Shown piece by piece: positions 1-64,000 of a stretch of 64,000 nt of DNA. How positions within the stretch are numbered: position 1 is the first letter of the stretch; every line of letters starts with the position of its first letter. A program made the position numbers and the translations under genes. The notes beneath the pieces are model-generated. The model had not been told where the DNA came from, ran no database searches, and saw nothing but the letters and a program-made list of their open reading frames with translations. The DNA is from Moniliella sp. 'wahieum' (Eukaryota), in assembly GCA_003971905.1 (NCBI GenBank), contig RSEE01000144.1:1-64000 (forward strand). Reading direction: 5' to 3'.

Positions 1-2059
1 TCGTGCTGGCCGCGCCGGGCTGCCCGCAGGCGCCACCTCTGCCTCCCTCTCCTCCGCCCAACTCGACCAACTTGTCCTCCAGCTCCTCCATCGCGCCCAT
101 GGAAGATGCCATGCCCTCGGGCCGGCCGATGAGTCCTGTGCCCACCCTGCCCTCCCTCATGTCCGCGCTCGGCTGCGCCTGCTTCGCCCACCCCGCCCCC
201 CCGCCGCCCCCGACCCATGGCGCCCTCACCGCACCTTATCAGGCCTGAGCAACGTCGCCCTCTCCTCGGGCCTCCCAGCTCGTCTCCCTGGGCCACCGCT
301 GTTCCCACTCCGGCCTGCCCCTGACCCGCGCTCCAGCCGACCGGCATCGCCCGTGCTCATCGGCACCCCCACCACCTCGCCCAGCACCCCATCGGCTCCA
401 GCCGTGGTCTGTTCAGTTTTGCCTCCGATGCCGACCCCGTCGTGGGCCCGTCGCCCGCTCTCTACCGCCACCTCCCTGCCCGGGGGGACGGTGGGCCAGC
501 AGTGGGCGTGATTGGCAGTTGCTCTCCGCGCGCTTCCCCCCGCATGCCACCTCGATCACTTTCGCGTGCCTTGCATTCCGATTTGGCGCGTCCTTTTAGC
601 CCCTCTCACAGCAGCACCCTTTCCCGCCCTACGTCCCCCTTCCTGCTGGGCCCAGCGAGCGGTGCGCCCCGCATTCAGCCCTCGGGCACCTCCTCCCGCC
701 CTGCTTCTCCTACCGTCTCGCTGACCAGTACCTCGTCTCCGCAACGCTTCAATGTCGCAGCCGCCGAGTTTACCCGCGCACCCACCCGCCTCCGCTTCGG
801 CAGGGGGGACGGGCAACACGCCAGCTGCTTCCACCTCGGGCTCCGGTACGACGGTCGTGTCGCCCGCACGACGTTGGCCTCTGTGCTGCACGTGGGTGGG
901 TCCGGTGGGTGGAACGTACCGACGCCTCCCTCTGCCAGCATCTCTTCTTCCACGCTAGTTCCAGCAGTGCGTTTCGTTAGCGCGATGCACGTGAGTACCA
1001 GTGAAGAGTCCCATTCCCCGCCCGGGTCCGAGTCGCTGGTGGGACCGGTATCGGCGCTGTGCGTGTCGACGCCAGCAAGCCAAGAGACGGACGGAATTTG
1101 AAGGGTACAAAGACCGTTGGACCCCGAGGTGCAAGAGGAGGAGCAAGAGGAGGATGAGTTTTCTCGTTCCCGTTGCCGCGACCAAATTGGTTGCCACCTC
1201 CGAACGCTCCTGCCTGGCACCGGACCTGGCACCGGACCTGGACCTGGACCTGGATCGGGAGCTGTCCCTTTGCCCTTGTCCGTGCCACTGGGGCACCCCT
1301 CAGCAGCAGCAGCACCCCTATTTGGTCCGGCCTCTGAGTTCACCTGGGAACTGGCACGGCCGGCGTGGCGTCCAAGTGCACCCAGTGCTCCGGCACGTCT
1401 CTCGTGTCGACTGGGCTGGAGCGCACCCTGTGCCACCACCTACGGTGCCACCCCATCGTCTTTCTCGGCGACTGCTTCTACTTCTGCTTCTACCTACATC
1501 TACATATCTGCCTCTACTTCTACATTTGGGCCAACGTCATCTTCTTTCGCATCTGCATCTGGGTCTACATCTGGGCCTGGACCTGGGCCTGGGTCCGGGT
1601 CCCGGTCCGCACCTTCCTCTGGAACTGTCCCGCGCGTGTGCAAATTTTACCTGGCGGGCGAATGTCGTCGAGCGGACTGTCGGTTCAGCCACGATCGTTC
1701 GCGTGCGGTGTGCAAGTACTTTGTTCGTGGGGACTGTTGGAACGAACAAGTGGGTTTTTGCACCAGCCGTTGGTGGGACCAGAGGAGACGGAGGAGTTTC
1801 CTTCGCTTGCACTGGGCTTGGCTCGTGCCGCCCCGCGATCGCGGCACGACGATCGTCGTCCGCACCTGCCCCAACGTCCATGTCAACTTCAACGTCAACG
1901 TCGGCAACGTCCATGTCGTCGGCGGCGTCGACACGGGTGGGATCGTACGTGTCGGCTGCCTCGTCCAAACGGTCGCGTCGGCTGGCAGCAGGCCGAGCTG
2001 ACGCACGCGATCGTCGTGGGGTAGGCAGGACGAAGGAGGGCGGGCAAGAGTGCAAGTGA
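1..2059 (+). CDS. CCCH-type zinc finger RNA-binding protein with a PAM2-like motif (5' end probably outside the window; frameshifted)
   Basis: Tandem CCCH fingers CKFYLAGECRRADCRFSH and CKYFVRGDCWNEQ-(frameshift)-GFLH at ~1639-1763, followed by EEFPSL. PAM2-like FNVAAAEFT at ~748-774. Long Pro/Ser-rich low-complexity regions. Boundaries are approximate. Confidence 0.65.
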
Positions 2060-2903
2060 GAAACGATGACGATGACCAGGATGGTGACGATGACGATGAC
2101 CACGGGGTGACGATGACGATGACCAGGACGGTGACGATGACGAGACGAGGACGAGGACGAGGACCAGGACAAGGACAAGCAGAGCGAATGCACTTGCGGG
2201 GAAAGGTCCGGGTCGGTGGGGCTCCATTATTGGATGTTGGCTTTTGCTTTCGGGTAGTACGAAGCTATGAAGCTATGCGGCTTGAAGCTTGAATGAAGCT
2301 TGAAGCTGGGAAGGTCGACCGGGCCCGGGACGTGCAGCTGGTATGGACATTGTAGACGGGAAAGGCAAGGGGCAAAAAGAGCAGAGCAAAGGGAGGGGGG
2401 GGGGGGGCGAATGAATAGGGAATCCCGTAAATGAGTTGCATAGGAGAAGGAGATGTACTAGCGACCAGGATAACGTTTGTCTTCAAGCTTCAAGTGAAGC
2501 TTCACTGTTGGAGTCCAACTACCGTGGACAGAGAGACGACGTGAAGTGGACAAGCAGTGAACAAGTGAACAAGTGAACAAGTGAACAAGCAGCGAGTAAG
2601 TGGGCACGATGTGAACCTGAGGTGGACATCACGTGGACGACATGCCTGGTGGCTCAGCAAGCCAAACCAAGGTCCGGAAACAAAGGGACCAACACCAGCC
2701 GATGCAACCCCACCCAAAACAAGTCAAATGACTAGTGATTGATCAGTCCCTGCAGCGAACCCTCCATCCCCTACCCCTCATCCCCATCACCCAATCCTCA
2801 GTACCAACAAGGTCATGGGACCCAAACCGCAGCCGGGGGACGAAGAAGGAAGGGCAAAAAAGGACGAGGTGAGACATGGCAAAACCACCGCACCTAGTCC
2901 TAG

Positions 2904-5302
2904 TCATCGTCCTGCAACCGCGTGCCCTTGGTATTGGACCGACCAAATCGTCCGCTCGGGGCCAAACGGGTGAACAACGTGGAGGATGTGGTTGCCGCTT
3001 GCGCCGGGGAGAAGAAAGTTCGAAGGCAAAGGCGGAAGATCTTCGCCATTGCTCGGGCCGGCGGCGACACGAGCAATTGGGCCGTCCTGTCCCGCAGGGG
3101 GGAGGAGTAAGATGGGGTCGGGGCTGGGCGTGGGGCAGGGAACCAACTGCATGTGCCAACAGGCCTGCGCGGTCATCCAGTGCCAAACTGGTTCGGCCCT
3201 CGGCCCCAGGCGCAGGGGACAGTTCGCGCCAGGGAGCCGGGCTGTGGGTGTGCAGCGAAGGGGATAACGTCCATTGGCGAGATAAGCCCCATGGACTGGG
3301 ACTTGGTCCGCGTTCGGCCGGAGGGTGGGCAGCCAAGGCCCACAACGGAACGGGCGTCTCGCTCGTCTCGTCCGTTTCGGCCCGGAGACTGTGCCGCGCA
3401 CGACTGGGACTCGTCGGTGAAAAGTGCAGTCCGGCGGGGGAGGAAGGAAGGACAAGCGAGGTACTGTCGGACAGATGACTGGTGGGACGGAACCCAGGAG
3501 CGGGAGAAGCAAATGCAGATGTGCCGTACTCGTCAACGCTTTCCAGTGTGCTCGGCGCCCGGGCCAGGTCTGTCGTTGCGTTGGTTCGCAAGTGAGGGGC
3601 GGGGGGAGGAGAGCAAGCCAGGACTGGGGCATCAAGCGACGAGCGCGCTTCAAAGTCAGTCCAATGAGCCGAGGTATGCAGTCCACGTGGACCGCGCCCA
3701 GCCACCAAAACGGCCGGTTGGTCCACCCCTCCTCCGCTCCTTCTTCCTCATCGTCAAACGTTGCCCAAGGAGCAAACCGTCGGGGCTTGGGCGCAACAGG
3801 TTGGGGCGCAGGACGCAAGTCCCGTCTCGTCTTCGGCTGTACTTGGCTTGCGACCCGAGGAGGAACGGTGGATCTGAACGGTCACCACACCCGCTAGGAC
3901 GGCACGCTGGTGGTCGTTCAATTCGGGGGTCTGTTGTACCAGCTCATCGGGCACCTCGGCAATGGTCGAAGGAGGGTGAGCATGGCCATCGCGCTGCAAC
4001 AACTTCCCGGCCCATCCGCCCATTGCGGCCCGAGCTCCAGTAGCCGCATCACGGAACGTGCCCAAGGCCGATGCACCCGTAGCTGCGGCGGGAGCATCAT
4101 GCTCCGCGCCTGCTTCCGAGCTGGGAGCCGAGCTGGAGGCCGAGGCCGAGGCAATGGCAGTGGTAAGAGTAGGGGTGGGTTCCGCGGCGAATGTGGATCC
4201 AGCAAGGTCGTCGGTACTGTCCTTGGTACCCTTGAGCTCTTTGGCCTTGGTGGTCTCCTTGGCTGGTTTGGCTTGTTTGGCCTGCTTGGCGTCCTTGCTA
4301 ATTGCCTCGTCCTTGTTCTCCTCCTTGTCTCCGCCCAACAACGGGCACGCACACCCCCAGACGTTCCCCAATGCCCACCCAGCCAACCGGGTGGTCACGC
4401 CTGAATTGACCGAGCGTCCGCGCCGGAGGAAGCGGTCATGGCCGCGCGCGTCTTGGGTACAGCGTTTTTTTCCTTGGGACCCGCCTCTTCCTTGTGCGTC
4501 ATCTCTTCTTCTTGTGTCGAGAGCGGGCGAACAGGTGTCCCCCTCGGCGCCGAGTCGTGCACAACGTCGGGATCGGTCGAAGCGGTAGATTCAGTCCGAT
4601 CCACCCCATTGCTCCCGCCTCCGCTCCATGCGCCCGATACAGAGGAAGAGCGGGCATGCGAGTCGTCGCTAGCCCGGCCCAGCTCGGCTGCACTCGAGTG
4701 AGAACGAGAAAATAAGTGCCGCTTCGGCGGAGCGACAGCAGCCGATCCGAGACCAGAGCAGGGGCACTGTTCCCGCCTGCTGTCGGACTGGTGCGACCAC
4801 CGAGGAACTGTTGGGCAAGGGCGGGGCTTCACCTGTGGGCACAGTCGTTGGCGGAGCAGGTGCCACCTTGCGCGTGCGAGAGGGAGGGGGCGGAGGGGGC
4901 GGCGGGCGGGCGCGCGGTAGCGGCGGCGGGGCGGGGCAGGACGACTTCCCAGGTCGGCGACGGGGGGCAGAGGAGCGAGGGGAGGAGCGCGGGAGGAGGT
5001 GAGGACGTGGCAGTCGGCCTGCCATGGCCAGTTCTGTGCGAGAGGGTGCATGGCAGCGGCGATGGAGGCGGCCCAGTGGAGATGGAGCGGGCGAGGGCGC
5101 GGGCGGTGAGGAGGTCAGAGGCGCCGTCGGCGGTGGTGGCCGCAGCGAGCTCGGCGGCGTAGGTGGTCTGGGCCTGGGCGAGGGCAGCGTGGGTGGAGGA
5201 GAGGCAGCCGACGGCGTCGTGGGCGGTGGGGTCGTTGCGGACATGCAGGGCGGCGAGGGCAGCGCCCAGGGCAGCGACGGGGTCGCCGAGCACGACGGCC
5301 AT
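2904..5302 (-). CDS. Hypothetical low-complexity protein (frameshifted, assembled from overlapping ORFs)
   Basis: A chain of overlapping minus-strand ORFs (4829-5392, 4395-5051, 3754-4398, 2743-3726, 2904-3818) has protein-like composition (MAVVLGDPVAALGAALAAL..., KEENKDEAISKDAKQAKQAK...). No family recognised. Confidence 0.45.
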
Positions 5303-5874
5303 GGGGAGCGGCGGGGAGATGGAGGACGCAAGGCAGGCGGTCGACCAGGGATTGAACGTTGAAAGCAGCGGCAATCGTAGACCATCCATCATTAATCAGG
5401 GCACGCAGTACTCAGTAGGGTTGCCGCCACCGACCCCCCGCGGAGTAGTTACTTAGTAGCGCCCCCACGCGCCAGCTGACGTACACCCCAGCAGCGCCCC
5501 GCGCGTGCGCTCCGTGGCCTCAGGTGCTGTCATTTGTCCGCACAGTTATCCAGCTGTTCACTCACGCTATACAGTCGGTTTGGAAACGAATGTGGATGAG
5601 CCAGAATGTGTGTTTTTTTACTTGCTGAGACAGCATGATTGACTTTCTCACTGGGTGGGCACGAGCTGCCACTTACCCTCAGAGAAGCGAGCCGAGAAGG
5701 CGCATCATTCCTTGTTGGTGCTCAAGTGTGGAAAGGTGGACAAAGGAGCTGATGATATGGATTTCGTTCGCTGGCCCATGCCCATCCCTATCTACCGGGC
5801 GTGGAGAATGCCTGTCTGTGGGGGCTGAGGGGAGGAAGAACGACCGAGGTGGTGATTTGATGGTACCTTCTCCT

Positions 5875-5981
5875 CTCCATCTCCATCTCCATCTCCATCT
5901 CCATCTCCATCTCCATCTCCATCTCCATCTCCATCTCCATCTCCATCTCCATCTCCATCTCCATCTCCATCTCCATCTCCA
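5875..5981. repeat. (CTCCAT)n hexanucleotide microsatellite, ~18 units
   Basis: Direct perfect tandem repeat in the sequence. Confidence 0.97.
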
Positions 5982-6120
5982 CTCCCCATTCTCCTTACCC
6001 TTCTCGTTCCCCTTACCATCCTAGGTCCACAGTAGGGGGATTTAGGCAGGCGGAGGCGAGGGTTCCAAAGGGACGACACGCTCGGACGCAGCCGCCGCCG
6101 GCGCAACATCTACCGCTACC

Positions 6121-7768
6121 CTACCCCTGCCACTCTTCTGCCGCCTCAGCAGCCGCCACCCGCACCTCTTCCTCCGCGGCCGGCGTAGGAGCCGAGGGAC
6201 GTGGCGTGTTGGGCGCTGCGTCCTCCAGTGCCAAGGTAGCCCGATGATGGGGTGGTTTGGCGCGCAGGACGTGGAGCAGGGGAGCCAGGGCCTGTTCGGG
6301 CGTCTGGGCCAGCAAAGTGGGCAAGTCTTCCACCCCAGCCAAGCGAGCAAAATCGTCGGGTTGTTTACACTGTGCCAAGGCCTGGGCTGCTTGGTTGGCG
6401 TCAGCGCGGGATAAGGGCTGTTCCTCTGCGTAGGGGAGGGAGAAGATTGGTTCGGAGCGAGCGGCTTTGCTCGCATTGGCGTCGGCGCGGTTCAAGCGAG
6501 GTCGTAGTGTAGCGGAGGACAAGATCCATTTAGTGTTGCCGATGGGGTTGCGGAGCCAGAGTGCGTACCGGATAGCTTGGGGCCAAATTCGGTGGAGCAC
6601 GCTCTGAGCTTGCGGGGCAAAGGCGGAAGGGTTAGCTTCAGCGCCGCGAGCGAGCATGGCACTTGTCACGCCTGTTTGGGCCATGAGCCGCTCAGCTTCG
6701 GTACGGTCCCATGCATCGCCATTGATCACTACGGCTACACGACCGTGACTGGCTTGTCGAATGGCGTCGACCACGTCGGGCAAGCGGTCGGGCAAAGCCG
6801 GTTCCCGCGGTCGCATTTCCTTCGTCCGACAATGCACTGTAATTGCATCGACGGTGCCACTGGCAACGATGGTACGTACCAGCGCCAACGTTTCCTCTTG
6901 TGAGGGCAAAAGACGGATCTTGCAACTGACCGAAACGTGCGGCGGGGCGGCTTTACGCATGGCACGTAAGATGGCAACCAGCAACTCGGGTTGGGTCAGC
7001 AAGTTGCTTCCCATACCTCCCAGTGTCGAGAAGGGTTTGGGACAGCCACAGTTCAGGTCGACGCCAGCCACGTCGTTGGCGACCTTTTGGATGGCAAGGT
7101 AGGCGATCGAAGGATGGGCCGAACCAAGTTGAAAAATCACTCGCTCCTTCTCAACGGGGTGGGTGGAGAAGACGACCGTCTCCTCAACAGCTTTGCCATC
7201 GCGCGTAATGTAACTGACGAGTCCAGTGTGTGCTGAGACGCAACAAGACGGCCAGCAGCACATTCCATTCCGTTTCACTTTTGTCAATGCCAACGATCAC
7301 AACGGCGGGGGCAAGGGGGCAAGGGGGCAAGGGGGAGGACGTACGATCCACCACGCGTTCCGCGCTGAGCATTGCGCGGTCCACGACCTCGGGGCTCCAG
7401 ACCAAATCGGCGCCATACTGGAGCGCGAGGAGGCGGTTGACCACTGTACCAGATCGGACCATGGGAGCGAGGAAGAGGCCTCTACCAAAGTCGAGGGGCG
7501 AAGTGGAGGTAGGCAACGGGATATCGGGCACGTCGGTAATACCATTCGCATCCATCCAGGCTTGTTGGCGCGCCGCCGCATGCAACGCTTTTTCTTCGGC
7601 TGTTCGAGTGGGCGCAGGTGGGGTGCCTGGGGCTTTGACGTTGGCGTTGGCGTTGGCGTTGGCGTTGGCGTTGGCCTTGACCTTCTTGGTGGTGCCCGCT
7701 CCTGCCCCGGCGGGGGGGGAGGCAGAGCGCATCCGTTTCTCTCCGTTTGTGGAGGTTGAGAGCGCCAT
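6121..7768 (-). CDS. DUS2: tRNA-dihydrouridine(20) synthase Dus2/Smm1
   Basis: Motifs FLAPMVRSG...RLLALQYGADLVWSPEVVD, FQLGS, VDLNCGCPKPFSTLGGMGSNLL, SCKIR, TVHCRT, INGD, MLARGAE. Intron 7344-7233 (GTACGT...CAG) joins VVD-P-HTG in frame. Confidence 0.93.
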
Positions 7769-8785
7769 GGTGGTGCCGAGGGAAACTTGGACGGGGCGGG
7801 GGCGCGTGACGGCAGAAACGTGTCGCAAGAAGAGGAAGGCTGAGGAGGAGAACGGGACGAGGTGAACATGGGCTGCACCCGCCGCGCTGGGGTGAGAAAG
7901 GAGAAGATGAAGGTGAAGGTTTAAGCCAAACCTGACCAAGCTACACTTCACCTGGGATGCCCGTTGGACGTTGCGCGGTGGACGTTGGGTGTTGGTCCAG
8001 CAGAGGAAACCCAAGGGGCGGCAGGTTCCCGGAAACCTAGGTCGGTCCAGAAAGAGTCGATGAGCGCGATTCGGATCTATGATTCGATGGATGATGCCCT
8101 GTGCATGATGCACAAAAAAAAAAAAAAAAAAACCAAACACTTGGCCGTCGCCACCTTCGGCTTCCACGCCATGCTAATCGACCTTACTATATATTGTACC
8201 CACCATCCCCTTACCACTGCCTCGGCTAACGAGTAAGGGAGGGTGAGCGTTCAAGTTCGTTCAAGTTGAACGTTGAGCTTAGATGGTGGGTGGGTACGGG
8301 TTACGCGTTTCGGGGTACGTGTTACGAGGCTGCTTCGCACCAGATCACAAATATTTGGGACGGGTTAAATGATGTATGGAAAGAGAGCGAGAGAACGAGG
8401 GATGCAAGAACATGACGATTGATGAAAACAAACGAGATGGGGGGGAAGGCCAAGAGGATGCAAACTAGAACAAGGGAAAGAACGCCAAAGCCAATGCAAG
8501 CCCAAGAGGAGCGTGAGGGAAACAACCGCAAGCGGCTCGGACGGGCCACAGGCCTCTGACCGGCTGCCATGTAGGAAACCTCATGCGGGGAGTAGAGAAT
8601 GCCGATCTCTTTTTGGGGACAAGGAAGTGCGTGCGTGCGTGTGTGTGAGGGAGGGAGGGGGGGGGGGGGGGGGGGGGGGGGAAGGAGGGTGGTCCATAAC
8701 AAACAAAAAAGAAGATTGATAAACGAAGAACATGGTGGGAAAGACAAAGAAGATGTACGAGTGTGGTGCGGGCAGACCCGGAGGA

Positions 8786-9897
8786 TTACTGGTATCCCTT
8801 CGACCAGAGGGGTATTTCCTCCCCTCGTCGGACACTTGCTCAGGCTGGTACGAGGTGTAGGCGTACGCATAGCCTTCCTCCGAGCTGGAACCCGGGGTGG
8901 GCATGTCGCGGTAGGGCGGGGCGGTGGTCTGGGCAGATGCGCGGGCGCGGTTGCGATTGGATCGCTGCGACCGAGAGCGAGCAGCCAAGCGCGCCGAGTT
9001 GGCTCGGCCCAACTCAACTTCAGGTTCGTCGGGCTCGTAAGAGCGACTGTAGCGCAGCGAGTTGCCCTCCCGATCGACTGGACCCGCCTCATGTTGCTTG
9101 TGCCATGGGGTGTGTCGTCGGTGCTATGGAAGGTGGAGTTGGTGGTGGTGGATCGTTGGGACGGACCACGGTGGGGAAGCGCCCCGGCACCCACACCCGG
9201 ACCGTAGCGAGAAGAACGACGGGGGTCACGCACGGCCGGAGGCGGACCATCGGGACCATAGGGCATGCGTGTCTTGTCTGGGTGCGAAACAAGGTCATGG
9301 TAGACGGCACGACGGTTAGTAATCAATGGGAAGGGGAAAAAGGAGGACGGGACATACTTCTGGGGCCGACGGGCGGGATGGAGGGAAGGAGGGGAGCAAC
9401 GATGTTTTGGCTGCTGGATGCAGCGGAAGCTGAGGGGGAGGAGAACGCGTACGGGGGCTGGAGCAAGCTCGCGTAGGATCCTGGCTTGAGCTGAGAGCGT
9501 GGGGAGAGATGCTTGTCGCCAAAGGGCGAGGCGGCGCCCAGGGGTTGGCTCATGGCAGGACCGGACTGGGAGGCGGGGGCAGAGGCACGCTGGAAGGGCA
9601 AGGTGGCTTCGGTGATGGGGGCGTTGGTGCGGGCCAGGAGGCGGCTGAGGGCGACGAGCGCAACAAACACAAAGAGCAGGCCGAGAAGAGAGCGACAATG
9701 AAGATGAGGTTGATGCCGGAGCGGCCGTCCCAGGTCCAAACGCGGGAGCCATGGACCTTGTGGGTGTAGGCAACATAGTCGCTGCCTGTGGCGGAGGGGG
9801 CCGAGGAGGGGCTCGAGGCGGCGCTGATGAGGGTGGAGGATGCCGAGGCGGGTGCGCGGCCTACAAGCGGTGGCGGCGGCATGGGGAGGGCGGGCAT
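8786..9897 (-). CDS. Hypothetical single-pass membrane protein (one intron, frameshifted)
   Basis: ATG at 9897, then a Ser/Ala-rich N-terminus, a hydrophobic segment (INLIFIVALF...LLFVFVALVAL) and a Pro/Ser-rich tail. GTATGT donor near 9357. The end is uncertain. Confidence 0.45.
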
Positions 9898-12800
9898 GGG
9901 AGAGGGCGGAGGGAGGAGGAGAGGGGAGAGAAAGAGAGAAGAGAGAAGAGAAGAGGAGACGAGGAAAAGAGAGCCGAAGAGCTAAGGCCCTTGAAGCTTG
10001 CAGGCAAGGCAGTGCGGTGGGGGCAATTGCTGTGCCGGCGAAGAGCATGGCTGCCTGCAGCTGCAGCGCAACCCTACCCCCCCACGGCGCCCCTGCGTGG
10101 CCGCGGTGGGCCGAACAAGCAAGGCTGCCTGCTGCCCCCCTGCCTTGCTCCCGCTTGTCCCGCCCGCCGGCGGCCTGCACGGGGGCGCAGCGCCCTGCAC
10201 CCTGGCCACGCAGCCTCTGGCCATGTGCCAGCGTGGCGCAGGACGAGCGTGGGGGGAATCGGCCGATCGCCACCTGGCCAGCACTTGCGAAGCACCCAGC
10301 CCACGCCGCACCAACCGGCGGCGCCAGCCTCCAGCAGCTCCAGCACGCCGCGGCGCCCGCACCCCGCCACTGGCCACCGCCGGTCCGCAGCAGACTGGTG
10401 TGCTGCCGCCCTTGGACAGAGCGAGGGTGGCGGCGGGCAGGCAGGGCGTCGCAGTCCCCCTCGCCCCACGCAGCTGCAATGCGCTCCGGCTGAGCGCTGA
10501 TGCGCTGATGCATGGTGCGTGCGTTGAATGCCCTTGTTTTTTGCCGATCGGCATGCGTACCTTGTGGGGGGCAGCGGGGGGGCAGTGTGCTGCGCTTTGT
10601 GCCCTGCGCAGCCACGCAGCAACCCTGTGCCGATCGGTCGGGCTGGCTGAAGGGCTGAACCGCTGAAGCTTGCAGCAGCCTCGTAAGTAAAGTGACCGGT
10701 GATCCGGGTAGGTAGGCACTAGTAGTACTCGGCGCATCGATCCAGTTGGCCCGGGCGAGCGGTGGGCAGCATGCTGCTTGCTCGCGAAATCATGCTTTCG
10801 CATGTGCTCGTCTGCACATCCACAACTATCTTGCGTCCACCTGGGTCATCAGCACGTCATCAGCATTATCATCGTCATCGCCACAGGCCTCAGCCTCATC
10901 CACTCATCCACGCGAACTCCTCCGCCTCGTCGATCATCGACCCATCCACCCTCCCGTGCCTCCCACGATTGGCGCCGCTGACTGGCAGATCAAACAAATC
11001 GACAGGTCCTGGGGAGCGATTAGTATTCCCCTCAGCGGTGCAGTCACCACACACTTCCGATGGGCATTGTCTTCGCCACTGCATCTGTGGAGAGCACTGT
11101 GGTACAAGCTTCGGCTTTCGATCCCTGGCCTGCGCCGCGCGAGGCACACCCTGGCACATCGCTCATCATGCATCACTGTGCGGCACATCCATGAATTGTC
11201 CATGCGAATGACACAGATTGGCCTCAACACCTCGCCCCGTACGCTCAGTAGTACTCTCCAAAACGCTCAATCCACTACAGCCACGGCGATACTACCGGCT
11301 GTAGAACCAAGGGGTGGCAATTTGGCATTGAAGTTTGAAGCAGGTGGCATGTGTGACATGCTGTGTGCATGGCAAGTTGTGAAGCTTGAAGAGTTGACCG
11401 ACAAGCCGGAGACCCGGTGACGCCGGAACTCCAGCAGACACTACGCCCATCTGCATCAGACAGGCCTGCAGGGGGCAGCCCGGCCAGCCCATACTTGGGC
11501 ACACTGGCGCTGAGCAACGCAGACGAGAGGGAGGGAGAGGGGCACTGGGCGCTCCCAGACGCATCCTGCTACGGTTGAAGTTCGAGCTTCTCAGACGTTC
11601 AAGAGGACAATGTCCTGTTGTTGACCCGCCACTTAGTCACCTGACGCTTGGGTTGCGGAATACCGCATACCTCCGGGTACTGCTGGTACTTGCTAGGTAC
11701 GAATTGCTGGTGGGCTCCATTGCGCCCAATACCAATGCCGTCTGAATCGGATCTTAGATTTCAGACCTGAAACCGGACTTGGGCGTCCGTTGACGACGTG
11801 GACGCTGACGGTTTGCGGTCTGCGCTCAACACGTCAATCCGGCCTTTGCGCCGCTGTACCCATCTCCCCCACCGAGGTTCTGGCCTCCGAGGAGAGGCTG
11901 TGGCGCCACACTGGTGAGTGGTGGCGGTCACCGGTCACCGGTCACCGGTCACCCAAGCGCAGATTCCTTCGGTGCATTCCTTCCAAAATTCCTTGCTGGA
12001 GGACGGAGGAATATTCTCTCTAGCCTCTCTGTGTAGCTCGTGTACGACGCAATCCACACTGGTAACTGCCTCAACTGCCTGCTCTCTGGCCTTTTGCATT
12101 GCCAGATGGAATGCAACCCCGAATACCAGCAACACCTGGCAACACCAGCCACCACACCTGGCAATTCCCTCTGAGATTAGAGATCCCCGTGGCCCAAATT
12201 CGATCCCCACAAACGCGCAACGCCCAACTCATCTCTGCTTCGCAAGAAGAGGGCGGTTCTTTTTCGTTTGAGCAAGAAGGCAAGGCTCAGCTGAGCTCTC
12301 AGCGACGCTGACTAGGCTGACTCGACGTCCAACGGTTGAGTTCAACTCTGGGGGGCTACATCGGCTTACGTACGTCGACGACGCTTGGGTCGGCCGCCGC
12401 AGCCGAGACACGCAAGGCCGCCCCGGCGCTCAGGCCGAGGAGGGGAAGGAGGTGGGGAGGAAAGTCCTATATCCTAGTTACTAGTTCTGGGAAGGGGATG
12501 ATGCATGATGTCGAATGGATGATGGACGGTGCAATGGTGCATGATGCATGATGCATGATGTCAGAGAAACACGTCATCGAGGTCAGCTCGATCATCGATC
12601 ATCGATCATCGAGACTCCTCACCTTCTGCTGCCCCAGCGCCGGCCTCAGCCTCAGCCCCACACCTCCCAAACACAGCGGTGCTGGGGCAGGATGTAGGAG
12701 TGGGTGGGTAGCTGGGCCCGGGAAGGTCGATAGTCGATGGTCAGTGAAGGCATGGGAGATGGCATGGGAGATGGCTTGGGACGACAGGGGCGCTCTGCTC

Positions 12801-13483
12801 GTCGGCCGAGGGGAGGGAAGACTGGTGCGGGCCGGGGCGTAAGCAAAGTGTCTTTTAAGATCTAAACCCCAGGTGTGGCAGGCTGCTGTGGCTGGTCCTA
12901 TACGTCATGCATCGTGATGCATCATATCACATCTCTCGTCTCATCGATCTCATCATCATCCCATCTCCCGCCGTCCCCCAGCCACCCCAGCCACCAGTCC
13001 GATCGAGCGCGCGCGCCGTAGCCCTCATTCGGCGCACGGGCCGCACGGCCACAGACAGGCTCTGTCCAGCGTTCAAGTTCAGCTCAGCAGCGCTCCGCGA
13101 GCGCTGGGCACGTCACATGTCGGCACCCCAGCGCCCAGCAGTCCCCGTCCTGTGACCTCGCCTGCCGACAGTGGTACCGCGCCAGGCCGGGGAAGCGAAG
13201 CTGCTGGGAACGGGAACGTGCGATGGGGCAGCTGGCGCAGCTGGGGCACGTTCGCCGAGGGACGGGCCTGGGAAGAAGCCTGGCGCTCGCCCCATCCTGC
13301 GCTTGAGAACTAGATTCTCGCGCTTGAATTCAAGCTTGAAGCTTCAATTCAAGCTAGCTCTGCCCAACTTGTTTTCTTCCCTCGTGTGCGCCTTTCGTCC
13401 CCACTGGTCACCGTGGCTCTTCGTCTTTCTTCTCCTCTCCACGACCGCTCCCACCACTTTCGCTGGCGACGCGCATCCCAACC

Positions 13484-14899
13484 ATGTCTACCTTCAATGT
13501 CGTCTACATCTCTGCTGGCAACATCATGTTTGGCACGGAGGTGCGTCCCCCCCCTCTTTGCTCTGACACTGGCTGAGCTGTCGTCTGACATGTGGACAGA
13601 GGGGCCTTGGAACCACTCGATCCGGCTGGAACGCAAGCTCGGCGACCGCCTGCGCGTCGTCGCTCTGATCGACCCAGCCACAGAGCTGGCCCAGAAGAAG
13701 ATTGACACCAAGCGTGCCAACAAGGAGAAGACTGTGGCTGCGGCGTATGCCAACACGGCCATCTTCCCTTCCTTTGACGCCTACATCCAGTCGGGCGCGG
13801 CCGAGAAAAACAAACCAGAGTACGTGTTGTTCGTTGTTTCTGCTTGTGTAAATATGTACCTGTACCTGTACCTATCTGTACACGTACCTGTACCTGTACA
13901 TGCGAAGGGGCTTTGTTGTGGTTGTGGTTGTGGTTGTGGTTGTGGTTGTGGTTGTGGTTGTGGTTGTGCAGAGCCAAGTTGGATGCGAACTAACGTGCGA
14001 ACCCTTTGACAGCGCGGTCTGGATTGGTGCGCCGCCCGCGTTCCGAGGCCGTACCGAGCCGGGCCGGAACATTGAGCAGCTGGTCATGGCAGCGTTTCCC
14101 AATGTGGGCATCTTTATCGAGAAGCCCGTGTCGACGGGACCGGTGGACCAAGCGCTTACCGTTGCGGACCAGCTCGAGGCCTACCCCGGTCCCGGGGGTG
14201 GGGTACATGTTGCGGTACCTCAAGGTGGTGCAGAAGATGAAATCGATTCTGGAGGAGAACAAATTAAAGGTGATGGCGACGAATGCGCGGTACGTGATGG
14301 CGTATGAGCACACGGCCAAGCCGGCGTGGTGGGACAAGAGCAAAGATCTAGGTCCGATCATTGAACAAGCCACGCACTTTTGTGATTTGAGTCGCTACTT
14401 TGGTGGGGACGTGGTGTTGGATTCGATTCTGGCCACCGCGTTAGAATTTGATGAAGCGCCAGGCCACCTGTCCAAGGTGCCCGTCGACGAGAGTGTCATC
14501 CCGCCGGAGAACCGGATTCCTCGGGTGACAGCGGCCAATTGGACCTACACCTCGGGCGCAGTGGGCAGCCTAATGCACTGCGTTGCCCTGCAAGGTACCG
14601 AGTACCAAACTGAACTGGACGTGTGGGCCGATGGGTACTCGTTGCGCCTCGTCGACCCGTACAACGATCCTACCCTCTACGTCCGCTCGCCCGGCTCGGA
14701 CAAGGAGCAAGTGTTCCGCTACGAAGACGATCCGTTCTATACCGAGGTGTCCCACTTGATTGACGATATTGAGAAGCCCGGCTCGGCACCGATCCTGTCC
14801 ACGTTCAAGGATGCGGCCAAGACGTACGAATTCACTTGGGCCATCCGTCGCGCGTCGGAAAAGTCGACGGCAGAGCGCCGGGCCAAGCGCGCGGCGTAA
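13484..14899 (+). CDS. Gfo/Idh/MocA family NAD(P)-binding oxidoreductase (yeast YMR315W-like)
   Basis: MSTFNVVYISAGNIMFG / EGPWNHSIRLERKLGDRLRVVALIDP, FIEKPV, VGYMLRY, GPIIEQATHFCDLSRYFGGDV, DAAKTYEFTWAIR. Introns at ~13541-13599 and ~13820-14032. Confidence 0.9.
13915..13968. repeat. (GTTGTG)n intronic microsatellite, with adjacent degenerate (TGTACC)n
   Basis: About 9 perfect units inside intron 2 of the oxidoreductase. Confidence 0.95.
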
Positions 14900-15234
14900 A
14901 GCACGTTGAGTCCCAGATTACATGTCACAGCAGAGGGTCCAAGTCCTGCCTTCCATGGATACACTTGGGCCGTCCACTTCCCCCGGATTATCCACGCTCG
15001 CCAGCAATGAAATCAGCGTTGATCGTATTACTTCTTAACCACGTTCTGTGGCCTTACTTGCCCCTGGTACCCCAGCGGGGGGGCACAGCCGTACTGCTCG
15101 CCCACTTGTCCGGCACTCGTACAACGTAGCCTCGAGAGGATCGTAGTGCAGACGCGATGTAGCCATTCCCCTACGGATTCGTTGTTGAGCCTCCCTCGGA
15201 TCGACAGGTCGGATTGGATCGAATCAGTCGTTTG

Positions 15235-15672
15235 CTAGTCGGCTTGGACTTGTAGCAACGAAGCTCTCGCCCCAGCTGTCCATATTGAAAGTAACCAGTC
15301 CCTCGCCGCTGCAAAGGTACCAACCCCCGGCCCCGCAGTCTTGAAGCAGAAGAGGAAATTCAGACTTGTGGTGAAAGTGGCGGAGGCAGAATACCGAACC
15401 CCACAGACATGCAGGAGGAATGGTGCACTGGGGGCAACCTGTAACGGTGTGGCCTCCCGGGCGATGACAACCTCGCCCGACGGGGGCACAAAGGGGAGCC
15501 TGCCCTCTGGCTCGTCAGGCAAGGGGACCAGGTGTAGGCCCGAAGCACGAGCTTCGTACCCAAGAGGCGTCCTCCCCTCTGCCTTCCTAGCGATAGCGTT
15601 CCTAAGCTGAGTCCTGGAGAAGGCGGCGCTGAGGGTGGACGTAGGACAAGACGATTGGTCGCTTGCCTCCAT
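15235..15672 (-). CDS. Possible small orphan ORF (145 aa)
   Basis: True ATG at 15672 and TATATAAA about 25 nt upstream on the minus strand. Contains one copy of the 58-bp duplication. No homology recognised. Confidence 0.25.
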   Translation of the reverse strand: MEASDQSSCPTSTLSAAFSRTQLRNAIARKAEGRTPLGYEARASGLHLVPLPDEPEGRLPFVPPSGEVVIAREATPLQVAPSAPFLLHVCGVRYSASATFTTSLNFLFCFKTAGPGVGTFAAARDWLLSIWTAGARASLLQVQAD

Positions 15673-15965
15673 GCATTCTTAGTACAGAGCGGGTCTTTAT
15701 ATAGGCAGGCAAAGGCCCGCAAGTCGTACAATAGACAAGCGGCCTGACTGTGGTCTGTTGGAGACCACGCGGCTGATGGCTCCCGCCGATCTGCACGCGC
15801 GGAACATCGGCGATCGAACTGATTAGAAGCCAAGAGCGAACGATAAGCAGCGGCGGCGCCAACGGAAATATTTCCGGTGGCTGTGCTGCGCATCGCCCCG
15901 TGACATTAGGCAGAATACCGAACCCCACAGACATGCAGGAGGAATGGTGCACTGGGGGCAACCTG
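15384..15965. repeat. Exact 58-bp direct repeat (15384-15441 and 15908-15965)
   Basis: AGGCAGAATACCGAACCCCACAGACATGCAGGAGGAATGGTGCACTGGGGGCAACCTG occurs twice, 524 bp apart. Confidence 0.95.
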
Positions 15966-16625
15966 AGCATTTCGTCAATTTCATCGCCTTCCTCATCTAG
16001 TATCTACCCTCGACTGGTGTCGAAAGTGGCTGGAGAACTTTGGCGCCCGGAAGGTGGGGCGGGAAGCACACCCACGAACCAGGTTGGCTTCGTCCTAGTT
16101 TTAGAGCCGGTTTCGCACTGTCTCCAGCCCAGCAGTTGAAATGCATTCGCTTTCCACATGCTGGGCCACGGTCGGATCTGCAACACAGGTCCCACCAGCC
16201 GGCCCTCAGTCGTACAGTCATACTCTACCGGTTCCTATCTCGCTGCTTTCACCACGCATGCCAACCACTAGGCGGCGTCAAGCTTCAAGTCTGGGAGCCC
16301 CGCTTGAGGAGGAATAAGAGGACGTTTGATTTTGGAAGGCATAAGGGCGACGTGATCGCAAATACGAGAACCATAAGCGAGGGAGGAAGGGGGCGGGGAG
16401 CGCCAGACAGCTTACCCCAGAAAAAAAGTGCTATCGAGAATGGCAATCAAGTACAGGAGCAAGGCACGTCCAAAGCCATACGTCTGCACATGACCCCATC
16501 CTATCCAATCCAATCCCATCCCATCTCATCCAATCCATGTACTGTGCGAGGTGGGCGAAACGGCTCGACCATCGCGCTCCCCGGGTGGCGCGGTGCCAGT
16601 GCGACACAACGCACGGGACATGCAC

Positions 16626-17209
16626 TTAGGCCGACTCGGCAAACGAGAAGACGACGTTCTTGCCCGTCAGCTGCTTGTACACGGCGCTGAAGGTCTCAGT
16701 CTTGTACTCGAGGGCAGTAATGTCCTTGGCGTCGAGGAAGCACTTGATGAGTTTGGATCCGTCAACGGCAAAGCGGGTGCGGCGCGCGACAATGTCCGAG
16801 GGAAAGACAAGTCCTCGAGGATAGCATCGTGCACGGCGGTGAGGGTGCGGGACCGCGGGCGGGGCTGTTTGGTGCCCTCGGCGCGAGCGGGCTTACGAAG
16901 AATGCGGCGTTGGCCTACAAAGATCACGTGGCGGTCGGAGAACTTCTTTTCGAGTTCGCGCGTGAGCCGGGCCTGGATCTTGTGGTACGCCTTGAGCTGC
17001 GGCATGGGCACAAAGATGACAATGGCCTTTTTGCCGCTCTTGACTTCCACCTCCTTGACCGACGAGATCTGCAAAGGACGCAGCTCGGCCGTCAACTCCG
17101 CCACGCTGCTCTCCAAGTCCAACAGGGCCTGCGCGACCGACGTTTCGATCTCCGAGGGCGGCGTGGTAGGCGCGTTGGCCGAGCGGAAAATCTTGGTGGC
17201 GACCGACAT
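16626..17209 (-). CDS. RPS7: 40S ribosomal protein S7 (eS7), intronless, one apparent indel near 16810
   Basis: [14 protein letters not shown]...[10 protein letters not shown]...[17 protein letters not shown]...[18 protein letters not shown]. After a one-base shift it continues [12 protein letters not shown]...[19 protein letters not shown] to TAA. Confidence 0.97.
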
Positions 17210-18061
17210 GACGACTAGAGCAGAACCAAGGGGTCCAGGGTCAGCCAACTGCCCTGTCCGCATGGTCGGTCCAAACGAGGGAGGGTCTTCAGCTCTGGGG
17301 CCGGGCAGCAAGCGTGCGTGAGCATGCTTCCGCGCGGGGCACGGAGCACAAGGCACGCTGCGCCCGGCGCAGCCCTCGACGTTGTTCCATGCAGAAAAGG
17401 ACTTACCACAGGTGGATGGGGGCTGGAGGACAACAAACCGACTGCCAGGCTCGCATTCCCCAGGTGGAGCCAGTCGGCACAGCAAGCCGGAAAGCGAGAG
17501 GCGGAATAACGCCCCCCGCACGGTAACACTGTGCCCCGCCGCAGCTCGGCGTAATCGTATGGTTAGGGTTGGCGCGTCCCTTGCCACGCGCTGGGACGAC
17601 ACTTGCAAGTTTCCTTGGTTGCAACTGCAAGAATCACATGTCACATGTCACACTCGAATACGTAAGCACATCGCCGCCGCCAGCCTCAAGTGTCGCGTGG
17701 ACGTGACGCGTATACGACCTCTGTGTTGCTCCACCGCCAACCGCATTTAACCCGTCTTTTACCCATGTCAGACGTACGTCGCCGTTTTTTCTACAGCGAC
17801 ATGGCGAACTGACTATCTTGCTTGCCCATACCACACTACCTACCCACCGCGCGCTTGCCAACTAGCGTGTCTGCCAGCGCTGCCAGGAACCTGGCCACAC
17901 ACTCAAAACATGCCCGCACCCGATTGCGTCTTTGAACGAGGATCCCAAGCCTGACGCCCCCCTCAAGCCTCAGGTCCTGCACCTGTCGTTTCCAACGCCA
18001 AACCAGGCAACACTGTACGTTCGCGCTCTCCCTTTTCCTGTCTCCCTGGCTCCTTCGCCCT

Positions 18062-18132
18062 CATCCACGCATCCACGCATTCCCGCATCCACGCATTCCC
18101 GCATCCACGCATTCCCGCATCCACGCATCCAC
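18062..18132. repeat. Tandem repeat of alternating 8-mers GCATCCAC/GCATTCCC
   Basis: Visible tandem array in intergenic DNA. Confidence 0.9.
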
Positions 18133-19003
18133 TGACCCAGCCACGTAGCCTGCCCTTCGCCGCAGCTGCATTCGGTGCATGAAGTTTGGCCATACCTCGG
18201 CCACGTGCCCCATCCGGTTGAGAGCTTCTTTGGAATTGCTCTCGGACCGAAACCGGCCCCATCGGCCCCGATTGCGACGAAAATGGTCGGCACCGGATCC
18301 CGCTCGAGATCATTCTGGATCCTACTCTTCCTGACCCGTGCTAAACGCTGAACCGCTGAACGCTGAACGTGCTGAACGTTGAACGTTCAACGCTGCGCGT
18401 TGGGTCGTTGGCGTTGGATTGAGCACGCATGTGATTTTGTTTTCCCTGGTTTTCCTGTACGTGGCGTCTTTCGTCGACATTTCACTTGAGGCCTGAGGGT
18501 CGTGGACTTTGATCAATCCGTAAGCATTGTCCAGTGGTTGTGTAGGGTGGAGAGAACGAGGTGGCACGACGAAGGAGCGTGGGGTGAGCAACGTGTACCT
18601 GGTTCGTGCTAGTAGCCGGCCAACGCAATCATTAATCACACAGGTTCGATCGGATGATGTATGTGTTGACCGGGAGGTCCGAGGGCCAATCACCTCTAAG
18701 CCACATTGACCTGGTCCCTTCTCACACATCAAACGCGCTGAACGCGCATTCGATCGGACTCGCTCGGGCCTCAGACTGGTCTAGCGCCCGAGCCGTTCTT
18801 CTCCTTCTTCTTCTTCTTCTCCTCTTATTCTTCCTGTCCTGGGCCTAGTCCCGCATCCTGTCTTCGAACCATCACCTTCAGCCTCTGTTGTCCATCAGAT
18901 TTGCTGGGAGACGTAGGCCATAGTATGAACGTATGAACGTAGGAACCGCTGAAGCTGAAGGTTGACTTCAACTTGAAGCTTGTGAATATATGCATGTGAA
19001 TCT

Positions 19004-19036
19004 TGAAGCTTGAAGCTTGAAGCTTGAAGCTTGAAG
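19004..19036. repeat. (TGAAGCT)n heptamer array, member of the dispersed T[CG]A-N4 family
   Basis: TGA at 19004, 19011, 19018, 19025 and 19032, each separated by AGCT. Confidence 0.95.
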
Positions 19037-19718
19037 TCGCTTCAAGCAAGCTTCACTAGCTTCACTAGAGTTATCCATTCAGCCTGGGTGCCTGACAACC
19101 CGTCCGTGGAACCATGCGGCACATGCTCGTTCGGAGAGATTGGGATGCGGGGCGCACATGCCGGCATGCAGTGCACCACCCTCCAGCACACCCGATCGCG
19201 ACAGGAAGGGGATGCGTCTGTGTCTGCTGGGTGGCATCGGCTGGGTCCTGGCTGGTGGTGCGCCAGCGTGGCGCCAAACACGCGGTTGTCGCACACGCCC
19301 AACGCCCCACCGCCCGCCCCCTGCCCCCGTAGCAGCAGGCAGCAGCGCGGCGGGGGACAGCCACCGGAGCGTGTCTGGCCACTGGGTGTGTGTGGGACGG
19401 GGGCGGCGGGGGCGTGCTCTCGTGGCAGGGGACCAGTGCACTGCGTATACCCTGGCAGCTCGGCCTCCCAGCACCGATGCCGCATCCGGCAACACCCTCG
19501 CCCTGCTCCCACGGGGGCAGCCTTGAAATCGACGGCCGACCAGCCGATCATGCACTGGCGCCGTGCCCGCGCGCCGCCGCCGCAGACGTGGCACCCCGCC
19601 CGTGTGCGGCACCACTTGACGTGGCCGGGCGCCGCACACACACTGCTGCCGTGCCGGCGCGGTGGAGCAGCACACGGCCGGAATGGGCTGCCGGTCCAAG
19701 CCCAGAGGTGGCAGTGGG

Positions 19719-19726
19719 TATATAAT
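19719..19726 (+). promoter_or_regulatory. Probable TATA box of the GH128 gene
   Basis: TATATAAT in very GC-rich context, followed by a CT-rich leader and an ATG at 19956. Confidence 0.55.
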
Positions 19727-19955
19727 CCCCCCTCCCCGCCGCCCTCGCTGGGCGAACCCCCCCACCCACACCGCTCCCTCTCTCTCTCCCCTTCACCCAC
19801 CCTCCGCACGGCTCGACGCTGTCGCCGCTGAAAGCAGGTTCTTTCCAGCGCACCCCCCTCCACGCACTCTCTCATCTCTCTCTCACGTTACACACGCCCC
19901 ACTTCGGCACTTGCCCGCTCCACCTCCTTTTCCTTTTTTTCGCCTTCTCTTCACA

Positions 19956-21312
19956 ATGCAGCTCTTCCGCCTTCTCGCTACTGCCCTCGTCGCTGGCTCG
20001 ACGATGGTAGCTGCCTCCACCCCGAACCAGGCTGGCCTTGTCGCCCATCCGGCCCACCTCCACGCCCGTCGGGACCACCACCGCGCTCACGCCGGCATCG
20101 CGCGCCACGTCCGCCGCCAACGCAAGTGCAGCAAGAAGCATCCCGCCTCGAGCTCGACCGGTGCGGACTCATCGTCCTCGGGCTCGGATTCGGGTTCGGG
20201 CTCCGGTTCAGCCTCGGCCCAGCCCACTCCGTCTTCCGCTTCGTCCCCGCTGCGTCCTCTAACGTACCTCGCAAGTCGGCCCAGTCGTCGCAGGCTAGCC
20301 TGTACCGTCACGGCTCCTCGTCCTCGTCTCGCTCGGCTAGCGCATCCCCCACCTCGAGTGCCTCCAGCTCTGGCTCGTCCAGCTCGGGCTCCTCTGGTTC
20401 GGGCTCGTCTAGCTCTGGCTCGTCGGGCGCCGGTCTGGATGTGCAGAAGAACGGTCTTGCGTGGCCGAACGGTCCTTGGGTCAACATTCAGCCGTACAAG
20501 AAGACGATGGGCTGGCTGTACTCGTGGGACGCCTATCCTGCCACGGGCAACCCGAGTGCATCGGCCTTTGTTCCGGAATCGATCAAGTTTTTCCCCATGC
20601 TCTGGAGCAATGCTGGTTCGCGCATTTCCAACTGGAAAAAGTACGTGCTGAATGACCGTAACGCTGCGCAAAACAGTGCCAAGGTCGCCATGGGGCCCAA
20701 TGAGGTCAACCAGGCCGGTCAGGGCGAGATGAGCGTGGGCGATGCGTGCAATTTGTTCCGGCAGTACATTGTGCCGTTGAAAGACCAGGATGGCTGGTCC
20801 ATCATTGGTGCTTCGACCAACGGTGCGCCGGACGGAATTGACTGGATGAACAATTTTAAGTCCCAGTGCAGCGATTGTGGAACAAGGTGCGTTCGCTTTC
20901 TCCCTTGCTTGGTTCCATCTGATCGATCGGATGCCTAGCGGGGCTATTGTAAGGGTGTTACCAGAAACTAACAGTTGATTGGATGGATTAGGTTGACGCG
21001 GACAGTCTGCACTTTTACGGTACCGACCCGCAAAAGGCCATCGCCTACTTTGAAAAGTGGCACACCACATTTGGCAAGCCCCTGTTTATTACCGAGACGG
21101 CGTGTATGAACTACGATGGCACGGCGCGCCCTCGCTGGGCCAGGCCTACAACTATGTCAAGGAAGTCAACAACTGGGCCCACTCGGCCAGCTACGTCAAG
21201 GGCATCGCCTTTTACGGTGTGATGGAGCAGATTAACATCAACAGTGTCAATCGTCTCTCTTCTTCCAGTGGCCCCCACCGACCTGTTCAACTTTTGGATC
21301 AACAACTCTTGA
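19956..21312 (+). CDS. Secreted glycoside hydrolase family 128 (Asl1-like beta-1,3-glucanase)
   Basis: Signal peptide MQLFRLLATALVAGSTMVAA, Ser-rich linker, GLAWPNG, WLYSW, FFPMLW, catalytic GPNE, SLHFYGTD, FGKPLFITE. Intron at ~20887-20991. Several indels. Confidence 0.88.
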
Positions 21313-22479
21313 TCCACCTCAAGCTCGTCGAATCGTCGTGCTATGGCTGTCAGTTTTTGTTGAGTCGACGCTGGTTTCGTCCGATTCAACACGGCCATCT
21401 CTTTTCCCCCCTCCCCCGTCCCCCCTCTCTCTTTCTCGGCGTTCATCTGCCCCCTGCACTTTCTCTTTGTACTCTGTACTACCTCTCTCTACGTTGCTTT
21501 GGAAATGGAGGGTATCCCGTGTGACATGTAAAGAAGCGATGCCTACGCACGATGCAGTGTTCTTTTCTCACAGTCCTATTGTTGGTTGTTGGTGACATGA
21601 GTTTCACGTTGATCGATGGACACTCTGTTAGTTTGCGGGCGTAGTAAAGCGCATGTAGACAAAATCCCTCCGCATCAGCGGTTGGATGTACCTTGCCGTT
21701 TTGTTGTGCACGATCATCGATGTTCTAACTGATACCGTCAATGCAGGCGTGTCGATCGTGTTGGTAGGCTGCCAGTGTTACTAGTTGCTAGATACTGGGG
21801 AGGGCTGCTACTGGAAGCTGAGCTTGGCTTGCTTCAGCTTCACTGCCCTATTCCAACTGTCGGTGAGTTGGGCTTGATTCCCAGCATCTGACATTCTCAG
21901 GCTTCTCGACAGCGCCTGAGCCTGAGCCGGAGCCGGAGAGCCGTCGGCTGCCTGTTCCCCACGCCACTGGCCAGCGTGGCGGGTGACCGCACTAATGATC
22001 GGTGATGGGCTCTGGCCCCAGTGTGCAAGGAAACGCGCATCACGTGCAGCACGCGTCAGCGCAGTGCTGTGGCTGGGGTCATGCATCATGCATCATGCAT
22101 GGCGCTGCACTCGGACGGCAGTGGCGCCGTGCCGCGCGCGCGGATCGAGCGGCGCGCGCGGGGGAGGGGGCAGTGTGGGCGCGGTGCACGCCGTCTGTGC
22201 TGGTGCGGGCGCGTGCGGATGGGGCGGCGGGGCGGCGGGGCAGGACAGCAGTGTGGCAGCAGGCGGCCTCGCGCGCGCTGCGCCGCCCGCCCGTGCGGCA
22301 GGCCGTGTCTGGGGATGCAGGATGCGCCGGCAGGCCGTGACGCGTGACGGGGGGTGACCAGTGAGCTAGTGACGAGCCGCTGGGGAGCCATCCAGTCCCT
22401 ATCCAGTCCGCCTGCACCCGCCAGACATTCTGCGCTGCCTCGCCTGCGCCGCTGCTTGCCCACCACCTCCTTCCTCCCC

Positions 22480-23247
22480 ATGGGCAACTGGCTCACACGC
22501 AAGCTGCGCCCCAAGGCGCCTCCCGCCGACACCACCGCCACCGCCACCGCCACCACCCAACAGCCCTCCGCCGCCAGCCCCGCCCCCCCCCGCTGCGGCC
22601 CCCTCCATCACCACCACCCCTCCCGAGCCCTCTGCCGCCGCCACCGCCACCGCCACCGCCGCCGCCACGCCTCAGCCCGACCCCCCCGCCTCGGCACTGC
22701 CCAAATCGCCCAGCACCTACAGCGCCCTCCGCGCCCCCTTTATCCCTCGTTTCCGCAACCGCAGCCGCAGTCGCGCAGCCACCCACCGGCCACTGCCGCC
22801 TCAGCCCGCAGCCACGGAGACCAAGCCCGCCTCCGCTACCGCTGACGGCTCCAAAGACAAAGTCTCGGCGGCCTCAGCCACGTCGCCACCATCTACCGCC
22901 AATGGCGGCCCGCAGTCGCCACTTTTGTCCAGCAGCAGCCACGAGGGCCCACCAGCGTCTCTTGACCAGACCCAGGTGCAGGCGCCCGAGCAGCTGCAGG
23001 CGCAGACGCAGCCGCAAAAGCAAGACCAGAGCGATCTGTTCCAGTTTGGGTTTGGCGGGGCACCCGAGGGTCTCGCATCCAGCTTGGTCATCCCCAAAAC
23101 GGGGGCCCATGTCCGGCCCAGCACACCACCGCAGCTAGGGGAGTTGCCCTCGGTCCGTCCCCTCTCGACGGACGAGTTGATGGCCCAATGGTCCAAGCAG
23201 GCCAACGCCAACGCTAACGGCACCGCGGCCCCGTGCAGGCATTGTGA
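22480..23247 (+). CDS. Hypothetical Ala/Pro/Gln-rich protein
   Basis: ATG at 22480 (MGNWLTRKLRPKAPP), low-complexity body, C-terminal DLFQFGFGG...RPLSTDELMAQWSKQA. A CT-rich 3' region follows. Frameshifted. Confidence 0.45.
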
Positions 23248-23974
23248 CCTTCCCCCGGTCTTGGCCCCTCTGCGGAGGAGACACATTCGATACCCCCTTG
23301 CTATCTTCCTCCCCTTTGCCCCCTCCCCCCCCCCTGCCCGATTCCCCTCTACCTCTTGCCTCTTTCATCCCACCGCGCTGTAGTAGGGCTTACCCCCGCT
23401 TCTTCCCTCTGCCTGCCTCCGTGGTGTGGTTACACCCCGTCCTCTCTACTCCAGCCGGCCCGTCATCCTACCCACCCCAGCCTCTCTCTCTTCTCTGACG
23501 TTCTGTGCCTGGCTTGTCCTGTGTCTGCGTGTCTGTCTTGACGTTTTGTTTTGCGGGCACTACTCTCGTTGCTGCTTTGGAAAATACACACTGCACGCCC
23601 TGTGGATGGGTGTGGGTGGGCCGCATGTAGTTGTGGACAAACGACGCAGGTGGGACAGACGGGACAGGTGGGATAGGTGGGACAGGTGGGACGCGACGGC
23701 GGATGCGCGGCTGGCTGCAGCTGCTGCCCGGCGCTCATTAACATTGGCTAATTGGCTAATGCAGAGGTGCGATGCAGTGCCTGCGGAAAATCGAAAACCA
23801 GCGGCGGAAAAGGCAACTGCGGGTATACTACGACCCCTACTCCACCTGCTACTACTACTGCTACTGCTAGTGCGGCTGCGCCACTGCCACCACCATCATC
23901 ACCATCACCGCCTCCCCTTCACCTCTCTGCCACGCTGCCCTTCGCTATTTCATTCCCTGGCCACACTTCCGCTC

Positions 23975-26834
23975 ATGAGCGCGATGGCCACTGTGCCCTA
24001 CTCGACCGCCAAGGGCGCCTCATCCGTCCGCACTCCCCTTTCGGTGCGGGCAAGGGCAAGGGCGAGGACAGGGACCTATCCCTGGGCACGTCCGAGGAGA
24101 TGGAAGAGCTTCGAGCCTTTCCCGACTACCCTGCCTACCTTCTCGTTGTCTTTACTCGGAATCACGAAGCCCAGATCCCCCCCATACGCGAAGCGGTGGC
24201 AGGTCTCTTGTTGCGCAACCACCTCCTCAACTCTGCCCTGCTCTATCCTCTCAGCGGGCGCACGCTGGCCGACATCCGACAGCAAGTCCTGCCCCTCCTC
24301 CGCTCCCCCCACCAGCTCATTCGCCGAACAGCCGGCTTGGCTCTGGCCGCATTGGTCAAATCGTATCCTTCTCAATTGAGTAGCATGATCACTGGCCTCC
24401 GTACCCACCTCCTTTCCGCCTCGCTTACGGAACTGCATGCGGCCTTGTGTGTGTTGACAGAATTGGCGCAGGATGCGCCGCAACGGTTCGCGTCGCTGTC
24501 GAAGCAGAACTGGTTGGTCTCCGCTTCGGTGCTGTTTACCTTCTCCTCCACGCTGCAGGTGCGCATTCTAGCCCTGCGCACCTGCATGCGCTTGCTCTGG
24601 TCTCTTCACCTATCCTCACCCCGGATTTGGAAAGTCTGTTGGACGCTCTACTTGCGCGGACCAAAGATCCCGATCCGAGTGTGCGCACGCTCGTCGTCAA
24701 ACGTTTTGCTCCATGGTGCGTCTGCTGCCACAAAAGCTCCTGACGCACATGGACGTCGTGATGAAGTTCATGCTCGCCTCGACCCGCGACGCCAACCCAC
24801 AGATTGCGCTGGAAGCATGTCGGTTCTGGCTCGAAGCGGCCGAACACCCACGTGTCGCTACGTCTCTCCTCCGTGGCTTCCTGCCGCACCTCGTCCCAGT
24901 TCTTCTCGCATCCATGGTCTACGATAAAACCGACCTGCTTGTCTTGGAGCGCGAGCAAAATCGCCGCCTCCCACTCTCCATTCGTCCACCCTCCTCGCTG
25001 CACATCCAACCCTCGCTCGCGCGCAGCCCCAAGGAGCTTGCACCATCTACTGCAGCACCGGCCTCCGCATCCGCACAGGACCAGGACCCTTCCACTTCCA
25101 TTTCCACTTCCATTTCCACTTCCACTTCCGCTTCCACTTCCGCTTCCACTACCACTTCTACTACCACTACCACTACTGCCTCCGGCTCCGCTTCGGGCCC
25201 TCCCAAATCGCCCCCCGACGTGTCGGAATTTGATCCGCTCAATGACTGGAACTTGCGCAAGTGCAGTGCCGCGACGCTGGACATGTTGTCCGTTCGCTTT
25301 CCTGCCGAGCTCTTACGTCCGCTGCTGCCGCTGCTGAGGCAGAAACTGCGCTCGTCCGAGTGGGTGGAGAAAGAAGCTGGGGTATTGGCGTTGGGTGCGA
25401 TTGCGGACGGTGCGTACGACGAGATGCGCGCTCACTTGCCCCATTTGATTCCGTTTTTGATCCCGCTGCTGGGCTTCAAACATGCATTGGTGCGCAGCAT
25501 TGCGTGCTGGACATTGGGGCGGTACGGGCGCTGGTGTTTGGCCGACGAATCGGAGCACATCTCCACGTACTTTTCCCCGGTCCTGGAGGGCCTGCTCAAG
25601 TGCACGCTCGACCCTAGTATGCGGGTGCAAGGCTGGGTGCAGCGCAGTGGCCACGTTGGCCGAAGATGCAGGGACGGAACTGGTGCCGTTTCTGCCCATG
25701 GTGCTGGGAAACCTGATGCAGGCATACCAGCAGTTCCACAACCAGAGGGACAGCATGCTGGCCGTCTACGACGCTCTGGGCGCGGTCGTGGACGCTGTGG
25801 GAGATAGTCTGTGCGAGGCCGAGTATGCCCAGCTCCTCTTGCCGCCCTCATGGCACGATGGGCGGCACTTGCGAACGACGACCCGGGGCTCCCACCCCTG
25901 CTGGAATTCTTGTCGTCTGTGGCCATCGTGATGGAAACCAGGTTCCAGCCGTATGCGCCAGCGGTGTTCCAGCGGTGCGTGGTGCTGTCTGAGTCGCTGA
26001 TGCGGTACGAGGTGTGGGGGCGAGGTACGCCATCCACCTGGCCCGAAGCAAGACTAGTGGTGGATGCGCTGGATCTGTTGTCGGGGCTGATGCAGGGTCT
26101 TCAAGGGCGAGCACAACCTTTGGTCCAGGCCATGGCATCGTCCATCTTGCCGCTTTTGACGCTGTTTGCGAGTGCGGGAGAGCGAAGTGAGGCAATCGGC
26201 ATTTGCCTTCCTAGGGGACCTAGCTATCTTTTCTTTTGCCCATCTGCGCCCTGTGCTCCCCCCTTTGCTGCCCTACTTGATTGCCCAGATCGAGGACAGT
26301 CCCAAGGGCCCGAATGTGAGCGTGTGCAACAACGCAGCTTGGGCCCTGGGGGAAATCGCACTGCAACTCGGGCCGGATCCTGGGCTGCAGCAGTGGGTGC
26401 CCACCATGCGGGACCACTTGATGCCCGTGCTACTCATCCTAAATCCAGTCGCCCCTAGCGGAAAACGCGGCGGTGGCACTGGGCCGACTGGGCCTGGTCG
26501 CGCCCGAGGAGGTAGCCGCGTACCTCGGCACCTTTGCTCTGCCCTGGTGCACGGCCATGTGGGACGTGAAGGATACAGAAGAAAAAGATTCGGGCTTCCG
26601 CGGCTTTTGCCGCATGGTCCAGCACAACCCGACTGCGATTCAGACCCCCTTGACATTTGCCGTGTTGGCCTTGGCTATTGCCCAGTGTCCACCCCGTCGC
26701 ACGAACTGAACCAGATGTTCGCCTCGCTCTTGCTGGACTACCGGACCAAGTGGGAGCAGACAAGCTTGGCCCGAGCTTCTTGCCCATCTGCCCGTTCGCG
26801 TTGTTCGTCGGCTGCAAAAACGGTATGGGATTTG
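23975..26834 (+). CDS. KAP104: Transportin / importin beta-2 (Kap104-like), divergent; start uncertain
   Basis: PDYPAYL, AGLLLRN, IALEACRFWL, LVPVLLASMVY, DWNLRKCSAATLD, EAGVLALGAIADG, LVRSIACWTLGRY, EVRQSAFAFLGDLA, SVCNNAAWALGEIA, ALGRLGL, EEKDSGFRGFC, ending RYGI*. Multiple indels. Confidence 0.9.
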
Positions 26835-27306
26835 ATCTTGGAACTCCCTGCCTTTCTATCTTCGTGCCAAAGCCGGCCCGCCGAGCATGATATGGAGATG
26901 ATGTCAATGATGGGGCTGGATAGATGAGCACGTGTGAGCTCGATGGGTTCTAACCTAGCTAGCAACAGCAGCAGCACCGACAGCAGCCAGAGATGGCAGA
27001 TGGCACGCAAGAGCTACGAGCAGACTTCGGCTGTTGCTGTTTTGCGTAGTCGCGAGACCGAATCTTCGTTGGTGCTAGAGTGGGGCATAGATGAATGGAT
27101 GATTGTTAACTGGTGATCTTGCGGGGTAGCCGTAGTTTCAAAGTTTCATCCCCGGGCGGAAATGGCCCTGAGCCCCATTCCGCTCCCCGCCAATTTTTTG
27201 GGCAATTTTTCGGGGCCGCCGCCTGGGCCTGGACTGCGGCTGGGCGGGCGGGTGTTGGAGTTGCGTAGGCTGCCCCACCACCACCACCCGGATCCCTGTG
27301 CTCGCC

Positions 27307-30300
27307 ATGGCCTCTGCCTCCGATCCTCCGCCCAAGATCCGCGGGGGCAAGATGCTGTTCGTCTCGCGTCTTCCGTACAGCGTCACCACCGACACGCTCA
27401 ACGAATACTTTGGTGACATTGGCCCTCTGCGCAAAGCGTTTGTCGTGACCGACAAGGAGTCGCACAAGTCCAAGGGTGTGGCCTATGTCCAGTATGCCTT
27501 GGCTGACGATGCGGAGCGGGCCGTGGAGGAGCTTGGAAACAAGCCCATTCCTGGTATTGAGGGTGCCCCTCGCCCGATTCGTATCGAGCTCGCACGTACA
27601 CGCGAACCCCCCACCGACCGCAAACGTCCCGCCGACCCCCTCGAGGCAGACAGCAAGAAAGCCAAGCTCACCTCGGTTCGCCCTGATTCGGCCGCAGCGT
27701 CCGTCCCGACACCGAAGCAGGACAAAAAAGTGGTGCCCGCCTTGGGGCCTGCACCTGTCGCTGACCCTGTCTCTGTCTCTGCCATCCCATCTACCTCGCC
27801 GGCGACGACCAAGGCCGCTAGGCCCGCATCCGCATCCGCGTCTGCCTCTACCTCTGCCTCTGCCCACGTGTCTAAGGAAGATCGTGCACTTGCTCAACGT
27901 ACCCTGGTTGTCACTGGCCTTGCGCGCTGCAGCCCTCAGCCCGACACGAAACAACTGTACAAGCGGGTGCGTAAGCTAGGGGATGTGGAGGAAGTGTTCT
28001 ACCCTGCCCCAGGCGCGGACGTGAATACGGCGCATGTGCTGTTCCGTACGCCGAACCATGCACAACTTGCTGTGCCCAAGCTCGATGGCCATATCTACAA
28101 GTCTGCCACGCTGCGTGCCCACCTCAAAGCTCGGGTCGATGCGCGGTCGCGGTTGGAGAAGACGATTACCAATCCCGAGACACGCGCTCGACGCGAAGCG
28201 GCCGCTGCTCAGACCAAGGCTGCTTCCTTGTTGGACGCCATTGCGGTTCTCAACTTGCCCCATTCGTCGTTGCGCGTCCCGGGGCAAGGTCCACTCGATG
28301 GAATGGAACTGCTTTCGCATGCCTCGGGCGGAGCCTTTGCCAACGGACGGATCGAACGGCGCAATCGGCTGATTGTGCGCAACTTGCCCTTTGATGTATG
28401 TCCCCGTTCTAATTCTAGTTCTAGTTCTAGTTTACTGCTACGGAGGAGAAGGGATCGGAACTGACTCGCTTGCCCAGATCACCGGAAGACTTGAAGGCGT
28501 ACTTTTTGCCGTTTGGACCGTTGTATGAAGTGGATGTACCCCAGACGGAAAAGAAGGTGCGGGTCCACAAGCGGCCTCGGGGCGCACACGCCGCGACTAC
28601 CACGGAGACGGAGGAAGATGCGATGAGTGGAGTGGAGGAGGACGAGGAGGCGTCATCTGCTTCGGAGGGAGCATCGTCAGAAGAGGAAGAAGAGACGGCA
28701 TCTGACGATGACGAGGACTCGGACTCGGATGGTGACGATGACGATGAGGAATCCGAGGCAGAGAAGAGGAGAAGCAACGCTGCGTCCGATGCCGAGTCGG
28801 ACACATCCTCTTCGTCCTCCAAGGCCAGCGGCTGCTGCGACTGCGAAGCCTGCCGCGACAACAACCCGTGGTCGTGGGTTCGGGTTTGTGTGGTTTGTGT
28901 CGTACGCGGATGCGGAACGTGCGCTGAGTCTGAACGAGACCGAGATGCGGCATGGGGAGGCGGAGCGCGTGGCACTGCAGGCGGCCAAGAACTCGGGTCT
29001 GGGTGTGGTGCGGCGCAAAGCCAAGAAGGCACGGGATGTGGTGTTGCAGCATGCCCATCCGGCCGCACGGTGACTGTGCAGTTTGCCGTGGGGAAGGACG
29101 AGTACGAGAAGACCAAGGACCAGGCTACGGTCCCCCACCTCTGACGGAGAGGATGAGGCGGAAGGTGCCAAGGACGCCAAGTCTTCCCGCGAAGGAGGGG
29201 AGAAGAGCCGCCCCCACCCCCTGAGGAGGGCACCACCCTCTTTGTCCGTAACATCCCCTTTAGTGCTACCGAGGCAGAGTTTGCTGCTCTCTTCCGTGGG
29301 TTTGGTCCGATGCGGTATGCGCGGCTGGTGATGGGTAGTGACAAGACGCCGCGGGGCACGGGCTTTGTCTCATTCTGGGACAAGATCATGCGGATGCCTG
29401 TCTGGCGCTGGCGAAACGCGTCAGCAAGGAAGCCGCCACATCGGAGACCAAGGCGGAAGGCCAACACTACTCTTCTGTCTTGACTGCCGATGCGGGGTCG
29501 CCATGGCAGCGCCGCTGACGCTGCAGGGCCGTGTTCTTGTGGTTGTCCCCGCCATGGAGCGAGGGGATGCAGCGGCGATTGCTGCCGATCGGGTGGCAGC
29601 GCGGGCCAAGACGGATAAGAGGAACACCCACTTGTTGCGGGAAGGGGTACCGTTTGCCCATTCCCCACTGGCGTCTGAGTTGGGGAGAAAGATGCGGAAG
29701 TCCGCATGGCGTCGTTTGGGTTGCGCAAGCAACAACTTTCGGCCAATGCTGCGCTGTATGTTTCGCCGACGCGACTGTCGGTCCGGCGGCTGCCTCTGTG
29801 GGTAGGGGATGTAGAGCTGCGTCGACTCGCGTCGTTGGCGCTGCGTGCGTTTGACCAGGAGGTCAAGGACGGTACCCGTGCCCCTTCCTCCCGCCGAGGC
29901 AGAGGCCAAGGGATACGACCCGGGCCACGTACCGTCAAGGGTGTCACGCCCGGATCATCCGGCAAAAGGACCGGTTGGACCAGCTGTTTGCGTCGCGTGG
30001 CCTGGGCCGTTCCCAAGGGTACGGGTTTGTGGAACTGCCATCGTTGCCGATGGCACTGAAAGTGCTGCGGTACCTCAACGCCTGGCCCGAGGCGTGCCGA
30101 CGCTGGTCAAGCTGCACCGTACCGAACTGCAGGGCACCCGGAAGCATCTTACCGCTGAGCTCAAGCATGTTTCTCCGGCCAAACGCGAGGAGACGGAACT
30201 GTTGTTGAAGCGGATCGAAGCACGGTTGAAGGAGCTTGACACGTCCGAGCGAGGCGGGCGGTTGCTGGTCGAGTTTGCTTTGGAAAACGCTACCATCACG

Positions 30301-30510
30301 CGCAAACGCCGGGAACGTACGCTGCAGCTCAAGGCCGGCAACGCACGCAAGGCGCGCGACCCCAATTCGACCCACGTACGTGAGGCACGGGAATGGGGAA
30401 AGTTTGCAGCCAAGGCGGATGGGTACGTGAAGAATGCCAAGAAGGATCGTGGACCCGGCAGCATCATTGCGCGTAAGCGGCGTGAGAAGAAGGCGAAGCG
30501 CAAGGCGTAA
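27307..30510 (+). CDS. NOP4: Nucleolar protein 4 (RBM28 family, four RRMs; 60S biogenesis)
   Basis: RRM1 LFVSRLPY...HKSKGVAYVQYA; RLIVRNLPFD; TTLFVRNIPF...PRGTGFVSF; DKRNTHLLREG; LYVSPTRLSVRRLP; RSQGYGFVE; RLLVEFALEN; SIIARKRR. Intron 28396-28477. Confidence 0.92.
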
Positions 30511-30690
30511 GGTACACGTTACATATGCATCTGTTTCTCCTCGACTGGCAACGACACTTGCGTCATGGTGACACCGACGCATAGATGGTGTTTATCGATA
30601 TAAGTGGGGATGGTTCTATGTAGGGTACAAACCGGCGCTCCTGCCTCCATAGGAAAGTGCGCTTGCTAGTCAAAGTAGTCCAGTCTGCTC

Positions 30691-32705
30691 TCATAGTATG
30701 GAGGGGCCCGTCAGGAACGGGTCGGCCAACAGGGCTTCCAACGTCAAGGCAGGGTCTTCTCCCAAGTCGAAGAGGGTAGTGAGGTCGAGTGGGGGTACCT
30801 CAGGTGGACTTTCCATTGCAGTGGCCTGTGCCTTAGCTTGGCCAGCTGCTCTCGTCGCCGGCCCATGAGGTTGGTACTGTAGGCTTGCATGTACTCGTCC
30901 AGCGCGCTCGAGCCGTCGCCCGATTGCTGTTGGCGGCGCAACGCGAGGGAGAGCAATTGTTCCAGTCGTTCGCCCGACAAGGAGCCTTGTTCTTCCCATG
31001 GAATCTCCTGTTCGCTTCCCCGCCGCCCGTCTTGCAGCACCTCAATCGCACTCGTTACCAATGTTGCGCCTTGAGGCCGCAGCAGGAGGTCCAACACGAG
31101 CATCAGGCCCGCATTGAACACAGCATGGCGAAACGTCCAGGTACGATGCAAGACTTGGCCTGCGTGACTGCACTCGACACCAAGGCGCACCACGGCTTGC
31201 GCCTCCTCCACCCCGGGACCCAACCCGCCGACCAAAGCGTATGGCATGTGCAAACTCACTGAACCGAACGGAGCAGGGCGGTGAGCATGGTGCCCTGCAG
31301 CCCGATGAATGGGTAGGTGGTTAACAAACGTTTGGCTGCATCACTTTTCACTGCCAAGGGTACTTCGGGGCTGAGCAGGTCTCCACGCTCTACCAACAGC
31401 GTAGTTAACGCCGTGTCGGCCTGGCGTAGTTGCTCGGGCGTCACTCCGGCCCGCTCCGACGCATCGTGCAGTCCCAGCTCACAGAGTTGGCGAGCCTGTT
31501 GGGCCGCATTCAGAAGTAACGGCCACACGCCAAAGGCGACCAGGTGCGGCGCTACCTCTGCGAGCTGGGCGTGGGAGACGCCCTGCCACGAGGTGGTGAA
31601 GGTACCAGGGTAGACCATGTAGCAGCCCTGGTACGGCGCCGCGCGCCAGTCGAACCACAGTACCATGGCCCAGATGGCAGCCGAGATGTACAGTTCGGGT
31701 TTGAGGTCTTTGACGGGACCGAGGCGGTCCATGCGTGCTTGACGGGCGGCACGGATGCATGTGTCCAGCACACCCATGCATCCGGGCGGAATCGCAACAC
31801 ATAGGCTGGCGGTCAAGATGGCCAGGCCGGCCTGGATGGCGAGTTGAATACTGGGACAATGGTGCATCGGGCACGCTGCGCGCTCGGCCTGAAGGATGCT
31901 CTCCTGAAAGCAGATACGGGCAATGGCGGTAAGCTTGCTTGCTTCCGCATGTGTTTCCGACCGGGCTGCGATCACGCCCCAGATGAGCAGGAGGGAAGGA
32001 GCGGCGAGGTGGTAGACGGTGGCGGTGGCCGCACACAGAAACGCGAGCAACGGAAGGGTCAATCCGTGGCGTGTGGCGAGATAGACCTCGTTGGGGGCAA
32101 GCGGAGGCAGCGCATACAGAGCCTTGGCACGCTCCTCCATGTCGACGGGGTCGTACCAGGGGGAAGCAACCGCGACCTGGTCCCAGTGCATCCGGAGCAC
32201 GTGCAGCATCTGATCGATGGTGCTGGGAAGCAGGGCACGCGCCTCGGCGGCCAGGTGGCTCCATGGGTCGGGGGTGGCGCAAACAGAGGGAGGAGCGAAG
32301 CGAGGATAGGGCTTGGGAAGGGGTGTGTCTCGCGTGGTTGGAGGGTGAGAAGGGAGCGGGTAAAAGTGTCCTGGCCCGTGGGGGCGGGCACGGGAGGCGC
32401 AGGAGCGGCGCCGGTGGTGGGACAGGGACAAGGGCTGGCGGGGGCCGTGTGGCCGCGGGGTCCGCAGCAGCCGTGGTGGTGGTGGTGGCTGTGGGGGCGG
32501 GGGGGTCGCCGCTGCGGATCTGGGCGAGGGGCACGCCGGCAATGGTGCACTGGCTGGGGGGGCGGCCGTGGGCGAGGCAGGAGGAGCAGACGGGCGCGCG
32601 GCGGTCGCACTTGAGCTTGGAGGTCTTGCACAGATCGCACGACAGCTGCGCGCGGCGGCGGCGCTTGCGCGTGGGCTCCGAGGGCGGGGTGGGCGTGTGG
32701 GCCAT
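30691..32705 (-). CDS. Zn(II)2Cys6 fungal transcription factor
   Basis: RKRRRRAQLSCDLCKTSKLKCDRRAPVCSSC...SQCT binuclear cluster. Middle homology-like region (CIRAARQARMDRL...IWAMVLWFDW, WTFRHAVFNAGLML). Probable intron donor near 31259. Confidence 0.88.
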
Positions 32706-33007
32706 GGAGGGAGGCGGTGGTGGGGGGGGGGCGTCTGACGCCCACTGGGCCCAATACAGCCTCGGTGTGTAGCCACCCGGCGGAGTTAGCGGGCTGCCGG
32801 AGGGGGCTAGTAGTTACTCGGTACAAGTTACTAGGCATCCTAGCTAGCCAGTTATCTGATACGCAGCCTCTACTGCGTGCCCAGTCGCATGAAATGTCGC
32901 CCGCTGCTGCGGCGCGGAATACCCCGCCTCTTCCGCCCCGCCCCGCCCCCCCACCCTCCAAGGGCAGCACCCCGGCCCGCACCGCCCCCCGCCGCCTTCC
33001 TCCCCCC

Positions 33008-34476
33008 ATGAGCGCCGACCAAGTTGCCGCCAAGCTCGCCGCGCCTCCCTCGCGGCCCCCACGCCGTCCCCGGCCTGGAAGGGGACGCCGTCAAGGTCGA
33101 AGCGCCCCATGCCCAGCGCGTCACCCCGTGGGAGGTCGAAGGCGCCGTGGTGGACGGCAAGCCGCAGGCTGTCGACTACGACAAGCTCATCAAGGAGTTT
33201 GGCACCCGCCCCATCACCCCCGAACTTCTCCAGCGCTTGAGGCTGTGACTGGCTGGCGTCCCCACCCGCTCCTGCGCCGCGGCACCTTCTTCTCACCGCG
33301 AGCTGGACCAAATCCTGACGCGCTTCGAGCAGGGCAAGCCCTTCTATCTCTACACGGGCCGCGGGCCCTCGAGCACCTCGATGCATCTCGGTCACCTGAT
33401 CCCCTTTATGTTCACCAAGTGGCTCCAGGATGTATTTGCCTGCCCGCTGGTTATCCAGCTGACCGACGACGAAAATTCCTCTTCAAGCCCAAGCTCAAGC
33501 TCGACCAAGTCCGCCAGTTTGCGTTTGAGAATGCGCGCGACATTATTGCCTGTGGCTTTGATCTGAGCAAGACGTTCATTTTCAACGACTTTGACCATGT
33601 TGGGTAGGTCCTCTGTCTCGCAGTCCAAGCAATTCATCACTAACACCTTTCTTTTCCTTTCCGTTCCTTTTCTTTTTCCGTTGTCTTGCCTAGCGGCGCC
33701 TTTTACCACAATGTCGTGCGCATCGCCCGCACCATCACCGCCAACCAGGCGAAAGGCACGTTTGGATTTACCGACTCGGACAACATTGGCAAGTTCCATT
33801 TTGTTTCCATCCAGGCCGCCCCTTCTTTCTCCAACTCCTTCCCCCAGATCTTTGGGGAAGACCATACGGTGCCATGCTTGATTCCATGTGCGATTGACCA
33901 AGACCCTTACTTCCGTCAAACGCGGGATGCGGCGACGAAGCTCAAATACCCCAAGCCCTCCCTGGTTCACTCCAAGTTCTTCCCTGCGCTCCAGGGCCCG
34001 CAGACGAAGATGTCGGCCTCGGACGAGCTGAGCTCGATCTACATGCACGAGACGGCCAACCAGATCAAAAACAAAATCAACAACATGGCTTTTCCGGAGG
34101 CCAAGAGACGTTGGAAGAGCAGCGTCGGTTGGGGGGCAACCCGGACGTGGACGTGTCGTACCAGTACATGTTGTTCTTCGTGGACGATGATGCTGCAATG
34201 GAGAAGCTCGCTGCCGAGTACCGTTCTGGCCAACTCTTGACGGGCGAACTGAAGAAACTGGCCATTGCCACGTTGCAGCACGTTGTGCGCACGTTCCAGG
34301 AGCGCAAGAAGAACGTGTCGGACGAGCTGGTCAAGCAGTTTATGGATGCAACGAGGAAGATTGACCCGACGCCAGTTCCGCCCAAGACGACGGTGCACAA
34401 ACAACAAGATCTTGGATTTGTCCTTCCCACCCTTCCAGAGTTGGCCCCGGCCAAGCCCAAGGCCCCCAAGGCGTAG
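33008..34476 (+). CDS. WRS1: Cytosolic tryptophanyl-tRNA synthetase
   Basis: [69 protein letters not shown]. Intron at ~33604-33693. Confidence 0.96.
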
Positions 34477-34578
34477 CGAGATGTAATTCCAATCTGTGCC
34501 TGCCTCTGTCTCTCTCTCTCTCTTTTTCTCTCTGGGACTTTGTGTGGATTGTCAGGATAGGGAAAGGCGTACGGTTGA

Positions 34579-36506
34579 CTAGCACGTGTCCTTCAGCCGG
34601 TTCTTGGGCCATGGGAACTGGGTACTGGGGAAACTAGTGTGGTTGGGATTCAGGTACAGGTCCAGGTGCTGAACCGTCCGTCTAGTTAGTATTTCTGCCC
34701 AAAGGAAAACCAGAAGCGAACAGAAGCGGACGGGATGGGGGCAAGACGTACGTTGTCAATGTACTGTTTGGTTGGATGGTCCGGTGGATCACAACTGACC
34801 CGCATCTCGCCCTCCTGTTGGTAGAGCCGGACCGAGTCCACTTGAAGCACAGCCGGGAACTTGATTTCGTTCCAGTAGACGCCCTGGAAGCCGGACGAGA
34901 GGCCCAAGTTCATCACGATGGACATGGGCTCGGTAGGCACGATGCGCTGAGAAACGTTGGTGTATTGGTTGGGCCCTGGCCGAGCTCGGAGCCGACCAAG
35001 ATCGTTTGCCGTCCAGGTACCATGTAATGCGACCGTTACCGTCCTTGGTGTAGTCGGGCTCAATCTCCACCCCAAAAGAGACAAGCGGGACCCGGGGCTT
35101 GGATGTAGGCTTCGGCTGGGATCTGCTGTGTTCCACTGATCGCTTCTTGGTACACCGAGCCGGTGTAGCTGTTGCGTTTGCCACCGTTGAAAAATTGCGC
35201 CTGATCAAAGCCCCAGGTATAGTTGGCATCGTACGGTCCCACCTGATTGATGATGGTGCATGCGCGTCAGTCCTCGCTACCTTTTCGAGCGCATAGTGAC
35301 CCCGCAGCATATACACGCAAGCATGCGCGCGTTAATACGGACTCTCCACGCACCTGTAAACTTTGGGAAGCCATACCGATCTTCTGGGCATTCTGAGCTT
35401 CTACCAGATCAATCTCGGGGGCAGAGCGACCAACGGTTACGTCGGGGCCTGGATGATCCTCCCCGGGGCAGGTACAGGAAGAAACCCGTTGGCCAGGCAG
35501 GAAGGAGAGCTTGTAGTCATCCTGGTACGAGTAGGTGCCATGGGCGTGGATGGTCTGCTCGGGCGCAGTACCCTCGGGGTTAGTCTGGTTGGGCAAGGTG
35601 CCCCAGTCGCACGCTTGGTACGAGTATCTGCATATAGATATCCGCGTGGGGTTTGAAATCGTCAGTGTTCTCTCCTTGGACGAGGCATGGGGGTGCAGCA
35701 GGACCCAAAACCAAGGTGGAGCGGGGGTGGGGGCTGGGGGGTGAGAGAGGGTTACGTACGGCCACATTCCATCGGTCGAACCGAGGTAGCCCGGTCTACC
35801 TAGATTGCCCATCGTCCACAGCCCAGGCCAGAAGCCGCGCTGCTCCTGGGTGCCTGGGAGCTTGACGTTCATCTCCAGGTACCCGCCTTGGAAGCAGAAC
35901 TTGTTCCAGCTCTGAAGCATGCCCGATTGGAAGTTGAGGTTGTGGTTTGGTTTCTGGACCATGGTGAGCTGGAGCGCACCCCGGTCGTGTTGACAGCCTC
36001 GGGGCATACCATTCGTAGTCGTTCGTAGCGCCATAGTAAATATCCACCGCTTCCCAAAATGGGTCGTCGCCCGGCCAAAACGTCCGTCCCTCCTTTTCAA
36101 ACTCGTCGGAAAAGACGAGCTTCATCGTCTGTCCCGTTGCCTGGGACGTCCAGGTGTGCGCGTTGGCGGGCGTATCGGGGTCGATGAGCGAGGGCAAGGG
36201 CAAGTCAGCCACTTGACCTGTACTGTTGAGGTGCTGTAGGTTGGGCCCGTGAGACGGCGCGGTGAGGATGGGGTAGCCAGCAAAGAGCATCAACAGGCTG
36301 AGCAACAGAAGGCCCGTTGCCAAAACGTTGAGTATGCCGCGCGTGTCCGCTACGGAACTCTGGACGTCCTTGTGGGGGTCGTGGAGGTCATCGTCGTCTT
36401 CGGGCAGGGAGTTGAAGAGGGCACGCCGGCTGCGAGGAAGCGGTGTACTTGTCCACACTCGAATGGGCATCGTGGGAGCTTGAGGTGGGAACGTAGGGGC
36501 CTGCAT
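34579..36506 (-). CDS. KRE6: Beta-glucan synthesis-associated protein, KRE6/SKN1 family (GH16)
   Basis: EDDDDLHDP, TM segment LLMLFAGYPI, LIDPDTP, LVFSDEF, RTFWPGDDPFWEAVD, SGMLQSWNKFCFQGG, GFWPGLWTMGNLGR, GRSAPEIDLVEAQ, EPMSIVMNLG, CDPPDHPT, WPKNRL. Several introns. The start may lie upstream (~36682). Confidence 0.92.
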
Positions 36507-37535
36507 GGTGCGCTATACAGCAGCAGCCAGTGGTGTCAACAGCAGAGGGGGGGGAACGGTTGTATATATAACCAAGTCTGTAGCAAACTGGGCCCAAGAG
36601 AGGAGGGACTAGGGCGGACGAGCGAGAGAGGCGACAGCGCACACATGTCTGGGCGATGCATTCCAAAATAGGATGTGGCCATCGCCGAAGGCGGTGGGCA
36701 GGATGGATGGATGACATGACGGCGTGCATGACGGGGCGAGCGAGGCAGAGGCGGGCGTGGTGGGGGAGAGGTGGCTCTCAGTCAGCCACCCAAACTCGGG
36801 GCAGCAGAGGGCAGGCCAGCATATGCCACCCACTGCGTCGAAGGCATCTCAGCAAGGGGACGGGGACAGAGCGCCTGCGCATGTGGCCTTCGGCAGCGCG
36901 AGGCGGGACCCAGCGAGGGAGCCAGCGCTTGGCCAGCGCCAGCAGCAGCGCATCCCTCCGGCCTCAGGGAGGGGGATGGTGGGCAGGCTAAGCGCTTGAA
37001 CATTGAAGGCGGCGCGGCGGGCGGATTGTTTTTCCGCTGGTGAGATTCTGAATTCGGCCCTGGATGGCAAGCTTCGCGCCGAGGCGGCCGAGGGTGGCAA
37101 CGTGTCGCGGGGCACGGGGGGGTCAGTGCGTGTCAGTGCGTGCTCGTGCCTGCCCTGGCCAGCTCTTGTCTGTCGGGCTCGTCGCGTCGGAAGCGGTGGG
37201 TGGCGAGGCAGGCGTCACCGGTCGCCGGGCTGCCCTGGCGTGCCGCACCCACCCAGCCCGCCCCCAAGCCCCGAACGGCTGTCTCTGCCACGCCACACCC
37301 CCCGCCCGAAACAACTCGCCCCGTGGGGAAGCCCATCTTCCCGCGGCGGATTCTCCAACGTCTGTTCTCTGCGTTTGCACCGCCCCATCCGCACCACGCG
37401 CGCTGCGCTTCTCCCGGTCTCTGCCCGATCGCCTGCTCCATTATATACTCAGTACTGGCCTCCGCCCAGCCCCTTTCTTGCTCTTTCTTCTGCCTGTCCA
37501 TCTTCTCTTCCTCCCCATCACCCCCCCCACCCACT

Positions 37536-39313
37536 ATGGCTTATTACATTGGTGTTGACGTTGGCACCGGCAGTGCCCGTGCCGCTGTGCTCGACGCCAC
37601 TGGCCACGTCTTCGGCGAGAGCACCCAGGAAACCATCACCTACCGTTGCCCTGACGACGCCCACATCTTTGAACAGAGCACCCTCAACATTTGGACCTGC
37701 ATTTCCCGCGCGTCAAGGAAGCGCTTGCGCTCGCCAAGCTCGATCCGGCCCAGATCAAAGGCGTGGGCTTTGACGCCACCTGTTCGCTCGCCGTCGAGCG
37801 TAACGGCCAGGCCCAAAGCATCACCCCCGCCACCGGCTTTGGTCTGGGTGAGCGCAACGTCATCCTGTGGGCCGACCACCGGGCCGAGCAAGAGGCCAAG
37901 ACGATTAACGGGACAGGAAATCTGGTGCTGGACTATGTCGGAAAAACCATGTCGCTCGAGATGGAGATTCCCAAGGTGCTCTGGCTCAAGAACACATGCC
38001 GGTCGATGTGTTTGCCCAATGCGAGTTTTACGATTTGCCCGATTGGCTCACGTACAAGGCCACCGGCAGCAAGGCGCGCAGCAACTGCTCCTTGGTGTGC
38101 AAATGCTCCTACGTCCCCCCCGGCGTTGCTGGCAGCACCCTCGGCTGGCAGCCTTCCTTTTTCTCACAGATCGGACTGCAAGAGATGGTCGACACGCAAT
38201 TCCGCCAGCTTGGCGGGATCCCCGGCCAGGCGGGCTCGTGCTCACGGCCGGTCAGCCTGTCGGCCACGGTCTCACCGCCCAAGCCGCGTCGGACCTCGGT
38301 CTGCTCCCGGGTACACCCGTTGGCTCGGCGGTGATTGATGCGTATGCCGGGTGGGTCGGGACGGTAGCGGCGAGTGCGACCAATGCCAAAGCGGGTCACA
38401 ACACGACGGTCGATCTGGCTCACTCGGGCCACCGACTGGCCGCGATCGCAGGTACGTCGACGTGTTACTTGTCCAAAGCCAAGATGGGATCCTCGTCCCA
38501 GGCGTTTGGGGACCGTACAAGAACGCCATCTTCCCCGACTTGTGGATGAATGAGGGAGGGCAGTCGTCAACCGGCCAGCTCATCGATTTCGTCCTCAACA
38601 CCCACCCGGCCATTGCCACAGTCAAGGCGGCTGCCAAGGAAAAGGGCCAAAACCTATTTGTCTATCTTGACGCGTACCTTCACCAACTCCAAGCGGAAAC
38701 CAAGGTCCCTTCCCTCTCGCACCTCACCAAGGACCTGATGATCTACCCCGACTTTCATGGAAACCGCTCGCCTCTGGCTGACACGACGATGCGCGGGATG
38801 ATCGTTGGTCAGCGGCTGGATGCAGGCGTGAAAGACTTGGCACTCAAGTACTTTGCCACGCTCGAGGGCATCGCACTCCAAATGAGGCAGATTATTGGCG
38901 AGATGAACAAGGCGGGTCATTCCATTCGTGAGATCTACATGTCAGGCGGGCAATGCAAGAATAAGACGTTTATGCAGCTCATTGCCGATATCTGCAATGT
39001 ACCTGTGCATTTGCCACCTTCAGCGGGGGGTGCTGTTGTCGCCGGCTCTGCCATCCTGGGCAAGTTTGCCGCCGACCAAGTGGCCAGCAAGGTGACCATC
39101 GCCTCCCAAGCGGATGCGCAAGCCGCTGCGGGCCAGTGGAGGGAGCACCTCTGGAACCTTATGCGGGACATGACACCCAAAGGCGAGTTCCTCTACCCGC
39201 AGCTTGACCTGCACGGGGCCAAGCTTCTCCAGGCCAAGTTTGATGTCTTTATCGATATGATTGCGAGCCAGCGCAAGTGGCGCTCTACAATCTCGCAAGC
39301 GGCTACCCAGTAA
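37536..39313 (+). CDS. FGGY-family pentulose/ribitol kinase (D-ribulokinase-like)
   Basis: YYIGVDVGTGSARA, GVGFDATCSL, NVILWADHRA, MSLEMEIPKVLWLK, DLPDWLT, IDAYAGWVGT, IAGTSTC, GVWGPY, EGGQSSTGQL, YPDFHGNRSPLAD, SGGQCKN. Confidence 0.94.
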
Positions 39314-39364
39314 AGCTATCGCCGACATTGACAAATGCACCAAGGAAAGAGCAGGAACATGACA

Positions 39365-40364
39365 TTATTTGATGAAGCGCTGTGGAGTAGATGGGAGTGT
39401 TAGTTCCTTTGATGTTGCACGTAAAGAAAAGAAGAAGAGTACGCACGTAGAGGAATTTCTTGTGGAACTCGGTGCCTACAAGAAGGGGGGAGGTAGTCAG
39501 TATCCGCCCACCCACTCGCGTTCAGGCGAAAAAAGAAAGAAGAAAAGAACGTACGCGTCATGTCGTTGATGTAGCTGCTCTTGTCCCGCTTGTCCACCCC
39601 GGCGGCCTGGTTCTTGAAAATGACATCTGCTGCACGTTAGCTTTCCTGTGGTCTGCCACGCCCCACGCCACCCAAACGTAGTAGGACGTACCATCATCCC
39701 ACCTGCGCTTGACCCCAAATCCGCCCGCCCCCACAGCCTGCTCCAAATTCAACAACGGATTGCCCCGTGCAATCTCATCTTCCCGCTCGCTCTCCGCTTG
39801 GGCCGCTGCGTCCCGTTCGAGGCGCGCTTTCTCCTCAGCACGCTCCTTCTTGATCTTCTCCAACTCGGCCAATAATGCCGCCGTATCATCTTCGTCTTCC
39901 TCCTCGTCCGACTCCTCTCGGACTCGGACTCGGACTCGGATTCGGACTCGGATCCGGAAGCCGAGTCGGACGCTGCGTCAGAAGCGCGTGCCTTGCCCTT
40001 GCCCTTATCCTTGCCCTACCCTGGTCGGGCTGGGACGCTTCCTCCTCTCGTCTTCGCTCTCCGCGTCCGCCTGGAGAGCAGCTTGAATCAACCTCCTGCG
40101 CTTGGCCTCAGGTTCGTCATCGGCCTGATCGGCTTCCGGCTCAGGCTCAGGCTCGGGAGCCAAGCCCTTGTCAAGACGGCGCTGGTTGCGGGCGGTGCGC
40201 TCGGCGCGCTCCAGCTCCCGCTTCAAGTCGCTGCGGTCGTGCGGGGCCGTGTCGCGGCGGAGCTTGAGAACAGTATGGGCGGCGAGTGTCTGTGGGTTAC
40301 GCGGCTTCCAAACACGGCTTCGCCGCCGCGGCGGGGTCCCACGTAGGCCGTGGGCAGACGACAT
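39365..40364 (-). CDS. CWC15: Pre-mRNA splicing factor Cwc15
   Basis: MSSAH..., AHTVLKLR, acidic region, [59 protein letters not shown]. Three short introns near the 3' end. Confidence 0.92.
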
Positions 40365-40634
40365 GGGTGGTGGTCAACGTTCAACCAAGCTCCGTGGTGT
40401 GTTGGCCCGCCGCCGTCGAGGTGCGATGGTCGATGGGGGGCGCAGCCGCTGCTCTTGGCGGCCAGGCGGACAGATTGAAACATTGCCGCAGAACCGCTGG
40501 TTGCTGTCGAGCCGAGTCAGACTTCCGCCGCCTGCTGTTCCGCCCTGCCGAGGCGCGTAGCGTAGCGTGAAGCGCGGGGTGGCAGTGAGTTGTGGTCCAG
40601 TGGCCAGCGCTGTAACCCCCGCCCGCATCCCACC

Positions 40635-41519
40635 ATGGCCGCCACGGCCCCTCTGGCCTGCCGCTCGACAGCTCCTACCGCCTCGTCCCTTCCTTCCGCC
40701 GTGCGCGCCCGCATTCTGCTGCGCCTTCTGCCGCCTCCTCGCCAGCGGCCGAGGAAAGCTCCGGGTCCGAGTGGGAGTACTCGGAGGACGAGGAGCTGGT
40801 CACGCTCGACCTCGGGCGGTGGGGACAAGAGCATAGCGATCCTGCTGGTCATGTGGGTGCGGGTGCAGGGGAGTCGAGTCAGTGTGCGGTGACTGGCTTG
40901 CACACCGCCACCCCCTGGCTGCAGCGGGGCGAGGTAGTGTACCAGGGCCAGTGGACGCGGTTACTCGGGACTGAGATTCTACTGGAGTGTACACGTGGTG
41001 CGTTGGGCGTCCTCCCCTGCCGCCCTGGATGCCGCCTTGGTATACTGACTGTGTGTGCTTGGTTGGCTTGACCCTAGGTATGGATGGCCGTCCCAGTATG
41101 CGACCCTTTTCCCAACGTCGCGCTACGACCGGGGAACCTTCGACGACGCGGTCCCGCATTCTCTTCACGCCCACTGTCCCGGTAGGAGAGACAGTGCCAG
41201 CTTCGGAGCCCAAGCCTGTTTTTCCACATCTGCGTGGCCAGGGCGGTCGGATCGGGCCGACGACCGACGCGTCGGCAGGACGTAAGCCTCGCATGGACGG
41301 GCGCACCTATGCCCAGGACTGGATGGCCAAGGTGGAAAATGCACTGGAAAGGCGAGAGGTGCTGTACAGCCGCGGTGAGCTGCCGTCCAATGGCAAGATG
41401 CGCATGAGTCAGTCTGAGCTAGCCAGGCGACGCTTACGCTCCCAACCGGCCGAGCAGACCGCCAGTCGGAGCACGAGGAACGGCCTGATCCCAAGGAGCG
41501 GTCTGCTCCCGATGCGTAA
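40635..41519 (+). CDS. TFIIIC subunit 6 / triple-barrel domain protein
   Basis: EWEYSEDEELVTLDLG followed by VTGLHTATPWLQRGEVVYQGQWTRLLGTEILL, which matches the TFIIIC_sub6 pattern (GLDT..P.L......F.G.W...LGTE). Probable intron at ~40998-41077. The end is uncertain. Confidence 0.75.
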
Positions 41520-43550
41520 TGGGCCATGCATCCGCAGTGGACCTGTGTGTGGCAGGGCATATCAAATCCTGCCCTGTCCCAAGAACCGCGGGAAGAACTC
41601 TTTTGAGCTCAGCTCGCGATGAAGGGGGGGGGGGGGGGAGGGGCTGCAATGGTGAGTCAGGAATCTTTTTCCAGCCTTCGTGCCAACGTTACGATCACCA
41701 ATTTCCTTCTTCGGCTCCCAACCACGCCCCATTCTCGCTGCTGGAAGCCATCGGGCTCAAGCGCGCCTCCCTGGTCGCTCCTGAAGCTGGATCCAGGTTC
41801 GTGGCTACTATGGCTGCCGCTGACTGCCACCAGCCGCCGTACTGTCCCCATCCTACCTCCGGTTCTTGTAGGTATGAGTAGGGAAATGGTGAATGAGGAA
41901 GATGGACACTCCCTGTTAATGCCCAGTGTCCTGAACGAGGCATGCGACCGGCTGAGCCCCCTCTCCGATCACCCGGCATTTGGAGAGTACCAGATATGTT
42001 ACCATGTTGTGCATGTTGGCTACTATTTGAGCTCAAACTGAGTACCACGCCCCCAGTTGTAAGAGACTTGCGGAGGCGGGGTCGAGTGAATGAGCGATGA
42101 GCGATGAGCACTCTCTGGTGAGTCCACGCCCGATCTACTCCACCAGTCTGGACGAAGGTAGGATGTGGCAATGCCTGTTAGTGATTAGGTTTTGGAGCAC
42201 AGCCGCGGCTTGACGGTCAGCTTTCGGCCTGCCTCAAGGAGCGCCCATGCCCCATCTACATTGTGACATGACAGGCAGACGCGGAGGTGCAACTTGAGTC
42301 GTGGAGCCCAGTTCAACAGTGCATCCGGCGGTAATAGATTTTTATTGGCCTGCTACAGTCCCCTGAACGTAACCCCATTGCACCTACCAGTCGCCTCCCC
42401 TCTGTACCCTTCCCACCTCAGTCGATACTATCATTCGTCCGTCATTGCGAGCGAGACGGCTTGATCTGCGCTTGCGTGTGCGCGTATTGCTTTGTGGCTG
42501 GAAGATACGGGCAGCGTGTTTCCCTCAAGTGCCAATGCCACATAGCTAATCGAAAATGCCGGTAACAAGGTTCCGGATAGATATGTGAGGACTACGTACG
42601 AATTCAAGGTGGGCAAGGCCCACAAGATTGTGCACCAGAAATTTCGATTAGCCATGCACAAAAGAGTGTATTTCTTCACTCCATTTTAATCTCTGCAACC
42701 ACTTCTTTCAGTATTACGGTATCCAAAAGACCACATCTCTACCCAGGAGCATACCGACGATGTAGACATCGCAATGCCGGTGGTCGACCTCACTTGGGCG
42801 TCAGCCGCATGAGGCCGCACACCTGTGCCCCTCACATAATTTCGGTGGCTCAGGGCCCTCTTCTTGCACGCAGCATGGGGAAGATGTCAGCGCAGATATC
42901 GGTCGCAGTGGAGCCCTCCAGCCGCCAACCTGTGTGTCTTTTTGCTTCCACCACCGCCCTCGACTCGACACGCTCCTCCTCTCTCTGCCACCCACATGTA
43001 TACGCCCTGTTGTGGGTGGTTAAAACGTTGTTTGGCTACTGTGAATGCAAACCACGAACGAATAATCCTATGCGCCATGCCACAAACGCTCGACCAGCTG
43101 GAACCGTTCTTTGGGGGGGTTCGTCTCGCCACCGGTACTTCTCAAGGAGGGAAGGACGAAGAAGCCCGGCCCCCGTGCGGCGGAGGTGGTGAGTGAATAA
43201 CCGTGATACAGTGATGCGAGTGATGCAACATGCATTTGGCAAGGCAGAACATGTGCCCATGCGAAGCGTGTGATGCAAGTGACATGTGATATGAGCCAAT
43301 TTCCCCCCCCCCCGGAACCGGACGCGGGTGACGTCATCATCCCCCCGCTAATGTATGCTGCGAGAAGTCACTAATCTAAAACACTCCAAGAGATGCGATG
43401 GAATTTTCACACGCCATCGGTTATTGGCGCCACAGGACTTCTGTTTGGGTTCGTAATAACGCGTAACGTACGTTCCTACGTTCGTTGTCGACCTGAGAAC
43501 CAACCCCAGCCCACCTTGTTTTCTGAGCTTCCCGCGTCGCACCGTCCACG

Positions 43551-43597
43551 TCAAGCGTCACGCGTCACGGCGTCATGCCATCATCCATCATGCATCA
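43551..43597. repeat. TCA-N4/N5 periodic array with mixed spacers
   Basis: TCA at 43551, 43558, 43565, 43573, 43581, 43588 and 43595. Confidence 0.85.
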
Positions 43598-45195
43598 ACC
43601 ATCCTCGTGTGTCCTCTCTCTCTGCCCCCCACTGCTCGGGGTCCAGGGAGGGCTGAATCTGTCATGCATCCTATTCATCCATGACGTCACCGATCATCGA
43701 TGCCCTCCCCCCTCCTCCAATAAGCTCCACCCCAGCATCCACACACTGGAATTCCACACCTGTCGAACTTCTGATAAGGCTGGGGTTGCCGGTTGCCACC
43801 CAGTACCCATTTCCAAGGGCCAGCGTGGGCCCTGCTGAGCGATGACACAGATGGTGGCGGCGCGCACAGCGCAACACCCTATACTGCATGAAGCATGTGC
43901 ATGAGATGCATCGGGGCTGGCCACTCGCAGGCCTAGGCCCTCCTAGCCTGCCCTATGATAGACTTCCAAGGCCCACGTATTGTGTGGTGGCCTAGCGTGT
44001 GGAGAGGGTGCCGGTGAGGGAAATGGGGAAAGCTTTGTCCCGGCCCGTGGGGGGCAGCAGACCCTACCCGATCGCGTTTCCAGAGCTTGTGGAAGCGCTA
44101 AGGCTGGAGAGTACTCCCAGTACTCAGACTGAGTGTCCTTCCAGGCCACTGCACCATCTATGGTATTGCCACCTGGCGCCTGTCCCAGCGGGCTCAGCCT
44201 GAGCGCTCACATGCTCACAGCGATGGCCTAGCCCCACGGTATTTTTGCGTTGTAACATTAGCATGTCAACCAAATGGATCGATCGTTCCAGTTACTGCGG
44301 TTATCGAGTTATCGGTTACCATTGCCCACAAAAGTTGATTACAACACACAGTGAGCGCGGGGCACGGCAGCCGAGAGGTCTGGCCAACCGAATCGGAGCG
44401 TAGCGCTGCGCGACGGATGCCAGGAGCTTCTCTGAGCGCTGCGCTTACTGGCGCCCACAGCGGCAGTGGCAGCCATCTGGTGTGCATGGACCACACGCCA
44501 CGGAGGCAACATGGCCTGAGCCTGAGCCTGGCGGGTTGCTGCCCACGCTGGACCTCAGGTTTTCGGTCATCGAGGTCTCATCGTCATCTCTCTCCCAAGC
44601 CGACCCGGGCGGGTTAGTACTTGAGTACTCGAGTGGCCTGCCCCGTACCCACCCGCGACCGGCATGGGAAGACCAGCGGGGGCACCCGGGTGGTGCCGGA
44701 GCCGTAGCCGGGGCAGCCCGGACACGGGCCGGGGCAGCGGCAGCGGGTGGGACGAGGCAGCAGGGCAGCCGCTGGCTGCCCCCCCGCCTGCTCTGACGAC
44801 CGGGGAGAGTAGGGTTGGGTGTGGAGTGTTGAATACTGCGTGGGGCCCCCAGTGCCCGGTGCCCCGAGCGGCTCAGCTGCCTCAGCGCGATTGGCGCTGG
44901 CCAGACGTTGGCTGGGTCCGATCGGGTGGCACGACCGGTCACCGGTCACCGGTCATCCGAGCCTGGCCGCACGGGGACAGTCGTCCCCCCCGGCCGCCCC
45001 GGCTGATTGTCTGGGGCCCCGGCCAGGCCAGCGCTTTCGTGTGCGACTGCATGGGCTACTGATAGCGGGGGGTATATATATACCGCCATGCCTTTCCCCC
45101 CCTCCTTGGCGTGTATCCCCCCTCTCTCCTTATCGCCCTTGATCCCAAGCTCTTCTGCCCCCGCACGCCCCTCTGTCTTCCCATCGTGATCCCAA

Positions 45196-45610
45196 TGCCT
45201 TACATCAACGTTGCTGTTGCTCCTGCCCCGTCGGAGGTGAAGGTGTGTGGGTGCCGTCGCAAGCGGTGGCCGAGCAAGCTTTGACGGCGACCCAGAGCGG
45301 AACCAAGCGTCCTTCCATCTCGGCGCCCTCGCCTTCCGACCTCGATGCTTCGGACGACGATGAGGCATTCGGTTTGATGACCGTGCGGCGTACAACCGTT
45401 TCCTGCTCAAGGTGCGGTCGGCCTAACGCGTACCGTCTAGACCACGTATCTGTTGTGCACGATGGATTGATTCCTCGCTTGCTCGCCTGTTCGCGTTTCC
45501 TCGCTTGCCCCGCTGGCTCGGGTCTCGGTCTCGGTCTCGGTCTCGGTCTTGGTCTTCGCAATTATCATCTTGGGAGGCCGCCGAATCTCCTTCCTCCTGC
45601 TCTGTTTTGA
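45196..45610 (+). CDS. Possible small orphan protein
   Basis: TATATATATA at ~45073, CT-rich leader, ATG at 45196 (MPYINVAVAP). After a probable slip it continues ...DLDASDDDEAFGLMTVRRTTVSCSRCGRP. Confidence 0.35.
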
Positions 45611-46654
45611 GCCTCGTGTTCGGTTCCCGTGCTTCTACCATGTTTTTCTCCTGCCGCCCCCCCCCTTCCCCCGGATGTACAAGTACATGTTGCTGGGGTG
45701 GGCGTCCAAGATCGTGTTCTCGCGCATAATACGTTTGAGTGAAGCGTTGCCCTTGTCCTTGCTCCCCTTGTTTCTGCTCTGCTTGGGTGTTGCTTCCCTA
45801 TGCCTTCATCTCAATTTATCTCGGAATCGCATTGTTTGTGCAATGGACGGGTGGGATAGTCTTTCCATGGTCTCTTTACAGAATGCTGTGGTGTAAGTGC
45901 AGTGCCATCCATCGCATGACCTCGCACGGCATCTCGTGGCATCGCACGGCATCTCGTGGCATCGCATGGCGTCGCATGGCTATAGCATGCCATGGTACGC
46001 TCCGATCCCCCGGCACAACGCACTCTGACGCCCTACCTCCCACCTTGTTGCTACGCGCCAGCGAATCTACGGACTACGCACATGAGCAGACCAAAGGCAC
46101 AGGGGCAAAAATAAGTAAAACTAGCCAGTGGTTGGCAGAGGGGACAAAGGAAGAATTAAGGAAGGTGGGATTAGGACCGCGGCAGGCGGCGGGGAAGGAA
46201 CGAGAGAGACAAGGGAAGTAGTGGGTAAGTATGGGTATGATGAACACGTGCAGAACAAAAAGAGAGTAGCGGGTCTGTGCGGAGAAGGGTGGGAAAAGGC
46301 CGGGGAAACGCGCCGGGACCAGGACAGGGACAAGGACAGGGACAGGGAAGGAACGGTAACAGAGCACATCCGCATGTCACCAGCCGTGCCGTGCGACACG
46401 GTACACGGTGGTACAAGGAACAGTGAATGCTCGCATCAAACAAAAGCCCACAATGGGAGCGGGGTTGGCGCCCAACCCAGCATGGACCGAGGTGCGATGG
46501 GACGGCAGGGGTGGGGCACTGGCGTGCAAAGGGGGGTGGAAGACATGGTGCGGATAGGGCGGGGGATGGGGTGGGAAGTGGGGCGTAAGGACGGGGCCGC
46601 GATCGCGAGGAGGCCGCGTTGGGTGTGGCGTGGTGAGAAACGACCTTGGCTGGG

Positions 46655-47860
46655 TCATTGGCGGCAGCGGAGAGAGCATAGAGGAGGAGGTGGGGTCGGA
46701 TTCCCAGTCAGAGTCGGGATGGGGATGGAGATGAGCCAGAGAGAAGAAGGGGTGGGAGGTAACGGGAAAACGCAGGATCGGGTTCGGGGTGGGTTCGGAG
46801 TTGGGTTGGTTTCCAAAGGCCAATTGGCCAGTGTTGCCCGCAACACTTCCACCGAATGGTACGGCTGCAAATGCAAGGGACGGAGACGGTACTGTTGCGC
46901 AGCGCCACGGCCGCTTGTGAGCTCAAGACCGGGTCCGCGGCGCGGGGGCAAGAAGAGCATGCAGGCGCGGAGGGGCTAGGTCGTACCGACGGACGAGGAG
47001 AGCGAAAGTGGACGGTGCTTGTGCACTGCGGCTCGCATGCCCAGGGACTAGGTCCCGGCCGATGCGCTTGATCCGTCGGTCGAGGGGGAGGTCGAGGTGC
47101 GAGGGACCGTAAGACGCGGGACGCGGACTTTGCGGCTCGTCTTCCTCGTCCGCGGGGGGCACGGTATCGATCCGACTTGGCTGCTAGGCTCCTGGGCCCA
47201 GGGATCGTCCTCGTGCGCCGAACGGCGTTTGCGCAGTTCACGCACTTCGTCTCCCCCGCTCTCGCTTCGGTAGCGCATGGGGACGAGGGGCGGGACGGGT
47301 CATGCTGGGCATGAGGACTGCCGCTGCGCTGTGGTCGATGGGGGGGAGGCGAGGCGAGGCGGGCAACCTGACGGCGGCGCAGCGATACTTGGGTTGGACG
47401 TTGGTGTCGGCTGCGACGGCGGTGTCCGGCGGAGGATCCGCATCAGTGGCGGGATGGCCATTGGGTGTGGGAGGGGCGGCGATGGGCTTGCGCCACCACC
47501 ACCCCCAGCGCGGCCGATCGTGGTCGGCGGGGGCGAGGCGGGAGGGGAGACGAGGAAGGCGAGGCTGGGGGTGCGCCTGGGCACGATCTGCCTGGGGCGA
47601 GGGCGGGAGGATGCATGTGTCTTTGTAGCCAGCCTCGGCGAGGAGTCGTGGAGGGAGTCGAAGGCGTCGGGGGAGGAGACGCAGGAGCGGGGCCGGTGGG
47701 GCTGGCGCGGGGAGGTGGCGGGGGGAGGGTGGGGGGCGGCATGGGGGTGGGCGCAAGCGGCGGCAGGGCGCAGGCAGACAGGGCGGGGTGGGCGGACCAG
47801 GGCGAGTGGCGGAGGATGCTGCAAGGAGCCGACTCCTGAGTGGCCAGTGGAATTGCACAC
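46655..47860 (-). CDS. Possible Pro/Ser-rich hypothetical protein (fragmented)
   Basis: Overlapping minus-strand ORFs with protein-like segments (RRTPSLAFLVSPPASPP; EVRELRKRRSAHEDDPWA; LRPLHLQPYHSVEVLRATLANWPL). No family recognised. Confidence 0.35.
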
Positions 47861-50385
47861 AACGTTGTGTTGCTTCTCATGCGGCGGGTGGCGTGGGCGG
47901 GGCGGGGGGGGGTAGTGTGTGCTGCCGAGGAGGAACGAGGGCGAATAAGCTTTCCTGTCCCAATTTCAATTCTGCAAGCGGCTCATTGGCGTGACGCGTG
48001 ACGCGTGACGCGTGAAGCGCGTGAAGCTTGGCGCTTGGAGCTGCAAGCGGGCCGCTGGACCCTGGGCGCTGGATCTAACGCGCGTCCCCCTTCCACCAGG
48101 CATGCATAACCAAACATTTCGTTCCTGCATCCGCTGCCATCTGTTACGTAACCCGCCGCCACGCCCTGCTCCTTCGCTTCGCTTCCCTTGCCCACCACCC
48201 ACGTTGGGCCCCCATGGGTGAGTACTTGTGGCCGGTACGTCCTCTGCCCCCCCCTCGGTGGTGTCGGCGGCCCCGTGCGCTGACACGTCCAGGTACGCCG
48301 ACATGGCGTTCGGCGTGGCCACGGCGCCTTTGCGTACATCCTGTGGGAGCGCGAGCCCTCCAGCCCCCCCTCCCAGCCGGGCGGCCGTACCTTGGCCGAC
48401 TTGTTGCAAGGAAGATTCGGCGGCCCACCTCCCGGCCCTGCCCAGGCTGGCCAGCAAGAGACAAAATGACCCATCTTGTTCGGTTGCAATTCATTTTGCC
48501 AATGCCCTTTGTTGAGTCACCGGGGGGGAACTCGTGCGCTGAGGAGCCAAGGGTTCCTTCAGGCCGTCTCTAGGCCTAGGAGCTGCCCTGTGTTCTCACT
48601 TCTGTTGTACTCGTCCGCACCCAGGTCCGGGGGCCAGTGGCTTGTTTAAGGCTTGTTTTGATGTCGCTGTAGGTGTCGTTGGTTAGGCTCTAGGGCAGGG
48701 TGGACCTTGTTTTTGGCATGCCCCACTAGCATGCGGAGGGGATCCGTCCTTTTAATGCAGGCCAATGTTGATGATCCGAACTCCTCCATCAGGCTGGAAC
48801 GCAAGGTACATAGTCCTCTCCTGGCTTTTTCTCCAATGCGATAGTAACGCACACGTAGCGTCGGGAGAGTGGGAACTCAGCTTTGGTGCTGTTCCAGCGG
48901 TTGTTGCAATGTTATGGTCATTCTTCGTCCGTGAGCGACATGTTCATTTTTTTTCCGGAACTTGCTGACCTCTGTCTAGGAACGTGTGCGGGCGCTGAGT
49001 ATATGTAGAGCGGCATCGTTGAGATCGTTCCGTCGACGTTACGTGTGTGCTTGCGGGGGCCACAGTTTCCGATCGATGTTGCTGTTGCGGTCTTTTTTCC
49101 TGCTCCATAGTACACTATGGTGCCCACAGTTAAGATACCGCATTTGCGTCTCGTCAAGATCAAAACGACTATAACGATCTTTGATGATCATTACCCGGCG
49201 TGCTTTCTCCCCCACTTCATCTCATTCCTTTCCCCGATTCTCACCGGGGCGTTGGTCCCGCAGTGGCCCCTCTTCGCGCGGGGGGCGGGGGGCGTATACC
49301 ACAGGGAGGCACGGATTCTACCTGTTTGGTGGCACCTTGCGGGGTGGCCCCAGTGAGGGCCCTCGTTCCCGCGGTGGCACCAACGACCATACTATGACTT
49401 TCCTAGCACCGAGCAGTTAACTTCCAGTGGTCTCAGTTCATTCTATGGTGACTCTCCGGTGCAGGCCACCCGCACGTATTGCAAAACAGTTGGCGCTATC
49501 GCCCTGGGTATTTTCTTTCCTTCCCCGAGACTAGGAGCAGTGTGGGAGTTTCACTGAGCATCTGCCTGATACTCCCCTCCCCCGCAAATAATAGTACACT
49601 TTGCCTAGTCGCTTTCTTTTGCTTCCCTGTCAACCCTCCTATTCGTTTCCCGTCCGAAATACACCATTGAAACCTCATCAATCGTCATTGATCGTCAGAC
49701 CCAGGTCAGAGCAAGCCAAATCAAGTCCCCGGGGGTTGGGGCGGGGTATTGGATGAGCAGGCACGCGCTTCTTGGCTGAGCACCGGGCTCAGCGGTAGTA
49801 CTGTAGATACGGATGTCGAGGAGCTGAGAGCTGAGAGAGAGAGCAACAGAGAGCGAGACAGTGGGCACAGGATGGGGTGGCAAAGCAGGAGAAAAAGCCA
49901 GAGGTCGAAGGATCCTGGACCAGCCAGAACAGAACCGAAAAGAACAGGAAGAGGAAAAGAGAAAACGAAATCAACATGCCAATTATCCAGTCATTTTTCT
50001 TCGATTCTTTGCTCTAAGTCAAAACCAAACAGTGGAGAGAAAATCGCTGTGGGGGAAGTGTCACGAACATGAACGTAACATCCCTATGAAGGGGCATTGT
50101 AGAATGCCCATGGTACGTCTCGTTTAACGCCCTTTTCCAGAACAGATGAAATTCACAAGAAAGATCGGCCATGGCCGTTTGACACCTACCGATTCAGTGA
50201 TCGTGCCTCTCATCCCCGAAAGACATGCGATCCGTGGATGGGAAGAAAAAGTAACCAAAGACAAAACGAACGAGGGTAGGATGGTAAGCTGTGGAGAGCA
50301 CGTCGTATCCGAGGCCCCACCCACCCCCACATGCCGCGGCACGTGCCCCCCCCCCCCCCTGCTCCCCCATCAAACCGAAAAGAAG

Positions 50386-53300
50386 TTAAGAAGACACCCG
50401 CGGTCTGAACACCAGTTCAAAGATTTTTTGCTCGTCGTACCCTGGTATGGAGGAAGGCATCAAAGGTGAGGGAGCCTGTGCAGGTTGTTTGCCAAACCTA
50501 CGATGATTGCCGCTCTGCGTATTCTGTGTGCGAGGCATCACCACCACATCGGCCGAGACGAGTTCCCAATTGGTACCGGCCAAGACCTGTATCGAGCGTC
50601 CATCGGTGGTGCGAACCTCAATCAGTTGCGGGCTAATGGCAACCAAATACTTGCCTCGCTGCACCACCTCCTGGGCCGGCCTTCCCAGCGAAACGCACGT
50701 TCCAACCGCGTAGGCGAACCGCGCGACTGTCCTGTTCTTCCGACAAGACGTACACCCCATATTTTTCGTACACGAGCAAAATGTCATGTCGGGCGCGAGA
50801 CGCGGGATTGCGGGGCGGGGAACCGAAAAGAGACAAAGAACTTGATTGCCCTCCAACTCGTTGCGTACCACACTCGCTTCGGCACTCGTCCTAGCCCATC
50901 CATCGCGACTGCTGAACCATTGTGCATCTCGGGCCGCACACCTTGCGCTGCGTCGATCAGGTCTTGGTGCGTATCGGCGTTCAATGTAGTAAAGTTCGGC
51001 AAGGGGATCGCTGGCTGCCTCGCGTCCAGAGGGTTCATAATGTCCACCCCACCCGCATCGATCACTGCCACGTCCGATCTGTACAGTTGGAACGTACGGG
51101 GGTTGTTCTTAGTCGAGTGCAGATGGTGCTCCGCATTGACGCGGAGGTTGGTGCAACGCCATTTGCTCGTCGGGATGAATTTGCGAAAACGAGAAGAATT
51201 GGAGGAATGGGCAGGCGAGGTGTCAGGGGCGACGATGAGATGACGAAAGTCGGAGGTTTTGCGGTGCTGCTGGTATATCAAGACGGCCTGCCCCCCTGCT
51301 TTGCCCATTCGCATCATCCCCACGTCGTCATCTCGAGGATACCGGCTGATGCATGCCTTGTCGTGTTCCATCCTTCTTGCATCGCGGGACAAGACTGCGT
51401 CCAATGGATACACCGACAAGGTAGTACCCAGCTGCAACACCAGCGTTCCGGCGTAGTACTCGTCCCCCACCGTGGGTGCAAACAAGGCCATGTTGACAAT
51501 GTTTTCCGCCGGCAGGACCAATGCCAGCTTTTCCCATCCTCGCTTGCCGAGCCATACCCCCGATTTGGTCGCGACGGCAACCCAGTTTACCCCCATGTTG
51601 GACTGAAAGACAAGCGCTTTGACGATTGACATGTCGGACTTAGGGACCGTCCGACTGGCAGAAGGAGGTGTGGTAGGATTAGTAGCCACGTTGAAGATTT
51701 GCTCAGTCAGCAGGTTGTTGATCAGCATTGGCACATCTCGCGACAGTTGGATATTGCGTGTATCCACCTCCCACTACTGCACCTTCTCTTCAATCTCATC
51801 TCGCCTCGAGGCAGAGGTGACGTAGAGATGGATGGGGCCAGTGTAAAAGTGTCCGACGCTAAAGGGATACAAAAACTTGTCCTTCCCGCACGGTATAGCA
51901 GGCTCATCAAATCTCCCTATCTCCAGCGCTTCCAGAAGAATTGGCTATCTAGACCCAGCGAGAAAGCACGAGAGCGTCAGTACCGTCCCTTTTCCCCCAA
52001 ATTGGGTCTCCCAAACATCACACAAGAGGAAACCACAGCACGAGAAGCACGTACCCTCCAACTCAACTGAAACCCTGGTGTCGGCAGCAGTTTCGTGTCC
52101 AAGCTGGGATCCCATTCGGCCAAGGCACGATCCGCAACGTAGTACGGATCGTCAATTTCAGAGGTTCGCGTAGAATGGAGAATGAGATGTTTCACCGATA
52201 CCTCTACGGGTTTGAGCAGCAAGAGGAACGTGTCGGTGATCACAAGGCGTAAAGGATCGGTCAATCGCGCTTAGCGTACACTGCCTCTTCTTTTTCCATG
52301 CCCAGCTTGACCCTGCGGCGGAAGGAATCCAACGCCATGGCGGAAACTATGGTGGCGTCCCCAATTCCGACATTGAATTTCCAAAGGAGTGTTTGTTGGA
52401 GCTTCAACGCATTGCTTCGTGAATTGATGGCGTCCGTGCAGTCATCAAATACAAAAAGGCGATGCCATTACACTTTCTCAAGGCACGCTGTAAGGATTCC
52501 TGTTCCTCCTTCATATCCAGCTTGGTCGGCCCGTCAGCTAGACTAGTAGCGACGTCTGTTGTCACGTCTAGAAGCTTTGTGATGAGCTCGGGGTAAGCTT
52601 GACACACTAACGATCGTCCGCGATCGAGAAACGATGTAAGATCATTCTTGTGTGTCTGCGGAATCCGACCAAGGTCACTCCAAAATGCGTCAAAGTGAGG
52701 ATTGCAAAGACGGTCCATCCTCAAATCGTCCACGAACCACATCATCCGGATATAATACGCCCGCATCATGAATAAGAACCGATAACGATCCAAATGCTCC
52801 TCCATGAGACCGCCCACATGGGTAATGTACCCGTCGCGCGCTTCCTGGAGATGCGCTTTACCAGTTCATTCAAAAACGGTTGGTGGAATTCGATCACCTC
52901 TTGCGTCACCTTGAGCATCTGTTCGCACAGTTTCTCGTCCCGGCTCGGCGATGGCTTCAATCCGGTTTGCGCCTTCGCTCCGGTCTTGGGGCGGTGTTGA
53001 GGGGCAAGACGCCACTCTGGAGGGAAGGCAAGAGGACGTGCCTTAGCAACCGCATTCCAGCAACAAATCCAGCTTGGATCTGGCACAGTTCTGTGAGCAC
53101 GTTTTGTCGTTTCTCCTCTTCTTCTCCACTGTGGTGAAGTCTGGTCGCGGCGTGGGGGGGGGAACATTATTTGGCTCCACGAGGGTCGGTGCTTAGTGTT
53201 GTCCAACTTGTACGCCAGTATATCTTCCATCGATGCGAGTATGCGCTCGTTCGGCCTCAGTTTTACTAAGAAAATATCGCTTTGTCGTGGAGAGGCGATG

Positions 53301-53549
53301 TTGGATTGTGTGGCGGACAGAGGAGGGATGAAATACTCAGATGAACTCGAGTAGGAGGACGGATTGGGGGCGGCACGTGGGGTCCGGGAGGTGGCAAAAG
53401 GAAGAAGTGCCGGTTACGGCAGAGGCACGGGCGGTTGCATCAACTGACTGAGAGCCAAAAAAAGACGGTGGTCGCATCCTCGCTGGAGCTGGCCCAGCCG
53501 GTAGAGAGGGGTTGCTGCTTTCTCTTCTTCTGTCCTGCCCGTCGAGCAT
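50386..53549 (-). CDS. Divergent Rho guanine nucleotide exchange factor (DH-PH-CNH; Rom1/Rom2/Tus1-like)
   Basis: DH-like QEVIEFHQPFLNEL...FDAFWSDLGRIPQTHKNDLTSFLDR...YPELITKLLDVT. PH-like LVITDTFLLLLKP. CNH-like AVATKSGVW, LSVYPLDAV, VGMMRMGKAGGQAVLIY, YLVAISPQLIEVR...SIQVLAG, QKIFELV. Boundaries are approximate. Confidence 0.7.
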
Positions 53550-53910
53550 GGAGGAAGGCAGAGTAATGTTGTCCTCGTCGTCCTCAATTGTTTGAGTGGG
53601 GGCTTGCTATCGCCTCCCGGAATCAAAAAAGTAGGGTGAGGAGGAGGGAAGGATGTGGGCACTAGCTCCATGACATCAGGATTGAGAACGCGGAGGGTGG
53701 CAGATGGGCCGGCACGGCATGGGCAAGTGTGGGGGAGTAGCAGCCATGTATATAAGAGGGGGGGAATCGGGGCTGCGAGAGTAGGATGTGAGACAGGTGA
53801 GTGCATAGCAATGGGCCAAGGCGGGCATTATAGCGGTGGGCTCCGTGCCGCTTCGGGGTGGTATGATGGCGGGAGCTCCCAGAGATTCTGGCAGTCGTTG
53901 TGTAGGTCCG

Positions 53911-54333
53911 TCAACTCGGCGATGAGTCTCCCCTTGACGCTGGAGGCGAAGTGATCGCTGTAGGTGGTGTGGGGATAAAAAAACCTGCGTCGGCCATTGC
54001 ACAGAGACGCTCAGCAGCGTACCCGCGGGCGGCCTCGTTGAAAGTGGCAGGATCGCGGGGATTTTCTGCGGAGGTTGCTTGTCCAACTTGGGGCGGACCC
54101 GCGGCGCGGGCGAGTCTGAAGGTAGCGCCGGGTGGGACGACGCCAAAAAGGGCACTGATGCGTGGCTTGATGGCTGCGGCAAGAAGGTCGACGAGGCGCA
54201 GTGAGGTGGTTGGCTGCGGGGCGGTGGTGGCGAGGATAATGGTGAGGTGGGAAAGGAGGCAGGGGTTGGTTTTGATGATGCCATCAGAGGCGGTATGGAT
54301 GTTGGGGAGGTCGTCATCCTGGGCAGCAGGCAT
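53911..54333 (-). CDS. Possible orphan ORF (140 aa)
   Basis: ATG at 54333 preceded by a CT-rich leader, and a protein-like composition. No family recognised. Confidence 0.3.
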   Translation of the reverse strand: MPAAQDDDLPNIHTASDGIIKTNPCLLSHLTIILATTAPQPTTSLRLVDLLAAAIKPRISALFGVVPPGATFRLARAAGPPQVGQATSAENPRDPATFNEAARGYAAERLCAMADAGFFIPTPPTAITSPPASRGDSSPS

Positions 54334-55136
54334 GGCGGCGACGAAGGAAGGGTGGCGGCAAGGCGTGGAGATGGATGAGGAGGAGGAAGAGGGGCAGACG
54401 GATGGAGAGGTGATGTGCGGAGGACTTGGGATTGAGGAGAGTAGGAACGCTGCGGCTCGGATGGACTACGAATGGGCGCAGCAACAGCTACGTGCTAATA
54501 CACCGTCATAGGAGGTACGAAGTATATATACAACACACGCAGCCATCATCACTCGCTGCGCCAGACCGGCGCATCTGCTCTGCCCTGCTGTGCCGCTGTG
54601 GCGGAGAGTTGGGACGGATCCAGAAGAGGCAAGGGTTTTCGGATCCCTCACTGCCAACACAACCACTGTTTGGAGTGGCATATGGGACTCTATCGTATAT
54701 CATCCATCGTGTGCCTGCCACATCTACACGTCGCGGTGGGTTTGTGTCGAGCCGTGCTGCCGCCTGAGGCCCTCTGCTCCCGAAAGGGGAATATGCTTCG
54801 TCATGGTTTGCTCAGAAGCCTGTTTAACGTTTATATGGGCATCGCCATCAGTATTTACTTGTCGGGGTCTAATGGCGGCCCATATATAGTTAGTACATAT
54901 GCAGCGTTCATACGCAGCCTTGAGTTCAAGCTTCAAGTCAGATAAAGCTGATCCGAGTCCCGCTTGCATCGGCCACAGCACATATATGCCCTTTGTGGTA
55001 CACGAGATCCACACACACCGCTGCTAGTATATTCTCTCAACATAGCACCAACACAACTTAAAAGAAAGGGACGAAGAAACGCTGCGCCTGTGTGTCACAC
55101 TGGATGCCAGTTCGCGCCAACCCATTCAGGAACCCA

Positions 55137-55368
55137 TGTGTACGGTGGTCGCCGTGGTGGTGGCCGTCGCGGTGGCGGACGGAGCGGGGGTGGATTCGGT
55201 TCGCGCGACGTTCGTTCCTCTGGTGGCGGCGACCGTTCGGTCCCGGCTATTAACGCCGGTGGCTTTGGTGTCAACTCGTACGGCGGTGGCTTCAACTCGT
55301 TTGGTGGCCCGCCGTCGACGAACACCGGCGGTGCCTACTCGGCCCAGTCGGGTGGCTCGTGGTGGTAA
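55137..55368 (+). pseudogene. Isolated Ded1/DDX3-like C-terminal RGG tail fragment
   Basis: YGGRRGGGRRGGGRSGGGFGSRDVR...SYGGGFNSFGG...AQSGGSWW*. The GGFG.RD.R motif and terminal SWW are typical of Ded1/DDX3 C-termini. No DEAD-box motifs upstream. Confidence 0.6.
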
Positions 55369-57143
55369 CAGGACACTACCTCGTTGCCCGCATGCTCCCC
55401 TATGCCCCATTTTGCCCTTTCTACTAATTACTGTGCCATCTTGCGCTGCCACATCTCCCCCACGGAGCACAGGTACCCGTCGTAGAGAGCCCCGCCCTGG
55501 CTATGTCTCCAAAACGTTCCTTCCTCGAGGAACCCCACCCTCCCCCTGTCGAAATCGACTGGACTACGTCTCTGTCATACATTCCGCTGCTCTTCCCGTA
55601 CCACTGGACAATGGTCGTTGTTTTATTGTGTTGGTACGAGACTGCTATATGACACAGCAATGCGAAGAGACCGCAACATATTAATATACTCTTTCTTGAG
55701 CACGCTCCATGGGGGGCACATCTGTTGCCCCACCTTCCATAATACAGCTAGTTTTGTCGACAAGCCTGCGGCCAAGGCTGTTGCGGAGAAACTGGAGAGC
55801 GTTATAACCGGATAACCCTCTCCTATAACTGAAGCTTTACGCCGAGAGGAAGGCCCTTCACAGTCCCTCCGAAACCCTGGGGTTACCCTGCACACAGGAG
55901 CTCTGCTGTTTTATATCAATTTCTCGCTTCTGTAATATGACTTTCCTTTTCTTGTTCTAGAGTTGGGCGCGGGCACTGGCTCGTTTGATACCGCTGTAGG
56001 TGTGGCGGATTGACAGAGATTGAACTACAGTCGCCACCACAAAGAGTCTGCACCCCCTCAAAATGAGAGAGGGCTATCATCTTATTCTCCAAGACCTCAA
56101 CTCATCCTACTACGGGTGTTGCCGCGGGTGTGACGCTGCAATATGCGTGGTCACACACAGTCCACCCCCCCACCCCTTGTCTGTCCCCTTGCCTCTCTGC
56201 GTATAGTGGTGTGGATTATAGAGGACAGGGACAGCAGTGCAATGTCGTGTGCGAAAGCCTTCATAGAAAAACAACGGTGAAGCACGAGTATGGGAGCGCT
56301 GAAGTACACTGTGAACTGTGACCCTGTGAGAGAGTGCCCACAGCTGATTGGCAGCCATCAGCTCTGCAATTTCTTGCGTGGCGCTGATTTCGAGACACAG
56401 AAATGCCGATGGGTGCGCGCGCACGATAGTCCCGGCGCGCCCTCCGTTCCAATTGGTATTATAATAGTGGCTGCGAGAGGGTTGGGCAATGGGGCAGACC
56501 GAGGGCCCGAGGCGGGCCGAGGAGCGGAGATGATGATGGTGCCCCCGTCTGGGTTGGACGTTGTGCTGTTGGGGGCGCAGAGAGGGAGAGGGGGAGGGAG
56601 GAAGTGTAGTGGCACAAAAAAAGAGAAGAGCGACAGTTTGAGTTGGCCTGCGGATGGCTTCCAATCAAATCACTGGGGCTGGGGGCTGTGTGGGAGCGGC
56701 GATAGGAGTGGGGCTGGGCAGCATAGCTGTCGCCTGGGCCTGTGTTTGGCTGGTTGCCTTTGCCCCCCCAAAGAGATCCCGGGAGTGATGCATGATGGAT
56801 GATCAGGATCGCCACCCGGTGTTATCCCCGCCAGGGCCGCTGCACGGAGGCAGTGTGGGGACAGCGGAATTAAGCATGCTGCCCGCCTGCTGCGGGCTGG
56901 GGCCCTCGCCTGCTGCTCCACCCTCGGGCACCGGCGGCGGCGGTGCGGCGTGTGCGCGTCCGCAGTATAAGCGAGAGGACCGCATTCAGCTTTCCGTACG
57001 GGCTCTGCTGATTCCCGTGGGGGCAGCTGGCATGTGCCGCACCAATCGTATAAATCCACCCGCCCACGTGGCGCCCAGCCCACCTGCCCCGCCCCCACAC
57101 CCTCCCTCCCGCACCCCCTCGTCTTCCCCGCCACCGCACCGCC

Positions 57144-60100
57144 ATGTCGTCCAAGGGTACGTCCGCCCCCCCCCTCCCCTCCCGCATTCACACTCACCCC
57201 GCCTTCTGCGCCCCCCGCCACCAGCCATCCGCGAGTTTGACGCCAAACTTCTCGTCAACTACTGGCTCCCGCGCGCCCCCATCTTCAGCGACCAGGTCGC
57301 TGTATCCCACTCCTTCCCCTCGCCTCCGCCCCAGGTCGCCCAAGTCGCATGGGACCCGGCCACCGGCGCCCTCACCCCCGACAACCAGCTCCCGTCCTGG
57401 GTCTTCCACTCCAAGCTCGTCGCCAAGCCCGACCAGTTGATCAAACGCCGCGGCAAGGCAGGCTTACTCAAGCTCAATGTCGACTGGCCCGCCGCCAAGC
57501 AATGGATTGCCGACCGGGCTGGCAAGCCTCAAAAGGTGCGTCTTGTTCTCTCTTTCTCTCTCGTGTCCTAATGCGAAGAGGGGTTCTGACACACACAATC
57601 CCCACCAACAGGTTGAGTCGGTCGTCGGTACTCTCAACAACTTTATCGTAGAGCCCCTCTTCCCCCACAAGCCCGAGGAGGAATACTATGTCTGCATCAA
57701 CTCCACTCGCGAGGGAGACCGCATCCTCTTTACTCATGAGGGGGCGTGGATGTGGGCGATGTCGATGCTAAGGCGCTTCAACTCCTTATTCCCGCCGACC
57801 CTCAGCTTCCTGTCCCCTCGCGGGAAGAATGGACATTGACCCTGCTCCCATTCGTGCCTGAAAGCAAGCAAGAGCTTCTTACCGACTTTCTCATTCGCCT
57901 TTATTCGGTCTATGTCGAGCTCCACTTTGCGTACCTCGAGATCAACCCCTTGGTTTGCACTTCCGACGGAACCATCGCTTACCTCGACATGGCTGCTAAA
58001 CTTGATCAGACGGCCGAGTTCCTTTGTGGCCCCAGCTGGGCCATAGCTCGTGACCCGGCCATCGTACTCGGAACTTCGACGGGCACCACCGTCAAGGGGG
58101 AGGAGCGAGGTCCACCCATGTTTTGGCCTGCTCCCTTTGGCCGTGACTTGACCAAGGAGGAGGCATACATTTCCAAGCTTGACTCGGGCACGGGAGCTTC
58201 GCTCAAGCTGACTGTGCTCAATGCCACTGGCCGCATCTGGACCATGGTGGCCGGAGGGGAGCGTCCGTGGTTTACGCGGATGCGATTGCCGCCCATGGCT
58301 TTGCTCATGAGTTGGCCAACTATGGCGAGTACTCGGGTGCACCGACGGAGACGCAAACGTACGAGTATGCGAGCACCTTGCTTGACTTGATGACCCGTGG
58401 CGTCCCGCATCCCGATGGAAAGATTCTCATTATCGGGGGCGGGATTGCCAACTTTACCAATGTTGCGGCCACGTTCAAGGGCATTATTCGTGCCCTGAAG
58501 GAGTACCAGCCCAATTTAATTGACCACCAGGTTCAAATCTTTGTGCGTCGCGGTGGCCCCAATTACCAAGAGGGGCTAAAGAACATGCGTCTTTTGGGCG
58601 ACAATTTGGGGGTGCCCATTGCCTCTTTGGTCCTGAGACCCACATTACCGATATTGTGCCCTTGGCTCTTGGTCTAAAGTCACTGGAGCAAGTTCAGCTC
58701 GGAATTCAAGCCGTCGAGCTCCCCACCAGCAAGCCGGCAGGAGGCAAAACCGTCTCGGAACCCAAGCCAGCCTCTTCCTCGGATTCGTCGCAGCACACTC
58801 GCTACGCTACGGTGCTGTCGCAAGCTGGTGCGGCAGCGACGTCGCGGCCCACCGGCCGTCGTACTGCCCCTTTGACGAAACGACCCGCTCCTTTGTCTAT
58901 GGCATGCAAGCCCGTGCCATCCAGGGAATGCTCGACTTTGACTTTAGCTGTGGCCGTGCTACCCGTCGGTGGCTGCCATGATCTACCCCTTTGGCGGTCA
59001 TCATCTCCAAAAGCTGTACTGGGGAACGAAGGAGACTGTGATTCCGGTCTACACTTCGTTGGCCGATGCCTGTGCCAAGCACCCAGATGTGGATGTGGTG
59101 GTGAATTTCGCGTCGTCGCGGTCGGTGTACAGCTCGTCGCTGGAGGTGTTTCAGTTTCCGCAGCTGCGAGCGCTGGCGCTGATTGCCGAGGGTGTGCCCG
59201 AGCGCTATGCACGTGAGATTCTCTGGCGGGCCAAAAAGTCGAACGTGCTGGTGATTGGTCCGGCCACCGTGGGCGGGATCAAGCCGGGGTGCTTCCGGAT
59301 TGGCAACAGTGGCGGGATGATGGACAACATTCTTACTTCCAAACTGTACCGTCCGGGCTCGGTGGGCTATGTGTCCAAGTCGGGCGGCATGTCCAACGAG
59401 CTCAACAACATTCTTGCTCTCACTACCAATGGTACCTACGAGGGCATTGCCATTGGTGGCGATCGGTACCCTTCCACCACGTTTATTGATCATCTGCTGC
59501 GATACGAGCAAGACCCAAAGTGCAAGCTTCTCCTTCTCCTCGGCGAGGTGGAGGTGAGGGTGGAGGAGTACCGAGTGATTGAAGCGGTGAAGCGGGGGCT
59601 GATCAAGAAGCCCATTGTGGCCTGGGCGATTGGAACGTGTGCAGACATGTTTACGACCGAGGTGCAGTTTGGTCATGCAGGTTCGATGGCCAACTCAAAG
59701 TTGGAGACGGCCGCGTCCAAGAATGCAGCGATGAAGGCAGCCGGGTTTATTGTGCCCGACACGTTTGAGGATTTGCCCAAGGTGCTACGAGCGACGTATG
59801 AGCGTCTGGTCACCCAGGGCAGTATTGTGCCCGCACCCGAGGCGCCGCCGCCCAACATCCCGCTCGACTACAACTGGGCGCGGGAGCTGGGCATGGTACG
59901 AAAGCCAGCCGCGTTCATCTCTACCATCTCGGACGAGCGCGGGGCCGAGCTGCGTTACGGTGGGATGCCCATCTCGGAGGTGATCAATTCGGGCATGGGG
60001 GTGGGTGGGGTGATCAGTCTGCTGTGGTTCAAGCGCCAGTTGCCAGAGGAGTGCACCAAGTTGATTGAGATGGCGGTGATGTTGTGTGCGGACCATGGTC

Positions 60101-60682
60101 CGGCCGTGTCGGGGCGATGAATACGATCATCACGACGCGTGCGGGCAAGGACTTGGTTTCGTCGCTGTGCTCGGGCCTGTTGACAATTGGGTCGCGGTTT
60201 GGGGGTGCGCTGGATGATGCGGCGATTGAGTTTTCCAAGGCGTTCGATGCCGACTTGACGCCGCGGAGTTTGTCGACTCGATGCGCAAGCAGCAGCGTCT
60301 TATCCCAGGGATTGGGCACAAGATCAAGTCGTTGCGCAACCCAGACCAACGGGTGGTGCTGGTGGTGGACTATGTGCAGAAACACTTGCGCTCGCACCGG
60401 CTGTTGGACTATGCGCTTCGTGTGCAGGAGGTGACGACGGCCAAGAAGGACACGCTCATCCTCAATGTGGATGGGGCGATTGCGGTGGCGATGGTGGACA
60501 TGTTGCGCGACTCGGGTGCGTTTACGGCGGACGAGGCGCAGGAGTACATTGATCTCAAGTTCCTCAATGGCCTGTTTATTGTGGCTCGGTCGATTGGGTT
60601 TGTGGGCCACCACTTGGACCAACGCCGGCTGCGCTCGGCGCTCTACCGCCACCCGGGCGAGGACATCTTCTACTTTTCCTAA
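57144..60682 (+). CDS. ACL1: ATP-citrate lyase, single fused polypeptide
   Basis: [145 protein letters not shown]. Introns at ~57157-57225 and ~57536-57611. Confidence 0.97.
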
Positions 60683-61133
60683 GCAGCGATGGGGGGGGCG
60701 GGGGCGGTCTGGGTATGGCTGGGCCCGCGTGGTGAGGGGGAGGAGCAGAATGGGATCCGAAGCGTTCGAGTATGAGCTGCTGGCTATATAACTCTTCTCG
60801 ATCTTGGCCTCGATGCTCGGTGTGGATGGGGGATGGCATGAGGACAGACATAGTTGTTGGGCATATCCTGTCACGTGGCCGCGTTGTGACTTTGGTTTTG
60901 TCGGCTGCCCCACTTGGCACCACTCGGGGTTAGAGCGGCGCGGAGGCCGGCGCGGAGAGGCGGGGGGATGGGGTGTTCCGTGCATGCGAGGACGCGCCAT
61001 ATGGCCTAGGAGGCGCCACGGTGGGCAGGCGCGTGCAGCAGGCAGCGGATGGCGATGGGCATGGCGATGCAGGCGCGCAAGATGGCATGCGGCATGTGGG
61101 GGCACATGCGCACACATGGTCCGCTGCTTCCAG

Positions 61134-61161
61134 TCACATGTCACGCGTCACCAGTCACCGG
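61134..61161. repeat. TCA-N4 periodic array with four different spacers
   Basis: TCA catg TCA cgcg TCA ccag TCA ccgg. Confidence 0.85.
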
Positions 61162-61432
61162 CCCCAGCGCAGGCGACATGTGACAGCCCCCATCACACGT
61201 CCATGTCACCATCCCCTCGCCCTTCTCCGCTCTTGGGCAGCTGGCCAAATTGCAGGCTGCCAAGCCGCATGCCACGCCCATCCGTTTGCCACACCCCGTC
61301 TTCTCTTGCGGCTTCTCGTCTGTCGTCTTCTTCTCCGCCTCTCTCGGCTTCGCCTCCTTCTTGTTCCTCCTCCTCCGCCTCGTTCTTCTTCGCCCTCCGC
61401 TTCTTCTCAAGCCTCCTCTCCCTCTCCCCTCC

Positions 61433-64000
61433 ATGGACGCCCCCGCGTCCCCCCGGGCGCGCACCCATCGACGCACGTGCCCATCCCGGCGCCGCCTCGC
61501 CCCTCCTCGACCTCGCCCCGTCTTGCTCGCCCCCACCTGTCCCCCTGTCCCCCACCCTCCTTGTCCCGCCCGACCTGCTCGCCCACCTGCCGCGCTCGCC
61601 CCTGCCCCCGCCGCGTGCTTCCCGCTCCTCTCGCGCCTCAGGCTCTCTGTCCTCGCCCCCGCTCACCCAAGACGCCGCACCAGCCGCTCCTTTTCCCACT
61701 GGACTCTGGGCACTGCCTGCACACCAGGCCCTGCCTCCACCTCTTCACGCGAGCAAACCGCATCCCCACCCGCCTCGGAGGACACTCCCGAGCCTGCGCC
61801 AGCCTCCACCTGCTCGACCTCCATCCCAGACCAGCATAGCTCACATTCGCTTCCCTCCCTGGCTCCTACCCTCTCTGCCGATCATGGCAGTCAGCCCAAC
61901 CGCGCTTCTCTCCCCTCCGCCCTTCCCACTTCCACTTCCGAACAGTGCCTCCCCCCCGCCTCGCCCCCGCCTCCGCCCTCGTCTTCGTCTCCCCCGCCCC
62001 ACCCGCCCCCCCCTCTGACGACCCCCACTGTACCAGACCTTGATCCGCTCGCGCGTGCCCAGCACGAAGCCCAGCTGGCCTGGGACGAAGACCCGGGCTT
62101 TATGCCACGGGAAGACCTGGTCCTATGGCTCGGCCGACGTGCCACTGCGGCCCACTCTGCTGCCGAGGTGGCCGCCGCTCAAACTGCCTACATGGCCCAT
62201 TTCGATTTCTCTCCACGATCGGGTGGACGAAGCACTACGAAAGCTCTGTGCCAAGCTGCTGCTCCGCGCTGAGACACAGGTACTGGAACGACGTGCTGCA
62301 AGCGTTTGCCGTGCGCTTTCTCACTGCCCACCCTGCTTCGGACCTGTACCGTTCCGAGAACAGGTCCACCACCTTGCGTTTAGCATTTTGCTCCTCAATA
62401 CTGATCTTCATGTGGCCGACTTGGGGGAACGGATGACGCGTCCCCAGTTTGTCCGCAACACGCTCTTGGCGCTGGAAGGTGACCAGGCCGCCTGTTCCTC
62501 TGACGCCGCGGTTCCCAGCGCCGCCACTACCGATTCGCTCGACGGTACGGTTGTCAAGACAAAAAAAGCGGGACGAGATGTGCGTGGGCAACGAGGATGG
62601 AGCGACTACTGAGGGTGCGTAGTTAGTTACCTGTCGCTCCTTCTTGGCGTTTTGTATGGTGTTGACCTTGTGGTTGGATTGTGAACAGGATATCTACACG
62701 GCCTTGCGGTCCGAGCCCATCCACCTGCCTTCGTGGTGCGGCGATGTACTTGGTGCCCCTTCGCCCGACCCAAACAAACACTTCGCCCGACGAAGCAGTA
62801 TCCGCGGCCTGCCTTCGCTTTTGACGCCTAACGCACCCAGTCGACGCTGGTCAGAGTCCGGGTTAGATGCGCGGTCGGCGGGACACGAGCAAGGGCCTGT
62901 TGGGTTTGTTTCCTCCTCACCCAGACCAGTATTCCCGAAGAGCAGGATGCCAGCGTCACGGGCCAAAAACCGATCCCCGATTCGGAACTGGGCGCTGGCT
63001 GTGCGCCCTGGGCCAAGGAGGGCCGGCTGAGCCCAAGTTGATGGTCCCGGGCAAACGAGGCAAAGATAAAGCGTGGACCGAAGTGTTTGCGGTTGTGCAT
63101 GCTCCGGTGTCCTGTCCTTTTTCACCTTGCATCTTCCCTGTCCCCGCCACCACCGCTGTTGGCGGTGGCAACTGGGCGCTTAGTGCGGAACTGGTGGATG
63201 AGGTGCTGCAACAGACTGTAGCCCAGCCGGTACCGCCTCCTGGGCTGAGCCGTGCTCGACCCATGTCGTCGCCCTGCACGTGCCTGGCACCGGAGCATGT
63301 ACCTCCAAACATCGCATGAAGGTCTAGTGACGGAATGGTGTACGACCCTCAACTATTGGGCTGCCCGCGCGTCCCAGTCGCCCCTTGCGGCCGGGGTGAC
63401 GAGCGTCGATTACGGGTGGAACGTTGCTGGACCCCATTCCCCCCCCCGGCTACCCCTCTACCACTGCTACCACGGCTACCACGGCTAGTACGGCTACCAC
63501 GGGGAAGAAATGGAGAGAAGATGCTCTGCCACCCCAACTCCAGCAGTCCCGCCGACCCAACGCAGCGTGCCAATGTCTCTGTCGGTATCGGACTCGAGCT
63601 CCTCTGCATCGCTCCTCGGGCACCTCAAGCCCTCCACCACGCACACTTCGCTTACTCCCTCGGAGGAGGAGGCGCTGAGTGGGCCACCGGAGATGGTTCG
63701 TTCCTTTTCACTCGGTGTCGGTGCCCCCCGCGCCGAGGGTTATGACCCTGGGGTGGGGAAAGGCGTTGCGCGGGTTGGGTTCGCGCGTGGCCGGGACCGA
63801 AGCCGGCCCGGCTGCCGTGGAGTTTACTGCAGTAGGGTCGAAACTGGCCCGGGGTCGCGCTCCTCCTTCGCCCCTCTTCCCTACGCCTGTGCCGAGCCCC
63901 GCCGCACGGCAAGGCGTATGCATCGGAACACATTGCGTTGGGCACGTGGTCCCCTCCCCCTCCGCCGTTGGGACGATCGAGCTTATCGGAGCAAGAGCAG
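61433..64000 (+). CDS. Sec7-domain plus PH-domain Arf guanine nucleotide exchange factor (Yel1/EFA6-like); 3' end unresolved
   Basis: YMAHFDF, VDEALRKLCAKLLLRAETQVLER (Glu finger), AFSILLLNTDLH, MTRPQFVRNTL. PH region WTEVFAVV, GGGNW, LVTEWCTTLNYWAARASQSPL, SVDYGWN. Confidence 0.85.

Follow-up and report, generated by a model that had tools for sequence, protein, structure and literature searches.

An exact insertion rule at TNA sites and the period-7 arrays of Moniliella sp. 'wahieum'

In the non-coding DNA of Moniliella sp. 'wahieum', a smut-lineage fungus, short arrays in which T[CG]A recurs every 7 bp are very probably the accumulated scars of an ongoing, sequence-selective mutation and not a protein binding code. 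Comparison of haplotypes revealed the rule of this mutation: pqTxA becomes pqTxA q'p' pqTxA, so that the site is copied directly along with two inverted bases, whatever the base at x and whatever the spacer. The process appears to be of a cut-and-repair type, apparently undescribed and still altering the genome. As a mutational signature it is natural, germline and precise to the single base; short repeats are born in it by a rule other than slippage, and its scars provide a polarisable clock for the non-coding DNA of the lineage. A warning follows for motif finders, which will list the scars as regulatory motifs.

Arrays and dyads in the window

The window is a stretch of 64,000 nt (contig RSEE01000144.1, positions 1-64,000, assembly GCA_003971905.1). 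The assembly comprises 69.5 Mb, with the two haplotypes partly both present; contig C140 carries the partner haplotype of the window. In the following, a dyad is TxA-pal4-TxA, an array is at least three T[CG]A at period 7, pq denotes the two bases 5' of TxA, and q'p' their inverted copy. A preliminary description had reported T[CG]A arrays around spacers that differ between loci, and its motif was present at all 18 printed coordinates. At 2283-2307 and 2483-2504, both among its examples of arrays, the motif was found without continuity of the 7-bp phase; these are paired two-unit dyads out of phase. The features are listed below, with strand in brackets.

2281..2305 (.): two AGCT dyads 11 bp apart (2283-2307 in the preliminary description)
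2481..2494 (.): AGCT dyad with both arms; same sequence in C140
2729..2745 (.): array of three units with one CTAG and one decayed spacer; C140 has one unit more
8265..8276 (+): ACGT dyad, left arm
8320..8326 (+): empty target TG-TTA-CG; C140 has a 7-base insertion, exact rule, no tandem copy
10489..10509 (+): GCGC dyad, then an 8-base variant (one extra direct base)
11164..11175 (+): filled site CA-TCA-TG-CA-TCA; empty in C140
11926..11953 (.): four-unit CCGG array; missing from C140
12307..12322 (-): 9-base variant (full 7-mer doubled plus 2 inverted bases)
12499..12612 (.): cluster of TGCA and TCGA dyads/arrays; different unit number in C140
13330..13346 (.): AGCT array with orientation switch; C140 one unit longer
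17634..17652 (.): CATG array upstream of an RPS7-like gene
18340..18395 (.): degenerate ACGT/ACGC array; contains a 9-base variant, 18362-18377
18627..18638 (+): filled site AA-TCA-TT-AA-TCA; empty in C140
18997..19066 (.): six-unit AGCT array plus a 9-base variant (19051-19066)
22079..22097 (.): TGCA array; C140 version shorter
22336..22349 (.): CGCG dyad
40374..40385 (-): ACGT dyad lying a few bases before a start codon; C140 identical
42091..42107 (.): non-palindromic GCGA array, a simple 7-mer repeat around a central TGA
43457..43597 (.): cluster of a TAA-type CGCG dyad with CGCG and TGCA arrays
44206..44313 (-): two 8-base variants, 44206-44219 and 44300-44313
44937..44955 (.): CCGG array; C140 copy point-mutated
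46081..46087 (-): empty target; filled in C140 by 7 bases that obey the rule exactly on the minus strand
47990..48026 (.): four-unit CGCG array with a terminal 9-base variant
54822..54937 (.): TTA-type ACGT dyad plus AGCT dyad
55804..55817 (-): 8-base variant, TTA type
55856..55862 (+): empty target CT-TCA-CA; two units inserted in C140
56786..56802 (.): TGCA array upstream of an ATP-citrate lyase gene
61134..61157 (.): mixed array CATG / CGCG / CCAG

The proposed enrichment was borne out. The window holds 16 arrays against 0.36 expected from 25 order-4 Markov simulations, and 22 overlapping matches against 1.52 +/- 1.32 in 100 dinucleotide shuffles. Period 6 gave 6 against 0.84 expected and period 8 gave 3 against 1.08. 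The cores ANT, GNC and CNG showed at most a small excess. At period 5, 38 of 153 were palindromic, in line with expectation. Over the 69.5 Mb there were 7,521 four-unit matches per strand, and we estimate 70,000 dyads in the assembly (about 10 per 10 kb). Dyads were grouped in local clusters.

Spacers proved mostly palindromic, as described: 52 of 91 TSA-N4-TSA pairs in the window enclose a palindrome (controls, 2.8 of 33.9), and all 16 possible 4-bp palindromes were found. The period-7 frame stood, but the restriction of the core to C or G did not, since the middle base can be any base, identical on both sides (in 264 kb: G 113, C 93, A 23, T 21; G/C mixed 29). Likewise, the spacer varies between loci but is not free: the two bases adjoining the array serve as its template. 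The expected absence from coding exons also held, with none of the 48 dyads of the window in HMM-called coding DNA (38% of the window); selection clears scars from coding DNA. An artefact of error-prone long-read assembly is most improbable. The assembly does contain many frameshift-type errors, seen as 1,991 isolated 1-nt indels, but coding DNA carried 1 dyad in 114,667 bases against 10-21 per 10 kb outside, and many scars are common to both haplotypes and have been point-mutated since.

The pattern was absent from the literature searched and from the viral and metagenome loci compared. Four-unit AGCT arrays occurred at 19 viral and at least 121 metagenome loci, where other palindromes were found only at background among the matches listed; the viral contigs yielded no relative locus, and no look-alike windows were found. 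For a supposed 7-bp intergenic repeat of Ustilago maydis, a text search gave no support. We also rejected three-frame stop cassettes, in which TGA or TAA at period 7 closes all frames: TAG has no period-7 peak, and the palindrome would be superfluous.

The insertion rule between haplotypes

In 316 kb of haplotype alignments, isolated indels of 5, 6, 7, 8 and 9 nt numbered 48, 54, 115, 30 and 24, respectively. The rule was fitted exactly by 54 of the 115 7-bp indels and with one mismatch by 19 more, as compared with a mean of 0.16 fits (maximum 2) for shuffled inserts. Above 3 nt, no indel class between haplotypes is as common as these 7-base events, which support, now with an exact rule, a lineage-specific expansion mechanism, the second option of the preliminary description. 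Thirty-six of the 54 are diagnostic, not being plain tandem duplications; when the core was left free, all 36 were centred on T-x-A. The 7 bases were missing from the other haplotype in 19 of 124 rule-type sites, but in only 7 of the 524 remaining 5+2+5 repeats. There were 52 events at 7,610 non-coding TNA sites, and substitutions ran at 3.9% per base. Each TNA site is struck at roughly one fifth of the per-base substitution rate.

Hairpin-forming short tandem repeats expand by slippage, but ordinary slippage of microsatellites enriched for hairpin-forming units is a very unlikely source of the scars. Both the 18 remaining exact events, which are exact tandem copies as well, and the 66 of 175 adjacent spacer pairs with one and the same palindrome suggest that slippage probably lengthens arrays. 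It cannot, however, make the first dyad from a non-palindromic site, and as an origin of that dyad it is contradicted by the 36 diagnostic events, which hold two bases without a direct source. The near-background behaviour of the other symmetric cores speaks against it as well, as does the lack of any energy gain for TNA loops in a nearest-neighbour model, which does not resolve triloop sequence; folding energies gave no separation of triloops.

The full form of the rule, on either strand, is p q T x A y1 y2 -> p q T x A (0-2 of y1 y2) q' p' p q T x A y1 y2, with the 7-base form dominant over the 8- and 9-base forms. In 601 kb, the number of direct bases past A (k=0 to 6) was distributed as 275, 53, 43, 0, 0, 0 and 0, whereas control cores gave, for k=0 to 3, 3/2/2/0 (ANT), 15/8/6/1 (GNC) and 12/7/2/0 (CNG). 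The inverted run was 2 bases long in 751 cases, 3 in 11 and 4 in 5, and eight polymorphic 8-9-nt loci matched the variant forms. The 8- and 9-base forms show that duplication extends no further than the symmetric 7-mer nnTNAnn, with an inverted run of 2 bases. Bare 2-base P insertions without duplication were discarded as a class (1 at TNA against 0, 4 and 1 at control cores).

Isolated dyads mostly matched one flank only (95 of 152), with 23 matching both and 34 neither (odds ratio 0.36, p 0.003). In mixed two-palindrome arrays, the first spacer equalled the left flank in 8 of 13 and the second the right flank in 10 of 13 (chance 1 in 16). Two polymorphic 10-nt events have inverted bases on both sides, of which the one at C1 58240 lies inside an existing dyad and is ambiguous. 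At fixed sites, junctions with full runs on both ends (4,4) numbered 0, and (3,4) numbered 2.

Direction of change and genomic position

In repeat families with at least three other aligned copies, 6 of 6 distinct scars were the minority state, i.e. gains, and one LTR copy carries an insert absent from 20 close copies. Gains exceed losses. These data bear on the first option of the preliminary description, cooperative binding arrays, here taken as arrays selected for a general regulatory or chromatin factor reading TNA at 7-bp spacing, which we now consider improbable. Such binding would fit the dyad density, highest in long divergent spacers (21 per 10 kb; tandem spacers 13, convergent ones 10; rough HMM annotation), the local clustering, and a shortage within 500 bp of coding ends that exceeds that of other indels (7 vs 45, compared with 105 vs 220 for the latter, p 0.005). 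However, dyads are hypervariable between haplotypes, with substitutions at 6.8% and gap columns at 20%, compared with 3.6% and 5.3% in other non-coding DNA and 5.1% and 6.5% in an ascertainment-matched control. Moreover, the spacer is dictated by the flank, every one of the palindromes is used, new scars lie inside LTRs, and density at 400-1500 bp is equal beyond 3' and 5' ends (3.9-4.3 per 100 TNA; rough HMM annotation).

Candidate mechanisms

We favour, with some reserve, a hairpin and staggered-cut chemistry behind the scars. A dimeric, transposase-like enzyme would cut nnTNAnn with a 7-nt stagger, which would keep the duplicated unit symmetric and no longer than 7 bp. One end would be closed as a hairpin and opened two bases off its tip, giving the constant 2-base inverted run, and end joining would trim the other end by 0-2 bases, mostly back to A, where there is one base of microhomology. 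The enzyme might act through hit-and-run insertion and excision of a rare element, or with no element at all. Arrays grow by repeated hits on one site and, after two units, probably by slippage; a hit from the opposite strand uses the opposite flank and produces an array with two different palindromes.

Excerpts of PMC5499845 document flank hairpins, their opening by the host and end joining for hAT, Transib, MULE and RAG. As far as these go, the scars resemble hAT, Transib and MULE/Muta1 footprints and RAG coding-joint P nucleotides in their target-site-like direct duplication with a symmetric core, and in their short palindromic junction bases with variable trimming of one end. Two hallmarks of hairpin-type footprints are present, namely a direct duplication of constant maximal length around a symmetric target (nnTNAnn) and P bases copied from the flank end (the 36 diagnostic events). 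Unlike the footprints in those excerpts, the scars are far more uniform and frequent, and their inverted bases are almost always on one side. Counting against the hairpin model, the rate is very high for transposition, and the junctions, in which one end almost always retains its complete inverted run, are more one-sided than two free hairpins would suggest.

The scars also differ from those of flank-hairpin transposons in that neither an element nor a matching transposase was found in the families searched. About 1 Mb sampled (1.5% of the assembly) held no resident element with nnTNAnn duplication and inverted termini; the scan gave 5 hits, mostly the arrays' own symmetry, against 1 and 4 for control cores. 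Among the insertions specific to one haplotype, those examined were either solo LTRs or left unclassified. In 8 Pfam families our transposase search gave no match: for DDE_Tnp_4, MULE and DDE_3 the positive controls were detected, whereas for the hAT dimer, DUF659, KDZ, DDE_1 and Plavaka profiles the controls were silent too, which makes those negatives weak. A further difference is the 7-bp unit with its TNA core; hAT families having 7-bp duplications are on record (PMC4455052, in part), but no hAT hit was obtained here. Tc1-like footprints were rejected because the spacer comes from the flank and not from a constant element end, with no DDE_3 hit, and PIF/Harbinger because a 3-bp duplication is unable to double pq, again with no hit.

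The only cut-and-paste transposases found in the families searched were two lone CMC/EnSpm-type (Transposase_21) loci with no TIRs detected, one of which appears decayed. CMC target duplications are 2-4 bp. Because the assembly lacks the partner haplotype of the C34 CMC locus, the element borders there are unreadable, and the C17 piece had no longer homologue at E<=1e-10 in a weak search. An 81-bp high-copy repeat beside a CMC gene was set aside for its variable ends and lack of a 7-bp duplication; it looks like a LINE end.

More speculatively, a host-encoded, possibly domesticated transposase-type enzyme could cut nnTNAnn and make hairpin ends with no mobile element, as a standing germline diversifier of intergenic DNA and a RAG-like junction writer without signal sequences. 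Since exact substrate and product are defined, the enzyme can be hunted genetically and in extracts; should it prove to be a nuclease that leaves a 7-nt stagger at TNA and yields hairpins, that would be new biochemistry.

A strong, though less likely, alternative is that the host folds back a 3' flap or 3' tail, in effect a miniature small inverted triplication (SIT). A nick two bases 5' of TNA would be followed by a 5-7-base extension by strand displacement. The flap would then flip into a 3' flap and fold back, its terminal A pairing on T; after using the two bases at its start as template, it would be joined to the strand downstream. The loop of the hairpin, 7 nt long, would evade repair. 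In the published excerpts, hairpin 3' flaps self-extend and then ligate to the downstream fragment (PMC13202174), a route to DUP/IN/DUP (PMC13334657). Fold-back yields the product base for base without any element, and accounts for inverted bases on one side only and for the dominance of k=0, where A pairs with T. However, it leaves TNA selectivity without reason, as well as the stop at y2 (0 cases at k>=3) and the 2-base run at k=1 and 2, where the 3' end is unpaired. The two events with inverted bases on both sides, one of them ambiguous, speak against it, as do the absence of regional strand polarity along contigs (same-orientation fraction 0.40-0.58 in five distance bins) and of transcription-strand bias.

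The repair-gene complement also counts against fold-back, with FEN1, two ERCC4-domain genes, Pol X and MSH3 in the genome. A predicted FEN1-like gene lies in both haplotypes (C19 and C14), which we take to be FEN1 from its motifs; RAD2, EXO1, the ERCC4 family, Pol X, Ku and DRMBL are presumptive labels of the same kind, and only MSH3 was compared with solved structures. We rejected repair-gene loss as the cause, as no loss was found among these genes and the MutS paralogues.

The scars share the DUP/INV/DUP layout (pqT, Aq'p', pqT) of the SIT or 3'-flap 'alternative duplications' of rad27/FEN1-deficient cells, as excerpted from PMC13334657 and PMC13202174, and a fold-back-and-ligate route of that type could make the scar product. 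In those excerpts, however, SITs require rad27 loss and have medians of 148/160/148 bp, a 30-bp spacer, a 6-bp junction and a broad spread, whereas the scars are about 20-fold smaller, of constant length (7-9 nt), sequence-selective and fixed in the germline tens of thousands of times over, and the genome that carries them has a FEN1-like gene. SIT breakpoints lie at Okazaki junctions or nucleosome midpoints; the scars show no strand polarity along contigs. The scars also resemble local foldback inversions at yeast HO breaks (PMC11724301, in part), which are very short, end-joined inverted templated insertions; as described there, these need 10-bp inverted microhomology and a 41-nt loop, span 5 to >150 bp, and lack a fixed direct duplication.

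Periodic arrays and the insertion rule

To establish whether the 7-bp periodicity exceeds chance, we counted arrays of at least three T[CG]A units and found 16 in the window, compared with 0.36 in order-4 Markov simulations. The motif was confirmed at the array positions of the preliminary description, and its excess held against neighbouring periods (6 arrays at period 6 and 3 at period 8, each against about 1 simulated) and against dinucleotide shuffles (22 overlapping matches in the window versus 1.5). Across the assembly (69.5 Mb, 223 contigs), there were 7,521 four-unit matches per strand, against 1,554 for a reversed-pattern control; CTAG and GTAC arrays would match the reversed pattern as well and so probably inflate that count. 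The window ATP-citrate lyase places the source fungus among basidiomycetes of the smut lineage; its best relatives with a species name come from Tilletiaria anomala (84%) and Violaceomyces palustris (83%), and three further proteins stand at 90-93%. Spacers and introns, and one stretch of coding sequence, also contain long hexamer microsatellites (TCTCCA, TGTACC, GTTGTG, CTTCCA), at 5866-6014, 13855-13968 and 25089-25174.

In 264 kb, the words enriched around a 4-base palindrome were TGA..TGA, TCA..TCA, TAA..TAA and TTA..TTA. The middle base was identical on both sides (113 TGA, 93 TCA, 23 TAA and 21 TTA pairs), and perfect inverted pairs were far fewer (29). The frame originally described, T[CG]A around mostly palindromic 4-bp spacers, was right in its period, spacer length and palindrome enrichment, and too narrow in its core, which includes TAA and TTA and keeps one middle base on both sides. 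Among spacers of 2, 4 and 6 bases, only the 4-base spacer was enriched for palindromes (301/556 versus 35 expected), with all 16 possible 4-base palindromes present; 2-base spacers equalled expectation (38/153), and 6-base spacers (9/284 versus 4.4 expected) were not counted as enriched. Array periodicity extended two bases beyond either end and then fell. In isolated dyads (TxA-palindrome-TxA), this extension was found on one side in 95 cases, on both in 23 and on neither in 34 (odds ratio 0.36). From the palindromic spacer and the one-sided extension, therefore, the insertion rule is pqTxA -> pqTxA q'p' pqTxA, where pq are the two bases 5' of TxA and q'p' their inverted complements.

In rarer variants, one or two further direct bases precede the inverted pair. 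Counting the direct bases copied past A (k) in 601 kb, and leaving out sites already palindromic 7-mers, we obtained 275, 53, 43, 0, 0, 0 and 0 cases for k=0 to 6, while control cores gave at most 15, 8 and 6. As no case had k>=3, the duplicated unit is at most nnTNAnn, symmetric around the middle base. Inverted runs of 2 bases numbered 751, those of 3 bases 11 and those of 4 bases 5. No fixed site carried full inverted runs on both sides, with (3,4) seen twice, and plain 7-mer duplications centred on TNA showed no excess over control cores, net of palindromic sites.

Insertions between haplotypes

Second copies at 91-96% identity are present inside the assembly, namely contig C140 for the window and C55, C38 and C10 for C1, C9 and C47, respectively. 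In a 316 kb haplotype alignment, indels were kept only with gap-free 12-base flanks and <=3 mismatches (115/140 retained at 7 nt), and their sizes peaked at 7 nt (48, 54, 115, 30 and 24 for 5 to 9 nt). Of these 7-nt indels, 54 were exact fits to the rule and another 19 had a single mismatch, leaving 42 that did not fit; shuffled inserts gave 0.16 fits on average. Thirty-six of the 54 exact fits differ from an exact tandem copy of the short allele and are thus diagnostic; when the core was left free in the fit, all 36 returned T-x-A. No preference outside the TNA core was evident in 230 oriented fixed scars. Eight polymorphic 8-9-nt loci fitted the k=1/k=2 forms, and two 10-nt events, one ambiguous, had inverted bases on both sides.

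Diagnostic polymorphic sites in the window (haplotype comparison with C140)
8320
11164
18627
46083

The event rate was at least 52 per 7,610 non-coding TNA sites; for comparison, substitutions reached 3.9% per base, a value raised by assembly errors. Many single-base frameshifts interrupt conserved genes of the window (RPS7-like, Trp-tRNA ligase, ATP-citrate lyase) and are not the same in the two haplotypes, a sign that this long-read assembly is unpolished.

Seven bases were absent from the other haplotype at 19/124 rule-type sites, compared with 7/524 other 5+2+5 repeats, so generic slippage deletion does not account for the polymorphism. Where at least three further copies of a repeat family spanned the scar site, 6/6 distinct scars were the minority state, most clearly in an LTR copy on C38 with the insert and 20 close copies without it. 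The polarity is gain. Hits on opposite strands account for the mixed arrays: of 13 adjacent pairs of unlike palindromes, 8 have a first palindrome that matches the left flank, and 10 have a second palindrome that matches the right flank. Solo-LTR-like insertions at 15440-15905 and 18664-18922, absent from C140, have at least 25 and at least 11 related copies in the assembly, respectively.

Distribution along the genome and beyond

With a self-trained coding HMM (most window genes recovered, some missed and one piece placed on the wrong strand), we counted one dyad in 114,667 coding bases and one in 5,407 bases of intron-or-gap sequence. Scars are thus removed from coding DNA, in keeping with the initial impression that conserved exons lack arrays. 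Dyad density per 10 kb was 10 in convergent, 13 in tandem and 21 in divergent spacers, and dyads per TNA were equal at 400-1500 bp from 3' and from 5' ends. Within 500 bp of coding ends, new 7-base events were scarcer than other indels (7 vs 45 against 105 vs 220, p 0.005); over four haplotype pairs, near-gene depletion in non-coding DNA was about four-fold for new 7-base events and only 1.3-fold for other indels. This scarcity could come from chromatin or selection. No regional or transcriptional strand bias was found. Between haplotypes, dyads were less conserved than surrounding sequence, which argues against a binding code and hence against the cooperative binding array first proposed; the other early proposal, a lineage-specific expansion mechanism, is supported in the form of ongoing, rule-bound insertion with gain polarity.

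C1/C55, C9/C38 and C47/C10 (loci L001-L020, L041-L074) represent one region as three syntenic pairs, with 91-96% nucleotide identity within and 68-85% between pairs (coding). Dyads occur in all three diverged copies at 7-18 per 10 kb, so the process predates their divergence or is common to them. FEN1, RAD2 and Pol X are present as one pair each and MSH6-like genes in five copies. These copy numbers point to a heterozygous dikaryon that underwent an ancient triplication and has lost genes; the three pairs may alternatively stem from a mixed sample.

CAAGCTT-type 7-base arrays, AGCT only and often degenerate around CAAGC, were also seen in 19 IMG/VR viral contigs of 37-47% GC (L101-L119) and at least 121 metagenome loci (L176-L296). 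At these loci, all with four-unit AGCT arrays, no other palindrome rose above background, and this phenomenon is separate from the fungal scars. Text searches of a literature library that covers a minority of subscription journals returned no published description of the scar pattern.

Candidate mechanisms

Collectively, the insertion process is real, ongoing and sequence-selective, with single-base geometry; its substrate and product family are as established here, together with gain and coding-DNA removal. It works like a hairpin footprint and like a miniature inverted triplication, yet departs from each class on a defining test. According to PMC5499845, flank-hairpin transposons leave footprints through a cut, a hairpin end and rejoining, a mode of formation like the one proposed here. 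In this leading explanation, a symmetric 7-nt staggered cut would account for the T..A core and for the ceiling at y2, the second base 3' of A. The inverted run of 2, even with an unpairable 3' end, would come from a sealed hairpin end that is opened two bases from its tip, and one-base microhomology at A would favour the dominant k=0 form. Artemis shows a +2 preference in hairpin opening.

The rival route, a 3'-flap folding back before ligation, as in the 3'-flap and inverted-triplication work (PMC13202174, PMC13334657), would give a product identical to the observed scars, but leaves both the TNA selectivity and the duplication ceiling at y2 unaccounted for. The genome has predicted FEN1, XPF/Mus81-type, Pol X, Ku, DRMBL and MSH3 genes. 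A 2021 paper reportedly defined 3'-flap alternative duplications.

A high required event rate and inverted bases nearly always confined to one side make ordinary transposition less likely. The hairpin-footprint model is itself weakened, because no element flanked by an nnTNAnn duplication was found in about 1 Mb, profiles of eight transposase families gave no match in the genome (the positive control being silent for 5/8), and the only cut-and-paste transposase loci found were two lone CMC/EnSpm-type genes.

CMC/EnSpm-type transposase genes
L298:2759-6372 (contig C34): long open frames; no TIRs detected; without partner haplotype
L297:3100-5900 (contig C17), allele on C62 (L299): no TIRs detected

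The C17/C62 alleles diverge more than the neighbour gene, and this transposase looks decayed. The C34 locus is no more than a lead. Beside it, at L298:2389-2469, lies an 81-bp repeat that occurs hundreds of times with variable ends and is probably the end of a LINE.
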